Source: an uncultured Verrucomicrobia subdivision 3 bacterium (GTDB lineage Bacteria > Verrucomicrobiota > Verrucomicrobiia > Limisphaerales > UBA11358). Taken from it: DNA of 63,431 bases. The position numbers and the translations under genes were made by a program. Within the stretch, counting starts at the first letter, position 1. Every line of letters begins with the position of its first letter. The DNA lies in NCBI GenBank assembly GCA_903911825.1, contig CAIWFB010000050.1:1-63431 (forward strand), read 5' to 3'. This document shows, piece by piece, positions 1-63,431 of this stretch. Below the pieces are notes generated by a model. The model made no database searches. It saw nothing but the letters and a program-made list of their open reading frames with translations, and was not told where the DNA came from.

Positions 1-50
1 CTCGCGGGAAGCACTTCTAAGCCGATTACAACCACCTTTTTGCCAGTGGT

Positions 51-524
51 TTAGACCGGTTTAGGCGTGACTTTTGCCTTGGAACGACCGGGATAGCGGC
101 TGGCGAGGTCGGTGTGGATATCCTCGGCGTTGGGGCGACCGCGTTTGGCAGCTTCATCAGTGTTATTGTAGTAGCCGAGATTGGCCATCATGATCTCGTT
201 GCCTATGACGTTGAAAGTGTCCGTCATCTTCGCCGCGAGCAGGCTGGACTGGGGCATGAATTTCAGAAATTGATCGCGGGCGGCGCGGTCTTTCAGCACC
301 TCGGCGATGGCGATGTAGCTGGGGATGAATTCCGGATGGCTCGTCATGTAGCCCGCGCATTTTTCATCGAAGCCCACCGTCTTCTCGCCGAGCATCACCG
401 AGGTATCGCCTGGGTCGCGGCTGATGAGGAAGGGCAGCAAAGCCTCGATGGCGGTGAGATGACCGAGGATGGCGGTGACGGTGGCGTCGGGAATGGTCAC
501 GGAGATTTGATTGTCAGCAGGCAT
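51..524 (-). CDS. Conserved hypothetical all-helical protein (157 aa)
   Basis: Clean ATG..TAA ORF. The pattern 'NQISVTI...LPFLI...MLGEK..GF..K...Y...HPEF.P...DT....GNE.M...L.YY.....AA..G...A..I..DL..RYP' resembles a widespread uncharacterised family I recall; function unknown. Confidence 0.8.
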   Translation of the reverse strand: MPADNQISVTIPDATVTAILGHLTAIEALLPFLISRDPGDTSVMLGEKTVGFDEKCAGYMTSHPEFIPSYIAIAEVLKDRAARDQFLKFMPQSSLLAAKMTDTFNVIGNEIMMANLGYYNNTDEAAKRGRPNAEDIHTDLASRYPGRSKAKVTPKPV

Positions 525-616
525 AATGAGTTGTTAGTTCGGTGGATGATTGACCGGCCCGCTGCGCCGACGGAACGCAACCAATGGCTTTCCGCCCACA
601 CCGGGTCGGTCATCAG

Positions 617-650
617 ATTTATGGCCACCGAACGGAAAACCGGACAAACT
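617..650 (-). promoter_or_regulatory. Putative ECF-type promoter (AGTTTGTCCG-N14-GGCCAT) upstream of the 157-aa gene
   Basis: 621-650 is 24/30 identical, with the same spacing, to 2297-2326 upstream of the ECF sigma gene. Confidence 0.6.
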
Positions 651-802
651 TTTTGAAATTATTTTGTCCTTCCGGACGGGCACCATGGGGGACGGGATGA
701 AACCGCGAAAGATGCCAACCACGCGAACCGGAACATTCTCAAGAGATGGCGTCGGGTAACAAATAGAAAATTACGCGCGCAGTATAAGAACCAAGTTCAC
801 AA

Positions 803-2287
803 TTAATAAAATCCGGTCACCACCCATCCGCCATTAGTTTCGACTAAAAACCACCTTTTTATTGTTTGGGAAATGTTATCTATTTGTTGAAGCGTTGAAT
901 CAGTGAATCTCGGCTCTGTGCCATGTTGTGTTTTCTCTCGTTCAATTATTGTTCCTATCAATGCTCTCTTTTGCCCGGAGTGATCATCGTTGATTGAAAT
1001 ATCAACTACCTGTATTCCCACAATTTTGTCCCAATAAGTTGTTGGCAAGCGAGTCAAGTTAGCAGCGAATTCATTGGTTGAAGACCCGCCAGATATTTCA
1101 GATATTCTGTTTTGATCCCCAAGTTTTTTGGCCGCTAAAAAAGTTCTCAAAGCGTCCAATGGTTCGCTTGTTCCGGTCTCTTTCCAGTCGTCGCGGCTCA
1201 TATACGGATTCTTTATTGGAGGGGCATTGGTGTAATTCCTCCACCAGCCAGTTAAATCAGCTACCTTAAAGCTTAATTTTTGATTCTCCTCTCTCAACCT
1301 TGCGAGTTCGTTGTCTTGGCTTTCTTGTGTTTTTACCTGCCCACGTAATTTTAATAATTCTAACTTGTTCTTATTGTTTTTGAGTAAATCGACATTCAGC
1401 CCAGCAATCAAATTTGTCGCTTTGGATAATTCCTCTTGCAACTGCTGCACTTGTCCCGCCAACGGCGCTTGCTGTTGCTGGAGAGTTTGCACTTCAGTGC
1501 GGGCTTTAGCGGCTTCTTTCGCTTCGTAAATTCCCAAGCCCACGCTCACGGTCAACGCGGCGGTCACGGCAAGTTTTTGGAGGGTAGTCATAATCAAAAC
1601 GGTGGTGGCGGTGGCTCCGGCAATTCCGGCGGCAGAAATGGTAGCGGCTAAACCCACGGGCGCGGCTTGGATGGCATGGCTCGCCACGGTGCTGGCGATC
1701 ACGGTGGTGGTCAGGGTGAGGCCGTGTTTCAGCAGGCGGGTGCGCAGTTTTTCCAGCGCGCGGGTCACGCGCTTTTGCGCGGCGTCTTCGTTCATCCGCA
1801 AGGCATCGGCCATTTCGCGGGCAGTTTTGTTCTCAAAAAAGCGCAGCACCAGCGCGGCGCGGTCGGTCTCGCCCAATTCATTCAGCGCGTCGTCCAGCCG
1901 GGGCGCGAGTTGTTGCCAGACTTCCGCCTCCGTCGGACTGCGGCGCGCGGAGTCGGCCTCGTTTTCCTGATTCAAAGTGGATTGCATGTAGGCCTCCTGT
2001 TCGCGGGCGGCGCGGCGGCGTTGTTGGCGCAACGCATCGGCAGCGGCGTAGCGGGTGGTGCGGTAAAGCCACGCGGAAAGGATGGTCCGGGGCCCGAGCG
2101 TGGCGGCTTTGCGGGCGAGGATGATGAAGACGGCCTGCGTGATCTCTTCGGCCAGATGTGCATCGCCGGTCTGCCGCAGCGCAGCAGAGTGCACGAGCCC
2201 GATGTGCCGTTCCACCAGCGTGGTGAACGCGGGTTCGGATTGGCGGGTGGCAAACTCGCGCACCAAGGTCAGGTCATCGGACATCAT
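803..2287 (-). CDS. ECF sigma-70 factor with TM segment, coiled coil and C-terminal extracytoplasmic extension
   Basis: Region 2 (AEEITQAVFIILARKA...AWLYRTT) and region 4 (LVLRFFENK...EDAAQKRVTRALEKLR), then hydrophobic segments, a heptad-rich stretch and an AT-rich C-terminal domain. Confidence 0.92.
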   Translation of the reverse strand: MMSDDLTLVREFATRQSEPAFTTLVERHIGLVHSAALRQTGDAHLAEEITQAVFIILARKAATLGPRTILSAWLYRTTRYAAADALRQQRRRAAREQEAYMQSTLNQENEADSARRSPTEAEVWQQLAPRLDDALNELGETDRAALVLRFFENKTAREMADALRMNEDAAQKRVTRALEKLRTRLLKHGLTLTTTVIASTVASHAIQAAPVGLAATISAAGIAGATATTVLIMTTLQKLAVTAALTVSVGLGIYEAKEAAKARTEVQTLQQQQAPLAGQVQQLQEELSKATNLIAGLNVDLLKNNKNKLELLKLRGQVKTQESQDNELARLREENQKLSFKVADLTGWWRNYTNAPPIKNPYMSRDDWKETGTSEPLDALRTFLAAKKLGDQNRISEISGGSSTNEFAANLTRLPTTYWDKIVGIQVVDISINDDHSGQKRALIGTIIEREKTQHGTEPRFTDSTLQQIDNISQTIKRWFLVETNGGWVVTGFY

Positions 2288-2292
2288 CCCTT

Positions 2293-2326
2293 ATACATGG
2301 CCGCAGAATGGGGAAACGGACAAACT
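2293..2326 (-). promoter_or_regulatory. Putative autoregulatory ECF promoter, probably giving a leaderless or near-leaderless transcript
   Basis: Minus strand reads AGTTTGTCCG tttccccattctgc GGCCATgtataaggg ATG; the same motif occurs at 621-650. Confidence 0.6.
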
Positions 2327-2340
2327 AATTTTTTAATTCA

Positions 2341-2412
2341 TGTAGCAGCCGACGTGAGTCGGCTCTGATTCAGCGTGGGGAATATTGGAGCGGACTCACG
2401 TCCGCTGCTACA
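2341..2412. repeat. GTAG-type REP doublet (REPIN/BIME-like)
   Basis: 25-bp arms 2341-2365 (tgtagcagccgacgtgagtcggctc) and 2388-2412 in inverted orientation, 23/25 identical. Each arm has an internal hairpin. Confidence 0.8.
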
Positions 2413-2417
2413 GGGGA

Positions 2418-5129
2418 TTAATTTTTCACGCGGAAACTGTATTCGCCGGAGCCGGTGGTGTAACTGGCGCGGCCATTTTCCCAGCGCAGGAACGTAGCAC
2501 CGCGCGGGGCTTGCACGGCGGCGGCACTAGCGGCGGGCACCACAATTTCCGCCGTGGTGTTGGCGGGAATTTCTACTTCCAGTTGGAAACGGTTTTTGCT
2601 GCGCTGCCATTTCACTTCGATCTCGCCGCGCAGAGATTTGTAGCAGGCTTTCACCCACGTGACATCGCCCACTGGCTGCGGCGCGATGCGGATTTTCTTA
2701 AAGCCGTTGTCGGCGGATTGGATGCCCGCGAGGTCGTGATAGAACCATTCCTCGATCTGGCCGAGCATGAAATGATTCTGCGAGGAACCGCCGTCCCACG
2801 CTTCGGTGAGGCTGGTCTTGCCCTTGGCGAGCTGCATGCCGTAGCCGGGTTTGTTGGTCTGGTTGTTGATGTCAAAGATCACATCGCTGCGTCCACCATC
2901 GGCGAGCGCGCGCAACACAAACCGATAACCCACGTCGCCGGCGGTGTTGGCGGTGTTGTTTTCACGGATGTCGCGCACGAGAGCGTCGAGCACGGCGGCG
3001 CGATTCCAGTTGTCGCAAATGCCAAAGGCTAGCGGGATGGCATTGGCGCACTGCGAGCCGGTCGCATAACTGTGATGGGTGGCGTCATAAAATTTTTCGT
3101 TGAACGCGGCGCGGATTTTTTCCGCGAGTTCGGAGAACTCTTTGGCATCCGCATCATGACCCAGCAACGCGGCGGCTTGGGCCATGACGTTGACATTCTC
3201 AAAATAAAACGCGGTGGCGGTCAGCGCGCGCGGCGTGAGTTGCGAGACGCCAGGTTTGTTGGGGCCGAGGTCATACCAATCGCCAAGGCCGTAATCCAAA
3301 ATATAATTGTTCGCGCGCGTGCCAAGGTAGGCGATGTAGGCTTGCATGGCGGCGTAATGGCGGCGGAACAATTCGAGGTCGCCGCTGAATTCGTATTGCT
3401 GCCACGGCACGAGGATGAACGCGGCGCTCCATTCGGGTGAATCACCGAAATTGTTGCGTGGGTGCGCAGCGTCAGTTTTGTCGGCAAAGATGGCATATTC
3501 CGGCGCGGTGGTGGGCACGAGGCCGTTGGTGAGCTGGGAATCCGCGATGTCGTTCATGACTTTGGTGAACAGTTGGTCGAGCGCGAATTCGTAGCGGATG
3601 CCGGGGCCGTTGAGGTGGGCTTGCTCCAGCCAGCCAAGTTTTTCGCGATGCGGACAATCGGTGAGCAGGCTGAGCATGTTGCTGCGCTGCGCCCAGCGGA
3701 CAAGTTTGCGCGTGCGATTGAAAAGGTCGTTGGAACATTCAAATTCGCCCACGGGCTCGGACGACGAATGCATCACGCGCGCGGCGACGGATTTTATTTT
3801 TGGCAATGGGTCGTTGGTGACCGCAGGCGTGAGGTGAATCTGGAAATAACGGCAGCCAACGAAATTAAATTTCGGCGACCAGGTTTCGATGCCATCCGTG
3901 CCTTTGGTGAATTCGCTCAAATAACCGCCGCGTTTTCCCGCGCCCATGGATTTCTGATCCACGCCGCCGTCAGGTCCGAGCAGTTCAGAGGGCATCACGC
4001 TGACTTCGCTGCCCGCCGCGCCAGCGACGGTGATCACTGGAACGTGCGAGGCGTTTTGGCCGAGGTCATAAACGACATCGCCATTCGTGAGTGTGTGGAT
4101 GGCTTTGCCTTGGTGCGTCTCGAAGAATTTCAACGGCGGCGCGGCGCAAGAGAGCCCGCGCAATTCGCCGCCAGGGCCATTGAGAAGAATTGCGGGCGAC
4201 CACTTTGAATCATCGAAGCCGGGTTTATTCCAGCAACATTGAATCAAGCGCGCATCCAAATCTTCGCCACCGTAAATGGTGTTGAAGGTGATGGGCCCAG
4301 CGGAAGTTTTCCACGAGCCATCCGTGACGATGAATTCCACCGAGCCATCGGCATATTCGAGGCGGATCTGCGCGATGGCTTGCTGTTGGCCGAACGAGCG
4401 CTTGAACTTGGTGAAGCGTCCGCTGCCGAGGGAATTATACATGCCGTTGCCGAGTTCGATGCCGATGGCGTTCTGCCCTCGCTGCAATTCGCGCGTGATG
4501 TCGTGCGTGTCGTAGAGACAGGTCGCGTCATACTTCGTCCAGCCGGGGGAAAGAAAATCGTCGCTAACTTTTTTGCCATTGAGCGTCAATTCGTATTGGC
4601 CGAGCCCGCAAATGTTGATGAGTGCGCGTTTGAGTCCGGGCTTGACGGTGAAATCACGGCGTAACAGCAGCGAGGAAATGTCTTTGTCCGCCGCGCCAAT
4701 CCATTGCGCATGCCAGTCGGCTTTAGTTAGCACGCCCATAGTCCATGAAGCGGGCTTGCTCCAAGCTGACGTGTTGCCGTCAGCGTCCCAGACGCGCACT
4801 TGCCAGAAAACTTGCTGCGCTGATTTCAGCGCGGAGCCGCCGTAAGCGATTTGGATATTCTCGTCAGAAATAATTTTCTCGCTGTCCCACAAGTCGCCCT
4901 GCGCGAGGCGTAAATTGTTTTCCGAGGAAGCAACGATGATCTGATACGCAGTTTGTTTCTGATCGCGGTCGCTGCGCGCAAATTTCCAGAAGAGTCGCGG
5001 GCTAGCGGAATCCACGCCAAGCGGGTTGAGGGCGTAGTCGCAGCGAAGTTCGATGGGCGTGAGGGCAGCGCGCGTGTTGATCGTCAGCGCCAAAACGGCG
5101 AGCCAGAGGAGGGCGATGGATTTCTTCAT
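2418..5129 (-). CDS. Alpha-L-rhamnosidase, GH78, secreted
   Basis: Signal peptide MKKSIALLWLAVLALTINTRA; LRCDYALNPLG; DLGQN; TDCPHREKLGW; SLTEAW; SQNHFMLG. ATG at 5129 preferred over the track start at 5168. Confidence 0.93.
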   Translation of the reverse strand: MKKSIALLWLAVLALTINTRAALTPIELRCDYALNPLGVDSASPRLFWKFARSDRDQKQTAYQIIVASSENNLRLAQGDLWDSEKIISDENIQIAYGGSALKSAQQVFWQVRVWDADGNTSAWSKPASWTMGVLTKADWHAQWIGAADKDISSLLLRRDFTVKPGLKRALINICGLGQYELTLNGKKVSDDFLSPGWTKYDATCLYDTHDITRELQRGQNAIGIELGNGMYNSLGSGRFTKFKRSFGQQQAIAQIRLEYADGSVEFIVTDGSWKTSAGPITFNTIYGGEDLDARLIQCCWNKPGFDDSKWSPAILLNGPGGELRGLSCAAPPLKFFETHQGKAIHTLTNGDVVYDLGQNASHVPVITVAGAAGSEVSVMPSELLGPDGGVDQKSMGAGKRGGYLSEFTKGTDGIETWSPKFNFVGCRYFQIHLTPAVTNDPLPKIKSVAARVMHSSSEPVGEFECSNDLFNRTRKLVRWAQRSNMLSLLTDCPHREKLGWLEQAHLNGPGIRYEFALDQLFTKVMNDIADSQLTNGLVPTTAPEYAIFADKTDAAHPRNNFGDSPEWSAAFILVPWQQYEFSGDLELFRRHYAAMQAYIAYLGTRANNYILDYGLGDWYDLGPNKPGVSQLTPRALTATAFYFENVNVMAQAAALLGHDADAKEFSELAEKIRAAFNEKFYDATHHSYATGSQCANAIPLAFGICDNWNRAAVLDALVRDIRENNTANTAGDVGYRFVLRALADGGRSDVIFDINNQTNKPGYGMQLAKGKTSLTEAWDGGSSQNHFMLGQIEEWFYHDLAGIQSADNGFKKIRIAPQPVGDVTWVKACYKSLRGEIEVKWQRSKNRFQLEVEIPANTTAEIVVPAASAAAVQAPRGATFLRWENGRASYTTGSGEYSFRVKN

Positions 5130-5203
5130 GGGAGCTTTGATTGAAGCAGGAAAGAGGCAGGTTGGCACGGCGGAAGTGCCGCCAATTCTGATGATGCAGC
5201 GTT

Positions 5204-7168
5204 TTATTTATCAGAAATACCCGCGCCCATCCGAGCGCGGAAATTTTGTTCCAATCCGGCAGCAGCTTTGATGGCTTCAGAAACTTGCGGCCCGTTATTC
5301 GTCCAGACATTGCCGGGGCCGTTAGCATTCTTCAGAAATTTTTCCGAGGGGCACCAGTTGTCGCGCACAGTGATGCCTGATGAACCTTCGTCGAGATACA
5401 GATAAAACCAATGGTTGGTATCGGGCACGAATGGGCTGATGTGGATATCGTGGACGGAATTTTCGCTGACGACAGTGCCGGGCTGGGCGGAGAGCGTGTA
5501 GATGCCCGCTGTGTCGCCGAGCCGTTGAGCGACGTGATGAATGTGATTCGCGTGAATCGAATTATCGCGCATACAGTTCGTGGCTTTCGTCCAGCCCCAG
5601 CCGACGCTGATGCCGGTGTAAGGCAGGTCAAACAGTTCGTTGTGGAGGATGGAAAGATTTCGCACATAACCGGCGGCAATGCCCACGCAGCCCCAATCTT
5701 CATTGCCGCAGTCGTGGATGAGATTGTTGGCGATCGTTTCGCGCAAGCAGATTTCGCGTTCGTCCACTGGATTGTAGGGCAGGTGGGTTTCTACATTTGT
5801 ATCGGAGAATTTGCCGAGTTGAATTCCGTTACCCGCGAGATCGCGGAACGTGCAGCCTTGCACCGCGTCGTCGTGCGTGTCGCTTTGAAAATCCAAACCA
5901 GCCGCGCCGAGGTGTTCAAATGTGCAATTTGTAAACGTGATGTTATTGGCATTTTTTACAGTGACCGCTGCCGGTGGACGCCCAATCCACGCCAGATTGT
6001 CCAAGCCCGCATGATACGCGGTGCCTTTGGGCGAAAGTTTTTTGGCGTCGAGCAGAAACATGCCCGCCTGCAACGGAACGTGGCCCTGCTCGGATGGCCG
6101 TAGCCAGGTGGTGTGCGCAAACGTGATGCCTTCAAAGTGGATATTAGTAGCAGGCTTGTCTGGCGTGCCCGCAATCTCCACCAGCGTTTCCAAAACCGGC
6201 GCGAAAACTTTGGCGCGGGTCATGTCTTCCTCAGCGCGCGGCCAGTAATAAATTTTCCCCGCGCGCGCATCCAAAAACCATTCGCCCGGCGAATCGAGCA
6301 ATTCGATGGCGTTGGCGAAGTAGAATGTTGCTTGGTAATTCGTCGTCACAATGACTGGTGGCCACGGGTGCGTAAATTCAATTTTGCTTTCCGGCTGTTT
6401 GAAGGTGACGCTGGCGTTCGCACCGTTGATCTGGAAAGATTTTACGCGCAGCACAGCAATCTCCCACACCTGATCAATGACCATTTCCAATTCGCGCGAT
6501 TTTTTAATGCCCGCGAGCGCGGCTGTTGGAATGGTAGCGGTTTGATGGGTTTTATCCCAAGCCACGAGGCGAAAGGGTTGCTCGCCATCAGGCGAACGAG
6601 CTCGCACCGCTTTGCGGTCATTTACCCAGAGCTGGCGAAAATTGAACGTTTGAAGGCCGTTTTTCGGCACCTCGGCCACCCAGACTTGTTTTTGGGCCAG
6701 TTTTGATAGGCCAGCGATGTGATTTGTGACGCCTGACCAGTTCCTGATTTCTTTTCCTCCGCTCCAAATGGGTTGCTGGCCTGCGCCAGCCTTGAGCGTT
6801 ATCGACGAACTGATTCCGCCTGGGAAAAATAGCGAGCCAGAAAGCGAATATGTTCCGCTGCCCAAAATGATATTCAATGGCTCAGGTGAATCCCGCAATT
6901 CTACAAGTGCTGACTGCATTTTTTGAGTCCAGTAGAAATCGGTGGGGGTCAATGCTAATTCACGAGCGGGAATTAATTGGCTACCAGCCAGGAAACTAAG
7001 CGATAGCTGGAGAAAGTATTTTACTACCCGCTTAGACCAATGACGAGGAGCGTGAATCGAGTTGGTAGCAAAGGTCATTGGTGTATGCGACATCTTCTGC
7101 CGCCGTTGGCCAACGGTCAACCCATATGGCACAATTCGCAAATAAATTGCTTCTTTTTGCATTATCAT
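5204..7168 (-). CDS. GH141-like right-handed beta-helix glycosidase (alpha-L-fucosidase type); true start probably downstream of 7168
   Basis: FRQLWVN..KAVRAR, PGEWFLD, TTWLRPSEQGHVPLQAGM, EDWGCVGI, PYTGISVGWGW, YLYLDEGSS, matching recalled GH141 (BT1002-like) motifs. Confidence 0.8.
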   Translation of the reverse strand: MIMQKEAIYLRIVPYGLTVGQRRQKMSHTPMTFATNSIHAPRHWSKRVVKYFLQLSLSFLAGSQLIPARELALTPTDFYWTQKMQSALVELRDSPEPLNIILGSGTYSLSGSLFFPGGISSSITLKAGAGQQPIWSGGKEIRNWSGVTNHIAGLSKLAQKQVWVAEVPKNGLQTFNFRQLWVNDRKAVRARSPDGEQPFRLVAWDKTHQTATIPTAALAGIKKSRELEMVIDQVWEIAVLRVKSFQINGANASVTFKQPESKIEFTHPWPPVIVTTNYQATFYFANAIELLDSPGEWFLDARAGKIYYWPRAEEDMTRAKVFAPVLETLVEIAGTPDKPATNIHFEGITFAHTTWLRPSEQGHVPLQAGMFLLDAKKLSPKGTAYHAGLDNLAWIGRPPAAVTVKNANNITFTNCTFEHLGAAGLDFQSDTHDDAVQGCTFRDLAGNGIQLGKFSDTNVETHLPYNPVDEREICLRETIANNLIHDCGNEDWGCVGIAAGYVRNLSILHNELFDLPYTGISVGWGWTKATNCMRDNSIHANHIHHVAQRLGDTAGIYTLSAQPGTVVSENSVHDIHISPFVPDTNHWFYLYLDEGSSGITVRDNWCPSEKFLKNANGPGNVWTNNGPQVSEAIKAAAGLEQNFRARMGAGISDK

Positions 7169-7216
7169 AAGTGAAATAGGTGTGCTAGTGTTTGACTACA
7201 CCATCTGTAAAAAGCA

Positions 7217-8047
7217 ATGCGCTCACAAAACGTCATTCCGTCCCGTCGCGTCTCCCGGTTTCAAGCCGGTTTCACTTTAATTGAACTCCTCGTGGTCATT
7301 GCGATCATAGCCATCTTGGCGGCAATGCTTCTGCCTGCTTTGAGCAAAGCCAAGGCCAAGGCTCAGGGGATTTCGTGTTTGAATAATTCTAAGCAAGTGG
7401 TTTTGGCGTGGATTATGTTCAGTGGTGATAATCAGGAGCAATTGATGGGTAATAGCAGCAGCGGCGCATTCGTGCCGAGTAAGGGGACTGATGGAAATTT
7501 TATGGGCTGGGCTAATGAGGATGCCAATACGAACACGTCGCTTTTGATCGGCACCAATGCGTTGATTGCTGATTATATCAAGTCTACGACCATATACAGC
7601 TGTCCGGGTGATAAGGATGCTGCTCAAAATGGTATTCGAGTGAAAACCATTTCCATGAATGCTGCTATGGGTGGCAGTCCGACGCTTCCTGCGGGGGCGG
7701 TGAATGGTAAAACATACATCGCCGCGAGAAAAACCATTGATTTGGTTCCCAGTCCTTCAATGATTTTTGTGACATTGGACGAGCAGGGTGATTGGATGGA
7801 TGACAGCACCTTTAACTTTAACCCTGGGTTGACATCGGGAGTTCAAGTTTTTCGGGAGGTTCCTGGGAGCTATCATGGTGGAGCTGGCAGTCTTTCTTTT
7901 GCTGATGGTCATGCTGAAATTAAGCGTTGGCGAGATACTCGCATTGTTTTGCCCGTGACCAAGACGCGCGGCCAACCGGCTGGGGCGATCAATGTTCGCA
8001 CAAGTGATGATTATGACTGGATGAATGATCGTATGCCGTATCGCTGA
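7217..8047 (+). CDS. Prepilin-type N-terminal cleavage/methylation protein with C-terminal H-X9-DG motif (DUF1559-like)
   Basis: G|[33 protein letters not shown] and [13 protein letters not shown]. Confidence 0.93.
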
Positions 8048-8137
8048 TAAGCAAATTTTCATACTTAATAAACCACTACTTCAATTCAGAACCGCCCAAA
8101 AAATCCCAACAATCAAACTCAAAACACGTTAAATCGT

Positions 8138-11100
8138 ATGATCAAAACTAAATTTAAAACTAGGAGTCAGGGTGTCCGAGTAATTGCACGTAAATGTTTG
8201 TTAGCCTCGATGATGCTTGGGTCTATGCTTCTGGGGGCATCGGCTTTTGCGCAAACTGTGACGCTAACGAATATTTCGGGATTTAAGGTTTTTGCCGGCG
8301 GTGGTGGTTATAGCGGATCCTATACAAATGTGCAGATTAGGGCGGTTTTAACAGGGGATTTTACCACCGTTCTCAATCCCGTGACATTATCCGTTTCTGG
8401 TGCGCCGGCCGGATTGACTACAGTTTTTTTGACTAATAATTTTACTGGTAGCCAAACGCTTTTTTTAAATTTCGGGGTTACAAATGTTGCTAAGGGTGTT
8501 TACCCGCTTACTTTCTCAGCAACGACCAACGGTCAGCCGATTGGCAATACCTTAGTAATTCCGTTGATTGTGGGAACACTTTGGACAAACAGCAATCCTG
8601 CGGGGGATGTGACGTGGGCAAATTCCGCAAACTGGAGCGGTGGCGTGCCTGCTACTGGTGACGATGTTATGTTCCAAGATGCCGGCTATAACACAAACAC
8701 TCTGGGTGGTTCAGTTTCACTCAATTCCCTCTCTTTTATCCGTAATCTCTCTGGCACTAACCAGAATATGGCTATTGCCGCTGGTCAGACAGTTCAGGTT
8801 CTTGGAACCAATGGCTTTGCGGTGAATGTGGATTCTTTTCCCGGGAACAACAAGACCACGACAGTTAACATTTTTGGCGCTGGTGGCACGTTGTTGGTTT
8901 CCAATACGGCAGCAAACTTCACTGTAAATGGCGTCAGCACGAGTGGAACTGGCACAACTTTGGGCATGGCAAACTTAGATACGCTCAAAGCTTATGTCAG
9001 CAGGTTTTGTTCAGGAGACTTCACAACCGCGTTGCAGGGATTGGTTGGCAATGGTGGCACGAGTCCTCAAGGCACAAGGTTGGATTTGGCCAAAACCAAC
9101 ATCATCTATGCTACGTATGTGGGCGACTATACAACTACCAATCCGATACTGACGGCGATTTCATACGAAAATCACTACGATGGTAATAATGGTGGCACTG
9201 CACCTCTCAACTTAGGGCTTAATACCACTATTCAAGCAGATGCGATGATTTTTGGTCAGGGCAAATCTGGCGGAAGCAGTTCGGCTGTCCAAATAAATTC
9301 GAGCTTTGTGAATCTCCGTCCTTCCGCATCTTTCCGTAATACGAATAATGGCAGAATCACACTTTTAGGTGTGGCTATTGACAGTGGAACTACGACAAAC
9401 ACGGGTAATAACTCCCGGATGATCTTGAATCTGAATAATGTCAATGTGGACATGTTAGTTGACACAATTTGGTTGGGGCGCAACCGCTTGTTCTCATCTT
9501 CCCCCAACACTCTCAACCGTGGTAATCTGCTATTTGATTGGGGCACGATTAATGCGAACACCATTCGTGCGGGTTATCAGGCTTATACGGGTGAAGGTCT
9601 TTGTCAGGCAGATATCACGGTTGGTGGAAATTCTACAAACACTGCACTACTAGTAGTTAACACTGAGCTAAATCTTGGTTACACTGCTGGTGACTGGGGC
9701 GCGGGGAATGCCGTCAGAAATTTTGGCCGTTTAACTATTGCAACGAATGGGACGGCCCGGGTGAATCAAGTCACGGTTGGCACATTAAGCACCAACAATA
9801 CGATTACAATTCAAAACGGCGGTGTGCTAGTGCTTAGCAATGCTGTTGCCTCGCCAGTCAAGGGTTTGACTACTTTGGCAATGACTGGCGGATCGCTTAC
9901 TCTGTCCGCAGTTGCCGGAACTACAAATATTTTTGTGACAAATTTAACAACCACCGTCGGCAGCAAAATTAACATTAATTCCTTGTCGGGGTTTGTCTCA
10001 TATCCGGCTACCAACGTCATTATCAAGTATGATATTGCCTCTGATCACTCGTCACTCGGAATTGGCGCATTGCCTCCTGGGTTTAACAACCTTTTGTTGA
10101 ATGACAACACTGCTAATAAAACTATCGAGTTGATTATCAGCACCAATGCACCTCAGTCTTTGGTGTGGAAGGGTCCCGGTTCGATTTGGGATCATTCAAG
10201 CTATAATTGGGTTTTGGCAACTAATACTTCCATAGCCGCAAAGTTTACCGATGGTGACAAAGTCATTTTCAATGATACGGCTGGCGTGCCTACGGCGATT
10301 ACGATTTCTGAAATCGTAGCTCCTAGTCAGACTGGTATCGGTATCTCATTTACAAATTCCGTTAACAATTATGTGTTCACCTCTACGAGCCCTAACGGTA
10401 TTTCTGCGGGTTCTTTGAATAAATATGGCACCGGCTCGGTTCAAATGGATGCCTTCGCCAATGTAACTGCTCAAATTAACGCAGGAAAACTTTTTGGCAG
10501 TGGTGTTCTGGCTTCGGTGGTGACCGCTAATAGCACTTTCTTTGGTTGGTCTGGACAGGTGATGGGGAGTTCGTCTATTGGTGGTGGTGCCACGAATAGC
10601 GGCACTTTGAGTTCAGTTACTGTCAGTGCTGGCGGTTCTCTTACTAATAACGGCACAATTTCCGGAACTTTCACGGTAAACACAAACGCTTTGCTCTACA
10701 ATAACGGCACAATTGCCAATCTCGGGACATCAACGGTTGATTCAGGTGGCAGAATGGTTAATGCCGCTGGAAGTATAACTGGATTTTCAATTAGCGTTTC
10801 AGGGGTGTTTGAAGACGCTGGTATTAGTCCAATTAAGTTGTCCGCTACTGCCTCTGGTGGGCAGCCAGCAGGTTTAGATATTAAAGGCGGTGGTCTATTT
10901 GTGCCCGGTGGATCAGGGATTGGAACCACTACTGTTTTGCAAACATCGGATAACGATCCCCTTGCGTCAGGAAATGTGAAGTTTAATCCGGGCTCTACCA
11001 ATATAATCAAAGTTGATCCCGGTGCGGCTGGTCAGAAAAATACCAAGGTGCTATCTAATATCCAATTTTTGGGTGGTAGTCATGGTTTGCCGCTCGTGGC

Positions 11101-11566
11101 GGATGGGGGCACGGTGGTAATGACCAATGTTGGAGCTACGCCATTTGCAGCTGGTCAATCATTTAAGTTGTTCGGCACGCAGCCTTCTGATGGATCGTTC
11201 AATCCTGACATTTTCCCGCTGAACACAACTAACGCGCTTCCAATCATGGTCCCGGCCCATCCTGCATTTGGCCTAGATTGGGATTTGAGTCAGGTTATCT
11301 ATGATGGAACGGTAACAATTGTTGCCTCCGCTTTGCCGCAGACTCCTACTAATATCGTCTTATCAACTTCTGGTAATACCATGACGCTTTCATGGCCTAC
11401 CGAATACACTGGTTGGCGTCTGCTTTCGCAAACGAATACTTTAAGTATCGGGTTGAGCACTAATTGGGCAATAGTAGGTGGTTCGACCACTAATAATTCA
11501 GTAACCATCACTAACAACCCTGCTAATCCGTCTGTCTATTACAAGTTGTCGTATCCTTATCCGTGA
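8138..11566 (+). CDS. Large G/T/N/S-rich secreted beta-helix/autotransporter-repeat-like surface protein with C-terminal sorting-like domain
   Basis: Signal peptide ending ASAFA; W..SANWSGGVP..GDDV.F and VWKG...WD....NW...F.DGD.V.FND motifs; degenerate LNKYGTG repeat; no autotransporter barrel; C-terminus LSWP..YTGWRL...W...VYYKL. Confidence 0.85.
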   Translation: MIKTKFKTRSQGVRVIARKCLLASMMLGSMLLGASAFAQTVTLTNISGFKVFAGGGGYSGSYTNVQIRAVLTGDFTTVLNPVTLSVSGAPAGLTTVFLTNNFTGSQTLFLNFGVTNVAKGVYPLTFSATTNGQPIGNTLVIPLIVGTLWTNSNPAGDVTWANSANWSGGVPATGDDVMFQDAGYNTNTLGGSVSLNSLSFIRNLSGTNQNMAIAAGQTVQVLGTNGFAVNVDSFPGNNKTTTVNIFGAGGTLLVSNTAANFTVNGVSTSGTGTTLGMANLDTLKAYVSRFCSGDFTTALQGLVGNGGTSPQGTRLDLAKTNIIYATYVGDYTTTNPILTAISYENHYDGNNGGTAPLNLGLNTTIQADAMIFGQGKSGGSSSAVQINSSFVNLRPSASFRNTNNGRITLLGVAIDSGTTTNTGNNSRMILNLNNVNVDMLVDTIWLGRNRLFSSSPNTLNRGNLLFDWGTINANTIRAGYQAYTGEGLCQADITVGGNSTNTALLVVNTELNLGYTAGDWGAGNAVRNFGRLTIATNGTARVNQVTVGTLSTNNTITIQNGGVLVLSNAVASPVKGLTTLAMTGGSLTLSAVAGTTNIFVTNLTTTVGSKININSLSGFVSYPATNVIIKYDIASDHSSLGIGALPPGFNNLLLNDNTANKTIELIISTNAPQSLVWKGPGSIWDHSSYNWVLATNTSIAAKFTDGDKVIFNDTAGVPTAITISEIVAPSQTGIGISFTNSVNNYVFTSTSPNGISAGSLNKYGTGSVQMDAFANVTAQINAGKLFGSGVLASVVTANSTFFGWSGQVMGSSSIGGGATNSGTLSSVTVSAGGSLTNNGTISGTFTVNTNALLYNNGTIANLGTSTVDSGGRMVNAAGSITGFSISVSGVFEDAGISPIKLSATASGGQPAGLDIKGGGLFVPGGSGIGTTTVLQTSDNDPLASGNVKFNPGSTNIIKVDPGAAGQKNTKVLSNIQFLGGSHGLPLVADGGTVVMTNVGATPFAAGQSFKLFGTQPSDGSFNPDIFPLNTTNALPIMVPAHPAFGLDWDLSQVIYDGTVTIVASALPQTPTNIVLSTSGNTMTLSWPTEYTGWRLLSQTNTLSIGLSTNWAIVGGSTTNNSVTITNNPANPSVYYKLSYPYP

Positions 11567-11599
11567 GGAAAGAGGCGTAACCAGCTAGTTGTTATTTTC

Positions 11600-11640
11600 A
11601 GCCGGGGTTGAGTTTAAACTTGGCCCCGGCTTTTAATTTT
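11600..11640 (+). terminator. Intrinsic terminator after the prepilin/surface-protein pair
   Basis: agccgggg-ttgagtttaaacttgg-ccccggct hairpin followed by tttaatttt. Confidence 0.75.
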
Positions 11641-11701
11641 CCAAATAAAACGATTTTTTTAATAACCAAAACATTTGTCAAACGTCTGTGTCATCCACGC
11701 C

Positions 11702-13114
11702 ATGAATCGCTACTCGTTTCTGAAGTTCGCCGCTCTCTCGGTGCTATGTATGTTGCCGTCCGTTGTTTCTGCGGCGGTGCCGCTGGCTTTTCCCACGGCG
11801 GAAGGTTACGGACGATTTGCTCAAGGCGGGCGTGGCGGGCGAGTCTTGCACGTCACCAACCTGAATGATTCTGGCCCTGGCAGTTTGCGTGAAGCGGTCG
11901 AAGCGACGGGTTCCCGCACGGTGGTGTTTGATGTGTCGGGCCTGATTACGTTGGAATCGCGTCTCATTATCCGCAAAACCAATTCCGATCTCACTATCGC
12001 GGGCCAGACCGCACCTGGCCAAGGTATCTGCCTGCGCAAATATAATTTCGGAATGTTGGGCGCAACCAATGTCATCATCCGTTATATGCGTGTGCGACCC
12101 GGAAACCTTTCTGGCACCACGCTTGATGGTATGGGCATGGCTTCGGCCAATGATTGTATCATTGACCATTGCTCAATTAGTTGGACGCTGGATGAGGCGT
12201 TCAGTTCGCGCGGAGCGCACAGCATCACCTTGCAACGCACGCTGATTTCCGAGGCCCTTAACGCCGCTGGCCACAAAAAATATCCGCCGGGCACGCAGCA
12301 CGGTTACGCCGCTAGCATCGGTGGCGATGTCGGCAGCTTCCACCATAACCTTCTGGCGAACTGCGAGGGTCGTAACTGGAGTCTGGCGGGTGGGTTGGAA
12401 AAGAAAACCTCCGCCTACGCTGGTCGCATGGATTTGCGAAATAACGTCATTTTTAACTGGAAACACCGTGCGACCGACGGCGGTGCGCATGAGGTCAACT
12501 TCGTCAATAACTTCTACCAACCCGGCCCGGCAACGGATTTTTTCTATGCCCTCAATGCACAATACGGAGGCTTCCCCGGCACGCAGCAATATTATTTTGT
12601 CGGCAACGTTATGCCGGGACATTTTGGTCTGACGAATCAAGAAGTTGGTCGCGAGGCCACCACCGAACGGGGAGGGAAAATTCCCGTGGAGTATTCGCCG
12701 TGGGTTGATAAAGAATTTTTTCCGTCATTCGTGAAAACGCAGAGTGCCGCCGAGGCCTACACGAATGTCCTCGCCGATGTTGGTTGTAATTTCCCGGCGC
12801 TGGATGCCCACGACCAACGCATTATCGCCGAAGTTCGCAGCGGTATTCCCAAATTCAAAGGCAGCAAAACTGGCTTGCCCGGTTTACCGGATTCTCAGGA
12901 CGACGTGGGTGGCTGGGATGATTATCCGGAAGTTCATCGAGCCGCTGATTGGGATACGGACGGAGACGGCATTCCCGACGCTTGGGAAAAATCTCACGCA
13001 CTGAACCCAAAAGATGCCAGTGATGCGAACAAAGATTTGAACGGCGATGGCTATACGAATCTCGAAAAATATCTCAACTCGCTCGTCGGCGAATACTCGC
13101 TGGCCAAGCACTGA
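11702..13114 (+). CDS. Pectate lyase, PL1 (subfamily 2-like), secreted
   Basis: AFPTAEGYGRFAQGGRGG, VTNLNDSGPGSLR, TIAGQTAPG, IIDHCSISW..DE, C-terminal DTDGDGIPDAWE and DGYTNLEKYLN. ATG at 11702. Confidence 0.92.
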   Translation: MNRYSFLKFAALSVLCMLPSVVSAAVPLAFPTAEGYGRFAQGGRGGRVLHVTNLNDSGPGSLREAVEATGSRTVVFDVSGLITLESRLIIRKTNSDLTIAGQTAPGQGICLRKYNFGMLGATNVIIRYMRVRPGNLSGTTLDGMGMASANDCIIDHCSISWTLDEAFSSRGAHSITLQRTLISEALNAAGHKKYPPGTQHGYAASIGGDVGSFHHNLLANCEGRNWSLAGGLEKKTSAYAGRMDLRNNVIFNWKHRATDGGAHEVNFVNNFYQPGPATDFFYALNAQYGGFPGTQQYYFVGNVMPGHFGLTNQEVGREATTERGGKIPVEYSPWVDKEFFPSFVKTQSAAEAYTNVLADVGCNFPALDAHDQRIIAEVRSGIPKFKGSKTGLPGLPDSQDDVGGWDDYPEVHRAADWDTDGDGIPDAWEKSHALNPKDASDANKDLNGDGYTNLEKYLNSLVGEYSLAKH

Positions 13115-13117
13115 TCC

Positions 13118-14812
13118 ATGAAGAATAAAATAATTTTTGCGGCGATAGTCTCGCTCGCATCCCAATTTGTTTCCGCTCGCGAAAACTGGCCAGTTCCTGA
13201 TGAGGCCATCAAAGCGCGTGAAGCCGCCTTGAATCACTACGAGCAGGACCTCGTCGCCCAACTAGCTCCCCAACTGGCGGAATGGGAGAAAAAGGGCAAA
13301 CCGTTTATTCCGTGGGCTGCGTTGCCGTCTGATTTGCCGCAGGCAACAGTTCCGGCGTTTCCCGGCGCGGAAGGCGGCGGCAAATTTTCCTTCGGCGGCC
13401 GAGGCGGGAAAATTTTTGTCGTGACGAATCTGAATGACAGTGGGCCGGGAACATTGCGTGAGGCGTGCGAATCTGCCGGACCGCGTATCGTGGTGTTCAA
13501 TATTGCGGGCATCATTCATTTGGCGAAGCCGGTTTATATTGAAGCGCCTTATCTCACGATTGACGGGCACACTGCGCCCGGTGATGGCATTTGCATCGCG
13601 GACAACGGTTTGGTGGACAACGCCCATGACGTGGTGATTCGCTACCTGCGTTTGCGCCGAGGAAATCTGGACATCTTCAATCGTCACGGCGTGCATTACG
13701 GCAGTCCCATCGGCAATATCATTCTCGATCACATCTCGGCGAGCTGGGGGCAGGATCAAAATATTGATACTTACCGCCACATGTATCAGCCGACGAACGG
13801 CGGCCCGGCGCTCAAACTACCGGCGGTCAACGTGACGATTCAGTGGACCATCACCAGTGAAGCTTTGAATACCTACAATCATGCGTTCGGTGGCGATTGG
13901 GGCGGACGCAACTCCGGCTTTCATCACAATCTTTTCGCCTGCAACACCGGGCGCAATCCCAGCGTGGCGATGACTTATGATTTTAATTTCGTCAACAATG
14001 TGCTGTTCAACTGGCGGCATCGCACGATTGACGGCGGCGACAAGGACAGCCAATACAACATCATCAACAACTATTTCAAGCCCGGTCCGGCGGCGAACAA
14101 TGGGCCGATTGCGTATCGCATTTTGCAGCCCTCCGCCACGCAGAAAAAGCCGGATCTGATTCCGTATTTTGGCAAGGCTTACGTCGCGGGCAACATCATG
14201 GAGGGAAATGAAAAAGTGACGGCTGACAATTGGGCGGGCGGCGTGCAATTTTCCGACGGCGGCTCCAAGGACGACCCGACCATCAACACCAACGAGTCCA
14301 TGAAAAAAATCGTCGCGCAAGTGCGCGTGGACAAAGCGTTCCCGATGCCGCAGATCACGATGACTTCCGCACAACAGGCGTTTGACGATGTGCTAAAAAA
14401 TGCTGGCGCCAATCTGCCGCGCCGCGATGCCGTGGACGAACGCGTGGCCAACACCGTTCGCACCGGCAAGGTTTGGAGCGCGGGCAAAGAATTCCTGCCG
14501 CCACAGCCGGAGGGTCTTGCGAAAAATAATTACGGCAAAGCTGGTAACGGCATTATCACCGACGTTTCTCAAGTTGGCGGCTATCCTGAATACAAAGGTG
14601 AACCGATCAAAGATTTGGGTGCGGATGGAATTCCGCTGTCGTGGAAAAAGAAATTTAATCTTGATGCGAACGACGCATCGCTCGCGCAAAAAGATTTGCA
14701 GGGCGACGGCTACACGGTCATGGATAAATATCTGGCCGACCTTGATCCAACTAAAAAAATTGATTGGAGCAAGTCTGATAGCAACGTGAACACGCTTACC
14801 GGGGCCCGTTGA
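13118..14812 (+). CDS. Pectate lyase, PL1, secreted
   Basis: AFPGAEGGGKFSFGGRGG, VTNLNDSGPGTLR, DHISASWG.D, HHNLFACNTGRNPS. Confidence 0.9.
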   Translation: MKNKIIFAAIVSLASQFVSARENWPVPDEAIKAREAALNHYEQDLVAQLAPQLAEWEKKGKPFIPWAALPSDLPQATVPAFPGAEGGGKFSFGGRGGKIFVVTNLNDSGPGTLREACESAGPRIVVFNIAGIIHLAKPVYIEAPYLTIDGHTAPGDGICIADNGLVDNAHDVVIRYLRLRRGNLDIFNRHGVHYGSPIGNIILDHISASWGQDQNIDTYRHMYQPTNGGPALKLPAVNVTIQWTITSEALNTYNHAFGGDWGGRNSGFHHNLFACNTGRNPSVAMTYDFNFVNNVLFNWRHRTIDGGDKDSQYNIINNYFKPGPAANNGPIAYRILQPSATQKKPDLIPYFGKAYVAGNIMEGNEKVTADNWAGGVQFSDGGSKDDPTINTNESMKKIVAQVRVDKAFPMPQITMTSAQQAFDDVLKNAGANLPRRDAVDERVANTVRTGKVWSAGKEFLPPQPEGLAKNNYGKAGNGIITDVSQVGGYPEYKGEPIKDLGADGIPLSWKKKFNLDANDASLAQKDLQGDGYTVMDKYLADLDPTKKIDWSKSDSNVNTLTGAR

Positions 14813-14816
14813 TTTC

Positions 14817-16496
14817 ATGAAAACTAATTTACTCATTCTGTCGCTCGTGCTGGTTTCAGTAGTTTCGTCCCGCGCCCAATATCCCACGATTTCTTCCGCC
14901 ATCTCCGCCGAGGCGAAAGCGAAACAATCTGCCGCCGATCAGCGTTCGGACGAAGCGTTTGCCAAAGCGCAGCCCGCCATCAAAGCTTGGGCGGCCAAGG
15001 GGAAACCGTATCTGCCCGGTGCGGCGGAGCCGAAAGATTTGCCACAGGCGAGTGTGCCTTCATTTCCCGGCGCGTGGGGCGGCGGTATGTATTCCTTTGG
15101 CGGCCGTGGCGGAACCACTTTTATAGTTACAAATCTGGCCGACAGCGGTGCGGGAACTTTTCGCGAAGCGTGCGAAGCCAGTGGCCCGCGCACCATTGTT
15201 TTCAACGTGGCAGGCATCATTCATCTCCAGGACCGTATCCGCATCCGCGCGCCTTACATCACCATCGTAGGCAACACCGCGCCGGGTGATGGCGTGTGCC
15301 TCGCGGGCAATACGGTTGAATTGGAGACGCATGATGTGGTGATCCGCTACATGAGATTTCGTCGCGGCGCGACGGACGTGGGCGACCGCAATGATTCACT
15401 GGGTGGCAACCCGACGGGCAACATCATGATTGATCACGTCTCGGGGAGTTGGGGTTTGGATGAAAATATGTCCATGTATCGCCACATGTATCAACCGCCC
15501 GAGGGCGGCAAGGAATTGAAACTGCCCACGGTCAATATCACGATGCAGAACTGCATTTTCAGCGAAGGTTTGAATACCTATCACCACGCGTTCGGCAGCA
15601 CCATCGGTGGATTGAACAGCACGTTTCATCACAATCTCTGGGCGTGTAATACGGGCCGCAACCCGAGCGTGGGCATGATCGGGGATTTCACCTTCATCAA
15701 CAACGTCGTCTTTAACTGGGTTCACCGCACGGTGGATGGCGGCGATCACCGCAGCTATTACACGATTGAAAATAATTATTTCAAACCCGGACCTGCTACG
15801 CCCACGGACAAGGAAATCGGCTGGCGTTTGCTGAAGCCGGAGTCTGAGCGCAGCAAAACGGTGCAGGATCATTTCGGCATCGCCTACGTCCACGGCAACA
15901 TTGTCGAAGGCAACGCTAAGGTCACAGCTGATAATTGGGACGGCGGAGTGCAGCCGGACGTGAAAGTGGAATCACTTAAGGAGGCTCTGGCAAAAATTCG
16001 CACCGATATTCCGTTTCCGCACGCGCCGCTGCCCATGCAGACTGCCGATAAAATTTTCGCCACCGTCCTTGCGAATGCGGGCGCAACCTTGCCGGTTCGC
16101 GATGCCGTGGATAAACGCGTCACCGAGATGGTTCGCACCGGAAGAGTTGCCACTCAGGTTGATGCGGACGTCGCAGTTGAGGCTAGCCGCACGGGTTATT
16201 CCAAAGCGGCGCAGGCTGAATTACAGCGGTTGGCCAAGCTTGGACTGATCACTAGCCCAGCGCAGGTTGGTGGTTATCCTGAATACAAGGGCGAGCCTTA
16301 TACCGATCTCGGCGCAGATGGTATTCGTAAATCGTGGAAGGAAAAATATCACCTTGATCCGAACGACGCCGGACTCGCCAGTAAAGATTTGCAGGGCGAC
16401 GGTTACACGGTCATCGAGAAATATCTCTACGACCTCGACCCGACGAAGAAATTTGATTGGGCGGCCCTGCAAGCCAACGTCAATCCCGCGAAGTGA
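14817..16496 (+). CDS. Pectate lyase, PL1, secreted (paralogue of 13118..14812)
   Basis: FPGAWGGGMYSFGGRGG, DHVSGSWGLDE, HHNLWACNTGRNPS; shares the DLGADGI...DLQGDGYT tail with the preceding gene. Confidence 0.9.
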   Translation: MKTNLLILSLVLVSVVSSRAQYPTISSAISAEAKAKQSAADQRSDEAFAKAQPAIKAWAAKGKPYLPGAAEPKDLPQASVPSFPGAWGGGMYSFGGRGGTTFIVTNLADSGAGTFREACEASGPRTIVFNVAGIIHLQDRIRIRAPYITIVGNTAPGDGVCLAGNTVELETHDVVIRYMRFRRGATDVGDRNDSLGGNPTGNIMIDHVSGSWGLDENMSMYRHMYQPPEGGKELKLPTVNITMQNCIFSEGLNTYHHAFGSTIGGLNSTFHHNLWACNTGRNPSVGMIGDFTFINNVVFNWVHRTVDGGDHRSYYTIENNYFKPGPATPTDKEIGWRLLKPESERSKTVQDHFGIAYVHGNIVEGNAKVTADNWDGGVQPDVKVESLKEALAKIRTDIPFPHAPLPMQTADKIFATVLANAGATLPVRDAVDKRVTEMVRTGRVATQVDADVAVEASRTGYSKAAQAELQRLAKLGLITSPAQVGGYPEYKGEPYTDLGADGIRKSWKEKYHLDPNDAGLASKDLQGDGYTVIEKYLYDLDPTKKFDWAALQANVNPAK

Positions 16497-17728
16497 ACGG
16501 CGGCGCGCAAAAATTTTCTTCTTACGCTTGGGTGGTCGTGGCGTTGCTGTGGCCGGTGGTCTTGCTGAATTATCTCGACCGGCAGATGGTCTCCGCGATC
16601 CGCGCCTCGATTCGCGCGGACATTCCGAGTATCGCGAACGATCAGGATTTCGCCATGCTCATGGCGACGTTCATGTGGGTGTATGCGTTCTTGAGTCCGG
16701 TCGGCGGATTCATCGCCGATAAATTTAACCGCCGCTGGACGGTCATCGGTAGCTTATTCGTCTGGTCGGCGGTGACGTGGGCCACGGGGCACGCGCAGAC
16801 GTATTCGGAGATGCTGACGCTGCGCGCGCTCATGGGCATCAGCGAGGCGTTTTATATTCCAGCAGCGCTCGCGCTCATCGCGGATTTCCATACTGGCGGC
16901 ACGCGGGCCAAGGCGATTGGCATTCATCAAAGCGGTATTTACGTCGGCCTCGCATTGGGCGGCATCGGCGGCTATATCGCGCAAACCAGTTCGTGGCGAA
17001 ATTGTTTCACTTGGTTTGGAGCGGCGGGCGTGGCTTACGCCGTGGTGCTGTTGTTTGCTCTGCGCGATACGGAAAAACAAAATTCTGCTACGGCAAAAGC
17101 CCCCATCCGTATTGGTGAAACCTGCCGTGCGCTCTGGTCGCAACCGGCTTTCTGGATTCTGGTGGTTTATTTTACGCTACCCGCTATAGCTGGCTGGGTG
17201 ACGAAGAACTGGCTGCCAACGTATCTTGCAGACACGTTCCATCTCCAGCAAGGCCCGGCGGGCTTGTCAGCCACGGGCTATATTCAAATCGCCTCTTTTG
17301 TTGGCGTCTTGCTCGGTGGTGTGGTTGCCGACTGGTGGATGCGCCGGACGAATCGCGGCCGAATTTTTACGAGTGCCCTCGGCGTGCTACTCCTGGTGCC
17401 CGCACTGCTCGGCCTTGGTTATGCGGAAAGTCTGGCGATGGCGATTGGCGCGATGATTCTGTTCGGTATCGGTTGGGGTTTTTTCGACTGCAACAACATG
17501 CCCATCCTCTGCCAGATCGCGCGGCCGGAACATCGCGCCACCGGCTACGGCTTTATGAACCTCGTGAGCATCAGCGTGGGTGCGGGGGCGACTGTTGTGC
17601 TTGGCTGGATGCGCGACCATGGCATCAAGTTTTCCGTCGCGTTCGCGGTGTCAGCGGCGGTGGCATTGTTGAGCGCCGCTTTGATTTTGCTCCTCAAACC
17701 TAAGACCGATAACTTTGAACAAGCTTGA
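16493..17728 (+). CDS. MFS transporter (sugar-acid/ACS-like)
   Basis: LLNYLDRQ, GGFIADKFNRR, RALMGISEA, about 12 hydrophobic segments. GTG start overlaps the upstream TGA. Confidence 0.9.
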   Translation: MNGGAQKFSSYAWVVVALLWPVVLLNYLDRQMVSAIRASIRADIPSIANDQDFAMLMATFMWVYAFLSPVGGFIADKFNRRWTVIGSLFVWSAVTWATGHAQTYSEMLTLRALMGISEAFYIPAALALIADFHTGGTRAKAIGIHQSGIYVGLALGGIGGYIAQTSSWRNCFTWFGAAGVAYAVVLLFALRDTEKQNSATAKAPIRIGETCRALWSQPAFWILVVYFTLPAIAGWVTKNWLPTYLADTFHLQQGPAGLSATGYIQIASFVGVLLGGVVADWWMRRTNRGRIFTSALGVLLLVPALLGLGYAESLAMAIGAMILFGIGWGFFDCNNMPILCQIARPEHRATGYGFMNLVSISVGAGATVVLGWMRDHGIKFSVAFAVSAAVALLSAALILLLKPKTDNFEQA

Positions 17729-17729
17729 A

Positions 17730-18656
17730 ATGAAATCACCCCTTACTGGAATTGTCCCCCCGATGATCACGCCGTTGCGTGGCCGCGATGAGCTGGATGT
17801 CGCCGGTCTCGAACGCCTCTTGGAACACATTCTCGCTGGGGGCGTGATTGGATTATTTATTCTCGGCACCACTGGTGAAGGCCCCAGCTTGAGTTACCGT
17901 TTGCGTCGCGAACTCATCGAGCGCGTCTGCAAGCAGGTAAAAAAGCGCGTGCCAGTGCTCGTCGGCATCACCGACACGGCGTTCGTGGAATCCGTGAGCG
18001 TGGCGCGCGCCGCCGCAGATTTTGGCGCGGACGCCGTCGTGCTCGCGCCGCCGTATTATTTGCCGGAAGCGCAGCCGGAATTGCAGGAATATCTGGATCA
18101 TCTCGTGCCCGAATTGCCGTTGCCGCTTTATATCTACAACATGCCGGCGCTCACGAAAGTTCACATCGAAGCCGACACCATCCGTCGCGCGATGGATAAT
18201 CCGCACATCGTCGGGCTCAAAGATAGCTCTGGTGATTTGAACTATTTCAAGAATGCCGCCGAACTCATCAAACAACATCGTCCGGACTGGCCGTTGCTGT
18301 GCGGGCCGGAAGAAAAACTTCTGGCCACGCTGCAATTGGGTGGTAACGGCGGCGTGAGTGGCGGCGCGAATCTGTTCCCGAAACTCTATGTGAAACTTGT
18401 TGAAGCTTACCGCGCCGGAAATTTGGCTCGCGCCGAGGAATTGCAGCAGCAGATCCAGCGCGTGAGCGATTCGTTTTATCGCATCGGCAAGCACGCTTCC
18501 TCCATCATCAAAGGCATCAAGTGCGTGCTCGCCTGCCAAGGCATTTGCGATGATTTTATGGCGGAACCGTTCCATCGTTTCCGCGATGCTGAACGCGAAT
18601 TAGTAAAGACTCGCTTGAAAGAAATTGAAGCCGAAATTGCTAAGCTGAATTTGTGA
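17730..18656 (+). CDS. DHDPS/NAL-family class I aldolase (2-keto-3-deoxy sugar-acid aldolase-like)
   Basis: GTTGE, YIYNMP and GLKDSSGD (Schiff-base Lys). Confidence 0.9.
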   Translation: MKSPLTGIVPPMITPLRGRDELDVAGLERLLEHILAGGVIGLFILGTTGEGPSLSYRLRRELIERVCKQVKKRVPVLVGITDTAFVESVSVARAAADFGADAVVLAPPYYLPEAQPELQEYLDHLVPELPLPLYIYNMPALTKVHIEADTIRRAMDNPHIVGLKDSSGDLNYFKNAAELIKQHRPDWPLLCGPEEKLLATLQLGGNGGVSGGANLFPKLYVKLVEAYRAGNLARAEELQQQIQRVSDSFYRIGKHASSIIKGIKCVLACQGICDDFMAEPFHRFRDAERELVKTRLKEIEAEIAKLNL

Positions 18657-18660
18657 GCTG

Positions 18661-20247
18661 ATGAAACCGACCGCGAAATACACAAAATACGCGAACGCCG
18701 TATTGGTTTGGCGTTTCGTCTTTCTGCTTGCGGGTTTGGCGTATTTTGTGGTTCAAAATTCTTTCGCTGCCGATTTCGCCATCCTCAAGCCGGCGGACTT
18801 TGCCCATCACGTCGAGCGATTCAACGCGATGGAGGATGAGAATGTCACCAACACTATCTCCAACGCCGATTCATGGAGCTGGCTGCAAAACGAAATCCCC
18901 TTCTTCGACTGCCCCGACAAGGAAGTGGAAGAGATCTATTATTTCCGTTGGTGGTCATTCCGCAAACATTTCGTGCAGACCACGAACGGCTGGGTCATCA
19001 CCGAGTTTCTCACGCCGGTCCGCCATGCCGGGATTCATAACACCATCAGTTGCGCCGCTGGTTTTCATCTGGCGGAAGGCCGCTGGTTGCGTGACCAGAA
19101 TTTTCTAAATGACTACACGACGTTCTGGCTACGCGGCAATAACGGCCAATCGCAGCCGCATTTTCACAAGTTCAGTAGTTGGTTTGCCTCCGCTGCTTAC
19201 GACCGTTTTCTGGTGAACGGCGATAAAACTTTTCTCACGAACTTGCTCGCGGATTTTGTCGCCGACTATCGCGTTTGGGAAAACGAACGGCTCACGACCA
19301 ATGGTCTGTTCTGGCAATACGATGTCCGCGACGGTATGGAAGAATCCATCTCCGGATCCCGCACGAATAAAAATCTTCGGCCCACGATCAATAGCTACAT
19401 GTTCGCCAACGCTCAGGCTATCGCCGCCATCGCTCGGTTGGGAGGAAGTAAAAAAATCGCCAAAGAGTTTGCCACGAAAGCTGGGAAATTAAAAAAACTC
19501 ACGCAGGAAAAACTGTGGAGTGAGAATGCCAGTTTTTTTGAGGTGCGCCGCGCGGATGGCAGCTTGGCCAACGTGTGCGAGGAATTAGGTTTCATTCCGT
19601 GGATGTTTAGCCTGCCGGACGATAACAAAAAATTTGCCGTCGCTTGGACGCAGTTTATCATCACACAAGGTTTTCAAGCTCCAGCTGGTCTCGCGACGGC
19701 TGAGCGCCGGCATCCGCAATTTCGTTCGCATGGCGTCGGCACCTGCGAATGGGACGGCGCCATCTGGCCGTTCGCGACGAGCCAAACGCTTGATGCGCTC
19801 GCCAATTTTCTGCGCGACTACCGGCAGGACGTGGTGACGCCACACGATTACTTCCACACTTTTCTCGCCTACACCCACAGCCAGCACGCCAACGGTAAGC
19901 CGTATCTCGGCGAATACCTCGACGAAATCACCGGCGATTGGATCAATGGCAAAGGCGGTCGCAGTCGCTATTATAATCACTCCACCTACGCCGATTTACT
20001 CGTCACGGGTGTCATCGGCTTGCGTCCGCGCGCTGATAACGCAGTGGAGATTTCTCCGCTGCTGCCGGCGGACGCTTGGGATTATTTTTGCCTCGATGGC
20101 GTGTCCTACCACGGGCATAAGCTCACGATTTTTTGGGACAAAGACGGCTCTCGCTACGGTCGCGGAAAAGGATTTGTCGTTCTAGCCGATGGCAAAGAGA
20201 TTGCGCGCGTCAGTCAATTGTCGAAAATCAAAGCCCAGCTGCCATGA
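18661..20247 (+). CDS. (alpha/alpha)6 glycoside hydrolase, GH142-like (beta-L-arabinofuranosidase type; MGH1/GH63-like fold)
   Basis: FNAMEDEN, YYFRWWSFRKH, DGMEESISG, RPTINSYM, CEWDGAIWPFATSQTL, RSRYYNHST; matches the recalled C-terminal module of BT1020. Confidence 0.8.
   Translation: MKPTAKYTKYANAVLVWRFVFLLAGLAYFVVQNSFAADFAILKPADFAHHVERFNAMEDENVTNTISNADSWSWLQNEIPFFDCPDKEVEEIYYFRWWSFRKHFVQTTNGWVITEFLTPVRHAGIHNTISCAAGFHLAEGRWLRDQNFLNDYTTFWLRGNNGQSQPHFHKFSSWFASAAYDRFLVNGDKTFLTNLLADFVADYRVWENERLTTNGLFWQYDVRDGMEESISGSRTNKNLRPTINSYMFANAQAIAAIARLGGSKKIAKEFATKAGKLKKLTQEKLWSENASFFEVRRADGSLANVCEELGFIPWMFSLPDDNKKFAVAWTQFIITQGFQAPAGLATAERRHPQFRSHGVGTCEWDGAIWPFATSQTLDALANFLRDYRQDVVTPHDYFHTFLAYTHSQHANGKPYLGEYLDEITGDWINGKGGRSRYYNHSTYADLLVTGVIGLRPRADNAVEISPLLPADAWDYFCLDGVSYHGHKLTIFWDKDGSRYGRGKGFVVLADGKEIARVSQLSKIKAQLP
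18669..18753. repeat. Inverted element with 9-bp-periodic arms inside the signal-peptide coding region
   Basis: Left arm gaccgcgaaatacacaaaatacgcgaa; the right arm 18728-18753 reverse-complements to aaccacaaaatacgccaaacccgcaa. Confidence 0.6.
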
Positions 20248-23200
20248 AGAAAATCGTTTCGCTCCTCCTGCTCGCTAGTGTTCTGTCAGCAGTAGCGGCA
20301 CCGAAAGGCCCGCCGCCGATTATTTCCGTTGGTGCTGATGGTCAGCTCGTTTACGGACTTGATGCGCGTAGCAATCGCGTGCCTGATTTTTCAAGCTGCG
20401 GCTATGCTGGCGGCAATCAGGAAATTCCTAACGTGCCCGTCCGCGTGGTCGTCACACCGACGGCGGGCGATGAAACAGAATTGATCCAACGTGCGCTTGA
20501 TCAGGTGGCCAGTCTCTCGCCGGACACGAATGGACTGCGTAGCGCAGTGTTGCTGCTCAAAGGTCGTCACGAAATTCTTGGCGGGCTTGTCATCACAAAT
20601 TCCGGTGTCGTGCTGCGCGGGCAGGGGGTGGGCGAGGACGGCACGGTGCTCGTTGGCACCGGTCTGGATCGCCGCACCCTCATCCGCGTTTTTGGAAAAA
20701 AAGATTTCACCATCAGCACCAACGCCAACTGGGAAATCGCGGACGACTATGTTCCCGTCGGTGCCACGAGTTTTCACTTGGCCGAAGTTGGTGGTTTGAA
20801 AGCGGGCGATGCGATCCGTGTCATTCGCCCCAGCACACAAGTATGGATTGACCAACTTGGCGCAAATGAATTTGGCGGTGGCGAAGGCGGCGGATGGAAA
20901 CCTGGTTCGCGCGACATCGCGTGGAATCGCAAAGTGAAATTTGTCGAAGGCAATCTGGTAACGGTGGATGCACCCATTACCACGGCGATTGAAAAGGAAT
21001 TGGGTGGCGGCCGCGTGGAAAAATTTTCGTCGCCCGGTCTCATCACTAATGTCGGCATTGAAAACCTCGCGCTTGAATCCACTTTCGATGCAGCTAACGC
21101 CAAGGACGAAAATCATTCTTGGTTCGGCATCACGATGGAAAACACCGCCGATGCGTGGGTGCGGCAGGTCGCGTTCAAAAACTTTGCCGGTTCCGCTGTC
21201 GCGCTTTACGAAACTGTTCAGCGCGTGACGGTGCAGGATTGTTTGTCGCTCGCGCCAGTTTCGGAAATCGGCGGCTATCGTCGCCACACCTTTTTCACGA
21301 TGGGGCAGCAGACGCTTTTCCTGCGCTGCTACGCCGAGCATGGCTGTCATGATTTTTCGGTTGGCCATTGCGGCGCCGGGCCGAACGCGTTCGTCCAATG
21401 CGAGGCCCGCGAGGCGCTGGATGGCAGCGGGCCGATTGAAAGCTGGGCCAGTGGCGTGCTCTACGACAACGTGACAATTGATGGCAACGCGCTGACACTC
21501 GGCTATCTCGCCGGCAATAACGCGGCCATCGGCTGGGCGGCTGCGAATTCTGTGCTGTGGAATTGCAGTGCGTCGGTCATCCGCTGCTGGAATCCGCCGG
21601 GCGCGCAGAATTGGTCGTTCGGTTCGTGGGGCAGTTTTGAAGGCGATGGCGTGTGGCGCAGTTCAAATAATTTCATGTCGCCGGACAGTTTATTCGCCGC
21701 GCAGTTAGGCGCGCGATTGGGTAAAGAATTTTCCGCGCGGTTGCAACTGATGGCGCGACCGCATGAAGAATCCAGTAATCCTTCCGTGGAGAAGGCGCAG
21801 GAACTTGCTGCTGCGTCGCACGAAGCCGCGCCGCTGCTGCGCGACTATATCTCTGCGGCGTCAAAGCGAAATCCAATTCCCGACTCGTCAGGAAGCGCCA
21901 AGCGTATTGAGGACATTGCTGAAATTCATCACTCATCAGTTGTTACTCGTCACCCACTTGTCATCACCAACGGCTGGCTCACGATTGATGGCAAGCTTGT
22001 CATCGGCGGCACGGCGGACGTGACGTGGTGGCGCGGCAGCATCCGACCGGATGAAGCAGATGATTTTGGTTTGGCCGTGACACGCTTTGTTCCCGGTCGC
22101 ATGGGTTCTGGTTTCACGGATGACTTAAATGAACTTGCCGACTCACTTGTGGTAAACGGCAGGATCGCCCTCGATCACAATTACGGTCTCTGGTATGACC
22201 GCCGCCGCGATGACCACGAACGCATCCGCCGCATGAACGGTGATGTGCTGCCGCCGTTTTTTGAAATGCCGTTTACGCGCACCGGCGAAGGTTTGGCGTG
22301 GCTGGGCTTGAGTAAATACGACCTCACGAAATTCAATCCTTGGTATTGGTCGCGGCTGCAACAATTCGCCGACATCGCGGATGCTCGCGGGCTGGTATTG
22401 TTCCACGAAAATTATTTCCAGCACAATATCATCGAAGCTGGCGCGCACTGGGTGGATTCCCCGTGGCGTTCGGCAAATAACATCAACGGCACGGAATTTC
22501 CGGAGCCGCCGCCGTTTGCGGGTGACAAACGAGTTTTTCAGGCGGAACTATTTTACGACGAAACGAATCCCGTGCGCCGCAAGCTGCACGAAGGTTACAT
22601 CCGCCAGTGCCTTGACAATTTTACGAACAACGCGAACGTGATTCAGTTCACCAGTGCCGAGTTCACCGGGCCGTTGCACTTCATGCAATTCTGGCTGGAT
22701 ACGATCAGCGTGTGGGAGCGCGATCAAATCAAAAATTCAAAATCTAAAATCCAAAATCCTTTGGTTGCTCTCTCTGCCACCAAAGATGTTCAAGATGCGA
22801 TTCTCGCCGACGCGCAACGCAATGCGTTGGTGGACGTGATTGATTTCCGCTACTGGTGGCGCACGGACAAAGGCGAGTTCGCGCCGCCCGGCGGCAAAAA
22901 TCTCGCGCCGCGTCAGTTCGAGCGGCAATGGCGCGGGGGCCGGCCAAACGACGAAAATCTCGCGAGCATGGCGGCGGAGTATCGCGGAAAATTTCCTGGC
23001 AAGGCGCTGCTCTGCGATTTTGATTCCGCTGGCTGGGCATGGGTTTGCGCGGGCGGCTCGCTGCCGCGCTTGCCGAAAACAACTGACAGAAATTTTCTCG
23101 CCGCGATTCCGCTGATGCAAGCGTGGCCGGAAGTCTCCGGAAAAAATTATTGGGCCTTGCGTGAAGCGGGTAAGCAAATGCTGATTTTTCATGGCGGCGA

Positions 23201-23351
23201 CTTGGAATTAAATCTCGCGGGCGAGTCGGGCGCATTTCGTCTCCACTTCGTCGATAAAAAATCGGGAACTATAACTGATGGCGAGACGGTTCAGGCCGGT
23301 GGGAAAATCAAATTGCCCGGCGCGAACGTCGTCTGGCTGACGAAGGAATAA
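20244..23351 (+). CDS. Secreted beta-helix plus DUF6298-like protein (pectin-locus associated)
   Basis: Signal peptide MKKIVSLLLLASVLSAVA; PDFSSCGYAGG; beta-helix N-terminal half; YGLWYDRRRDDHER and LSKYDLTKFNPWYWSRL in the C-terminal half. ATG at 20244 overlaps the upstream TGA. Confidence 0.8.
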   Translation: MKKIVSLLLLASVLSAVAAPKGPPPIISVGADGQLVYGLDARSNRVPDFSSCGYAGGNQEIPNVPVRVVVTPTAGDETELIQRALDQVASLSPDTNGLRSAVLLLKGRHEILGGLVITNSGVVLRGQGVGEDGTVLVGTGLDRRTLIRVFGKKDFTISTNANWEIADDYVPVGATSFHLAEVGGLKAGDAIRVIRPSTQVWIDQLGANEFGGGEGGGWKPGSRDIAWNRKVKFVEGNLVTVDAPITTAIEKELGGGRVEKFSSPGLITNVGIENLALESTFDAANAKDENHSWFGITMENTADAWVRQVAFKNFAGSAVALYETVQRVTVQDCLSLAPVSEIGGYRRHTFFTMGQQTLFLRCYAEHGCHDFSVGHCGAGPNAFVQCEAREALDGSGPIESWASGVLYDNVTIDGNALTLGYLAGNNAAIGWAAANSVLWNCSASVIRCWNPPGAQNWSFGSWGSFEGDGVWRSSNNFMSPDSLFAAQLGARLGKEFSARLQLMARPHEESSNPSVEKAQELAAASHEAAPLLRDYISAASKRNPIPDSSGSAKRIEDIAEIHHSSVVTRHPLVITNGWLTIDGKLVIGGTADVTWWRGSIRPDEADDFGLAVTRFVPGRMGSGFTDDLNELADSLVVNGRIALDHNYGLWYDRRRDDHERIRRMNGDVLPPFFEMPFTRTGEGLAWLGLSKYDLTKFNPWYWSRLQQFADIADARGLVLFHENYFQHNIIEAGAHWVDSPWRSANNINGTEFPEPPPFAGDKRVFQAELFYDETNPVRRKLHEGYIRQCLDNFTNNANVIQFTSAEFTGPLHFMQFWLDTISVWERDQIKNSKSKIQNPLVALSATKDVQDAILADAQRNALVDVIDFRYWWRTDKGEFAPPGGKNLAPRQFERQWRGGRPNDENLASMAAEYRGKFPGKALLCDFDSAGWAWVCAGGSLPRLPKTTDRNFLAAIPLMQAWPEVSGKNYWALREAGKQMLIFHGGDLELNLAGESGAFRLHFVDKKSGTITDGETVQAGGKIKLPGANVVWLTKE
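22726..22760 (+). repeat. 7-bp tandem array (aaatcHa-like x5) within a CDS
   Basis: aaatcaa aaattca aaatcta aaatcca aaatcct, encoding QIKNSKSKIQNP. Confidence 0.75.
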
Positions 23352-23357
23352 TTCATC

Positions 23358-24275
23358 ATGAACAAAAATCTATTGATCAAATTGGGTGCCGCAGTAGCGA
23401 CGGCTGTGGCATTGATTTGTCCGCAAACATCTTCAGCGGTGGATGCGACCAACGCTCTGCCGGCTTCCGTTTCCCCGCAGCGTTACAAAATCGCGTTGTG
23501 CGACTGGATGATTCTTAAGCGGCAGAAGCTCGGCGCCTTTCAACTCACGAAGGACATCGGCGCGGATGGAGTCGAGGTGGACATGGGTTCGCTGGGCACG
23601 AACGAAACGTTTGTAAGTGCCATTACGAAAGACGCGGTGTTGCGCCAGCAGTTTTTGGACAAGGCGCGCGAATTGAATCTGGAAATCCCGTCAATCGCGA
23701 TGTCGGGATTTTACGCGCAGTCATTTGCCGAACGTCCGACGGTTCCGCGCATGGTGCAAGATTGCATTGATACGATGGTGGCGATGAAGGTGAAGGTCTG
23801 CTTCCTGCCGCTCGGCGTGCGTGGCGATCTGGTGAAGCATCCTGAACTGCGTCCGCCCATCGTGGCGCGTTTGAAATCCATCGCTCCGCTTGCGGAGAAA
23901 GCGGGCGTGATCATCGGCCTGGAAACCTCGTTGCCGGCGGCAGAGGAGATTAAGTTGCTAGACGAGATCGGTTCGCCCGCCGTGAAATGTTATTTCAACT
24001 TTTCCAATGCGCTCGGCGCTGGCCGCAATGTGCCGGATGAATTGCGCATCATCGGCAAAGATCGTCTCTGCCAGATTCACGCCACCGATGAGGACGGCGT
24101 GTGGCTGCAAAACGATCCGAAGGTTGACGTGTTGAAAGTGAAACAGGCTCTGGATGAAATTGGTTGGAGCGGCTGGCTGGTGATCGAGCGTTCCCGCGAC
24201 GCCCGCGATGCGCGCAACGTGAAGAAGAACTTTGGCGCCAACACGGCTTACCTAAAATTGGTTTTCCAGAAATAA
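23358..24275 (+). CDS. Sugar-phosphate isomerase/epimerase (xylose-isomerase-like TIM barrel) with signal peptide
   Basis: DWMILKRQKLGAF, GADGVEVDMG, IGLET, QIHATD, GWSGWLVIERS; hydrophobic N-terminus. Confidence 0.85.
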   Translation: MNKNLLIKLGAAVATAVALICPQTSSAVDATNALPASVSPQRYKIALCDWMILKRQKLGAFQLTKDIGADGVEVDMGSLGTNETFVSAITKDAVLRQQFLDKARELNLEIPSIAMSGFYAQSFAERPTVPRMVQDCIDTMVAMKVKVCFLPLGVRGDLVKHPELRPPIVARLKSIAPLAEKAGVIIGLETSLPAAEEIKLLDEIGSPAVKCYFNFSNALGAGRNVPDELRIIGKDRLCQIHATDEDGVWLQNDPKVDVLKVKQALDEIGWSGWLVIERSRDARDARNVKKNFGANTAYLKLVFQK

Positions 24276-24279
24276 TTTT

Positions 24280-25893
24280 ATGAACCACGAAACCACAAGT
24301 TACCGATTTGAAAATTTTCCAAAGATACTTGTCATCAGTGGAATCGCTTTATTGTGTGCCGGATTCATTACAGTGGGCCGCAACCCCGAGCAATGGGGCG
24401 TTTTTGAAATGACATTCAATGGTCCGACGAATGGAAATCCATTTCTCAACGTGCGCTTCGCGGCGCGATTTGCGCAGGGCTATGATTCGATTGAAGTTCC
24501 GGGATTCTACGATGGCGACGGAAATTATCGCGTGCGCTTTTGCCCGGAGAAGCAGGGTGCGTGGACTTATGAAACCTTGAGTAACGCGAAAGAACTCAAC
24601 GGCAAGACCGGCAACTTTACCGTCACAAAACCTTCTGCGGATAATCATGGCCCGGTGCGCGTGGCTAATACATTTCATTTCGCCTACGCAGACGGCACGC
24701 CTTACAAACAGCTTGGAACGACGTGCTACGTCTGGACACATCAGCCGGAGGAATTGCAGGAACAGACGCTGAAGACGCTCGCATCGTCTCCGTTCAACAA
24801 ATTGCGGATGTGTGTCTTTCCGAAGCGCTACACGTGGAACACGAACGAGCCGACGATTTATCCGTTTGAGGGCAAGCCGCGCAACTTCGACCTCGAAAAA
24901 TTCAATCCAAAATTTTTCCAGCACTTTGAGCAACGCATTCTTGATCTGCAAAAGCTCGGCATCGAGGCGGACATTATTTTGCTGCATCCCTACGACGATG
25001 GCGCATGGGGTTTTGATCGCATGACGGCGGTGGAGGATGATCGTTATTTGAAATACGTCGTCGCGCGGCTCGCGGCGTATCGCAACGTCTGGTGGTCGCT
25101 CGCGAATGAATACGACTTCATGAAATTCAAGACCGAGAATGACTGGGAGCGCATCGGGCAATTGGTTTCCGGCAGCGACCCGTTTCATCATCTGCTCAGT
25201 ATTCACAACGGCAAAATTCTTTTCAACCAAACGCGTCCATGGATCACACATGCTTCGATTCAAAACGGCGCGGCGGTGCAAGACCCGAACATCGCCGGCA
25301 TCTACCGCGACGCGTATCGAAAGCCGGTCGTGTATGACGAGGTGAAATACGAGGGCGACATCGAGAATCGCTGGGGACAATTGACACCGGAGGAACTCGT
25401 TTTTGAATTTTGGAATGCGACGGTCGCCGGGACTTACTGTGGTCACGGCGAAACTTACAAAAGCGACGATCAAATTCTTTGGTGGTCTAAGGGCGGTGTC
25501 CTGAAAGGTCAAAGCCCCGCGCGGCTCGCGTTCCTCAAAAAAGTTTTGGACGACGCGCCCGCCGAAGGCATTGAGCCGATAGATAAATGGCAGAACCCGG
25601 AATACGGCGGCAAGCCGTCCGAATATTATCTCGTGTATCTTGGCAAGCAGACGCCGACGAGTTGGGAATTCAAATTGCCGAAACCCCCGCAAGGCAAAGG
25701 CCTGCCGCCCGCTGATGGAATGAGGTTTACCGCCGAAATTCTCGACACTTGGAACATGACTGTGACGCCGGTGGATGGCGTTTTCACGCTCAAGAAAAAA
25801 GACGGATATTTCTACGCTGACAAAAATGACCGTCAAATTGCGTTGCCGGGCAAGCCTTACCTAGCGATTCGCATCAAGCAAGTGAAAGAGTAG
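24280..25893 (+). CDS. DUF5060-DUF4038(apiosidase-like)-DUF5605 putative glycoside hydrolase
   Basis: EQWGVFE, GFYDGDG.YRVRF, HFAYADGTPY, PFNKLRMCVFPK, WWSLANEYD, KPVVYDE.KYEG, HGETY. Confidence 0.82.
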   Translation: MNHETTSYRFENFPKILVISGIALLCAGFITVGRNPEQWGVFEMTFNGPTNGNPFLNVRFAARFAQGYDSIEVPGFYDGDGNYRVRFCPEKQGAWTYETLSNAKELNGKTGNFTVTKPSADNHGPVRVANTFHFAYADGTPYKQLGTTCYVWTHQPEELQEQTLKTLASSPFNKLRMCVFPKRYTWNTNEPTIYPFEGKPRNFDLEKFNPKFFQHFEQRILDLQKLGIEADIILLHPYDDGAWGFDRMTAVEDDRYLKYVVARLAAYRNVWWSLANEYDFMKFKTENDWERIGQLVSGSDPFHHLLSIHNGKILFNQTRPWITHASIQNGAAVQDPNIAGIYRDAYRKPVVYDEVKYEGDIENRWGQLTPEELVFEFWNATVAGTYCGHGETYKSDDQILWWSKGGVLKGQSPARLAFLKKVLDDAPAEGIEPIDKWQNPEYGGKPSEYYLVYLGKQTPTSWEFKLPKPPQGKGLPPADGMRFTAEILDTWNMTVTPVDGVFTLKKKDGYFYADKNDRQIALPGKPYLAIRIKQVKE

Positions 25894-25894
25894 G

Positions 25895-28561
25895 ATGAAT
25901 TGTTTTCAAAAAATTCTCGTAGTTGCCTCGCTTGCTTCCAGCTGTCATTTGCTGAACGCGGAGACAATTTCTATTGTCATCGCGTCGAACGCCGTGCCGC
26001 GTGTGGAGTTTGGCGCGGAAAAATTGACGGAGGCACTCAAGGTGGTGAAGTTTGAGGCGACGATTATTCGGACGGAAAAAGTTTTGGGTCGAAAAATTCA
26101 TTTGGAGTCCCCGCATGATGCTGCGATCGGCCGCGAAGGGTTTCATTTTGATTTGATGGGCAACAACGATTTGGTTGTCACGTCGGGCGACGATTCGGGA
26201 GCGCTTTACGGTTGTTTGGAATTAGCCAAGCGCATCCGCACCGAGGGCAAATTGCCGTCTATCGATAACTTCTCCGACAAGCCTGCGATGACTCTGCGCG
26301 GCACCTGCGTCGGGATGCAGAAGACTTACATTTTGCCGGGGCGAAAGGTTTACGAATATCCCTACACGCCGGAATTATTCCCGTGGTTTTACGACAAGGT
26401 GCTCTGGCGCGAATATCTGGATTCGCTGGTTGGAAATCGGATGAACACACTTTACCTGTGGAGCGGCCATCCCTTTGCGTCGCTCGTGCGGCTGAAAGAT
26501 TATCCCGAAGCGGTAGAAGTTTCGCCGGAAGTGTTCGCGCAGAACATCGAGATTTTCCGCTGGCTCACGACGGAGTGCGATAAGCGCGGCATCTGGCTGG
26601 TGCAGATGTTTTACAATATCTTCCTGCCGAAACCGCTCGCGGAAAAATACAACGTTTCCACCCAACTGTCCGCACCCACGCCGTTGGCGGCGGATTACAC
26701 CCGCAAGTCCATCGCGGAATTCGTGAAACAATATCCGAACGTCGGCCTGATGGTTTGTCTCGGCGAAGCGTTGCAGGGCACGGAGAATCAGATCAACTGG
26801 GCGACGAATACAATTCTGCCCGGCGTGCTCGACGGAATGCGTGCCGCCGGACTCAAGGAGCAACCGCCCGTGGTCATTCGCACGCACGCGATGGACGCTG
26901 AGAAAATTATTCCGGCGTGCTTCACGGTGTATTCCAATCTGTTCACGGAAACGAAATACAACGGCGAATCGTTGACCACTTACGAGCCGCGCGGGAAGGC
27001 GGCGGAGACGCATCGCAACATGGCGAAGCTCGGGCCGCACTTGGTTAATGTTCACATTCTCTCGAACCTCGAACCGTTTCGTTACGGTGCGACAGAGTTC
27101 ATCCGCAAATCCATGTTGGCCTCGCGTGACCAACTTGGTGCGAGTGGACTGCATCTCTATCCGTTGTCGTATTGGAACTGGCCTTACTCGCCGGACATCG
27201 CCAATCCACCGCTCAAACAATGGGAACGCGACTGGATCTGGTTCGAGGCGTGGGGCCGTTACGCGTGGAATCCCGATGTGAATACGAATGAAGATCGGGT
27301 TTATTGGGTTGGTCGTCTCGCCGAGTTTTACGGCTGCGATACAAATGCCGCCGGAAAAATTCTCGATGCCTGCAACGCTGCCGGCGAAGTCGCGCCGATG
27401 TTGATCCGCCGATTTGGTATTACGGAAGGCAATCGCCAGACGCTGTCGCTGGGCATGACGCTAGATCAGTTGGTTAATCCAAAAAAATACGGCGCGATTT
27501 CCGAATTGTGGGAATCCCAAGCACCTCTCGGCGAGCGGTTGGATGAATACGTTCGTAAGGAGATCAATGGTGAGCAACACATAGGTGAAACGCCGCAGCA
27601 AGTTGTTGAAGAATCGCTCACATTTTCTCGCAATGCCAGCTATCTACTTAAACCTGTAAGTCAGTTCATTACACATAACCGAGAGGAATTCAAACGGCTG
27701 CAAAACGACATGGAATGCATCCATGAATTGTCAGGCGTTTACGCAACTAAAGCAGAGGCTGCAATGTTGGTGTTGAGATATAACGAAGTTTACTCTGTTT
27801 CCAATATGGTTCGGGCCGGGCTGTTTTTGAAGCTCGGTATCGAGGATTTTGAAAACCTCGTAAAACTTACTCAGACAACCTATCACTTTGCCAACTCCAT
27901 GCAGACCGGGCATCGCAAAATTCCGTTTGTCGGCGCGGCGAACGGCGTGGGCACGAATTATCATTGGTCGCAGGTGCTGCCGCTCTATGAAAAAGAATTG
28001 GCTGATTTCCGGTCGCAGGTTGCGGCGTTGACCAATGGCCAGTCGGTTGCAACCGTAACTGCTGCTCTAATGACCGCTTGGCCCGCTGCCAAATTCAAAC
28101 TCATCAGCACGAACGCGGAAACTTACGACGTGAAGGTTGGCTCTAAACCGTTTACCGACCGCAAATACACCATCACTGAACTTGCGCCGGAATTGAAAGG
28201 TTTGACGGGCATCCGCTTCTCACACGAGGCGGCGAAAAGCGGACATTACGAGCCGATCGAATTTGAAACTACCGAACCCGTGCGCGTGCTGGTTGGCTAT
28301 TTTCAAAATGAGCGGGAGATTTGGTTGCAAGTGCCAAACTTGGATTTTGCGTCGCAAGCCGACGAACGCGGTGGAGTGGATGTGCTCCTGCGCAACGCGG
28401 CCACGATTGATGAATGTCCGACTCTAAACGTTCACGCATTTCGCTACGAGGCTGGGCGGCACAAATTGGAATTAATCGGTAAGGGGAGCTTCGTGGTGCT
28501 CGGCGTAGTTCCGCAAACAGCGCTGCTGGAAAAGCGCGACGCGAAGTTGGGAGTAAAATAA
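25895..28561 (+). CDS. GH138-like alpha-galacturonidase, secreted
   Basis: GMQKT..LPG..VYEYPYTPE.FPWFYDK, MNTLYLWSGHPF, HILSNLEPFRY, FGITEGNRQT; recalled BT0997-like motifs. Confidence 0.82.
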   Translation: MNCFQKILVVASLASSCHLLNAETISIVIASNAVPRVEFGAEKLTEALKVVKFEATIIRTEKVLGRKIHLESPHDAAIGREGFHFDLMGNNDLVVTSGDDSGALYGCLELAKRIRTEGKLPSIDNFSDKPAMTLRGTCVGMQKTYILPGRKVYEYPYTPELFPWFYDKVLWREYLDSLVGNRMNTLYLWSGHPFASLVRLKDYPEAVEVSPEVFAQNIEIFRWLTTECDKRGIWLVQMFYNIFLPKPLAEKYNVSTQLSAPTPLAADYTRKSIAEFVKQYPNVGLMVCLGEALQGTENQINWATNTILPGVLDGMRAAGLKEQPPVVIRTHAMDAEKIIPACFTVYSNLFTETKYNGESLTTYEPRGKAAETHRNMAKLGPHLVNVHILSNLEPFRYGATEFIRKSMLASRDQLGASGLHLYPLSYWNWPYSPDIANPPLKQWERDWIWFEAWGRYAWNPDVNTNEDRVYWVGRLAEFYGCDTNAAGKILDACNAAGEVAPMLIRRFGITEGNRQTLSLGMTLDQLVNPKKYGAISELWESQAPLGERLDEYVRKEINGEQHIGETPQQVVEESLTFSRNASYLLKPVSQFITHNREEFKRLQNDMECIHELSGVYATKAEAAMLVLRYNEVYSVSNMVRAGLFLKLGIEDFENLVKLTQTTYHFANSMQTGHRKIPFVGAANGVGTNYHWSQVLPLYEKELADFRSQVAALTNGQSVATVTAALMTAWPAAKFKLISTNAETYDVKVGSKPFTDRKYTITELAPELKGLTGIRFSHEAAKSGHYEPIEFETTEPVRVLVGYFQNEREIWLQVPNLDFASQADERGGVDVLLRNAATIDECPTLNVHAFRYEAGRHKLELIGKGSFVVLGVVPQTALLEKRDAKLGVK

Positions 28562-28581
28562 TTTCAAATTATAAACCACAC

Positions 28582-30594
28582 GTGATGATACAAAATTTAA
28601 AACTATTGGTAACATTGGCTGCGCTGGCTTTAGTTGCCGCTCCATTGGCTGCCGTTGAGCGAAGTCCGTTCGCCAAAATTGAGCCACTGGCGTTGAGTGA
28701 AGCTCGTTGGACGGAGGGTTTTTTTGCCGACCGCTTTGAACTGTGTCGCACACAGATGGTGCCGAGCATGATGGCCCTGATGCAGGGCACGAATTACACG
28801 CAGTTCTTTCGTAACTTTGAGATCGCGGCGGGATTGCAAACGGGGCGGGCGCGCGGAGCTTCGTTTAATGATGGTGATTTCTATAAGTTTCTCGAAGGCG
28901 CAAGTGCGACGCTCGCGGTGACGAATGACGCGGTGCTACAAAGAACGCTGGATGAAATTATCGCGGTCATGGCTAAAGCGCAGTGGACAAACGGTTATCT
29001 CGATACTTGGGTGCAATTAAATATGCGTAACACGAATTCTACCGTGGCGCCGTTCCGCGATCGGAATAATTGGGAGGTTTACAATTTGGGTCAGTTGTTG
29101 ACGGCAGCGAGCGTGCATTATCGAGTCACGGGCAAAACCAATTTTCTCACCATCGCGCGTGCTGCAGCGGATTATTTGGATGACGTTTTCCAAAAGCCGA
29201 CGCCGGAACTGGCTTTGCACGATATGTGTCCATCGTATCTCATGGGTCTCGTGGAATTATATCGAGCCACGCATGAGCCGCGCTATCTGGCGCTGGCGCG
29301 ACGGATGATGGCGATGCGCGATTTGATCAAGGATGGCGTGGCGGACAATCAGGAGCGGTTGCCTTTTGTTAAGCAGACTGAGGCGGAAGGCCAAGCGGTG
29401 CGCGCTAATTATCTGTATGCGGGCGCGGCAGATTTGTTTTTAGAAACGGGCGAGACAAATTTGTGGAAACCGCTGGCTCAACTCTGGACCAATGTGGTCA
29501 CCAAAAAAATGTATCTCACTGGCGGTTGCGGTGCGCTTTATGATGGTGCGGCCCCGGACGGCGCAAAATATCAAACGGGAATTACCCGGGTGCACCAGTC
29601 TTACGGAAGAAATTTTCAACTCCCCAACACCACGGCGCACAACGAGACGTGTGCGAATATCGGCAACACGCTTTGGAACTGGCGGATGTTTCTAGCCACG
29701 GGTGAGGCGAAGTTCATGGATGTGGTGGAATTGGAGTTTTACAACTCCGTGCTTTCCGGTGTGGCGCTGGATGGCACGAATTTTTTTTATACGAACCCGT
29801 TGCGCGTGACCGATCCGATGCCGATGGAACTGCGTTGGGCGCGCACGCGCGTGCCGTTTGTGAGTTCGTTTTGTTGTCCGCCGAATCTGGTGCGCACGAT
29901 CGCGGAATCGGCTTGCTATGCTTACGGAAAATCGACTGATGCCATCTGGGTGAATCTTTACGGTGGTAGTTCACTGGCGACGGAACTGGCCGGTGAAAAA
30001 ATCAAACTCGCTCAGGAAACGGATTACCCGTGGAGCGGACGCGTGCGGATAAAAATTGAGGCAAGTGGTAAAAAAGAATTCGCGCTGAAGCTGCGGATTC
30101 CCGGTTGGGCGACGGGGGCGACAGTTCGAGTGAATAATCGTCCCTCTAAATCAGCGGTAGTGGAAAGCTATTTTGAAATACCCCGCCAATGGAAAGCTGG
30201 CGACGTGGTGGATTTGGATCTGCCGCTACCGGTGCGGGTGATGGAGGCGAATCCACTGGTGGAGGAAACATTGAATCAGGTCGCGTTCCAGCGCGGGCCG
30301 GTGGTGTATTGCTTGGAATCACCGGACTTGCCGCCGGGTGTGAAAATTTCTGATGTGTTGATTCCGGCGGGGATTAAGTTGAGTGCGCGCTATGACCGGC
30401 GGTTGTTAGGTGGCGTGGTGGCGCTCGAAGGGTCGGCACTCGTGCGAGTTGACGAAAACTGGAATGGTCGGCTGTATCGCGAACTTCAGCCGGAGCCATT
30501 AAAATCCATCCCGGTGAAATTCATTCCGTATGCCCTTTGGCAAAATCGTGGGCCGTCGGAGATGTCGGTGTGGTTACCGCTGGTTGGTCGGTAA
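28582..30594 (+). CDS. GH127 glycosidase (aceric-acid-hydrolase-like branch), secreted
   Basis: Zn/Cys motifs HNETCANIG and FCCPPN; DGDFYKFLE; HQSYGR..QLPN; TDYPW; LRIPGW; RGPVVYCLE. Confidence 0.88.
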   Translation: MMIQNLKLLVTLAALALVAAPLAAVERSPFAKIEPLALSEARWTEGFFADRFELCRTQMVPSMMALMQGTNYTQFFRNFEIAAGLQTGRARGASFNDGDFYKFLEGASATLAVTNDAVLQRTLDEIIAVMAKAQWTNGYLDTWVQLNMRNTNSTVAPFRDRNNWEVYNLGQLLTAASVHYRVTGKTNFLTIARAAADYLDDVFQKPTPELALHDMCPSYLMGLVELYRATHEPRYLALARRMMAMRDLIKDGVADNQERLPFVKQTEAEGQAVRANYLYAGAADLFLETGETNLWKPLAQLWTNVVTKKMYLTGGCGALYDGAAPDGAKYQTGITRVHQSYGRNFQLPNTTAHNETCANIGNTLWNWRMFLATGEAKFMDVVELEFYNSVLSGVALDGTNFFYTNPLRVTDPMPMELRWARTRVPFVSSFCCPPNLVRTIAESACYAYGKSTDAIWVNLYGGSSLATELAGEKIKLAQETDYPWSGRVRIKIEASGKKEFALKLRIPGWATGATVRVNNRPSKSAVVESYFEIPRQWKAGDVVDLDLPLPVRVMEANPLVEETLNQVAFQRGPVVYCLESPDLPPGVKISDVLIPAGIKLSARYDRRLLGGVVALEGSALVRVDENWNGRLYRELQPEPLKSIPVKFIPYALWQNRGPSEMSVWLPLVGR

Positions 30595-30677
30595 ATTAGC
30601 CGCGCAATTTTCTCAAATCATTTCGCAGAAATTAGCAATCAGAACGTGTCGCTGCCATGGTATCTTTGGCGTATTCC

Positions 30678-33482
30678 ATGAAATCATTTTGCCGTTATCT
30701 TCGTTGGCTTGGCTGCTTAGGTTTGGCGACCGGCTGTGTTGGCGCAGGTGAACTCAAGGTGGACATCAATCGGGATAGCAAGAATTTGGATAACGCTACG
30801 GAAGTCAATTATACCAAGTGGAGTGCGGATGCTTCTGGCGGCGCCACGACGGGCACGAATGCTGCAACTAAGGTTTTCACGACGGCTTCTAATGAAACTG
30901 TTAGCATCAGCTTTTCACAGACCGCTGCTTCCGCCAGTCGCGGCGGCACGGGATTATTGAGCGGTTGGTATCAGATCGGCGCGCAAGGCACGGCCAAACT
31001 TGTTTCTGATGGCTTTAGTGTGGCCCCCGCTGCGCTGGCTACGGGAGGAGAAATTCAGATGACGATCACGGGGCTTTTCCCCGGCCATCACACGCTGCTG
31101 ACTTATCACAATCAATGGGACGCAACCAACAATGGCGGTGTGCCGACCTTTTCGGGGCCGCTGGATATTTTTCTGAATGGCACGCAGATGGTGGACAATC
31201 TTCAGCCTACGATTCGCGCCGTGAACAATGTCGCTGCTCCGGTGGCGTATCTTGAATTTGATGTCGCTAGCACCAATGATGTCACCACGATTATTTTCGC
31301 GGCGGAGACGAATACTGTCAGCCCTGTCACTATTAAAAATCCGATGATCAATGGGTTTGAAATAGATACGCCCAATTCCACGCGCGTCGCCAACACGCCG
31401 AGTCCAGCCGACGGCGATGAGCACGTTAATGCTGATTCTGACAGCGCCATTTTAAGTTGGTCCGCAGCCACGGCCAGCAATGCGGTTTCGCACACGGTTT
31501 ATTTTGGCACGAATTTAGCGGCCGTGAAAAATGCGACGCCGGTTTCCGCTGAATTCAAAACGAATCAAATCGGCACAAATTACTCCGTCACGGGTTTAAA
31601 AAGTTTGCTGACGTATTACTGGCGCGTGGATGAAATTGATTCAGTGGGCAACGCCACCAAGGGAACGGTCTGGATGTTTCGTCCGCGTCATCTGGCGTTT
31701 CCAGGCGCGGAAGGCTACGGCCGATTTGCGCGCGGCGGGCGCGGCGGCGTGGTGATTGAAGTGACGAACACGAATGACAGCGGGCCCGGCAGTTTGCGTG
31801 ATGCGCTGACAAATAATTACGGCCCGCGCACCGTCGTTTTCGCGGTGTCGGGACTGATCACGTTGGAATCCGATTTGATCATCAGCCAATTCAATCCCTA
31901 CATCACGCTGGCGGGCCAGACTGCGCCGGGTAAAGGAATTTGCACGCGCAAATATCAACTTGGCATCAGCGGGGGGCGCGACCTCATCGTGCGACACGTT
32001 CGTTCGCGGCCGGGCAATATTTCTGGCACGACATTGAACGGCTCCGGCATGAGCGGCAGCGACCATTGCATCATGGATCATATTTCCATCAGCTGGGGTA
32101 TTGATGAGGAATTGAGCACTCGCACTTCCAAGAATATCACGTTCCAGCGCTCGCTCATTTCTGAGGCGCTGAACATTGCAGGCCATCAAAATTATCCAGC
32201 CGGCACGGCGCACGGTTACGCGGCGAGCGTGGGCGGCGACGTGGCCAGCTTGCATCATAATCTGCTCGCGCATAACGAAGGTCGTAACTGGAGCCTGGCG
32301 GGCGGACTGGATGCGGCGGCAAATTTCGCGGGGCGTCTCGATATTTTCAATAACGTCGTTTACAACTGGGGCCATCGCACGACCGACGGCGGCGCGATGC
32401 AGGTCAACTTCGTCGCCAACTACTACAAGCCCGGCGCGGCCTCGACTTTTTTCTACGCGCTGAACGCGCAATACGACAATTTCCCCGGCACGCAGCAATA
32501 TTTTTTCACGAACAACGTCATGCCGGGGCATTTCGGATTGTCGAATCAATCCGTCGGGCGCGAAGCCACTCCGGGCACCGGCAGCGTGCCGACGAATTAT
32601 CCCGTCTGGGTGGGCTCACCGTTTTTTCCGTCCTATGCCACGATCGATACTGCCACGAACGCCTACAAACTCGTGCTCTCGGATGTTGGCTGCAATCAGC
32701 CGCTGATCGACGACCACGATGCGCGCGTGATTCGTGAAACGATTGATGGCACCTACACCTATACCGGCACTGGGCCGTATGGCGGCTCGCCCGGTTTGCC
32801 GAATTCGCAGGACGATGTTGGCGGCTGGGAAAATTATCCTGCGGTGCAGCGTCCCGCCGGCTGGGACAGCGACCATGATGGCTTGCCTGATTGGTGGGAA
32901 CTGGCGAAAGGCCTGAACCCCAATTCACCGCCTGGAGATTTTTCCGACAGCAACGGCGATCCCGACGGCGATGAATTCACGAACCTCGAAGATTACTTGA
33001 ACTGGCTCGCGGCGATTCACATCGACGGCACCCGGAACACGAATGTTGATTTGGATCTGACGCAGTTCACGCGCGGTTTCACCAACAACTCGCCGGTGTA
33101 TTTCGTTTCCAATCCGACGAACGGCACGGTGGCGCTCATCGGTGGAAAAGTGGCGCGCTTCACGCCCACGGCCAATTTCTATGGCCTCGGCAGCTTCCAA
33201 TTCAAAGTGACCGACGCGCAAGGCGCATCCGTGACGAACATTGTGGGCGTTCACGTGCGAGCCTTGCCGATCTCACAGTTGAGTTTGCTGCTGACGAACG
33301 GCGCGCCACAACTGCGCCTGACTGGCGAATCGGGAATGTATTATCTCATGCAGTCTTCGGATGATTTGAAAACTTGGATGACTTGGACGAACGCCACGGT
33401 GGCAGCTTCTGCGAAAATTTTCGCGCCACCCGGATTTCCGAATCCACAAGCACGCTTTTATCGGGCAATCTCAGTGCAATGA
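30678..33482 (+). CDS. Multidomain PL1 pectate lyase (N-terminal beta domain, FN3-like, PL1, cadherin/Ig-like, C-terminal sorting-like domain)
   Basis: YYWRVDE; AFPGAEGYGRFARGGRGG; catalytic part closely similar to 11702..13114; PTNGTV...FTP..NF.G..SF.F.VTD; C-terminal Y..QSS.DL..W...FYRA. Confidence 0.9.
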   Translation: MKSFCRYLRWLGCLGLATGCVGAGELKVDINRDSKNLDNATEVNYTKWSADASGGATTGTNAATKVFTTASNETVSISFSQTAASASRGGTGLLSGWYQIGAQGTAKLVSDGFSVAPAALATGGEIQMTITGLFPGHHTLLTYHNQWDATNNGGVPTFSGPLDIFLNGTQMVDNLQPTIRAVNNVAAPVAYLEFDVASTNDVTTIIFAAETNTVSPVTIKNPMINGFEIDTPNSTRVANTPSPADGDEHVNADSDSAILSWSAATASNAVSHTVYFGTNLAAVKNATPVSAEFKTNQIGTNYSVTGLKSLLTYYWRVDEIDSVGNATKGTVWMFRPRHLAFPGAEGYGRFARGGRGGVVIEVTNTNDSGPGSLRDALTNNYGPRTVVFAVSGLITLESDLIISQFNPYITLAGQTAPGKGICTRKYQLGISGGRDLIVRHVRSRPGNISGTTLNGSGMSGSDHCIMDHISISWGIDEELSTRTSKNITFQRSLISEALNIAGHQNYPAGTAHGYAASVGGDVASLHHNLLAHNEGRNWSLAGGLDAAANFAGRLDIFNNVVYNWGHRTTDGGAMQVNFVANYYKPGAASTFFYALNAQYDNFPGTQQYFFTNNVMPGHFGLSNQSVGREATPGTGSVPTNYPVWVGSPFFPSYATIDTATNAYKLVLSDVGCNQPLIDDHDARVIRETIDGTYTYTGTGPYGGSPGLPNSQDDVGGWENYPAVQRPAGWDSDHDGLPDWWELAKGLNPNSPPGDFSDSNGDPDGDEFTNLEDYLNWLAAIHIDGTRNTNVDLDLTQFTRGFTNNSPVYFVSNPTNGTVALIGGKVARFTPTANFYGLGSFQFKVTDAQGASVTNIVGVHVRALPISQLSLLLTNGAPQLRLTGESGMYYLMQSSDDLKTWMTWTNATVAASAKIFAPPGFPNPQARFYRAISVQ

Positions 33483-34462
33483 AAGCCTTCACCCGCCAGT
33501 TCCATCGTGTGCTGCCAGTCATCGCGGCATTCGTCGTGCTGCTGTTTAATATTTCCTGCGCCACCAAAACTTCACCGAGTATGGCGTCGGCAAAATCCGT
33601 TTATCTGTTCACCTCGTTTCACGATGCCGACCAAAAATTTCTTCGTTTCCTCTACAGCTTTGACGGCTTTCACTGGACGAATGTGCCGGGAACTTTTCTC
33701 GCGGCGAACGTTGGTGTCAGTAAACAATTTCGTGATCCCAGCATCGTGCGCGGACCGGATGGAATCTTTCATCTCGTGTGGACGAGCGCATGGCACGGCG
33801 ATCAGGGTTTTGGCTACGCGAGGTCAAAGGATTTGATTCATTGGTCGGAACAGAAATTTATTCCGGTGATGACCAACGAGCCGACCACGGTGAATGTCTG
33901 GGCACCGGAAATTTTCTTTGACCACGGACAATTTATCATCGTCTGGGCCTCGACGATTCCCGGACGCTTTCCCGATGCGTTGGAGAAGTCTGATAACAAT
34001 CACCGTCTATATTACACGACGACCCGTGATTTCAAAACCTTGGCGCCCGCGAAATTATTTTTCGAGCCAGGCTTTAGTGTGATTGATGGTTTTGTTTTGA
34101 ATGACGCTGGGCGTTACGTTTTAGTTCACAAAGACAATACTCGGCCGATGCTGAATCTAAGGGTGGCTTTTGGTGATTCACCGATCGGTGCGTGGACGAA
34201 TGTTTCTGCCCCGTTCACGCAGAAATTCACCGAAGGCCCGTGCGCGCTGAAAGTGGGTGCCGACTGGTTGGTTTATTTCGACAGTTATCGCGAGAAAATT
34301 TACGGCGCGATGAAGACGCGCGATTTCAAAATTTTTACCGACGTGACGAAAGAAGTTTCGTTTCCACTGGACCATAAGCACGGCACGGCTTTCTCTGTGC
34401 CCCGTGAAATTCTTGATGACTTGCTGAAAAACTCGGTTTCGCTCACCTCAACCAATCTATGA
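33479..34462 (+). CDS. GH43-like beta-propeller glycosidase, probable lipoprotein
   Basis: Lipobox-like NISC; RDPSI, WAPE, VIDG and TEGP propeller motifs. ATG overlaps the upstream TGA. Confidence 0.88.
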   Translation: MKAFTRQFHRVLPVIAAFVVLLFNISCATKTSPSMASAKSVYLFTSFHDADQKFLRFLYSFDGFHWTNVPGTFLAANVGVSKQFRDPSIVRGPDGIFHLVWTSAWHGDQGFGYARSKDLIHWSEQKFIPVMTNEPTTVNVWAPEIFFDHGQFIIVWASTIPGRFPDALEKSDNNHRLYYTTTRDFKTLAPAKLFFEPGFSVIDGFVLNDAGRYVLVHKDNTRPMLNLRVAFGDSPIGAWTNVSAPFTQKFTEGPCALKVGADWLVYFDSYREKIYGAMKTRDFKIFTDVTKEVSFPLDHKHGTAFSVPREILDDLLKNSVSLTSTNL

Positions 34463-35112
34463 AAAAATATATTCTCATCACCGCGATTACGCTGCTGTCC
34501 ATCGCTGCCTTTGCGGCGGAAACCAACGCCACGCCCGAACAGGTGGAAGTGAATTACACCAAGGCCATCGAGGGGCGCACCACGGACATCTTGAAAATCC
34601 TGGCGCTAACCGAGGCTGATAAAACGGCCAAGGTTCATGACGCCATCATCACGCAGTATCGGGCTTTGAAGACTTGGCATGACGAAAATGATGTGAAGTT
34701 AAAAGTGTCCGCCAAGGATACGAATGCCGTGACCGCTATTCGCGCCACCCTCAAAACGATTCACAACAATTTCATCATGAAGCTGGCCGGGCAGTTGACG
34801 CCGGAACAAGTCGAGCAGGTGAAAGACAAGATGACTTACAACAAAGTCAAAGTGACCTACGATGCCTATTGCGACATCATTCCCACGCTGACGGACGCGC
34901 AGAAAACTCATATTCTAGCCACGCTGAAAGAAGCCCGCGAAGAAGCGATGGATGGCGGTAGCTCGGATGAGAAGTCTGCGATTTTCAAAAAATACAAAGG
35001 GCGCATCGCCAATTATCTTTCCAAAGAAGGCATCGATGAAACCAAAGCGCGGAAGGAATGGGGCGCCCAACAGAAAGCCAAAGCCGGTGGCCCAGCGGAA
35101 ACGAAACCCTGA
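34459..35112 (+). CDS. DUF3826-like secreted helical protein
   Basis: Signal peptide; LTPEQVEQVKDKMTY, AREEAMD, FKKYKGRIANYLS. Confidence 0.82.
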   Translation: MKKYILITAITLLSIAAFAAETNATPEQVEVNYTKAIEGRTTDILKILALTEADKTAKVHDAIITQYRALKTWHDENDVKLKVSAKDTNAVTAIRATLKTIHNNFIMKLAGQLTPEQVEQVKDKMTYNKVKVTYDAYCDIIPTLTDAQKTHILATLKEAREEAMDGGSSDEKSAIFKKYKGRIANYLSKEGIDETKARKEWGAQQKAKAGGPAETKP

Positions 35113-35124
35113 TAATTTATTTAC

Positions 35125-35883
35125 ATGAACTCAGCATTTAATTTAAGTGGTCAAACTGCATTGATCACCGGCGGCGGCACGGGGCTTGGTCTTGGCATGG
35201 CCAAATGTCTGGTGGCTTCGGGTGCAAAGGTGATTCTGGTTGGTCGCCGCGCGGAGGAATTGAATCAAGCAGCAACATCACTGGGAAAAAATGCTATTGC
35301 ACTGGTAGGGGATGTGACGAAGCTGGAAACCATTCCCAATCTTGTCGTGCAGGCTGAGCATCTTGCCGGACCGATTTCAATTCTCATCAACAACGCTGGA
35401 ATCCATCTCAAGAAAGATGCGGTGGAGACCAGTGACGCAGAATTTGCTGCCGTGATGCAGACGCACGTCTTCGGGGCCTTCGCGCTCACGCGGGAAGTGG
35501 CGCGGGGAATGACCGCGCGCGGGAATGGTTCGATTCTGTTCACGGCTTCGATGGCCTCGCTATTTGGCATCAACAAAGTTGTCGCTTATTCAGCAGCGAA
35601 GTCGGCTTACGTCGGTTTGGTTCGCACGCTGGCGGTGGAATTTGGAGCCAGCGGCGTGCGCGTGAATGCCATCGCGCCTGGCTGGATTCATTCTGAAATG
35701 TCGGCCAAGGCGCTCGCGGGTGATCCGGCTCGAAAGGCCAAAATTCTTGGGCGCACTCCTTTGAATCGTCTGGGTGAGGCTGATGATATTGGCTGGGCGG
35801 CGGTCTACCTGTGCAGTCCGGCGGGAAAATTTGTCACTGGCGTGGTGTTGCCGGTGGACGGCGGCGTTTCTATCGGTTTCTGA
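35125..35883 (+). CDS. SDR oxidoreductase (gluconate 5-dehydrogenase/KduD-like)
   Basis: TGGGTGLG, NNAG, YSAAK, VNAIAPG, VDGG. Confidence 0.92.
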   Translation: MNSAFNLSGQTALITGGGTGLGLGMAKCLVASGAKVILVGRRAEELNQAATSLGKNAIALVGDVTKLETIPNLVVQAEHLAGPISILINNAGIHLKKDAVETSDAEFAAVMQTHVFGAFALTREVARGMTARGNGSILFTASMASLFGINKVVAYSAAKSAYVGLVRTLAVEFGASGVRVNAIAPGWIHSEMSAKALAGDPARKAKILGRTPLNRLGEADDIGWAAVYLCSPAGKFVTGVVLPVDGGVSIGF

Positions 35884-35886
35884 TTT

Positions 35887-36969
35887 ATGAAAAAACTTGG
35901 TCTTGGCGTTCTGGGTTTGGGTGAAGGCCGGAGCATCATTTCCGGCGCGCTGAATAGCGAGCTGTGGAATGTCGTTCAACTGTGTGATTTAAACGAACAG
36001 CTCGGTCGCGAGCGCAGTCACGAATTCAGCCTGAACAATTTCACGACTTCGATGGATGCGTTGCTGGCGAATCCGGCCGTGGATGTCGTGGGCATTTACA
36101 CGCCGGACCATCTGCACGCGACGCACGTCATTCAGGCGTTGCGGGCGGGCAAACACGTCATCTGCACCAAACCATTTCTCAATGATCTGTCGCAGGCACG
36201 CGATGTTCTCGCTGCGCAAAAGCAAAGCGGTAAAGCTGTGATGGTCGGCCAAAGCTCGCGTTTCTTTGCGCCGTTCGCCCGCCAGCGGAAACATTTTGAG
36301 ACTGGTGCGTTCGGCGAGATCATCATGGTTGAAGCGTATTACAATGCCGACCATCGCTGGTTTTTGAAAAAGGGCTGGGCCAAGACCGATGCCTTCAAAT
36401 GGCTTTATGGTGGCTTGAGCCATCCCGTGGATCTTGTGCGCTGGTATCTGCCGGACATCGCGGAAGTCATGGGCTATTCCTCGTTGAGCAAGAACGGCCG
36501 CGACTTGGGTTTGAAGAACGACGATACGTTCCAATTCATCTACAAATCCGCCAGCGGTATCACGGCGCGCGTGAGCGGCACTTACAATAGCCCCGTGATC
36601 CCATTACAGCGCGACAGCAACATGAGTTGCATTCTCCGCTGTGCGAATGGCGCAAGTCAGGGCGACTATTACGATTTGCGTTACGCTTGGAAACTAGGTG
36701 AGCAATCCTGCGTCGAAACGTTTGAGGATAAAGACGATTATTATTTTCGTTTCGGCGGGCACTCTCATCACGCCGGTGAATATCAGAATTACATTGAATA
36801 CTTCGCGCGCTGTCTCGCTGCCGGAGAAACGCCCAAGCCGGATGTGCGCGAAGGCATCGTCACCGTCGCGCTCATGCAGGCGATGGAAGAATCCTGCGCC
36901 AGCGGTCAGCCGGTGAAAGTGAAAGACGTGCTCGCTCGTCAGGGCTTGGTGGAATTGCTCCAGCCGTGA
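35887..36969 (+). CDS. Gfo/Idh/MocA family oxidoreductase
   Basis: GVLGLGEG, TPDHLH, AGKHVICTKP, HPVDL. Confidence 0.9.
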   Translation: MKKLGLGVLGLGEGRSIISGALNSELWNVVQLCDLNEQLGRERSHEFSLNNFTTSMDALLANPAVDVVGIYTPDHLHATHVIQALRAGKHVICTKPFLNDLSQARDVLAAQKQSGKAVMVGQSSRFFAPFARQRKHFETGAFGEIIMVEAYYNADHRWFLKKGWAKTDAFKWLYGGLSHPVDLVRWYLPDIAEVMGYSSLSKNGRDLGLKNDDTFQFIYKSASGITARVSGTYNSPVIPLQRDSNMSCILRCANGASQGDYYDLRYAWKLGEQSCVETFEDKDDYYFRFGGHSHHAGEYQNYIEYFARCLAAGETPKPDVREGIVTVALMQAMEESCASGQPVKVKDVLARQGLVELLQP

Positions 36970-38324
36970 ACAAAACTTCCTACACTACGCGCTTCAGCTA
37001 TGCCGCGAGCGACGTCGCGGGGCAACTCGTTTTCACATTCATCATCGGTGGTTACTTGAGCAAATTCTTGACGGACATCTACGGCTTGTCCGCCATCACC
37101 TGCGGCACCATCATCGCGATTGCGCGGTGGATTGATGCGATTGATGCGCCTGTGTGGGGAATCATTTTTGATAAGACGCGCAGTCGTTGGGGCAAAAGTC
37201 GACCGTGGTTTCTCTGGCTGTGCGTGCCGTTTGCGACCTTCGGTGTGCTGACGTTTCAGGCGCCGGATTTGAGTCACACAGCCAAGGTCTGGTATGCCGC
37301 AGTCACCTACATCCTCTGCAATATCCTCTATACCGGCATTAACACACCCGTGACCTCGATCTTGTCCGGGCTTACGACAAATCCGCAGGAACGCGTGACG
37401 CTGACTTGTTTCCGGATGTTCGGCTCGAAACTTGGCGTGCTCATCGTCAACCTCACCGCGCTGAAAATGGTGGCTTGGTTGGGCGGCGGTGATGACCGCA
37501 AAGGCTTCATGCTGGCGCTGCCGATTTACGCCGTCGGTTCAATTTTCTTTTACTTGCTCGCGTTTCGGAATCTGAAGGAAGTCGTGCCGGTGGAGAAAAA
37601 ATCTGAACCCATCCTTGGCACTTTCCGGGCGTTGAAAGGAAATTGGCCGTGGTTCATCATCTTCAGCAGCAGCCTGCTGTTCTGGATTGGCTTCATCGCC
37701 CGTGTTTCCAGCGTGCCATATTATTTCCAATACGTTCTGCATCGCGAAGATCTCATTTGGCTCGCCTACAGTCTGGATTTCGTCTCGCTCGCCACCGCAT
37801 TCCTGTTGCCGTGGGTTTGCCGCTGGACTTCTAAACGCACCGCTTGGGCTTTGGGCTTGATCGGCATGGTCCTCGGGCAATTGATTCTCTATGCCGGTGT
37901 GAGTCAGGGTCACTCCATCAATCTGATCATGTTCGGCTGGACAGTGGGATTTCTCGCCAGCGGGATGGCCATGGCGATGCCGTTTTCAATTTTATCAGAC
38001 AGCGTGGACTACGGAGAATGGAAGACCGGTGTTCGCGCGGCTGGTTTATTGACTGCCGTTGGTGCCGCCTTTTGCCTGAAAGCGGGAGCTGGTCTCGGCG
38101 GCGCCATTCCACTTTGGATCATGGGCAACAGTGGCTATGTTCCGAACGCCCCACAAACTGTAGCCGCGCTGGGCGGTATCGAATTTGGTTTCCTCTGGTT
38201 GCCGGCGATTTGCCTGACGCTTAGTGCGCTCCCAGTTTTGTTCTACAAAAAGTTCGAGTTGCTCGAGCCGCAGATTCAGGCGGAGCTCAAAGCGCGTCGC
38301 GAAAAACTGGCGGCTCTAAACTGA
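36966..38324 (+). CDS. Glycoside-pentoside-hexuronide (GPH) family symporter
   Basis: RWIDAIDAPVWG, TRSRWGKSRPW, DSVDYGEWKTGVR; about 12 TM segments; GTG start. Confidence 0.92.
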   Translation: MNKTSYTTRFSYAASDVAGQLVFTFIIGGYLSKFLTDIYGLSAITCGTIIAIARWIDAIDAPVWGIIFDKTRSRWGKSRPWFLWLCVPFATFGVLTFQAPDLSHTAKVWYAAVTYILCNILYTGINTPVTSILSGLTTNPQERVTLTCFRMFGSKLGVLIVNLTALKMVAWLGGGDDRKGFMLALPIYAVGSIFFYLLAFRNLKEVVPVEKKSEPILGTFRALKGNWPWFIIFSSSLLFWIGFIARVSSVPYYFQYVLHREDLIWLAYSLDFVSLATAFLLPWVCRWTSKRTAWALGLIGMVLGQLILYAGVSQGHSINLIMFGWTVGFLASGMAMAMPFSILSDSVDYGEWKTGVRAAGLLTAVGAAFCLKAGAGLGGAIPLWIMGNSGYVPNAPQTVAALGGIEFGFLWLPAICLTLSALPVLFYKKFELLEPQIQAELKARREKLAALN

Positions 38325-38327
38325 GAC

Positions 38328-39428
38328 TTACTTCGGCCAGACGCCGTTTTCAATCGGGCTTAACGTCAGTTTGGTAGGGTCTAGCACGACGTGCTTGATG
38401 CGTTTCCGTTCCCAGGTGTAGGTGATATGCACCAAGCCATCGCTGGTTTGGATGACGGCAGGATACGCAAAACCAGCGGGAGCATCCGGTGCATCTTCGA
38501 GGACTAAAGCAGCGCTCCATTTTTTCCCATCGTCGGAAATCGCCACATTCAACGGACTGCGGCCTTTATTGTTCGAGCCGGTGCGTATGTTGTGATTGTA
38601 TACCAGCAACTGCCGACCATCACGGAGCGTCACGGCGTCCGTGCCAGAGTTTGGATTTGGCAAATCCAACAACGCCATCTCACCCCAAGTATTGCCACCG
38701 TCATGGGATTCAATGGTGAACACCTTGTCGTTTTTGGTGCGGCCAATGGACTGAAGTTTTTCTCCACCGTGAAACAAAATGCTTGGCTGAATCGCTCCGA
38801 TGGTTTTACCGTCATTCACCGATGCTGAAGCCGTCCATGTTTTGCCTCCGTCAGCACTACGTTCAAAATGCACACGCCAACCGCCTTTGCCTTCCGCGCT
38901 GGTCGGCGAAAGAATATCGCCATTGGCTAACTGCACCGGTTTGTTTTTGATTGGGCCCAGAATGCCATCTGGTAAGCGCGTGGGCTGGGCCCAAGTTTTA
39001 CCGGCATCTTCCGAAGTGGTCAGCATGCCCCACCATTCGGCGGGCGAAGGACCAACTTTGTAGAACAACATCAATGGCCCAGACTTTGGTTGGAACAACA
39101 CCGGATTCCACGTCGGCAGGCGATTAGTCGTAAAACCGACGCCATCCGCCACCGCTACAGGTGCGGTCCAATTTCCCTTTTCCTGACGCGAAACATAGAT
39201 GCACACGTCGGGGTTGCGTTCCGCCGTGCCGCCGAACCACGCGGCAATCAGGCCGGATTTCGTTTCGGCGATCGTTGAAGCGTGGCAGGAAGGAAAGGGC
39301 GCTGATTCGTAGATGAATTCGGATTTCACGATAGCTGGGCTGGTCGCTGGCTGCGTGGTGGCGCAGCCAGAAACAATCGCCAACAAAGCGCCGCCGAAAA
39401 ATAAGGCTGATGCACGAGTCGCATTCAT
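38328..39428 (-). CDS. GH33-like sialidase-fold (BNR/Asp-box) lipoprotein; Kdo hydrolase candidate
   Basis: Lipobox VSGC; Asp-boxes SEDAGKTW, SADGGKTW, SHDGGNTW, SDDGKKW; HAST, GPIKNKP, NPNSG, YPAVIQ. Confidence 0.88.
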   Translation of the reverse strand: MNATRASALFFGGALLAIVSGCATTQPATSPAIVKSEFIYESAPFPSCHASTIAETKSGLIAAWFGGTAERNPDVCIYVSRQEKGNWTAPVAVADGVGFTTNRLPTWNPVLFQPKSGPLMLFYKVGPSPAEWWGMLTTSEDAGKTWAQPTRLPDGILGPIKNKPVQLANGDILSPTSAEGKGGWRVHFERSADGGKTWTASASVNDGKTIGAIQPSILFHGGEKLQSIGRTKNDKVFTIESHDGGNTWGEMALLDLPNPNSGTDAVTLRDGRQLLVYNHNIRTGSNNKGRSPLNVAISDDGKKWSAALVLEDAPDAPAGFAYPAVIQTSDGLVHITYTWERKRIKHVVLDPTKLTLSPIENGVWPK

Positions 39429-42400
39429 TGGCTGATGATATGATATTTGCCGCTGCCCAGTTCGATAGAAGCCGCCACGGATTTGCCATTGCAGGTGATT
39501 TGGCCGGATTTGCCAGTTGGGATCGTGACACCTGCGGTGGTATTCGCGGGAATTTCAATCTGCCAGTCGAACTTGTATCCGTCGCGCTGCCATTCACTGG
39601 AAATCTTGCCGTAGGGCGAATTGTGAGTGGCCTTCACGAAGGTCAAATCGCCAACGGGATGCGGCTGCATCTTGATGGTCTTGAAGCCGGGTGAAGCCGG
39701 GGCGATGCCCGCGAGATATTCGTAGAACCACACCACAAGGTCGCCGACGAGCATTACGTGGTTGCCAGAATTCATCGTAGGATCAGCGGTGTTGCCGTTC
39801 CAAAGGTCCCAGATGGTCGTGGCTCCTTGTTCCACCATATAGCCCCAGCTTGGATAGGCTTTTTGTGATGCGATGGTGTAACACAAATCCGCTCGGCCAT
39901 TGTCGGAGAGGACGCGGTTGAGATATTGTCCACCGATCAAGCCAGTGCCGATGTGGCCTTTGGTCACGTTTTCAATGTTGGCGACGAGCGTCGCAAAAAT
40001 CTTGGCCTTCATGTCTTCCGGCACGAGGCCGAAGGCGAGCGGCAACACACAGGAAGTTTGGGTGCCGTTGGAATATTGGCCTTTCTCGCGATTGAGAAAT
40101 TTTGCGTTGAAGGCCGCCTTGAAATCAGCCGCGAGTATTTTCCAGCGGGCCGCATCGTCGGTCTTGCCAAGTTGGGCGGCGTATTTTTCCATCAGGCAGA
40201 GGTCGTAATAAAAATATGACGTGGCGAGCAAGGTTTTGTCCGTTTGCCGAGCCGGGTCTTTGGAGTGGATCAGGCGGGCTTCCTCGGGTGGCACGCACCA
40301 ATCACCGTAGTTGTCTTTGCTGATGATGTTGTCCTTGGCAAAAGTCAGCATGTGATCCATCCACAGCTTCGCGCTGGCGTAACTTTTCGCAATGTTTCCG
40401 CGATCACCAAACTGCCGTTCCAATGCGCTGGGAATGATGATGGCGCTGCTGGGCCAAGTGACGTTGTCGGAATAAATCGGCCAGTAAGCGGGTGCCACAT
40501 CGGGGATGCTGCCGTTGGTGCGTTGGGCATCGGCCATGTCCTGACGCCATTTAGAATACAGCGCAGAGATGTCGAACAAATAAGCCTCGCCTTTGCATTC
40601 TTCAGAACGATCACCTAGCCAGCCCTGCCGCTCATCGCGTTGAGGACAATCTGTGGGAATGCTGCGGTAATTGCCGCGCGTGCCCCAGACGATGTTGGTG
40701 TAGATGCGGTTGATCAATTCATTCGAGCAGGAAAAATTGCCAGCGGATGGCAAATCATCATTCACCACGTGCCCTTCGAGAGAATTCAAGTCCGGCTTGC
40801 CGGGGAATCCCGTGATCTCGACGAAGCGAAAACCATGCGTGACGAAGCGCGGCTCCCAAATTTCTTCGCCGCCGCCTTTGAGCGTGTAAATGTCCGTGAC
40901 CTCGGCACCGCGCAGATTTGCCATGTAAAGCGAGCCGTCCGTTTTCAAAGTCTCGGCATGGCGCAATGTGACCGGCGTTCCGGCAAGACCGGAAACACGC
41001 AGGCGGCACCAGCCGACCATGTTCTGGCCGAGATCGTAAATGAAAACACCCGGTTTAATTTCCGTCACCGAAATCGGCTTGAGCGTTTGAGTGACACGGA
41101 TGGGCGGTTGCATTTCTGCTGACAGCACGCCGCCGGGTGCGGACACGAGCTGCGCCAGCAACCATTTGGAATCGTTAAACTTCGGCCGGCTCCAGCCCGG
41201 AAGCTCCTTGCGTGCGTCATATTCCTCGCCGTCAAAATCGTTGTTGGCGAGAATTGGGCCGTCCGTTGTGAGTTTCCATGATTCATCGCTGACGACTTCC
41301 GAGATTGAACCGTCGGCATATTCAAGCCGCAGGTTCAGTAATAATTTCGGAAAACCAAAACTCACTGTGCCCGCGTAAACCTTGCTGCGGTCGGCGTAGA
41401 AACGCCCGTTGCCAAGAATCACGCCGAGCGCATTCGCGCCACGCTGCAAATCTTTCGTCACGTCGTAAGTGACATAAAATTCGCGCTTGTCGTATTGCGC
41501 GAACGCGGGCGATAACACGGCGTCGCCAGTTTTTTTACCGTTCACATAAAGTTCCGACAGGCCAAGGCCGGAGAACGAGACTGTGGCGCGGGCAATTTTC
41601 TTTTCGATGGTAAACTCTTTGCGCAGATAGCGCGCGGGCTGGCGGCGATCTTCGGGGACGCGGGTTTCGCCCCACGGTTCCATGCCTGCCGGGCCGATGA
41701 TTTTTGCTGCGACCCATTTGGAATCGTCAAATCCGGCGGTGTTCCACCCGTCTTCCGGATTTCTAGAGACTTTCCATTTTTCATCCGTCTGGATGACGAG
41801 CGGCTCACCCTCGGTGAATTCAATCGTCAGCAGGCTGATGACGCCGGCGGGATTTTTATTGGTCGATTCATGCCGTCCAGTCAGGCCGAACAGATACGTT
41901 TTGCCCGGTTCCAGTCGCGTGGTGACATTGTTCCATTTGACCGTCTTGAAACTATTGCGCGCGCCGAGATCGAACTGGTCAATCCAGCCGCGACATTCGT
42001 TGTCGCCGGTGTCTTCGAAAATCGCGCGTTTAATTTTCCGGTTGGCGGGAATGGTCACGACGCGGCGGAAATAATTGGTCTCCGCTGAAACGGAGTCGCC
42101 GGTTTCAGTTTTGGAAGTCCAAATCCACGCTGTGCCAGCCAGAGCGTTGGTCGCGTCCGCGCTATCCTGCCCGATCCACTTCGCGTGCCAGCCAGCCACG
42201 TCGAGAATTCCCATCGTCCACTTCGCCGACTGGCTCCACTTGCCCGGTTTGCCGCTGGCGTCCCACACGCGGACTTGCCAGAAACATTCCGTGCGCGCGG
42301 CAAGCGGTTTGCCCGCGTAGGTAACAAGCACGGATTCATCGGAAATAACTTTTCCACTATCCCACAAGTCGGCTTGGCCAGACTTCAATTTGGCTTGGCT

Positions 42401-42601
42401 GGTGGCGACGAGAATTTGATAGGCCGACTGTTTCGCGCCGCGCGCATCCGTCTGAAGCTGCCAACTTAAACGCGGTTGCGCGGCATCGATTCCTTGCGGA
42501 TTGATCAGATGTTCGCAGCGCAGTTCGCCGACGGAAAAGGCCTTAGCTAAGAGTGGTAGTCCGGTAAGAACAACGAGAGCGAGGAGCAGGGGGCGTAGCA
42601 T
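39425..42601 (-). CDS. Alpha-L-rhamnosidase, GH78, secreted (conserved base Glu appears as Asp)
   Basis: LRCEHLINP, DLGQNMVGW, HGFRFVE, PTDCPQRDERQGWLGD, GATTIWDLWNG, MNSGNH. Confidence 0.92.
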   Translation of the reverse strand: MLRPLLLALVVLTGLPLLAKAFSVGELRCEHLINPQGIDAAQPRLSWQLQTDARGAKQSAYQILVATSQAKLKSGQADLWDSGKVISDESVLVTYAGKPLAARTECFWQVRVWDASGKPGKWSQSAKWTMGILDVAGWHAKWIGQDSADATNALAGTAWIWTSKTETGDSVSAETNYFRRVVTIPANRKIKRAIFEDTGDNECRGWIDQFDLGARNSFKTVKWNNVTTRLEPGKTYLFGLTGRHESTNKNPAGVISLLTIEFTEGEPLVIQTDEKWKVSRNPEDGWNTAGFDDSKWVAAKIIGPAGMEPWGETRVPEDRRQPARYLRKEFTIEKKIARATVSFSGLGLSELYVNGKKTGDAVLSPAFAQYDKREFYVTYDVTKDLQRGANALGVILGNGRFYADRSKVYAGTVSFGFPKLLLNLRLEYADGSISEVVSDESWKLTTDGPILANNDFDGEEYDARKELPGWSRPKFNDSKWLLAQLVSAPGGVLSAEMQPPIRVTQTLKPISVTEIKPGVFIYDLGQNMVGWCRLRVSGLAGTPVTLRHAETLKTDGSLYMANLRGAEVTDIYTLKGGGEEIWEPRFVTHGFRFVEITGFPGKPDLNSLEGHVVNDDLPSAGNFSCSNELINRIYTNIVWGTRGNYRSIPTDCPQRDERQGWLGDRSEECKGEAYLFDISALYSKWRQDMADAQRTNGSIPDVAPAYWPIYSDNVTWPSSAIIIPSALERQFGDRGNIAKSYASAKLWMDHMLTFAKDNIISKDNYGDWCVPPEEARLIHSKDPARQTDKTLLATSYFYYDLCLMEKYAAQLGKTDDAARWKILAADFKAAFNAKFLNREKGQYSNGTQTSCVLPLAFGLVPEDMKAKIFATLVANIENVTKGHIGTGLIGGQYLNRVLSDNGRADLCYTIASQKAYPSWGYMVEQGATTIWDLWNGNTADPTMNSGNHVMLVGDLVVWFYEYLAGIAPASPGFKTIKMQPHPVGDLTFVKATHNSPYGKISSEWQRDGYKFDWQIEIPANTTAGVTIPTGKSGQITCNGKSVAASIELGSGKYHIISQ

Positions 42602-42767
42602 AGCTGGATATAGTTTTGCTGGTTTGAAGAAGAATTCTGCCCTGATGGACGGGAGACGACCAGTAACGATTACGAAATTATTGCCAATTTTTTTGCGATA
42701 TTGAGTGCTGTCGTTAAAGGGGAATCAAAAACGGAAGCGGTCTTCTTCGCCAGATTGGCGGTGAATT

Positions 42768-42844
42768 TGGTGCCAGCGAGTGGAATCGAACCACTGACCT
42801 CGGGCTTATGAGTCCCACGCTCTAACCAACTGAGCTACGCTGGC
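42768..42844 (-). tRNA. tRNA with CAT anticodon (elongator Met most likely; Ile2 not excluded)
   Basis: GCCAGCG TAGCTCAGTTGGTTAGAGC G TGGGA CTCATAA GCCCG AGGTC AGTGG TTCGATT CCACT CGCTGGC A CCA. G1-C72 is paired, so it is not the initiator; A31.G39 mismatch. Confidence 0.95.
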
Positions 42845-43017
42845 AACCGAAAGGTCTATCATTCTGCGAACATTTTGCCGTCTGTCAAACCGGGAATTTG
42901 GCTGATGAATTGATTTAAGCGTGGGGCGATTTTGTCCGATAGCAACTGGCTGCATTGTTTGAAGGCCGTTTTAGTCCTTCAGATCGGGAAATACGAGGGG
43001 CCGAGGTGGTAGAAAGT

Positions 43018-45498
43018 ATGGACCGTTTACTCGAGAAAATTTGGGAATACGTAGTGCAAGACACGGCTTTGACGCTGCAAGTGCGGTTGTTCCGGCTGAT
43101 GTGTTTGGCTACGGCTATGCTTTGTCTGCTGCTGGTATTGCCGGTCAATCTGATGCAAGTCGGCATCCCGATGGTAGTCAATGTGGCGGATATCATTTTG
43201 GGGGTTTTTGCGTTGTATTGTTATGCGCAGTCTTGCCGAGGGCGGCATTTCATCAAGACCTTCTTATTGGTGGTCGTTTTACTTTTAAGCAGTGTCTGGT
43301 TCTTGAATGGCGGAATCACAGGGAGTGTGACCTACTATTTTTTTTCAGTGATCATGCTGCCTTTGACACTCTTGCGTGGTCGGACGCGCTGGTTTTTCAC
43401 CCTATTCATCCTTTTTGATCTTAGCGCTTTGTTTGTCTGTGAATATTTGTATCCAACTTGGGTGCATAAATTTCCGGTGCGGGCGGAGTGGTTCATGGAC
43501 AATCTCACGGGTGTGGTTTGTAGTGTGGCGGCGATTGTGTTGGTGCTCTGGGTGATCATCACAAGCTATGACTGGGAACAAAAAAAATTGTCACACTACG
43601 CCAAGGAGCTTGCGGCGAGTGAGGAGAACTATCGTGGTGTGGTCGAGAACGCCATGAGCATCATTTTGCGGATGGATTGCAGCGGCCGGATTACTTTCTT
43701 CAACCAATTCGCCGAGGATTTATTTGGCTTTCGGCGGGCTGAAATCATCGGTCGCCAAGCGGTGGGCACTATCGTCCCGGCGACTTCTTCTAAGGGCGAA
43801 AATCTCGCCGTTAAACTCGAGGAGTTGTTGCAGGACCCGGAAAAATACGCGCTCACGGAAAATGAGAATATGCGCCGTGACGGTCGCCGCATCTGGGTTA
43901 ATTGGACCAATCAGCCGATTTACGATGAGCAGCATCGGCTCAAAGAAATTCTCTGTGTCGGCGCCGATTATACCGAACGCGTCGCTTTGCTGGAAGAGTT
44001 GCGGCTGACGCAAATCACCATGGATGCGGCGGCGGAACAGATTGTGTGGACGGATAATCAGGGGAAAATTATCTATGCCAATCTCGCAGCGGTGGCCGGA
44101 TTAGGTTTTTCGTTGGCGGAGTTACATGAATTGACGCTCCACGATTTGGCGACTGATTTTCCTGTATCGGCTTGGCCTGATTGCTGGGAATTGTTCAAGC
44201 GGGAAAGAGCAGCCACGTTTGAGCTGACCCAAAAGCGACGGGATCATTCCACGCGTCCGGTTGAGTTATCCGTGACCTATATCAAGGTGGCCGACAAGGA
44301 ATACACCACGGTTTTCATTCGCGATCTGACGGGCCGAAAACAAGCGGAAGAAAAACGGCGGCAACACGAATCGGAGATGCAACATCTGCAGCGGCTCGAA
44401 AGCCTAGGCCTGCTCGCCGGCGGCATCGCCCATGATTTTAATAATTTGCTCACCGCCATTCTCGCCAATGTTTCTTTGCTGAAAATGGATGCGCCGCCCG
44501 GCTCGGAAAGCCTGGAGCTTTTGGGTGAGGCGGAAAAAGCATCGTTGCAAGCACGTGACCTCACGTCGCAATTACTGACCTTCGCCAAAGGCGGCAAGCC
44601 GGTCAAATGCTCCGTGAACCTTGGTCGCATCATCCGCGATAGCACGGGCTTTGCGCTCCGTGGCAAACCCATCAAATGTGCCCTCGAGCTTGCCGCTGAT
44701 TTGTGGCCTGCGGAAGCCGACGCCACCCAGCTCGCTCAAGTATTTAACAATTTAGTTATCAATGCGTGTCAGGCGATGCCCGAGGGCGGACTCATCACCA
44801 TTGCTGCGCGCAATCGCAGCCTCACCCAAGCTGAAGCGGGCATCGTTGCTGCTGGCGATTATCTGGAAGTCACCGTGCGTGATGCGGGCAAAGGTATTGC
44901 CCCCGAAAATCTCTCGAAAATTTTCGACCCTTATTTTACAACCAAGAAAACGGGCACCGGTCTAGGGCTGGCCGTAGTTCACTCCATCATCCATAACCAT
45001 CAAGGAGCCGTCACGGCTGATTCTAAGCTGGGCGCGGGCACGACCTTTACGTTATTGCTGCCGGTTTCGCGCCAGTTACCAGCCCATCCCACGGTGATCG
45101 GGGCGACCAACCAACCCGTTTCTCGTCGTATTCTCGTGATGGACGATGAGCAAATGGTGCGTCGGGTGCTGGAAAAAATCCTCACCAAGCTAGGCTGCGA
45201 AGTGCAATCGGTTGCCGATGGCCAAGCTGCTCTGGAGCTTTATCAGCAAGCCATTCTACAAAAAAAGCCGTTTGATCTGGTCATCATGGATTTAACCGTG
45301 CCCGGCGGCATGGGTGGACAAGAAACTATCCGGCGACTTTTGGAAATAGATGCCCACGTCAAAGCTATCGTCTCCAGCGGTTATGCCGACAGCACAATCA
45401 TGTCCGATCACGCCAGCTTTGGGTTCAAAGGAGTCGTCACGAAGCCTTACACCATCGAACAAATCCAAGCTGCCCTAAAAATTGCCTACGGAGATTGA
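43018..45498 (+). CDS. Membrane-bound hybrid sensor kinase (TM region, 2 PAS, HisKA, HATPase, REC)
   Basis: 5-6 N-terminal TM segments; two PAS-like domains; AHDFNNLL, NLVINA, DAGKG, FDPYFTTK..GTGLGL; VMDDE...IMDL receiver. Confidence 0.93.
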   Translation: MDRLLEKIWEYVVQDTALTLQVRLFRLMCLATAMLCLLLVLPVNLMQVGIPMVVNVADIILGVFALYCYAQSCRGRHFIKTFLLVVVLLLSSVWFLNGGITGSVTYYFFSVIMLPLTLLRGRTRWFFTLFILFDLSALFVCEYLYPTWVHKFPVRAEWFMDNLTGVVCSVAAIVLVLWVIITSYDWEQKKLSHYAKELAASEENYRGVVENAMSIILRMDCSGRITFFNQFAEDLFGFRRAEIIGRQAVGTIVPATSSKGENLAVKLEELLQDPEKYALTENENMRRDGRRIWVNWTNQPIYDEQHRLKEILCVGADYTERVALLEELRLTQITMDAAAEQIVWTDNQGKIIYANLAAVAGLGFSLAELHELTLHDLATDFPVSAWPDCWELFKRERAATFELTQKRRDHSTRPVELSVTYIKVADKEYTTVFIRDLTGRKQAEEKRRQHESEMQHLQRLESLGLLAGGIAHDFNNLLTAILANVSLLKMDAPPGSESLELLGEAEKASLQARDLTSQLLTFAKGGKPVKCSVNLGRIIRDSTGFALRGKPIKCALELAADLWPAEADATQLAQVFNNLVINACQAMPEGGLITIAARNRSLTQAEAGIVAAGDYLEVTVRDAGKGIAPENLSKIFDPYFTTKKTGTGLGLAVVHSIIHNHQGAVTADSKLGAGTTFTLLLPVSRQLPAHPTVIGATNQPVSRRILVMDDEQMVRRVLEKILTKLGCEVQSVADGQAALELYQQAILQKKPFDLVIMDLTVPGGMGGQETIRRLLEIDAHVKAIVSSGYADSTIMSDHASFGFKGVVTKPYTIEQIQAALKIAYGD

Positions 45499-45506
45499 AA
45501 CGAATC

Positions 45507-46874
45507 ATGAAAAAAACTCTCATCGCTTTGGTGTTCTTTGGGGTCTGGTCTTGTCTGGCGAGTTTGCAGGCGGAAAATATCCCCGCGCCATCGGCATTCA
45601 CCCGCTGGGCCACGCAGGATTATCTCCTCGGCGACTGGGATGGCTGGCGGAGCGAACTGTCCCGCTACGGTGCTGATTTCGAGTTTTTCTACATCGGTTC
45701 GGTGCCAAATAATCTTGCGGGCGGACTGCGTTCCGGTTCGATTTATCAAGGGCTTTTGCTGGCCACGCTTGACCTTGATTCAGAAAAATTGCTGGGCTAC
45801 GCCGGTGGAAAATTTCACGCCTCTGGTCTCTGGCTGCATGGGGCTGAAGGTTTCTCCGCGAACTACGCCGGGGATTTGAATCGCGTAAATCTGCTCGATC
45901 TCGACAAAACCTTTCGCCTCGGAGAACTCTGGTATCAACAGAAATTTTTTCAGGACCAGCTTTCGCTGAAGGTGGGCGAACTTGCGATTGATTCGGATTT
46001 TCTCGTGCCGGAATATTTTACCGGGAGCGGCCAATTCAGCCTGCTCAACCAGACGTTCTTCTTTCCGACTTTACCCTATAACGTCTTTGATCCGCCTGGT
46101 TTTCCTAAGACCGGGCACGGCTTGCCCTCGACACCGTTGGCTGCGCCGGGAGCAGTCATGCGCTGGTCACCCACGGAGAAATTGTATTTGCAGGCCGGAA
46201 TCTATAGCGGCACGCCGGATCGGACGGATTCCGGCACGCGTTTCCAAATCAGTCAGCCCGCTGGCGCGTTGAACTATTTAGAATTTGGCTGGCGACGAAA
46301 TCCAGGCACCAATAATTCCGGTCTAGGCGGCACCTACAAATTGGGCGCGTATTATCACACCAGCGATTTTTCGGATGCTTACGATGGCGTTTTTTACGCG
46401 GCTGGTCTGGCCCCGGGCACGCGTCAGCATTCTGGAACTTACGGCGTTTATTTTGTCGCAGAGCAACAACTGTTTCTCGAACACGGCAAGGCCGACCCCG
46501 CGCAGCAAGGGTTGGTGGGATTTTTCCGTGCTCTGGGTGCGCCAGCCTATCGTGGACTCACACAACTGGAAGTGGATGGCGGCTTCGTTTATCGCGGGCT
46601 GATTCCCACGCGTGATTGGGACACGCTGTCGCTGGCCGTTTCGTATTTACAATTCAGCGACGATATCCGCCGCGCCCAGCGGGACATCAACGCTCTGGCT
46701 CCCGGCAGCTTTTCGGTGGTGGATTACGAAGGAGTCATCGAATTGAGCTATAAAATCCAAGCCACCGCGTGGTGGACGATTCAGCCGAGCCTGCAATATG
46801 TTTGTCACCCCAGCGGTTCCTCAGCCACACCTAACGCCACGGCTTTGATTCTGCAAACCACGCTCCGCTTTTAA
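45507..46874 (+). CDS. Carbohydrate-selective porin, OprB family
   Basis: Signal peptide; LLGDWDGWRSEL, RLGELWYQQ, IQPSLQYV.HP, terminal Phe. Confidence 0.88.
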   Translation: MKKTLIALVFFGVWSCLASLQAENIPAPSAFTRWATQDYLLGDWDGWRSELSRYGADFEFFYIGSVPNNLAGGLRSGSIYQGLLLATLDLDSEKLLGYAGGKFHASGLWLHGAEGFSANYAGDLNRVNLLDLDKTFRLGELWYQQKFFQDQLSLKVGELAIDSDFLVPEYFTGSGQFSLLNQTFFFPTLPYNVFDPPGFPKTGHGLPSTPLAAPGAVMRWSPTEKLYLQAGIYSGTPDRTDSGTRFQISQPAGALNYLEFGWRRNPGTNNSGLGGTYKLGAYYHTSDFSDAYDGVFYAAGLAPGTRQHSGTYGVYFVAEQQLFLEHGKADPAQQGLVGFFRALGAPAYRGLTQLEVDGGFVYRGLIPTRDWDTLSLAVSYLQFSDDIRRAQRDINALAPGSFSVVDYEGVIELSYKIQATAWWTIQPSLQYVCHPSGSSATPNATALILQTTLRF

Positions 46875-46951
46875 GTTCCCGAGTAGAATAATGAAACTGG
46901 CGGGCGTCTGTGAATTGTGCTTTTACCTTGCGCCTACGCTGGCGCTGATAA

Positions 46952-47809
46952 ATGCTCCATCAACAAAATTATTTTATGCGTGCTGAAACTCTTGCTCGGT
47001 TGATTGGCGTGGCCATTCTCATTTTCGTTCTCATCATCGTAGCGACCTCGGCTAGCTACGTCGTGGAACCTGGCTTTCGCGGCGTGGAAGTGACGCTCGG
47101 CAAAGTCTCGCCCATCTTCAAAGGCGAAGGCTTTGGTTGGAAAACCCCCTTCATCACACGCATCATTCCCGTCACCATCCGCCAGCAGACGCGTGATTTG
47201 ACCGCCGATTGTTACTCTTCCGACTTGCAACAGGTGAAGACGGAATTGCGCGTGCTCTATCGGGTGCCGGAAGCCTCCATCGTGCAGATCTATCAAGGCT
47301 ACGCCGGCGATCCGTTCGATAGCTTGATCGCTCCCCGCGTGCAGGAAGCTTTGAAAGAAGTCACCGCCATGCAGAGCGCCGAACTCATCGTCAAGAACCG
47401 TGAACTCATCAAAAACAACACCTTGAAAAGCGTGAAGGAAAAGATCGGCAACCTCCTCTTCGTTGAGGATGTCGTGATTCAAAACATCGATCTCTCACAC
47501 GAGCTCGAAACCGCCATCGAAGCGAAAATGGTGCAGGAACAAGAAGCCGCCAAAGCGAAGTTCACGCAGGTCAAAGCGCAGATCGAAGCTGACACCGTCG
47601 TCATCAAGGCCAAGGGCGACGCGGAATCCATCAAGATTCGCGGTGAAGCGCTCAAGCTGACTCCCGCCTTCATTGACCTGCAAATCGTAGAAAAATGGGA
47701 TGGTCGCGCTCCGCTTTATGTCGGTGGCGGTAGCGGTGGCGGCGTGAACATGCTTCTGCCCGCCGTCGATCTGCAAAAATCCCACGTCCCGGTCACGACC
47801 AAGCCATGA
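46952..47809 (+). CDS. SPFH/prohibitin-family membrane protein (start may be 46976)
   Basis: N-terminal TM; VEPGFRGV.VTLG, SSDLQQV, AIEAK, EKWDG. Confidence 0.9.
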   Translation: MLHQQNYFMRAETLARLIGVAILIFVLIIVATSASYVVEPGFRGVEVTLGKVSPIFKGEGFGWKTPFITRIIPVTIRQQTRDLTADCYSSDLQQVKTELRVLYRVPEASIVQIYQGYAGDPFDSLIAPRVQEALKEVTAMQSAELIVKNRELIKNNTLKSVKEKIGNLLFVEDVVIQNIDLSHELETAIEAKMVQEQEAAKAKFTQVKAQIEADTVVIKAKGDAESIKIRGEALKLTPAFIDLQIVEKWDGRAPLYVGGGSGGGVNMLLPAVDLQKSHVPVTTKP

Positions 47810-48000
47810 ACCCGCGTGCGCTAGCAATTTTCAAATTACTGGCGGTGTTTTTTGTCCTCGTCTTGCTGGTTCTCTTATTCCGGCCTGCCATGAGTTTCGT
47901 CGAAATGGCGGCGCGCGAACTGGTGTATTTTTGGTGGCTAGTCTTGTTGTTGCTGCTCGCGGCTTGGCTGATCTGGGGGCTCGGTCGCAAAAAGAAATAG
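47806..48000 (+). CDS. Small two-TM membrane protein (64 aa)
   Basis: ATGA-coupled to the SPFH gene; two hydrophobic helices and a basic tail. Confidence 0.75.
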   Translation: MNPRALAIFKLLAVFFVLVLLVLLFRPAMSFVEMAARELVYFWWLVLLLLLAAWLIWGLGRKKK

Positions 48001-48017
48001 CGGCTACACTATTAGTT

Positions 48018-48737
48018 TTAAGGTCGGAATGCGGCGAGCGAATGGATTTGCTTGAAACTGCGCGCTGGCTGCCAACGATTCGCCACTCGAAAACTTGCCC
48101 GCTCTAATTGCCGCGCAACTTCTGCGGGACAGTGTTCATGGCAGGGCGCAGAAATGATGCGAGAATAACTCTGCCAAAGCAGCCGCCCAAAAACGTCGCC
48201 CCAACCTGAACCGAGAAAGATCTGCCGCGTGGTGAACCACCCGCCGGGCTTCAAAATCTCGTGCCAGCCCGCCGCCAATTGCGGCAATTCTTCCTTACGA
48301 AAAAACTGCAGAAAATTATCCGTCTCGATCCAGTCAAAACTTTCAGCGGCGAACGGTAGCCGCAAGGCATCGCCCATTTGCAGCGTGATTTGGTTCGTTC
48401 CACCAATCCGGCAAGCCCGCAAACGCGCCCGCGATTTTTCCAAAACTTCCTGGCGCACGTCAAATAAAGTGATGCGGGCGGCGGGAGCAATTTCTAAGGC
48501 GAACCGACAGAAAGTTTCCGCCGTATTCACCGAACCCACGCCACAAAGTAAGAAGTGACCCTCGCCCGTGCGGAAAAGGTTCGGCTGCGTTTGGCGCGCG
48601 CGCGCTAACGAATCCGCATAAACCCTCCGCAGATAGTTGCGGTGCGCGTCGGGATTCGTGAGCCACGAATAAAGAAAATACCGGCGGAAACGCTTGGTTT
48701 GCGAATCCGCCGGTTGGGAAAGCTGCGTGGGGCTCAA
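48018..48737 (-). CDS. Class I SAM-dependent methyltransferase-like protein
   Basis: [29 protein letters not shown]; start overlaps the clpP stop. Confidence 0.75.
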
Positions 48738-49354
48738 GCTTTTTCTGCGCCCGGAATTTCTTTGCGCGACTGCACGACCAAGTCCACGAGGCCGTATTTC
48801 TTGGCTTCTTCCGCGCTCATGAAATTATCGCGGTCGCAATCCTTCTCGACCTGTTCAATCGTCTGGCCCGTGTGCTTGGAGAGAATGCCGTTCAACGTAT
48901 TCTTTAACTTGAGCATGTGTTTCACACGAATTTCCACATCACTCGCCTGACCTTCCGCACCGCCGAGCACTTGATGAATCATGATGTTCGAGTGCGGCAG
49001 CGCAAAACGTTTTCCCTTCGTGCCCGCGCATAACAGCACCGCGCCCATGCTCGCCGCCTGACCGATGCAGTATGTGTTAATGTCGCAGGTCATGTATTGC
49101 ATCGTGTCGTAAATCGCGAGCCCCGCCGACACGCTGCCACCAGGCGAATTGATGTAGAAATGCACGTCCTTCTTCGGGTCGGTCATCTGCAAAAACAGGA
49201 GCTGCGCGACAATAACGTTGGCGATACCGTCGTCTACTGGCGTGCCGAGAAAAATAATGCGGTCAACCAACAGCCGCGAAAAAATGTCGAACTGGCGCTC
49301 GCCGCGCGCCGTCTGCTCGATGACGGTGGGATACGGAATAATCGAATTTTGCAT
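48734..49354 (-). CDS. clpP: ATP-dependent Clp protease proteolytic subunit
   Basis: [34 protein letters not shown]. Confidence 0.97.
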
Positions 49355-49398
49355 GGCAAAATAACTACTTCATTTTTGCGCCAAGTAAAGGCGGGAAG

Positions 49399-49498
49399 TT
49401 TTAACCACGGAGGGGCACATATGCACACAGATAAAAAGGGAAGCTCCCGTGCTCACAGATTCTGCATCCGTGTTTATCTGTGTCCATCTGTGGTTAAA
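49399..49498. repeat. ~100-bp inverted element with 10-bp-periodic (acacagat) arms, copy 1
   Basis: ttttaaccacggaggggcacatatgcacacagata ... atccgtgtttatctgtgtccatctgtggttaaa. Confidence 0.85.
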
Positions 49499-49986
49499 TA
49501 AATTCCCCACAGCAACACAAAGCAACTCGCGAAATCTTCCGGCTTTTCCTGAACCCATTTGGTCACCGCTTCCGGCGAGAACCACCCGCCCGTTTCGATT
49601 TCCTCGGGATGCAAGACGAAAGGGCCTTCGCTGGACGCACGATAGATCCAGCAAAATTCCCAGCCCGTATCCGCGCAAGCCTCAATTTTGAAGAGCCGCT
49701 GCGGCGTTTGCGTCAGGTGCAGGCTGATCTCCTCGCGCACTTCGCGCACCGCGCAGGCATCATAAGCCTCGCCCGTGTCCAAGTGGCCGCTCGACGACGA
49801 ATCCCATTTGCCAGCCGCGACATCCTTCTTCATGGAGCGCTTCTGGAGAAATACCTCGCCGCGCGCGTTGAACACCAGCACATGAATCGCGCGATGCCAC
49901 AACCCGCGTGCATGGACTTCCTTGCGCGGCGCTTGACCGATTACTTCATCGCGTTCATTGACGACATCGAAGATTTCTTCGCTCAT
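49474..49986 (-). CDS. NUDIX hydrolase (IDI type 1-like)
   Basis: HARGLWHRA, LQKRS..KD...G.WD, GHLDTGE....AVREVREE. Confidence 0.9.
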   Translation of the reverse strand: MSEEIFDVVNERDEVIGQAPRKEVHARGLWHRAIHVLVFNARGEVFLQKRSMKKDVAAGKWDSSSSGHLDTGEAYDACAVREVREEISLHLTQTPQRLFKIEACADTGWEFCWIYRASSEGPFVLHPEEIETGGWFSPEAVTKWVQEKPEDFASCFVLLWGIYLTTDGHR

Positions 49987-49987
49987 A

Positions 49988-50887
49988 TTATTTCTCGCCC
50001 AGAACTTTCGTCAAAGCCACGAACTGTTCCAGACTCAATTTTTCCGCACGTTCCATTGGCGAGATATTTAGTTCTGCAAACGCCGCCGCCAGCTTGTCGG
50101 CGGCCCAATCTTGTTTGAGCAATTTCATCATCATCTTGCGGCGTTGCGAGAAGCCGCGCTTGACGATTTTTTTGAAGGCGGGCCTGAGCGTTTCTGGCAG
50201 CAGCGGCGTCGCGCGGCGCACGAGGCACACGCACGCGGAGTCCACGTCGGGCGAGGGGAAAAAACATTCCGGCGGAATCTTGAACCATTCGCGCGGCTTG
50301 AAATCAATTTGCACGAGCAGCGTGAGCAAGCCGTAATCATCGTCATCCGCCTTGGCCATCAAGCGTTTGGCGACTTCGAGTTGCAGTGTGGCGACAATCA
50401 TCTTCGGCGCGCGCACGCCAGTGGCAAGTTCCACCAGCAGCGGCGAGGCGACGGAGTAGGGCAGGTTGGCGACGAGTTTCCAATCGCTCCAATCGCGCTG
50501 TTCGCGTTTGAGAAAAGAGAGTGCGTCATCGTGGAGCAAATGAAACGCGCCGCGCTCGTTGGCGGCGGGAGCTTTGGTCAGTTGGCCAGCCAACGCGGGG
50601 GTAAGTAATTCGGCGGACTGTTCCTGCGCGCCGAAACGTTGCGCCAGAAATTCCACGAGGCGGCCATCAAGTTCGACAGCGAGCACTTCATCGGCTTTGT
50701 CCAAAAGCAATTCGGTGAGCGGCCCCAGTCCGGGTCCGACTTCGAGCACTTTGTCGGTGGGCGCGAGCTGTGCAGCGTCGACGATGCGCCGGAGTTGGTT
50801 GCCATCGTGCAGAAAATTCTGGCCGAGCGATTTGGTGAGCTGGATGTCGCGCTTGGCCAGCAGTTCGCGCATTTGGGTGAGATTCAT
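49988..50887 (-). CDS. rsmA: 16S rRNA m6,6A1518/1519 dimethyltransferase
   Basis: SLGQNFL, LEVGPGLG.LT, VANLPYS, Q.EVA.R, F.P.P.VDS, FSQRRK. ATG at 50887. Confidence 0.96.
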   Translation of the reverse strand: MNLTQMRELLAKRDIQLTKSLGQNFLHDGNQLRRIVDAAQLAPTDKVLEVGPGLGPLTELLLDKADEVLAVELDGRLVEFLAQRFGAQEQSAELLTPALAGQLTKAPAANERGAFHLLHDDALSFLKREQRDWSDWKLVANLPYSVASPLLVELATGVRAPKMIVATLQLEVAKRLMAKADDDDYGLLTLLVQIDFKPREWFKIPPECFFPSPDVDSACVCLVRRATPLLPETLRPAFKKIVKRGFSQRRKMMMKLLKQDWAADKLAAAFAELNISPMERAEKLSLEQFVALTKVLGEK

Positions 50888-50896
50888 GGGGGGAAA

Positions 50897-50994
50897 TTTA
50901 GCCACAGATGGACACAGATAAACACAGATGGGAAAACTGGTGGTCTTTATTGTGGAATTTCACTGTGTGCATCTGGGTTAATCTGTGGTTAAAA
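50897..50994. repeat. ~100-bp inverted element with 10-bp-periodic arms, copy 2
   Basis: tttagccacagatggacacagataaacacagatg ... cactgtgtgcatctgggttaatctgtggttaaaa. Confidence 0.85.
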
Positions 50995-52267
50995 CTTTTT
51001 TCAACGCGGTGACCGCGTGGGTTAGTTGGGCTTTGGTGATGGTCAGCGGCGGCGTGAAGCTGATGATGTTGCCGTGTTCGCCTTCGGGTAAAAAAATGTA
51101 GCCGAGGTGGAGCAATTGTTTGATGGCTTTAAGGGCAACTTCGGTGGCGGGCTGGCCGTTGGGCAAGGTGAGTTCTACGCCGACCATCAGGCCGCAGCCG
51201 CGATTGGAGTTTTTATTTTTTAATTTTGAATTGTTGATTGAGCCAAGCTCGTTCAGTAAAAATTTTCCAAGCGTCGCACTCCGTTCGCACAGTTTGAGGC
51301 GGCGAATTTCCGCGATTTGCGCCAGCGCCATCGCGCAGCCGACGGGATGGCCGAGAAAGGTGCTGGTGTGGATGGCTTCGCCGTTCGAGATGGGCCATGC
51401 GGCATCCATCAAATCGGCTCGACCCACGCAGGCGGACAACGGTAAGCCGCCGGTGAGCGCTTTGCCGAGACAAATTAAATCCGGTGTCACCCCGCTGTGT
51501 TCGCAGGCGAACCATTTGCCAGTGCGCCCGAAGCCGGTGTAAATCTCATCGAGAATCAATAACGCGCCGTGTTCATCGCAAAGCTGGCGGAGCAGGGGGA
51601 GAAATTCTAGGGGCGGAATATTGGTGCCGCCGCGCGCTTGAATGGGTTCGAGGAGAATCGCGCCAATTTTTTCGCGGCGGAAAAGTTGGCGGATGGCTTT
51701 TTCGGTCTGGGCAAGCTCTTCAGTTTGCGTGGGATATTTTACAAAGTTACCGAACTCGCGCAGTTGGGATTTGAACGGGCGGCGAAAATGTTCACGATGT
51801 GTGGCGTTTAACGCACCGTAGCCTAGGCCGTGATACGCGCCCTCGAAAGCGATGACGCCGCGCTTGCCGGTTGCGAGCATGGCGGTCTTGAGCGCGGATT
51901 CGACGGCTTCAAAGCCGGAGTTGGAGAAGATAACTTTGCCAGTTTTTTTGCCCCAACGTCCGAAGGTGAGGCGGCTCAATTCGCAGGCAAGCTGCGCTTT
52001 GAGTGCGTGCGGATGCACATCGCCCATCGCGTGCAGTAGTTTTGCCATCTGCTTTTGGCCGGCGCGAACGACGTTTGGGTTCGCATGGCCAGCGGCGGCG
52101 ACGCCGAAGGCGGCGGTGAGATCTAAATATTTTTTGCCTTCCGCATCCCAGACGTGAACGCCTTGGGCGCGTTCCCAAACAATCGGCCACGAGCCATCGG
52201 GATCGAGGAACGTGATGTTCCGCGACTCGAAGATGCGCAGCTGGGTAATGATTTTCTGGGTTTTCAT
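50978..52267 (-). CDS. Class III PLP-dependent aminotransferase
   Basis: GKKYLD, NSGFEAVESALK, FEGAYHG, EPIQARGG, DEIYTGFGRTG, LGKALTGG. Confidence 0.93.
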   Translation of the reverse strand: MKTQKIITQLRIFESRNITFLDPDGSWPIVWERAQGVHVWDAEGKKYLDLTAAFGVAAAGHANPNVVRAGQKQMAKLLHAMGDVHPHALKAQLACELSRLTFGRWGKKTGKVIFSNSGFEAVESALKTAMLATGKRGVIAFEGAYHGLGYGALNATHREHFRRPFKSQLREFGNFVKYPTQTEELAQTEKAIRQLFRREKIGAILLEPIQARGGTNIPPLEFLPLLRQLCDEHGALLILDEIYTGFGRTGKWFACEHSGVTPDLICLGKALTGGLPLSACVGRADLMDAAWPISNGEAIHTSTFLGHPVGCAMALAQIAEIRRLKLCERSATLGKFLLNELGSINNSKLKNKNSNRGCGLMVGVELTLPNGQPATEVALKAIKQLLHLGYIFLPEGEHGNIISFTPPLTITKAQLTHAVTALKKVLTTD

Positions 52268-52268
52268 T

Positions 52269-52365
52269 TTTAGCCACGGATGGACAAAGATTCACACAGA
52301 TGGGGAAAATTTCCATCCGTTGCGAACCTGAATCTTTGATGATCTGTGTGCATCTATGGTTTCAA
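52269..52365. repeat. ~100-bp inverted element with 10-bp-periodic arms, copy 3
   Basis: tttagccacggatggacaaagattcacacagatg ... atctttgatgatctgtgtgcatctatggtttcaa. Confidence 0.85.
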
Positions 52366-53105
52366 ACTCCGCGTTGTTCCGGCGGCCAGATGACTTTGTG
52401 TTGCTGGATCTGAAAGCGCACGGGCAAAGCATCGGCGATAATTTTTTCCACCAGTTCAACGCGTGAAATGGGCGTGAGTCCGGCGGGAACTTTTTTGAGC
52501 ACTTTATTCTGCTGCTCCGGAGTGAGCGGATGCACCCACGAAAACAGGAGCGGGCAGATGGCGTCGAGCTTGTGCGTGGCAATCTGCTGCTTGGCCCAGT
52601 CGTAATCTTCCTGCGTGCCGATGACGAATTTGATTTCGTCCGTGGCTTTCAGGTGTGGGAGATTTTCAAAACGGTTGCGGGCGACTTCACCGCTGGTGGG
52701 GCATTTCAGATCCACGATGCGATGCACACGCGGATCAATCTTAGAAACGTCGTGCGCGCCGCTGGTTTCGATGAGCACGGTGAAGCCCGCATCGCACAGC
52801 TGCTGCATGAGCGGTAGCGAATTTTTCTGGAGCAACGGTTCGCCGCCGGTGAGTTCGACGAGGGGCAATTTGAGATTTGAGATTTGAGATTTGAAATCCC
52901 CGAACGATGCGGCTTGTCGTTTCACTTCCGCGAGAATGTCCGTGAGCGTCTGTTTTTTGCCTTCCGTAAAAGCGTAGGCGGTGTCGCAGAAAGAACAGCG
53001 GAGGTCGCAGCCCGTGAGACGGATAAAAATACACGGGAGCCCAGCAAAAGTGCTTTCCCCTTGCAGGCTGAGATAGATTTCGTTGACGAGGAGCGTTTCG
53101 GACAT
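52362..53105 (-). CDS. queE: 7-carboxy-7-deazaguanine synthase (radical SAM)
   Basis: EIYLSLQGE, FIRLTGCDLRCSFCDT, TGGEPLLQ, IETSG, DEIKFVI, QQHK.IW. Confidence 0.92.
   Translation of the reverse strand: MSETLLVNEIYLSLQGESTFAGLPCIFIRLTGCDLRCSFCDTAYAFTEGKKQTLTDILAEVKRQAASFGDFKSQISNLKLPLVELTGGEPLLQKNSLPLMQQLCDAGFTVLIETSGAHDVSKIDPRVHRIVDLKCPTSGEVARNRFENLPHLKATDEIKFVIGTQEDYDWAKQQIATHKLDAICPLLFSWVHPLTPEQQNKVLKKVPAGLTPISRVELVEKIIADALPVRFQIQQHKVIWPPEQRGV
52866..52897 (-). repeat. 7-bp tandem array (caaatct) within queE
   Basis: Plus strand caatttg agatttg agatttg agatttg aaat, encoding FKSQISNLKL. Confidence 0.8.
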
Positions 53106-53355
53106 CGGGCATAAAAATATCGCAAGGGGCAAAATTAAACAGGATTTTTCGACGAAGAAGCGGATTTGAATTCAGGACATTTCTGTCTATAAAATTGGCG
53201 GCAGCCTTTTCCTTTTTCTGAAATCGGGGAGCAAAAAGTTCCCTAATTTACGGATTTTTTTTCCGAAAGCGGCAAGGTTTTCCTGAGCCAAAAATTGTTT
53301 CAAATAATTCGCTGCGCGGGCTTCAGTCTTCGGTTTTTCTTCCGAAAAACAGTCG

Positions 53356-54909
53356 GTGAAATGCGTCGTTTTAGCGCGAATATGGCTGGTTGTTTTGGTG
53401 GGCTTTTGGCCGACTTCAGGAACTCTGCGGGCGGGTGATCTTGAGGTGATTGGCGGGGCGTTGATCCAATCCTTGGTGACCAACCTTGATGGCGCGGGTG
53501 TGGCGGTGCTGCAGCCGGAAGCGGGGGAGTCGGCAGCGACCAATTGGCAGGTGAATCCCACTGTGCTCGGTCAGCAAAACGAAGTCTTCACGTATTCGGC
53601 CAGTGGTGGTTCCACGAATCAATTTCCCAATACGCTGGGCGGAAGTTCTAGTCACGCGGGCGCGGTGGCAAAAAATTTTCACGCGCTGGCACCGGGTAGT
53701 CTTCGTTTGGATAATTGCGAGGCGAGTTATTTTTACAGTTCAATTGTTTCGCAGTTGGCGACTAATTTTAACAACCCGCTGGCCAATCAGAGCTTCACTT
53801 TTGGAAATGTTTCGGCGAGTGCGCAGCAGACGATTGATTGGAATTATGATAACTACGCTTCGCAATATAATACGCTCTTCATTTCGGCAGCGAACAATGG
53901 TGGCACCGTCAGTCCGCCCGCCACTAGCTACAATGGTTTGGCGGTGGGTGCTTACAACGGGAGCTCCAGCGTGGGGCCAACGATTGATAATGGACGGGCC
54001 AAACCAGATTTGACGGCTCCCGGCAGTTCGACGAGCTATTCCACCCCACTCGTCACGGGGGCGGCGGCGTTGTTGCGGCAAGCCGCCGTGCGCGGCGATG
54101 GTGGTGACACGAATGCGGCGGCGGATCTGCGCGTGACCAAGGCGTTGCTCCTAAACGGCGCTATCAAGCCGGCGGGTTGGACGAACCAATTTCCATCGCC
54201 TTTGGATAAACGCTACGGTGCGGGCGTGGTGAACGTCTTCAATTCCTATCGCCAATTGACCGCCGGGAAAAAAAATCCGAGTGCGATGTTTTTTACGGCC
54301 ACGAATAGTGCGCATGGCGTGGCGGGAAGCGCGAATCCCATCAATGCCTTGAGCGGTTGGGATTACAATACCAACTCAAGCGTCGCGGGGAGCAACGGCG
54401 TGAGCCATTATTTCTTCAATGTTACTAATGGGATTGCCGAAGCCACCTTCACGGCTACGGCGACGTTGGTGTGGAACCGCCATTTGCGTAAAACGGGTAT
54501 CAACAATCTGGATCTATATCTGTATGAGGCCGATTCCGGCGCGTGTGTGGCGGTCAGCGCGAGTTTGGTGGACAACGTAGAACATCTCTATCTGCCCCGG
54601 CTGATGCCTGGGCGTTACGATCTGCAAGTTGTAAAAAATGGGGGCACTATGATCAGCGCCACTGAGCCGTATGCGTTGGCGTTTGAATTTTTCTCAATGC
54701 CGCTCAAGGTCGCGCCCTCAGCCAATGGTCTAGTGCTGACATGGCCGGTTTATCCGACAGGCTTTACGTTGCAGATGGCGACCAATCTGGTGCCGCCTTT
54801 GGTTTGGACGCCGCTGACAAATGTAACCGTGCTAGTCACCAATAATGAAAATTGCGCGGTAGTTTCGCCAACTGAGGGCACTCAAATTTTCCGATTGAGT
54901 CGCCAGTGA
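53356..54909 (+). CDS. Secreted S8 subtilase-like protein, atypical triad, with C-terminal sorting-like domain
   Basis: VAVLQPEAG, SHAGAVA, SAANNG, GRAKPDLTAP, TSYSTPLVTG, KALLLNGA, YGAGVVN. Confidence 0.82.
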   Translation: MKCVVLARIWLVVLVGFWPTSGTLRAGDLEVIGGALIQSLVTNLDGAGVAVLQPEAGESAATNWQVNPTVLGQQNEVFTYSASGGSTNQFPNTLGGSSSHAGAVAKNFHALAPGSLRLDNCEASYFYSSIVSQLATNFNNPLANQSFTFGNVSASAQQTIDWNYDNYASQYNTLFISAANNGGTVSPPATSYNGLAVGAYNGSSSVGPTIDNGRAKPDLTAPGSSTSYSTPLVTGAAALLRQAAVRGDGGDTNAAADLRVTKALLLNGAIKPAGWTNQFPSPLDKRYGAGVVNVFNSYRQLTAGKKNPSAMFFTATNSAHGVAGSANPINALSGWDYNTNSSVAGSNGVSHYFFNVTNGIAEATFTATATLVWNRHLRKTGINNLDLYLYEADSGACVAVSASLVDNVEHLYLPRLMPGRYDLQVVKNGGTMISATEPYALAFEFFSMPLKVAPSANGLVLTWPVYPTGFTLQMATNLVPPLVWTPLTNVTVLVTNNENCAVVSPTEGTQIFRLSRQ

Positions 54910-54934
54910 GCTGGAATTTTAGCGGGGATGGCTT

Positions 54935-56590
54935 ATGCTTCGGCCAGTTCCGATGATAAAACATTTTTGGCATTGCCTGGTGCTGGTGACGTTCTGGAAC
55001 AGCTTAACCGCGCACGGCGGGGCGACGTTGGATGTGATCGGCGTCAGCGCCTTGCGTGCGATCACGACCAACCTCGACGGACGGGGCATTCGCGTGGCGC
55101 AGCCCGAGGCGTCCGGTCAGAACGACACCAATTTTGAGGTGAACCCAAATTTCATTGGGCAGCCGCAAAGTCTCTTTACCTATATTTCGGCAGCCGGCAC
55201 GGATACGAATTTCCCCAACCTCGTCGGCGGCTATTCGGGGCACGCGAAAGATGTGGGTAACACTTTTTACAGTCCCATTTTTTTTGGGGTAGCGACGAAT
55301 CTCGCGCACGTGGATAATTTCGACGCTAATTATTTTTATACGAACTACATTGGCTTACCGAGTCTCACCGCCATTGGCGATGCGATTGTGAATCAAAGTT
55401 TCACGTTCGGAAATGTCGTGACCAACTTGCCCACCCCGGCCAATCAGATTTCCGTGGCCGATCAGCAACAAGTGGATTCGGAATACGACAACTACGCGGA
55501 GCAAAACCACACCCTGTTCATTTCCGCTGTCAACAATGGCGGTTCAGTCAGTCCGCCGGGAACAGCTTACAATTCCATCGGCGTGGCCGCCTTTGCCCTG
55601 CCGCCGTATGGGGGCAGTTCTAGTATCGGGCCGACGGTGGACAATGGTCGTTGCAAGCCCGATATCACTGCGCCGGCGGATTATACCAGTTTTTCCACGC
55701 CGCAAATCGCGGGGACGGCGGCGCTGCTATTGCAAGCCGGGTTACGTGGCGATGGCGGCAGTGACACGAATGCCGCCGCCGACATTCGCGTGCTGAAAGC
55801 GTTGCTATTAAATGGTGCCGTGAAGCCGTTGAACTGGACGAATGGTGCGGCCACCCCGCTGGATGCGCGCTACGGTGCTGGCGTGGTGAATGTGCTAAAT
55901 ACTTACCAGCAACTTGCCGGTGGCAAGCATGGCTACACGGTTTCCGTGTCCGTTTCCACGGGCGCCGCGCATCCGCCGACGGGCGCGACTGGCACCGTGA
56001 GCGTCTTGAGTGGTTGGGATTTTAATACTAATTCCAGCAGCGTGCCGAATGACGGGGTGAACCACTATTATTTCAACGTCACGAACAGCGTGGCCGGACA
56101 AAAATTTCTCGCCACGGCCACGTTGACTTGGAATCGGCATTACAACGCGACCTATTTGATTAGCCCTGCTAGTATCAATGATCTCAACCTATTTCTCTAC
56201 AACTGTGCCAACAGTAATCTCGTGATGTGCAGCACCAGCCTCGTGGACAATGTCGAACATCTTTACGTCACTAATCTGGCGCAGGGCCGCTACGATTTGC
56301 AGGTTTTGAAACGCGGCGGCCTCGGCACGGTGAGCAACAGCGAAGCGTATGCGCTGGCGTTTGAATTTGTCGCCCCACCGTTGTTGACGGTCAGCGCGGG
56401 CACCAATTCTGGCTTGGGGTGGCCAATTTATCCGGCGGGATTTTTAGTAGAGGCGCGCACGAATCTGCTCGCCGGTGCTTGGCAAACCAATGGCGTGCCG
56501 GAGGTAATTTTTACGAATGGTCAGAGCAACATCCGGTTGAGCACGACGAATGCGCAGCAGTTTTTCCGGTTGCGGCGGCCGCATTTTTGA
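54935..56590 (+). CDS. Secreted S8 subtilase-like protein, paralogue of the preceding gene
   Basis: IRVAQPEAS, GHAKDVG, SAVNNG, GRCKPDITAP, TSFSTPQIAG, KALLLNGA. Confidence 0.85.
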   Translation: MLRPVPMIKHFWHCLVLVTFWNSLTAHGGATLDVIGVSALRAITTNLDGRGIRVAQPEASGQNDTNFEVNPNFIGQPQSLFTYISAAGTDTNFPNLVGGYSGHAKDVGNTFYSPIFFGVATNLAHVDNFDANYFYTNYIGLPSLTAIGDAIVNQSFTFGNVVTNLPTPANQISVADQQQVDSEYDNYAEQNHTLFISAVNNGGSVSPPGTAYNSIGVAAFALPPYGGSSSIGPTVDNGRCKPDITAPADYTSFSTPQIAGTAALLLQAGLRGDGGSDTNAAADIRVLKALLLNGAVKPLNWTNGAATPLDARYGAGVVNVLNTYQQLAGGKHGYTVSVSVSTGAAHPPTGATGTVSVLSGWDFNTNSSSVPNDGVNHYYFNVTNSVAGQKFLATATLTWNRHYNATYLISPASINDLNLFLYNCANSNLVMCSTSLVDNVEHLYVTNLAQGRYDLQVLKRGGLGTVSNSEAYALAFEFVAPPLLTVSAGTNSGLGWPIYPAGFLVEARTNLLAGAWQTNGVPEVIFTNGQSNIRLSTTNAQQFFRLRRPHF

Positions 56591-57401
56591 GTTGTCCGGC
56601 CAGCGGATTCAGCGCGAAATGTTTGCCGATGCGATAGCTTTCTGAAATGGCGTCCGTAATAAAATTTTTCCCGATCTCCACCGCGTGCGGCAAGCCATGA
56701 CCCAACGCTAACGCCGCGCAAATCGCCGCCGAATATGTGCAGCCCGTGCCGTGCGTGGAAACGCCTTTCACGAACGGTGCGGCGAGAATGAGTTCGGTTT
56801 CGCCGTCGAAGAAAATATCAATCGCCTCGCGGGAATTTTTTAAGTGGCCACCCTTCACCAACGCCGCGCAGCCGTAGCGTGAGTAAATCTCCCGCGCGGC
56901 GGTGCGCAAATCTTCCGGAGTGGAAATTTTCATGCCTGCGAGAATTTCCGCTTCGTCCAGATTGGGCGTGGTGAGCGTAGCGATGGGGAGCAATTTCTGG
57001 AGCATCACTTTCTCTGCGGCGGGAGCCAGTAAGCGCGCTCCGCTGGTGGAAACCATTACGGGATCGACGATGAGTTTTAAGTTTTTAGTTTTGAATGTTG
57101 AGTTCTGAAAAAAACTGACGACCACGTAAATGTTTTTGGCCGAGAAGAGCATTCCCGTTTTTACTGCGTCAGGCTTTAGTTCTTCATATACAGCTTCAAT
57201 CTGCTGCTGAAGTATTTTGGGCGAGCAGGCTTCCACAGCGAGCACCCGGCGGGGATTTTGCGCGGTCAGGCAGGCGACGGCGCTGGTGCCGTGAACGCCG
57301 AGCGCGGCAAAGGTTTTCAGGTCGGCCTGAATGCCCGCGCCGCCGCCGCTGTCAGAACCGGCAATGGTTAGGGCGATGGGAAATTGTTTTCGTTTGGTCA
57401 T
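56511..57401 (-). CDS. thiD: Hydroxymethylpyrimidine/phosphomethylpyrimidine kinase
   Basis: LTIAGSDSGGGAGIQADLKT, VKTGML, VDPVMVSTSG, TPNLDEA, VKGGH, THGTGCT. ATG at 57401. Confidence 0.96.
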   Translation of the reverse strand: MTKRKQFPIALTIAGSDSGGGAGIQADLKTFAALGVHGTSAVACLTAQNPRRVLAVEACSPKILQQQIEAVYEELKPDAVKTGMLFSAKNIYVVVSFFQNSTFKTKNLKLIVDPVMVSTSGARLLAPAAEKVMLQKLLPIATLTTPNLDEAEILAGMKISTPEDLRTAAREIYSRYGCAALVKGGHLKNSREAIDIFFDGETELILAAPFVKGVSTHGTGCTYSAAICAALALGHGLPHAVEIGKNFITDAISESYRIGKHFALNPLAGQLKNAAAATGKTAAHSSCSTGCCSDHS

Positions 57402-57420
57402 TTTTAAGCGGTCAAAAAAT

Positions 57421-57548
57421 AACGCAAAGGCGCAGTGAGGCAAAGGCGCAAAGTTTTTAACCGCTAATCCTGGCTAATTTTCGCTAATCAGAAAGCTATT
57501 CGCGGATAATTCTTATCAGCGGAGATTAGTCAGGATTAGTGGTTTAAA
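57421..57548. repeat. Composite repeat: a cgcaaagg half-element plus an inverted element with 10-bp-periodic gctaat arms
   Basis: aacgcaaaggcgcagtgaggcaaaggcgcaaag (57421-57453); tttaaccgctaatcctggctaattttcgctaat ... atcagcggagattagtcaggattagtggtttaaa. Confidence 0.78.
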
Positions 57549-58027
57549 ATCACCGGATGGAAGGAGCGCAGTGGGCCTTTGGTTTTGCGGAGCAAAATTT
57601 CCGACCGACCTTGCACCAAAAAGTCAGACAGCTCGCCAATGCGCTGGTAGCCGTGGTGTTCGTAGAATTTTTGCGCGCGGAGGTTGAAGTCGGAGACGCA
57701 GAGAAACGCATTCGGGCTTTGCTGAAAAATCCGTTCTTCGGCGAAAGCCAAAAGTTGCGCGCCTAATCCGCTGCCGCGCTGGTCGGGGTGGATGGCGAGG
57801 AGTTGGAGGTAGCCGTTCAGCACGCCGTCGAGATGCAAGACGAGCGCGCCGACGACTTGGTTTTCCATTTCGGCCACATAAACGTCGCGCTGCGGATTAG
57901 ACAGGCGCTGAAAAATCTGTTCGGCGCTAAAATTCAGGGTCAGCCACGGCTCGGAGGCAGCCATGAAGTCGGCGCAGAGGCGGGCTTCAGCGGCATTTTG
58001 CAAGGGCCGGATGAAAAGTTTGTCCAT
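57536..58027 (-). CDS. GNAT family N-acetyltransferase
   Basis: LAIHPDQRGSGLG, LCVSDFN.RAQKFYEHHGY. ATG at 58027; the longer track ORF runs antisense into polX. Confidence 0.9.
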   Translation of the reverse strand: MDKLFIRPLQNAAEARLCADFMAASEPWLTLNFSAEQIFQRLSNPQRDVYVAEMENQVVGALVLHLDGVLNGYLQLLAIHPDQRGSGLGAQLLAFAEERIFQQSPNAFLCVSDFNLRAQKFYEHHGYQRIGELSDFLVQGRSEILLRKTKGPLRSFHPVILNH

Positions 58028-58105
58028 CAATTTGAGCATGCGGTGAAAACGCGGTGCAGACAACTTTGAACTTTGAACTCCGCACCTTGAACCTATATTT
58101 GGCGC

Positions 58106-59863
58106 ATGGACAAAGATAAAGTTGCCGAGATTTTGGTGGAGATAGGCGTGCTGTTGGAATTGAAGGGTGAAAATCCGTTCAAGACGCGGGCTTATGCGAA
58201 CGGCGCGCGGACGATTGAGGGTTTGACGGAACCGTTGGCATTGTTGGTGGCGGAAAAGCGGCTGGGCGAAGTCAAAGGTATCGGCGAGGCGCTGGAGCAG
58301 AAAATTACGGAGTTGGTGGAGACGGGGAAATTGAAATATTACGATGATTTGAAGGCGTCGATTCCGCCGGGATTGATTGAGATGTTGGAAATTTCCGGCC
58401 TGGGCCCGAAGAAAATTCAGGCGATGAATAAGCAGTTGGGCGTGGATTCGATTGAGAAATTGGAAGCTGCTTGCACCGCCGGTAAAGTGGCGGAACTCGC
58501 GGGTTTTGGCGAAAAAACGCAGGCGAATATTTTGGAGGGCATCACGCTGAAGCGCACTTATGCGAGTAAACATCGCATCAACGCTGCGTGGCTGGCGGCA
58601 GAGCCGATCCTGGAGAATCTGCGGTCGCAGCCGGATGTGATCCGGTGCAGCACGGCGGGCAGCTTGCGGCGGTTCAAAGAAGTCATCGGCGATATTGATT
58701 TTCTGGCGTCGTCAAAAAATCCGGCGGCGGTGATTGAATTTTTTGTGTCACAACCGGGCATAGTCAAGGTGCTGGCAAAAGGCGAAACTAAGGCGAGTGT
58801 GATTTTGGAAGGCGGTATTCAGGGCGATTTGCGCGTGGTGACGGATGCGGAATTTCCCTTTGCGCTGGCGTATTTCACGGGCAGTAAAGAGCACAACATC
58901 GCGATGCGCCAACGCGCGATTCAGCGTGGCCTGCGGCTAAATGAATATGGCCTATTCAAGTCCAAGGAGGAAACGCGCGACGCCAAACTTTTGGTGGCCT
59001 GCAAAACCGAAGAGGACATTTTTGCGAAACTGGACCTAGCATTTGTGCCACCGGAATTGCGCGAAGATCACGGCGAATTTGCGGCGGGCGAGAAGAATGA
59101 ATTGCCGAAACTCGTGGAATGGTCAGATTTGAAGGGCGCTTTGCACAATCACTCAAACTGGAGCGACGGCAAAAATACGTTGGAAGAAATCGCCGAGTTC
59201 ATGGACGACTTGGGGCTGCAATACTGGGCGATCACGGATCATTCTAAGGCGTCATATCAAGCGAATGGTCTGGATGCCGCGCGTTTGCGGCAGCAAATTC
59301 AAGAAATCGGCGCGTTGAATCGGAAATTTGCGGATGCGGGGCGGGATTTTCGGCTATTGACGGGGAGCGAAGTGGATATTTTGAAGGATAAGTTGGATTT
59401 TGACGATGATGTGCTGGCGGAATTGGACGTGGTGGTAGCGAGTCTACACGTTCCTTCGAGCGACGAATCGGAAAATACCAAGCGCCTCATTCGCGCGGCG
59501 AAAAATCCGCATGTCCATATTTTGGGCCATCTCACGGGGCGCTTACTCTTGGAACGCGAGCCGTATCCCGTGAATGTGCCAGCGGTGATTGATGCCTGCG
59601 CCGCTACGGGCACATGGATTGAACTGAATTGTAATCCTTACCGCATGGATTTGGATTGGCGGCACTGGCCATATGCCAAGAGCCGTGGCGTCAAATGTGT
59701 CATTAATCCCGACGCCCACCGGAATGCGCATGCCGGTTTCCTGCGATTAGGTGCAGGAATCGCTAGAAAGGGTTGGCTGGAAGCCGCCGACATCATCAAT
59801 ACTCTCCCCTTAAAAACACTGGGGTCGCAATTGTGTCGTTCAGGTGACAAATCATCCTCATAA
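58106..59863 (+). CDS. polX: DNA polymerase X with PHP domain
   Basis: ENPFKTRAY, GLGPKK, AGSLRR....GDID, YFTGSKEHN, LNEYG, LHNHSNWSDG, ITDHS, DAH. Confidence 0.95.
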   Translation: MDKDKVAEILVEIGVLLELKGENPFKTRAYANGARTIEGLTEPLALLVAEKRLGEVKGIGEALEQKITELVETGKLKYYDDLKASIPPGLIEMLEISGLGPKKIQAMNKQLGVDSIEKLEAACTAGKVAELAGFGEKTQANILEGITLKRTYASKHRINAAWLAAEPILENLRSQPDVIRCSTAGSLRRFKEVIGDIDFLASSKNPAAVIEFFVSQPGIVKVLAKGETKASVILEGGIQGDLRVVTDAEFPFALAYFTGSKEHNIAMRQRAIQRGLRLNEYGLFKSKEETRDAKLLVACKTEEDIFAKLDLAFVPPELREDHGEFAAGEKNELPKLVEWSDLKGALHNHSNWSDGKNTLEEIAEFMDDLGLQYWAITDHSKASYQANGLDAARLRQQIQEIGALNRKFADAGRDFRLLTGSEVDILKDKLDFDDDVLAELDVVVASLHVPSSDESENTKRLIRAAKNPHVHILGHLTGRLLLEREPYPVNVPAVIDACAATGTWIELNCNPYRMDLDWRHWPYAKSRGVKCVINPDAHRNAHAGFLRLGAGIARKGWLEAADIINTLPLKTLGSQLCRSGDKSSS

Positions 59864-59922
59864 ACAGATTAAATCCATTGGCTTAATCTGAGCTAAATGT
59901 GAATAAAAAATGGAAAAAAGCT

Positions 59923-59952
59923 TTGACGGCAAGCTCGCGCGATTGGTAGTTT
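59923..59952 (+). promoter_or_regulatory. Putative sigma70 promoter for the EPS locus
   Basis: TTGACG-N18-TAGTTT with an extended -10 TG and an upstream A-tract. Confidence 0.5.
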
Positions 59953-60025
59953 TTTGATTGTAGCAACCGACTGTGCGTACTTTTTTTGAATAGCAAGGAG
60001 AGGCAATGGTCTAATCTCCGAAAAC

Positions 60026-61426
60026 ATGAAAAAAATAATTGTGTCTGCTGGGTTGGTGGCGGTGAGTGCCGCCGGAATTCAGAACGTCTTTGCCGACGGT
60101 TCTGACATCATTTCCCCCAAGGCGTGGAGTGTATCAGGCACTTTGCGTGGTTTCTACGACGACAATTATGCCATTGGCACCCAGAAAAAGGGCAGCTTTG
60201 GTTGGGAAGTTTCTCCCAGTGTCTCACTCAATTTACCTTTTCAACAGACTGACATCGGCTTCCGTTACACCTACGGTTTTTATTACTATCAAGACCGTCA
60301 GGATATTGGGGCCAAGGCTTTTGATCAGACGCATCAGGTGGAATTTTGGTTGGATCACGCTTTTAACGAACGCTGGAAAGTTAATGTCACAGACACGTTC
60401 GCGGTTGGTCAGGAGCCTGAACTGCTAAATTCTCAGACCTCCCAGCAGTATCGTGTCGAGGGAAATAACATCGCTAACCATGCGCATATTTCGCTTGATA
60501 CTGAATGGACCCGTCAATTTAGCACCACGCTTCGCTACGGTAATAGCTTTTTTGATTATCAGAACAAAGGTGGCGTAGCGTCAGCAGATCCCGCCGCATT
60601 TGCGACCGGCGCAGGTTTTTCTCCGTCCACACCCGGCTTTAATAGTGGCTTTCTAGGTAATTATTATTCCATCAATGGTGGTCGCGGCGCTAGCTTGGCT
60701 GGCTTATTAAATCGCATAGAGCAGAACGTTGGCTTTGACCTAAACTGGACGCTCCAACCAGAAACGGTTTTATTTCTTGGTTATAATTTTGGTCTGTCAA
60801 CTTACACCGGCAATGAAGATATAGCGGTATTCAATTACTTGGATACAAATTTGGATTCACGTTCTCTCGTTTATCGCAGTGATTCGCGTGATAGCATGTC
60901 CCACTATGGTTATGTAGGTGCCTCCCATCAGTTCACCGCTAATATTAGTGGCACAGCACGCGTAGGTGCATCTTTTACTGATAGCTACAATGACCCGCTG
61001 CAACACAGCACCTCGATCGCTCCTTATGCTGATATGTCCATCAGCTACACTTACATTCCGGGTAGCTATGTTCAACTAGGTGTGACCCATGATTTGAACG
61101 CTACGGATGTGGTGCAGCCGAATGATCAGACCGGTAAAATCACTCAGTATCAGGAGAGCACGGTGATTTATAGCTCCATCAACCATAAGTTTACGCAGGA
61201 CTTGATTGGCACCATCATCGGTCGTTACCAAATCTCCAGTTTTCAGGGTGGAAATAACGACAGCGAATCGGATCAAACTTTTGGGGTCGGGGTCAACCTG
61301 CACTATCAGATCAGCCAGCACTTTTCCACAGAAGTTGGTTATAACTTCGATGATTTGCAATCAAAACTGCAGGGACGCAGCTATCAACGCAACCGTGTTT
61401 ACCTCGGTTTCGGTGCCAATTACTGA
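60026..61426 (+). CDS. Outer-membrane beta-barrel protein associated with polysaccharide export
   Basis: Signal peptide; YDDN N-terminal motif; alternating aromatic strands; RSYQRNRVYLGFGANY terminus; directly upstream of wzc. Confidence 0.82.
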   Translation: MKKIIVSAGLVAVSAAGIQNVFADGSDIISPKAWSVSGTLRGFYDDNYAIGTQKKGSFGWEVSPSVSLNLPFQQTDIGFRYTYGFYYYQDRQDIGAKAFDQTHQVEFWLDHAFNERWKVNVTDTFAVGQEPELLNSQTSQQYRVEGNNIANHAHISLDTEWTRQFSTTLRYGNSFFDYQNKGGVASADPAAFATGAGFSPSTPGFNSGFLGNYYSINGGRGASLAGLLNRIEQNVGFDLNWTLQPETVLFLGYNFGLSTYTGNEDIAVFNYLDTNLDSRSLVYRSDSRDSMSHYGYVGASHQFTANISGTARVGASFTDSYNDPLQHSTSIAPYADMSISYTYIPGSYVQLGVTHDLNATDVVQPNDQTGKITQYQESTVIYSSINHKFTQDLIGTIIGRYQISSFQGGNNDSESDQTFGVGVNLHYQISQHFSTEVGYNFDDLQSKLQGRSYQRNRVYLGFGANY

Positions 61427-61463
61427 TTTAGTATTTGAAGGCACCATGGTTTGAACACAACGC

Positions 61464-61501
61464 AAGGGAGCCCGGTCTAACGCTGGCTCCCTTATTTTTT
61501 T
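61464..61501 (+). terminator. Intrinsic terminator/attenuator between the beta-barrel gene and wzc
   Basis: aagggagcc-N12-ggctccctt followed by attttttt. Confidence 0.7.
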
Positions 61502-61506
61502 AAGAT

Positions 61507-63431
61507 ATGGAACAACTGACAAACTCGAATTCAAATCCCGCCCCAGCCCCAGAAGCTCGGTTGCACTTTTTGGATTATTGGCGCGTGATTCGCATTCGTA
61601 AGGCGATCATTATCACCGTCTTTTTGATTACGGCGATCATCGCCACGGCGGTCACCTTCATCCTGCCGGAATCGTTTGCCAGCACTTGCAAGGTTAAGGT
61701 GGAGAGCGACGCCGCTGATATTTCTGGTGGTAGTTTGATGCAGGTCAATCAGGCTGCTTATGAACCCTATTTTATCCAAACCACCTTTGAAATCATCCAA
61801 TCGCAGTTGGTTTTGAGCAATGTTATCGCTCAGTTAAACTTGAATACGGAGTGGGGGAAAAAATACTTCAATGGCGAGACGCTAAAATCAACGGAGACGT
61901 TAGAAATTTTGAAGGGGCGGATGTCGTTGTCGCCAGTGAGAAATACCAAGCTGATCAATATCACGGTTTATAGCGATGATAAAAATGAAGCCGCCGTCTT
62001 GGCTAATACCATCGCCGAAGCCTACAAAACTTATCGCACTCAGTTACGCACCCAAGCGGATAAAAAGGGCTTGGAAATCTTTCAAGATCAATATCTGACT
62101 GAGTCTAATCAGATTGTCCAGGTTCAGGAACATTTAGACACCTTGCGCCGTGATTTGGGGATCCACAACGACAGCGCTACTGGTCCTAGAGAGTCGTTTT
62201 CTGAAGCGCAACTGCAGCGCTATCGCGATAATGTTCTGGAGGGTGAAAAAATCTACAAAGAACAGGCTATGCAATTGGAGCAATTTCGGGCGATTGCGCA
62301 GACCAATAAAATGATGCTGCGCGATGTCTTGCCGACGATCACCTCGGATAGTGCGTTGGGCGGTTTGCTGGATCAATATCATGAAGCAAAACGTAAATAT
62401 GCTTCTCTGATTATTGATTATGCGACGAATAACATCAATGCGACGCGGGTTGAATCGTTGATTCAGGCGTTGGATTCGCAGATTAATGATCGGGTAGCGG
62501 GCATTTTGGTGGCTCTTGATACGCAGGTGAATTCCAAGAAAGCCGCTCTGGATTTATTCATTCAAAAAGTGGAGCAGGCCAAAGCGGATGATCAGTCTGA
62601 AGCCACAAAAAACCAGCCCTACTACGATGAAAAGCGCAAGCTGGAACAGATGTTAGAGCTGCATAAACTCCTTTATTCCAAAATTTCCATGCAGCAAATG
62701 GAGTTGGAAATCCCCAAGACCCAGATGGTTCAAGTCACGGACAAAGCAGAACCTGGCAAAGCTCCGGTCAAACCCAACAAGACGCTTAACATCACGCTTG
62801 GTTTGATTTTCGGTCTGATTATGGGCGTCGGCTTGGCATTCTTCATTGAATACCTCGATACCAGCGTTAAGACCATTGATGACGTGGAACGCACCTTTCA
62901 AGCGCCCGTGCTCGGCGTTATTCCCCAAAACATTGGCTATCTGCTCGAAGACGGTGCCGAAAGTAAACACGCCGAAGCGTATCGGGTGTTGCGAACGAAC
63001 CTGCTCTTCTCGCGTAAAGACGAGAAACTTAACACCATCGTCGTCGTCAGTGCCGGCGCGGGTGAAGGTAAATCGACCACCACGATTAACTTGGCGACGG
63101 TCTTTGCCCAAGCGGGTAACCGCGTGTTGATTGTGGACTCCGATTTGCGCCGTCCGACGTTGCACAAATTATTTAAGGTGACGAACAATCTTGGGTTGAC
63201 CAACTATCTCCTCAAGCAAAACACCGTGCCCGAAGTCGTGCAGACCACGCAGGTGCCGAACTTGGATTTCATGGCCAGCGGTAAATTGCCCAATAGCTCC
63301 ATGGGTATTCTCGGTTCTGCCCAGATGAAGGAAATGATCGCCGAGCTCAAACAGCGCTACGACTTCATCTTCTTTGATTCACCCCCGATTTTGGGCGTGA
63401 GCGATGCCTCCATTCTGGCCAGCGAAGTGGA
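61507..63431 (+). CDS. wzc: Polysaccharide co-polymerase/BY tyrosine kinase (Wzc-like), truncated by the window end and absent from the ORF track
   Basis: Hand translation: MEQLTNS...LHFLDYWRVIRIRK, TM, coiled coil, PVKPNK TM, EAYRVLRTN, SAGAGEGKST (Walker A), VDSDLRRP, FDSPP. Confidence 0.92.
   Translation, partial: MEQLTNSNSNPAPAPEARLHFLDYWRVIRIRKAIIITVFLITAIIATAVTFILPESFASTCKVKVESDAADISGGSLMQVNQAAYEPYFIQTTFEIIQSQLVLSNVIAQLNLNTEWGKKYFNGETLKSTETLEILKGRMSLSPVRNTKLINITVYSDDKNEAAVLANTIAEAYKTYRTQLRTQADKKGLEIFQDQYLTESNQIVQVQEHLDTLRRDLGIHNDSATGPRESFSEAQLQRYRDNVLEGEKIYKEQAMQLEQFRAIAQTNKMMLRDVLPTITSDSALGGLLDQYHEAKRKYASLIIDYATNNINATRVESLIQALDSQINDRVAGILVALDTQVNSKKAALDLFIQKVEQAKADDQSEATKNQPYYDEKRKLEQMLELHKLLYSKISMQQMELEIPKTQMVQVTDKAEPGKAPVKPNKTLNITLGLIFGLIMGVGLAFFIEYLDTSVKTIDDVERTFQAPVLGVIPQNIGYLLEDGAESKHAEAYRVLRTNLLFSRKDEKLNTIVVVSAGAGEGKSTTTINLATVFAQAGNRVLIVDSDLRRPTLHKLFKVTNNLGLTNYLLKQNTVPEVVQTTQVPNLDFMASGKLPNSSMGILGSAQMKEMIAELKQRYDFIFFDSPPILGVSDASILASEV

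Follow-up and report, generated by a model that had tools for sequence, protein, structure and literature searches.

Exported proteins of a Verrucomicrobial order are enriched in Thr-Asn, a candidate lineage-specific extracytoplasmic motif

The ordered dipeptide Thr-Asn (TN) occurs 3504 times in the 881 signal-peptide (SP) proteins of an uncultured Verrucomicrobia subdivision 3 bacterium (source genome G000, 91.5% complete), against 1814.8 ± 39.4 in shuffled sequences (maximum 1892 in 100 shuffles), and the reverse dipeptide NT occurs 1415 times. None of the other 400 dipeptides in this class deviates nearly as much as TN, with its z of 39.6 (runner-up SG, z 14.2). The excess is ordered, residue-specific, limited to exported proteins and absent in other phyla; this speaks for extracytoplasmic selection on TN in this lineage. 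Tentatively, we read TN as a lineage-specific motif for modification or recognition outside the cytoplasm, which we consider possible. A first-pass annotation of the window (the whole stretch of DNA analyzed here, 63,431 nucleotides) had noted more TN than NT in exported proteins, beyond what composition explains, and had proposed a periplasmic modification site. The asymmetry survives correction for composition in both window and genome, and the proteome-wide count confines the excess to exported proteins and makes it far larger than hand counts could show.

TN in the proteins of the window

TN and NT were counted in our own gene calls, sorted with a heuristic SP/transmembrane classifier, and the expectation for each protein of the window was computed from its own composition.

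2418-5129: exported GH78 with little or no excess (TN 4, NT 6, expected 2.7)
5204..7168, - strand: GH141-like enzyme, just beyond 8138..56590 (TN 8, NT 0, expected 2.6)
8138..11566, + strand: exported surface protein, 1142 aa, no Pfam family (TN 33, NT 19, expected 15.1)
11702..13114, + strand: exported 470-aa protein, no clear family (TN 6, NT 0, expected 1.6)
13118-14812: exported protein, little or no excess (TN 3, NT 5, expected 2.1)
14817-16496: exported protein, little or no excess (TN 1, NT 4, expected 1.8)
18661..20247, + strand: exported MGH1-like glycoside hydrolase (TN 5, NT 2, expected 1.7)
20244..23351, + strand: exported DUF6298 protein (TN 7, NT 1, expected 2.7)
23358..24275, + strand: exported xylose-isomerase-like TIM-barrel protein (TN 2, NT 1, expected 0.4)
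24373-25893: exported protein, little or no excess (TN 2, NT 2, expected 1.8)
25895..28561, + strand: predicted lipoprotein, no Pfam family (TN 6, NT 3, expected 2.8)
28585..30594, + strand: exported GH127 beta-L-arabinofuranosidase-like enzyme (TN 9, NT 3, expected 2.2)
30657..33482, + strand: pectate-lyase-like protein with a Big_9 domain (TN 20, NT 4, expected 6.9; counts taken from a start codon at 30723)
33479..34462, + strand: exported GH43-like protein (TN 4, NT 1, expected 1.0)
34459..35112, + strand: exported DUF3826 protein (TN 2, NT 0, expected 0.9)
38328-39428: exported BNR protein, little or no excess (TN 1, NT 1, expected 1.4)
39425..42601, - strand: exported GH78, little excess (TN 5, NT 3, expected 3.2)
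48018..53105, - strand: cytoplasmic block of methyltransferase, ClpP, NUDIX, RsmA, aminotransferase and QueE-like radical SAM protein
53356..54909, + strand: exported subtilase paralogue (TN 12, NT 3, expected 4.0)
54953..56590, + strand: exported subtilase (TN 16, NT 3, expected 4.4)

The 17 exported proteins of the window (10,334 aa) together contain 134 TN and 55 NT. Shuffling that keeps the composition of each protein (2000 shuffles for the window, 100 for the genome) gives a mean of 54.1 TN (sd 6.8), with a maximum of 80 in the 2000. Nine cytoplasmic proteins (the block at 48018..53105 plus DHDPS at 17763, SDR at 35125 and a Gfo/Idh/MocA protein at 35887) carry three TN and three NT (shuffle mean 3.9). 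The earlier hand counts were exact on recount for the surface protein, GH127, the pectate-lyase-like protein (which matches PDB 9buj, E 8e-38) and both subtilases. Equally, ten of the eleven cytoplasmic enzymes said to be nearly free of TN (PolX, ClpP, RsmA, QueE, ThiD, NUDIX, DHDPS aldolase, SDR, Gfo/Idh/MocA and aminotransferase; GNAT was not found among the gene calls) hold one TN in total against about 5.0 expected. The classifier errs, wrongly calling SDR, the Gfo/Idh/MocA protein and ThiD of the window SP proteins; such errors dilute the contrast between exported and cytoplasmic proteins and do not create it.

Two finer claims were also examined. TN does follow predicted cleavage sites in the proteins at 34459 (AETNA) and 23358 (DATNA), but genome-wide the TN density along the mature chain is flat. 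The ECF sigma fusion carries its four TN at residues 290, 352, 403 and 483, past the sigma domains (23-181), but a scan for the TM segment they were said to follow found none.

Specificity and heterogeneity of the excess

In the SP proteins of the source genome the observed/expected ratio (O/E) is 1.93 for TN (1.92 with a second, simpler gene caller), 0.78 for NT, 0.77 for SN, 0.90 for TD and 0.69 for TQ, with TT and NN also below expectation. Among x-N pairs T alone is raised, and among T-x pairs N alone. When T and N are spaced by gaps of 1-3, O/E is 1.03-1.04, so that clustering of polar residues is not the cause. Of the eight ACN-AAY codon pairs, six show an increase of about 2.0-2.7-fold, while the two ACT pairs reach 1.03 and 1.38; this spread across Thr and Asn codon pairs places the effect at the protein level. 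The residues flanking TN form a weak grammar: position +2 after the Asn disfavours K (0.24) as well as R (0.31) and favours V, L, T, P and I but not Ser, while Pro immediately after the Asn stands at 0.56. Charged residues are depleted in the surroundings of TN.

Relative to cytoplasmic proteins, exported ones contain more T and N and less K and E. Among proteins with T+N below 12%, the 464 SP proteins contain 761 TN vs about 420 expected, and the 1309 cytoplasmic proteins 806 vs about 774. The motif is thus limited to non-cytoplasmic proteins (1.93 vs 1.04 in composition-matched cytoplasmic proteins), as is that of Bacteroidota. Cytoplasmic proteins having distant orthologues contain 71 TN vs 71.8 expected; in the 34 exported proteins having them the excess is absent (TN 51, NT 57, expected 43.8). 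Membrane proteins gave no clear contrast between the periplasmic and the cytoplasmic side (1.54 vs 1.18 and 1.26 vs 1.16; a third test comprised three proteins only).

The enrichment claimed for exported proteins applies to most of them but is not uniform: a two-rate mixture fitted to 609 SP proteins places 72% at O/E 2.29 and 28% at 0.92. Their own expectation is exceeded by 63% of 788 SP proteins, with TN>NT in 57% and TN<NT in 16%. The richest 10% supply 1138 of the 1666 excess TN, and giant repetitive proteins are among the TN-richest. O/E lies between 1.7 and 2.1 in all five size classes and in five of six composition bins (1.26 in the lowest, T+N below 8%); it is 1.81 in lipoproteins, 1.94 in non-lipoproteins and 1.19 in prepilin-type proteins (n=26). 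Confidently low-TN SP proteins (n=27) are long, Cys-poor, Gly-rich and resemble outer-membrane proteins, and confidently high-TN ones (n=286) are richer in Cys. Proteins that end in an F[FY]R[LVI] tail (n=71) contain 1216 TN vs 582.

Distribution among lineages

Eighty pooled loci of related MAGs contain 559 TN vs 300.7 in SP proteins, and TN and NT are equal (273 each) in cytoplasmic proteins. Six of the nine same-order genomes sampled are raised (P<0.01), and all four further relatives have an O/E of 1.28-2.41; the same-order genome G013 is bias-free (58 vs 73.7 expected). Outside the order, seven of eight Verrucomicrobiota have no excess (pooled TN 144, NT 148, expected 157). Exported proteins of E. 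coli are depleted (39 vs 60.9 expected, 0.64) and those of Bacteroidales neutral (85 vs 86.0, 0.99).

Gain and conservation of TN sites

The nine TN sites of GH127 correspond in B. thetaiotaomicron 5mqo to one TN, seven other pairs (PE, NK, AD, TT, QQ, ND, KK) and one indel position, and none of the nine is TN in 4qjy or 6ex6. In B. thetaiotaomicron BT_1002 (5mqp) the seven aligned TN sites of the GH141-like enzyme read DG, SH, ER, AA, VN, PN and EN, never TN. GH127 cluster representatives of at least 50% identity have an O/E of 2.17 (n=11), whereas those under this identity have one of 0.95-1.19 (n=139). The comparison with orthologues suggested in the annotation thus bears it out in E. coli, in Bacteroidales, in distant GH127 homologues and in the Bacteroides structures, all of which lack the excess.

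Within close relatives the sites are kept. In 120 close homologues of GH127 the conservation of TN sites is 0.89 vs 0.58 for all dipeptides. The subtilase at 54953..56590 has 1720 TN and 340 NT in 120 homologues (expected 524), with a TN column conservation of 0.68 vs 0.40 for all dipeptides. Across 61 exported proteins the per-site conservation is 0.43 for TN, 0.32 for T-x, 0.34 for x-N and 0.30 for NT; in 176 cytoplasmic proteins TN equals the average (both 0.50). The TN sites of GH127 and GH141 were thus gained within this lineage, where the Bacteroides structures have polar or charged residues, and were afterwards conserved.

Search for a glycosylation system

No STT3 (PF02516) match was found in the source genome, at its 91.5% completeness, with a control that matched four archaea. 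In its SP proteins the N-linked sequon is near chance (N-X-T 1.10, N-X-S 1.03; N-X-[ST] 3321 vs 3153) and the Bacteroidota sequon D-[ST]-[AILVMT] is not enriched (888 vs 1021, O/E 0.87). Against 1.93 for TN, N-X-S/T stands at 1.05-1.10; the annotation's link of T-N to glycosylation is unsupported. A positive control in 185 kb of Bacteroidales, where the D-[ST]-[AILVMT] sequon is proven, failed: this sequon occurs 58 times vs 68.0 in 52 SP proteins and 37 times vs 40.4 in cytoplasmic proteins. Dipeptide enrichment by itself is thus no sign of a sequon or of glycosylation, and frequency neither proves nor excludes the use of a sequon.

The source genome encodes two TMEM260-like and 12 PMT_2 proteins; two of the latter are TMTC-like and carry TPR. 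TMEM260-like proteins do not track the bias, being present in all 11 order genomes including G013 and also in the bias-free G043 and G025. Nor does the TMTC-like GT-C protein (P4), with GT-C-domain matches only in G011 and G014 and none in the bias-positive G015, G016 and G018; the profiling covered two of the 12 PMT_2 paralogues. Of three Wzy_C proteins (W1, W2, W3), W1 and W2 are orphans and W3, which adjoins a GT9 heptosyltransferase, is probably WaaL. W1 (contig C47, 19486-21399) has only Wzy_C and a C-terminal TPR as Pfam domains (E<=1e-4). Full-length W1 orthologues occur in eight of nine same-order genomes, missing from the weak-bias G020 and present in G013; beyond the order, two of eight genomes have homologues, of no more than 28-29% identity. 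None of the profiled candidates clearly follows the bias across genomes, as the oligosaccharyltransferase or GT-C that the annotation proposed to search for would. Of the proposed periplasmic modification site, selection on TN outside the cytoplasm is the part that stands.

Possible explanations of the excess

On the reading we prefer, positive and purifying selection acts on TN as a short linear motif in the majority of soluble exported proteins of a single Verrucomicrobial order. The data show this selection and how far it reaches by compartment and lineage: sites are gained on protein surfaces in place of polar or charged residues, often by a Thr placed before an existing Asn, and then kept. 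A lineage-specific extracytoplasmic factor would read them, most likely an enzyme modifying the Thr hydroxyl, as in motif-directed general O-glycosylation; Asn is the less likely acceptor. We only infer the existence, the chemistry and the enzyme of any such modification. For O-glycosylation, acceptance of Thr only, Ser-Asn being depleted (0.77), would be unusual, which counts against it. The fuller version, in which the order runs a general extracytoplasmic modification by a Thr-Asn sequon and about 70% of exported proteins gained sites for a protective coat, is rather doubtful.

Somewhat less likely than our preferred reading is an unmodified structural motif, in which surface TN terminates strands or caps helices and replaces charged pairs for stability, solubility or protease resistance without any enzyme. 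The subtilase model (pLDDT 68) has about 11 of 16 TN in coil, six at C-terminal strand ends and one at a helix N-terminus, and a poor GH127 model has several at helix ends; the contexts are mixed, from coil and strand end to helix cap and mid-helix. The substitution of charged or polar pairs, the depletion of charged residues nearby, the T/N-rich and K/E-poor make-up of exported proteins and the failure of a proven sequon to be enriched in Bacteroidales would all suit such a motif. A general preference, however, should show in the cytoplasm, where TN stands at 1.0, and in E. coli, Bacteroidales, the seven neutral Verrucomicrobiota and G013, and Ser-Asn, a near-equivalent cap, should not be depleted.

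Binding of TN by a lineage-specific non-enzymatic factor (a periplasmic chaperone, quality control or sorting, or an outer-membrane route) that handles soluble proteins and not barrels is improbable. It would account for the lineage and compartment specificity, the outer-membrane-like character of low-TN and the Cys-richness of high-TN proteins, and the TN-rich proteins with F[FY]R[LVI] tails. Several sites per protein at even density, equal O/E in lipoproteins, non-lipoproteins and all size classes, and the lack of any candidate factor found speak against it, and we know of no chaperone or secretion signal that is a dipeptide. More improbable still, and largely refuted, is an origin in ancestry or artefact: expansions of TN-rich families or repeats, local composition, or errors in gene calls and SP prediction. 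The share of the top 10%, the giant repetitive proteins and the heuristic classifier point that way, but most SP proteins exceed their expectation across composition bins and size classes, NT, TT and NN lie below 1, the second gene caller agrees, and the single-copy enzymes GH127 and GH141 acquired TN site by site.

Members of this Verrucomicrobial order abound in soil and freshwater, where they degrade polysaccharides, and a coating of the enzymes they secrete would bear on the stability of these enzymes and their expression in other hosts. A signal of z ~40 forecasts thousands of sites. Even without modification, TN would be a clean lineage- and compartment-specific dipeptide rule that current protein-composition models do not predict.

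Comparison with known glycosylation systems

PglB/STT3 of Campylobacterota uses the N-glycosylation sequon D/E-X-N-X-S/T, as described in PMC12871550. It resembles the present case in being periplasmic and sequon-directed and in involving Asn, but the source genome has no STT3 match, its N-X-S/T is at chance level and Thr precedes Asn here. PglL/PilO-type O-oligosaccharyltransferases have, to our knowledge, no strict sequon. The orphan, TPR-containing, order-restricted W1 shares the Wzy_C superfamily with these enzymes of Neisseria and Burkholderia (PMC8423747, PMC11130364). The Burkholderia enzymes favour Ser according to PMC8423747, whereas TN is confined to Thr. W1, moreover, occurs in the bias-free G013.

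PMT, TMTC1-4 and TMEM260 are GT-C protein O-mannosyltransferases of eukaryotes and actinobacteria that act on the luminal or periplasmic side, and we know of no T-N motif for them. The source genome has PMT_2 and TMEM260-like members, but the distributions of those profiled do not match the bias. Within the same superphylum, the anammox planctomycete Kuenenia stuttgartiensis has an O-glycosylated S-layer protein with a proposed short site, G-T/S-X, and sites not localised (PMC5088730); this is a single protein with another motif, and GT is not the deviant dipeptide in the source genome.

A precedent is the motif-driven general O-glycosylation of non-cytoplasmic proteins in Bacteroidota, according to PMC12871550 the one O-linked system among motif-directed general glycosylation in bacteria and one whose transferase is still unknown. 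Both cases involve a short motif at surface positions in hundreds of unrelated non-cytoplasmic, exported proteins of one large lineage. The Bacteroidota sequon is D-(S/T)-(A/I/L/V/M/T), whereas here Thr alone is used, with no preceding Asp and with Asn after it; the former is at chance even in Bacteroidales, whereas TN is about two-fold up and known from sequence alone. If the Thr-Asn sequon were true, bacteria would have just two motif-driven O-glycosylations, this one selected for site density unlike the Bacteroidota system and served by a transferase from a family so far unlinked to protein glycosylation. Such a motif in another phylum, unrelated to the first, would reveal more than one origin of these systems.

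Thr-Asn excess in exported proteins

Most soluble exported proteins of one Verrucomicrobial order are under strong selection for the ordered dipeptide Thr-Asn (TN), and this selection is lineage- and compartment-specific. In the genome carrying the window as contig C50 (G000; 3.9 Mb, 354 contigs, 91.5% complete), 3265 genes were called with a self-trained hexamer model (stop-to-stop coverage 93% of the DNA). A heuristic signal-peptide and hydrophobicity rule divided their products into 881 signal-peptide (SP), 663 transmembrane (TM) and 1721 cytoplasmic (‘cyto’) proteins. This classifier errs both ways, calling the SDR, Gfo/Idh/MocA and ThiD proteins of the window ‘SP’ and missing a pectate-lyase-like protein, and the contrast between classes is therefore blurred. 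The expected number of TN per mature protein, nT x nN / L, was verified with real shuffles and underlies the observed/expected ratios (O/E). The regions upstream of start codons are AT-rich genome-wide with few Shine-Dalgarno-like words (GGAGG in 51 upstream regions), and translation initiation is thus probably largely independent of Shine-Dalgarno pairing.

The first-pass annotation had taken a preponderance of TN over the reverse pair (NT) in exported proteins as a candidate periplasmic modification motif, and its five hand counts were exact on recount. The 17 exported proteins within 8138-56590 contain 134 TN and 55 NT, against 54.1 +/- 6.8 TN (maximum 80) in 2000 shuffles per protein; nine cytoplasmic window proteins contain three of each (3.9 in shuffles). 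Over the whole genome, SP proteins contain 3504 TN versus 1814.8 +/- 39.4 in shuffles, and 1415 NT. With a z of 39.6, TN deviates most among the 400 dipeptides in this class, SG being second (14.2), and Asn is preceded by Thr in 16.8% of cases versus 8.7% in the ‘cyto’ class. The ‘cyto’ class taken whole has an O/E of 1.31 because it includes a minority of T/N-rich, plainly extracellular proteins (mis-called starts or truncation by contig ends). Among proteins with less than 12% T+N, 1309 ‘cyto’ proteins have 806 TN (about 774 expected) and 464 SP proteins 761 (about 420 expected). A two-rate mixture places 72% of 609 SP proteins at an O/E of 2.29 and 28% at 0.92, and 23% of ‘cyto’ proteins at 2.11 and 77% at 0.97.

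Not all exported proteins show the excess. It is missing from the GH78 proteins and several other exported proteins of the window, and 34 SP proteins of G000 with orthologues in distant samples have 51 TN and 57 NT (43.8 expected). Twenty-seven confidently low-TN SP proteins are long, Cys-poor and Gly-rich, resembling outer-membrane proteins, and 26 prepilin-type proteins also have a lower O/E (1.19). Lipoproteins (1.81), other SP proteins (1.94), loosely defined Tat-like signals (1.89) and every size class are alike, with no difference between Sec and Tat-like, between lipoprotein and non-lipoprotein or between size classes. For membrane proteins, any contrast between the two sides is weak at most: the positive-inside rule gave 1.54 outside versus 1.18 inside (1.26 versus 1.16 for one-TM proteins); the two-TM ‘sensor-like’ class is contaminated by exported giants, and the side-of-membrane comparison of H-box-motif kinases comprises only three proteins.

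C-terminal regions of three window genes:

803-2284, minus strand: ECF-type sigma factor with its domains at residues 23-181 and a fused C-terminal extension of roughly 300 residues
53356-54909: subtilase, its last ~90 residues a conserved beta-rich domain ending Q-F-F-R-L-(R)-x-P
54953-56590: second, tandem subtilase with the same C-terminal domain

All four TN of the sigma factor were said to follow a TM segment; they do lie in the C-terminal extension, but the scan gave no clear TM segment. Pfam Peptidase_S8 matches the tandem subtilases (53356-56590) over the C-terminal part of the profile only (positions 104-288 and 112-288), and with no PDB relative at E<=0.001 they are a divergent subtilase clade. 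F[FY]R[LVI] occurs in the final 20 residues of 71 proteins of the genome (42 SP), which are very TN-rich (1216 vs 582), and a C-terminal domain of this type may serve in sorting or anchoring.

Specificity and position of the pair

Among x-N pairs in SP proteins, T alone is raised (1.93), with S and D both at 0.77 and the remainder between 0.71 and 1.08. Among T-x pairs, N alone is raised (Q 0.69, S 0.79, D 0.90). Clustering of polar residues is ruled out by NT (0.78), TT and NN, all below 1, and by T..N at gaps of one to three residues (1.03-1.04). Of the eight ACN-AAY codon pairs, six exceed expectation about 2.0-2.7 fold and the ACT-containing two have ratios of 1.03 and 1.38; this spread over codon pairs rules out a DNA-level origin and points to a protein-level cause. 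The canonical sequons N-X-T (1.10) and N-X-S (1.03) are not enriched in SP proteins.

The flanks of TN carry at most 0.12 bit. Position +2 from the Asn disfavours K (0.24) and R (0.31) and favours V, L, T, P and I; Pro immediately C-terminal to the Asn stands at 0.56. TN density is even along the chain (5.2-9.4 per 1000 aa) without an N-terminal peak, which excludes a special role beside the signal-peptide cleavage site.

Distribution across genomes

In 80 loci of related MAGs (1.27 Mb pooled), 237 SP proteins contain 559 TN versus 300.7 expected, and 237 NT, while 693 cytoplasmic proteins contain 273 TN and 273 NT (307.9 expected). Four genomes appeared bias-free in a 20-kb locus (L042, L056, L058, L059), yet all four gave 1.28-2.41 in samples of about 100 kb; they are thus no bias-free relatives, and the heterogeneity among small loci is noise.

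TN O/E over SP and TM proteins in samples (45-200 kb each) of same-order genomes.
G014, same order: 2.44
G018, same order: 1.82, but NT 1.34
G016, same order: 1.72
G011, same genus: 1.63
G017, same order: 1.48
G015, same order: 1.46
G020, same order: 1.34, weak (cytoplasmic 1.25)
G013, same order: 0.79, no excess (58 TN, 57 NT, 73.7 expected)
G019, same order: sample too small to score

Outside the order, seven of the eight Verrucomicrobiota sampled show no TN excess (pooled TN 144, NT 148, expected 157); G027, also outside the order, has an O/E of 1.50 (P 0.02). There is likewise no excess in SP proteins of E. coli K-12 (250 kb; TN 39, NT 56, expected 60.9) or in those of a 185-kb Bacteroidales sample of PUL-rich records from Parabacteroides distasonis and Bacteroides finegoldii (TN 85, NT 81, expected 86.0).

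Public MAG contigs encoding close relatives of the window aminotransferase (L043, L050, L054, L055, L059, L064, L066, L089, L094, L095, L120 and others) carry titles such as Bifidobacterium, Klebsiella pneumoniae, Akkermansia muciniphila, Dongiaceae or Methylomirabilota. The records are probably mislabelled.

Gain and conservation of TN sites

TN sites were gained one at a time on conserved folds and conserved thereafter. Among 120 close homologues (at least 70% identical to the window GH127), we counted 1058 TN and 130 NT with 261 expected; the nine TN sites are 89% conserved, with dipeptides overall at 58% and NT at 30%. In PDB alignments, a single site of the nine (FYTNPL) has a TN counterpart in B. 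thetaiotaomicron 5mqo, and no site has one in 4qjy or 6ex6; of the other sites, seven correspond to PE, NK, AD, TT, QQ, ND and KK, and one falls in an indel. None of the seven aligned TN sites of the window GH141 is TN in BT_1002 (counterparts DG, SH, ER, AA, VN, PN and EN), three of them having gained a Thr ahead of a pre-existing Asn. Among 150 GH127 cluster representatives, which supplied the distant homologues, the 11 with an identity of at least 50% have an O/E of 2.17 (28 vs 13) and the less similar ones 0.95-1.19; the 49 with a signal peptide by the heuristic rule have 117 TN versus 107. The subtilase search (at least 57% identity) gave 120 homologues with 1720 TN, 340 NT and 524 expected, SN standing at 312 versus 521, and TN columns are 68% conserved versus 40% for all dipeptides.

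For 61 exported proteins of G000 that have orthologues in relatives, with each site counted a single time, TN has a conservation of 0.43 (bootstrap 0.34-0.52); T-x reaches 0.32, x-N 0.34, NT 0.30 and the full set of dipeptides 0.38. In 176 cytoplasmic proteins TN conservation equals the average (both 0.50). The higher conservation in exported proteins is a genuine effect of moderate size, with touching intervals.

AlphaFold models were used for secondary structure only. In the poor GH127 model (pLDDT 58.9), most TN sites fall at helix termini or in inter-helix loops. In the moderate subtilase model (pLDDT 68.2, pTM 0.74; no PDB relative at E<=0.001), about 11 of the 16 TN are in coil, six at C-terminal strand ends, one at a helix start and one within a helix. 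The charged or polar residues of the Bacteroides enzymes at equivalent positions suggest that TN sites lie at the protein surface.

Candidate enzymes

A search for STT3 gave no match in G000 (91.5% complete). The genome encodes three Wzy_C proteins. The genes for W1 (Wzy_C plus TPR) and W2 are orphans, and W3 adjoins a GT9 heptosyltransferase and is probably the O-antigen ligase. W1 and W3 are restricted to the order; eight of the nine same-order genomes searched have a match to each, with G020 alone lacking them. The W1 matches are full-length orthologues (37-58% identity), and W3 identity drops to 24-27% in four genomes. Both also occur in the bias-free G013 and show no clear tracking of the bias among the genomes searched.

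There are 12 PMT_2 GT-C proteins, two of them TMTC-like with TPR. The one profiled has GT-C-domain matches in G011 and G014 only, and does not track the bias. Searched with the protein at G000 contig C57, 7322-9046, the 5.2-Mb genome of G011 gave 79 matches to TMTC-like GT-C plus TPR membrane proteins, a very large expansion with many copies in tandem arrays (e.g., C1 120-139 kb, C5 126-132 kb, C6 693-702 kb), and G014 about eight; in the other families of the order that were searched, matches reached the TPR level only, and G017 had none at the E-value limit. Two long TMEM260-like (DUF2723) membrane proteins of about 1000-1200 aa are encoded on contigs C261 (4454-4960) and C48 (10538-10999). 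Every one of the 11 genomes of the order that were searched has this family, which is patchy across the phylum (17 of 41 genomes, bias-free ones included) and does not track the bias; among 14 control genomes it occurs in Bacteroides thetaiotaomicron only. NCBIfam gave no useful name for the TMEM260-like, TMTC-like, W1 or W3 candidates.

Profiling covered the TMEM260-like proteins, one TMTC-like protein, W1 and W3. An oligosaccharyltransferase or GT-C protein co-distributed with the bias, as the first-pass annotation had envisaged, did not emerge among those profiled, a comparison of low power with one clearly bias-free genome in the order. The positive control failed: the proven sequon D-[ST]-[AILVMT] is at or below chance in 185 kb of Bacteroidales with 52 SP proteins only (exported 58 vs 68.0, cytoplasmic 37 vs 40.4), consistent with PMC12871550, in which about half of non-cytoplasmic proteins have the sequon. 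In the literature collection searched, no paper on a Thr-Asn motif or on protein glycosylation in Verrucomicrobia was found.

Interpretation and comparison with known systems

We infer a lineage-specific reader of the TN pair outside the cytoplasm. A purely structural capping motif would account for the strand-end contexts of TN, but it leaves the absence of the excess from cytoplasmic proteins, from other phyla and from one same-order genome without explanation, and we consider it somewhat less likely than a modifying enzyme. A modifying enzyme would be the most economical candidate reader. That TN is read by such an extracytoplasmic enzyme is a tentative proposal, to which we give somewhat less than an even chance; it sits poorly with the restriction to Thr and with the heterogeneity. 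By analogy, the closest precedent for a modifying enzyme of this kind would be the O-glycosylation of Thr.

The window also contains, at 2418-42601, a degradation cluster of the rhamnogalacturonan-II (RG-II)/pectin type in a Verrucomicrobium, with two GH78, GH141, GH127, GH43, apiosidase-like, DUF3826, DUF6298, pectate lyase and BNR proteins and MFS transporters. This cluster mirrors the RG-II loci of Bacteroides but lacks a SusC/SusD pair.

Follow-up and report, generated by a model that had tools for sequence, protein, structure and literature searches.

The stretch of DNA analysed here (the window, 63,431 nucleotides) belongs to a 3.9-Mb draft genome, 91.5% complete, of soil or freshwater Verrucomicrobia, and four of its forward-strand genes end in copies of one small domain, hereafter the tail. 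The first gene (8138..11566, called as an open reading frame) encodes a giant adhesin-like exported protein of 1142 aa that has no Pfam or NCBIfam match, and paralogues of which, in the same BLAST cluster, carry PATR repeats; its tail (copy 1, aa 1075-1139, 11360..11554) is of the 'canonical' subtype, WPxE/DxxGWxL ... VYYKLSYPYP-stop. The second (30657..33482) encodes a multidomain PL1-like pectate lyase of 941 aa, assigned from Pfam and NCBIfam (PelZ-like by NCBIfam, E 7e-25), in which a Big_9 module (aa 798-864) precedes tail copy 2 (aa 877-938, 33285..33470, E 8e-10), the most divergent of the window's four. The remaining two, identified by open reading frame calls and Pfam, are tandem paralogous S8 subtilase-like proteins, 54% identical to each other: one of 517 aa (53356..54909; tail copy 3, aa 452-516, 54709..54903) and one of 551 aa (54935..56590; tail copy 4, aa 485-548, 56387..56578). 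All four open reading frames named in the initial annotation exist and carry the tails that it described, the domain envelopes falling inside its ranges; signal-peptide-like N-termini can be read from all four translations, as it had stated, and its description of three unrelated families is borne out by a PL1-like lyase, two S8 subtilases and a giant without any Pfam match.

Directly upstream of the giant's gene, and co-directional with it, lies a gene for a type IV pilin-like protein of 276 aa (7217..8047, forward strand), recognised by its prepilin N-terminal methylation motif and an invariant H-x9-DG. Three PL1-like paralogues (11675..16496, forward strand; 479, 564 and 559 aa), tail-less and with signal-like N-termini, form a natural comparison set for the lyase. 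The contrast between tailed and tail-less PL1 proteins that had been drawn from the sequence is a real one: the paralogue at 11675-13114 shares 60% identity and a signal-like N-terminus with the tail-bearing lyase, but stops after a TSP3-like region, without Big_9 or tail. Within the window's pectin/RG-II locus, the tail is found only on the lyase, the giant and the proteases, and is absent from the exo-acting GH78, GH127, GH141, GH43, apiosidase-like, DUF6298 and alpha-galacturonidase-like genes.

The four window tails constitute a single domain family of about 64 residues, with pairwise identities of 16-25%. A hidden Markov model built from these four alone, and run against the genome's 12,676 open reading frames of at least 80 aa, added 34 proteins at a domain E < 1e-3, with the domain ending 0-5 residues before the stop in 32 of them. 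After four iterations the family comprised 95 carriers, each with one copy, of which 91 have the domain end within 10 residues of the stop and four have internal or N-terminal copies. A profile made from the 91 copies outside the window recovered all four window tails (E 3.1e-12 for copy 1, 1.3e-8 for copy 4, 2.4e-8 for copy 3 and 1.7e-6 for copy 2), and the same profile gave no match at E <= 1e-3 in the reversed set of open reading frames. The claim that the four tails share one domain thus holds, as does the expectation that a proteome scan would return mostly C-terminal matches on signal-peptide proteins of many unrelated families. By a crude heuristic of our own, 62 of the 79 complete carriers have a signal peptide, compared with 37% of 2263 background open reading frames; among the 17 misses, several either show a clear signal peptide on inspection or begin at the edge of a contig.

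The ends of these proteins are constrained as well. They read ...[FY][FY]R[LV]xxP, without a hydrophobic helix; 51 of 91 carriers have exactly three residues between the [FY][FY][RK]x motif and the stop, and 62 of 91 end in proline, compared with 10% of the 2263 background frames.

The carriers belong to extracellular types of protein: PATR adhesin-like giants, PL1, PL4, GH28, GH51 and GH16 enzymes, S8 proteases and multihaem cytochromes. A large module-sharing cluster accounts for 53 of them, and the eight scanned carry PATR, PL4, GH28 or GH51; in this sample some carriers have CBM-like Laminin_G_3 modules adjoining the tail. Among the 42 carriers outside the cluster, 40 were scanned (two short fragments were left out) and yielded 35 Pfam families at E <= 1e-5, including S8 (five members), PKD, GH16, SASA esterase, BNR, LRR_5, FG-GAP, dockerin and multihaem/MtrC-like cytochromes. 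Ordinary Ig, FN3 and Big modules of tail-bearing proteins sit internally. In the S8 family, the terminal copy is kept in 120 of the 120 best homologues of the 517-aa subtilase (51-77% identical), a pattern that, from sequence comparison, we count as a sign of probable selection.

An AlphaFold2 model of tail copy 1 (pLDDT 86.4) is all-beta, with six strands and no G strand, and the domain is accordingly predicted to be a compact FN3-like beta-sandwich of about 64 aa. Structural matches are weak: the best by Foldseek are FN3 monobodies (E 0.05, TMq about 0.5), and those by VIA-align are cytokine-receptor and tissue-factor FN3 modules (Z up to 6.2; rmsd 3.3 A over 73 aligned residues, or 2.8 A over 66), at values that are common for unrelated sandwiches. 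No Pfam or NCBIfam model covers the domain (44 tails and the four full proteins scanned), which answers the comparison with curated families that the initial annotation had proposed; Pfam fn3 (PF00041) matches three of the 44 tails, at best with E 0.055, below the Pfam threshold. With the tail profile as query, no PDB sequence scored better than E 0.087, the ESM Atlas returned only unnamed Verrucomicrobiota clusters of 67-76 aa, and a full-text literature search, whose scope did not extend to subscription journals and supplementary files, found no paper on the domain.

Of 401 genomes sampled from the phylum, 146 have matches to the domain, and worldwide it matches 52,685 cluster representatives. 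Its terminal position recurs outside this genome: at 80 loci in other genomes, found with an alignment of the canonical subtype and so representing one subtype only, the stop lies within three codons of the match in 78, and 83 of 84 open reading frame segments are terminal; among the 150 top representatives worldwide, the last copy is terminal in 127. A few matches among the other-genome loci bear non-Verrucomicrobia labels (metagenome-assembled genome records). In other lineages arrays of 2-16 tandem copies also occur, again at the end of the protein, with a period of about 72 aa, Pro-rich linkers of 5-12 aa in the four arrays that were read, and, over all 430 junctions, a median inter-copy gap of 19 aa. 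Such arrays, with their short Pro-rich linkers, are typical of avidity-based binding repeats. The terminal proline resembles the start of such an inter-repeat linker, and for this reason may be the sign of a domain boundary and not a site of recognition. Internal array copies are the same six-strand unit as terminal ones; an open edge is therefore no peculiarity of terminal copies, and the idea that the missing G strand signifies donor-strand docking is speculation.

We tentatively favour the reading, to which we assign somewhat less than an even chance, that the tail is a non-covalent address or docking module that holds its cargo at the cell surface. Verrucomicrobiota would append the domain to the extreme C-terminus of Sec-exported, extracellular-type proteins; after export by Sec, and then probably by a secretin-based route across the outer membrane (three secretins are present in this genome), the tail would bind a shared envelope component, a putative receptor, and so retain adhesin-like giants, polysaccharide lyases and hydrolases, proteases and cytochromes on the surface. 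We also count in its favour that PATR passengers are present, yet an autotransporter barrel (PF03797) was not found in the genome, 91.5% complete, by a search that matched its controls in E. coli, Caulobacter and B. thetaiotaomicron; the remark that the four window proteins have no barrel of their own is thereby upheld. The terminal position could partly reflect easy shuffling of domains at the 3' end of genes.

A larger version of the docking reading is more doubtful. In it, the tail would be the address tag of an undescribed Verrucomicrobiota envelope sorting or docking system, in which a receptor, or homotypic edge-to-edge pairing with scaffold tail arrays, captures adhesins, CAZymes, proteases and cytochromes at the surface, coupled in the Limisphaerales-like lineage of this genome to H-x9-DG pilin-like proteins. 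The proteins so captured would amount to roughly 3% of the proteome, and such a system would be the Gram-negative counterpart of the dockerin-cohesin or T9SS-CTD principle.

The tail might instead have no address function, and be a generic FN3-like structural cap, spacer or ligand-binding (for example, glycan-binding) module that was placed last by chance. The weak fold matches are to FN3 modules and a few tails touch Pfam fn3, tandem arrays act like stalks, and in some carriers a CBM-like Laminin_G_3 already stands beside the tail. Such modules, however, do not keep to the final 70 residues of unrelated cargo proteins in >95% of cases, and neither the constrained end nor the retention of the tail in every one of the best S8 homologues fits chance placement. 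We judge this explanation rather unlikely; and if the tail is a structural module only, its strict terminal rule still needs explaining.

Improbable, in our estimate, is that the tail is a translocation signal which an outer-membrane export system recognises in the periplasm and which is perhaps then cleaved, whether as an analogue of the T9SS CTD or as a recognition element for a secretin-based T2SS. Strict terminal position, a single copy per protein in this lineage and some 95 signal-peptide cargoes would suit a signal, as would the size and beta-sandwich class of the tail, which resemble those of the T9SS CTD, and the failure to find autotransporter barrels in the genome. Secretins occur in this genome and in nine of ten other tail-positive genomes tested, with 5-13 secretin matches in tail-rich genomes, but they are near-ubiquitous and their presence does not discriminate. 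Against a signal, none of the 44 tails matches Por_Secre_tail/TIGR04183 at E <= 1, and searches of the genome for SprA and Por_Secre_tail, neither with a positive control, returned nothing. No translocation signal is known to form tandem arrays of 2-16 copies; the arrays of other lineages are easier to reconcile with a module for binding or retention than with one for export. The initial annotation had proposed a targeting domain for an export or anchoring system: the terminal position and the diversity of exported cargo agree with targeting, whereas no machinery was found and the arrays speak for binding rather than export.

The search for partners of a docking module gave one candidate in the genome neighbourhood, the pilin-like family; the other clustered neighbours are only response regulators, GFO/IDH oxidoreductases, GH2-like hydrolases and sensor kinases. 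In this genome, 18 of 94 tail genes adjoin a pilin-like gene, compared with 47 of 3220 other genes (Fisher p 5e-14) and with 14 of 374 when the other genes are those of 600 aa or more; 17 of the 18 pairs are co-directional, including the window pair of 7217-8047 and 8138-11566. At the 80 canonical-subtype loci of other genomes, a pilin-like gene lies downstream of the tail stop in 32, starting about 0-575 nt past it and mostly under 250 nt, where genome density predicts about 0.07 pilin-like genes per locus. Across the 401 genomes, however, 28 have both, 118 the tail only, 111 the pilin only and 144 neither (the pilin search scored at most seven candidates per genome with one subfamily profile); moreover, 19 tail loci in 14 more distant genomes all lack a prepilin motif within 3 kb downstream, and the window's enzyme carriers have no pilin neighbour. 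The pilin-like family was thus rejected as a general receptor, being neither co-distributed with the tail in the phylum nor present at the distant loci, and its linkage is kept as lineage-specific. A complex prediction for the globular part of the pilin-like protein (aa 43-276) with the giant's tail gave no answer (scores 0.00 and 0.00, run without controls) and is evidence neither way. That the tail docks onto the adjacent H-x9-DG pilin-like protein, a type IV filament or pseudopilus then displaying or expelling the cargo, is accordingly very improbable despite the local linkage. The tail-bearing S8 subtilase, considered as a PorU-like processing enzyme, occurs in 26 of the 401 genomes, compared with 146 for the tail, and is too rare to be the machinery; both partner candidates thus failed the phylogenetic profiling that had been suggested as the way to the machinery.

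Verrucomicrobiota are major polysaccharide degraders in soil, freshwater and the sea, and they position enzymes and adhesins at the outer membrane surface or beyond it by means that are still poorly understood. A domain that closes about 95 proteins in a single 3.9-Mb genome, and is absent from Pfam and NCBIfam, represents a large annotation blind spot. If it is an address or docking tag, it provides a sequence rule that predicts the surface proteome of the phylum, a handle on the receptor or machinery through pull-downs with the tail, and a tool for surface display.

Several known systems resemble the tail in part. Autotransporters share with it the PATR-repeat giants as a major cargo class, but the PATR giants here end in the 64-aa sandwich and not in a C-terminal 12-stranded barrel. 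PEP-CTERM/exosortase is likewise a C-terminal tagging system for exported proteins, occurs in the same phylum, and coexists with the tail in this genome, which has two exosortases, three PEP-CTERM matches by the NCBIfam model and 11 matches (about nine convincing) to our own regular expression; by contrast, the tail is a folded domain that lacks a PEP motif, a transmembrane helix and a basic end, TIGR02595 has no match among the 44 tails, and the domain is found on about 95 proteins rather than on about nine small ones. FN3 (PF00041) provides the best fold matches and shares the LxW-P/aromatic-rich strand pattern, but is seven-stranded, whereas the tail is shorter (64 aa, six strands in the model) and confined to the C-terminus.

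The analogy with the type A T9SS CTD of Bacteroidota (PF18962/TIGR04183), drawn in the initial annotation, stands in part. Both are small C-terminal beta-sandwiches on unrelated Sec-exported surface or secreted proteins, dozens per genome, and the tail shares with that CTD its place at the extreme C-terminus of diverse Sec cargo. The resemblance is one of logic only: neither 44 tails at E <= 1 nor the four full proteins match PF18962 or TIGR04183, TIGR04189 and PF18962 have no match in this genome (91.5% complete; neither matched any control genome), and the Verrucomicrobiota tail forms tandem arrays in other lineages. The type I dockerin of cellulosomes (PF00404) is similar in being about 65-70 aa, mostly last, in single copy and on many CAZymes and proteases per genome. 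Its fold is a Ca-binding helical duplicate, whereas the tail is a beta-sandwich in an all-beta model, and PF00404 finds no tail among the 44 at E <= 1; the likeness lies in the suggested logic of docking to a shared surface partner. On the reading that we favour, the logic of the tail would be closer to that of a dockerin, or of a cell-surface-binding repeat, than to that of a cleavable translocation signal.

Four proteins encoded in the window close with the same C-terminal domain of about 64 residues (hereafter, the tail): a giant adhesin-like protein without any Pfam or NCBIfam match (ORF 8138-11566; tail 11360-11554), a PL1-like lyase with a PelZ-like PL1 core and a Big_9 module (30657-33482; tail 33285-33470), and two tandem subtilase-like proteins with an S8 peptidase core (53356-54909 and 54935-56590; tails 54709-54903 and 56387-56578), all on the forward strand. 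The initial annotation had placed these carriers in three unrelated families and given all four signal-peptide-like starts, and both statements hold. The last 70 or so residues of each protein are blank in Pfam and NCBIfam even at E <= 1, and chance had to be excluded, since pairwise identity among the tails is only 16-25%. A profile HMM of the four matched 34 more proteins (domain E < 1e-3) among the 12,676 ORFs of at least 80 aa in the genome (a 3.9 Mb draft in 354 contigs, 91.5% complete, with the window on contig C50), and in 32 of these the match stops 0-5 residues short of the stop codon. Four iterations raised the total to 95 proteins with exactly one copy apiece; in 91 of these, at most 10 residues lie between tail and stop. 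A leave-out profile made from the 91 non-window copies recovered the window tails at E values of 3.1e-12, 1.3e-8, 2.4e-8 and 1.7e-6 and found nothing in the reversed ORF set, which confirms both the shared tail and the predicted proteome-wide pattern. Over the giant gene (window 8001-12000) G+C falls to 0.464, against 0.52-0.56 in the rest of the window, probably reflecting Asn/Thr/Ser-rich repeats. The N-terminus of the PL1 carrier (30657-30760) ends in GLATGC, possibly a lipoprotein-type signal instead of a type I signal peptide.

The profile consensus of the tail reads ...LTLSWP...GYTLQ.STNL....W...(~20 aa)...RFYRL.. up to the stop codon. In 51 of the 91 terminal copies the aromatic-aromatic-basic-x motif is followed by exactly three residues, and the final residue is proline in 62 of the 91 versus 10% of 2263 background ORFs. 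A confident AlphaFold2 model of the giant protein's tail, computed from a 44-tail alignment (pLDDT 86.4, pTM 0.70), has six strands and lacks the last strand of FN3, the chain ending directly past the FYR strand.

The cargo is varied. One single-linkage BLAST cluster, joined through shared modules, takes in 53 of the 95 carriers, and the eight of these that were scanned contain PATR repeats, Laminin_G_3, Ig modules, GH28, GH51 and PL4 (rhamnogalacturonan lyase). Outside it, 40 of 42 carriers (two short fragments were left out) yielded 35 Pfam families at E <= 1e-5, including S8 (five members), PKD (four), GH16, SASA esterase, BNR, GSDH, LRR_5, FG-GAP, SBBP, YDG, dockerin, and multihaem or MtrC-like cytochrome domains; these families are extracellular or surface protein types. 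A crude heuristic called a signal peptide in 62 of 79 complete carriers versus 37% of the background, several of the misses being visible signal peptides or contig-edge fragments. Four exceptions have an internal or N-terminal tail (contigs C157, C12, C235 and C169; loci L121, L128, L134 and L143): the C169 protein is a multihaem cytochrome whose N-terminal copy precedes several CxxCH motifs, and in C157 a domain of about 395 aa continues past the tail.

Across the phylum, a 44-tail profile was positive in 146 of 401 sampled genomes and 84 of 185 genera, figures that are not copy numbers, at most 14 candidates having been scored per genome. Two families are nearly or wholly positive (f6, 24/26; f28, 10/10), and two others and one genus wholly negative (f23, 0/65; f30, 0/24; g8, 0/28). 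The giant protein's canonical subtype (WPxDHLGWxL) has 582 relatives in named genome records; of the 80 kept, nearly all are MAGs under the names Verrucomicrobiota, Limisphaerales, Pedosphaera or subdivision 3, and a few are labelled otherwise (going by record labels only). A stop lies within three codons of the tail match in 78 of these 80 loci, and their ORF segments hold a single copy each, terminal in 83 of 84. Among 1.84 billion cluster representatives, 52,685 proteins matched at E <= 1e-3. The best 150 (P0125-P0274), by construction high-scoring multi-copy proteins, comprise 148 with 2-16 copies, one with a single copy and one without a match by our own HMM (the search tool reported up to 42 stretches), and in 127 no more than 10 residues separate the last copy from the C-terminus. 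The period is about 72 aa in P0125, the array examined, and the median gap over all 430 array junctions is 19 aa. In the four arrays read, every copy closes with an FYR-type strand, and a Pro-rich linker of 5-12 aa comes after it. This makes the six-strand unit autonomous, and the terminal proline may do no more than mark a domain boundary. Several array proteins begin with a membrane-anchor-like helix.

We argue that the tail would be an address or docking device and not a generic spacer, because it obeys a strict terminal rule across unrelated cargo, has a constrained ending, is retained in the conserved S8 family and rides on extracellular cargo. It may tentatively be read as a non-covalent surface docking tag. 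The first three of these features weigh against a generic structural or ligand-binding module, which we consider rather unlikely. As to the S8 family, 1794 of the scored candidate proteins matched at E <= 1e-10, and all 120 of the best 120 homologues keep the terminal tail. Tail-bearing subtilases occur in only 26 of the 401 genomes, which rules them out as a PorU-like processing enzyme; they are cargo. The window pair (53356-56590) and homologues conserve V-x-Q-x-E-A at what we take to be the usual position of the catalytic-Asp motif, as well as the His, Asn and Ser motifs, and the pair matches the Pfam S8 model in its C-terminal two thirds only.

A binding or retention module is also favoured over a cleaved translocation signal, since the tail forms tandem arrays elsewhere, its six-strand unit is autonomous and no T9SS-like signal was found. 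Surface-binding repeats typically form arrays, and we know of no translocation signal that does; that the tail is one seems unlikely. The terminal pattern behind the export or anchoring role first proposed is borne out; the role itself is putative. The genome encodes three secretins and two exosortases. Its PEP-CTERM count is three with the NCBIfam model, and a regex of ours gives about nine convincing tails. The search for an autotransporter barrel came back empty in this 91.5% complete genome, control genomes giving matches, in agreement with the initial annotation that the carriers lack a barrel of their own; searches for SprA and Por_Secre_tail, run without a positive control, gave no match. 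Nine of ten further tail-positive genomes that were tested have secretins, and the tail-rich G203, G062, G137, G071 and G257 stand out by their high number of secretin-family matches (5-13 each); the presence of secretins is compatible with secretin-based export and non-discriminating.

Clustering of neighbours (within three genes of tail genes) returned one enriched family: 38 proteins of about 270 aa, all starting in prepilin fashion; 20 are encoded no more than three genes from a tail gene. Its window member (7217-8047, forward strand), directly upstream of the giant gene, matches N_methyl alone in Pfam and an N-terminal pilin motif alone in NCBIfam; H220, D230 and G231 are invariant in an alignment with relatives and make up the H-x9-DG motif that names this type of pilin-like protein. 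Direct adjacency to a pilin-like gene is seen for 18 of 94 tail genes versus 47 of 3220 others (Fisher p 5e-14; 14 of 374 among other genes of at least 600 aa), and 17 of the 18 pairs are co-directional. A same-strand pilin-like gene lies directly downstream of the tail in 32 of the 80 canonical-subtype loci (L041-L120), versus about 0.07 per locus expected from genome density. Counted from the tail stop, the pilin motif comes after about 30-575 nt and the start of the ORF after about 0-470 nt; for many of these proteins, full-length identity to the window member is 30-43%. The linkage is real; it is specific to this lineage, as the 3 kb downstream of 19 tail loci in 14 more distant genomes contain no prepilin motif. 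A pilin globular-domain profile (one subfamily, at most seven candidates scored per genome) was positive in 139 of the 401 genomes: 28 have both tail and pilin, 118 the tail only, 111 the pilin only and 144 neither. These counts and the distant loci rule out the pilin-like family as a general tail partner, and they make it very improbable that the tail is a pilus docking module, for which the adjacency in both gene sets would speak.

The proposed role as a surface docking tag can be set against the window's pectin/rhamnogalacturonan-II-type utilisation locus (803-46874), which holds two GH78, GH141, GH127, GH43-like, apiosidase-like and alpha-galacturonidase-like genes, DUF6298, DUF3826, four PL1-like lyases, a BNR protein, MFS transporters, an OprB porin, a hybrid histidine kinase and an ECF-type sigma fusion. 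In the window the tail is limited to the giant protein, one of the four PL1 paralogues and the two proteases, a distribution that would suit a split between outer surface and periplasm. The paralogue at 11675-13114, 60% identical to the PL1 carrier and with a signal-like N-terminus, terminates past a TSP3-like region without Big_9 or tail, and the pair is indeed the natural comparison that had been suggested.

No name covering the tail was found in Pfam, NCBIfam, PDB sequences or ESM-Atlas, nor any paper on it in titles and abstract openings, subscription journals and supplements lying outside this scope. New here are a complete census of the tail in one genome, a catalogue of its cargo, the lineage-specific pilin-like linkage with negative phylum-level controls, and the rejection of the S8 family as a candidate machinery. 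Among known folds, Foldseek against the PDB returned FN3 modules alone, with weak scores (E 0.05 at best, TMq near 0.5). VIA-align against 48,161 chains reached Z <= 6.2 to FN3 modules from tissue factor and cytokine receptors (rmsd 3.3 A for 73 residues and 2.8 A for 66), a range in which unrelated sandwiches commonly score. Pfam fn3 touches 3 of 44 tails at E 0.055 or weaker; NCBIfam models gave nothing meaningful for the 44, and PDB sequences nothing below E 0.087 with the tail profile. We describe the tail as a compact FN3-like sandwich and do not assign it to PF00041; its sequence scores below family level, and its fold matches to FN3 are weak.
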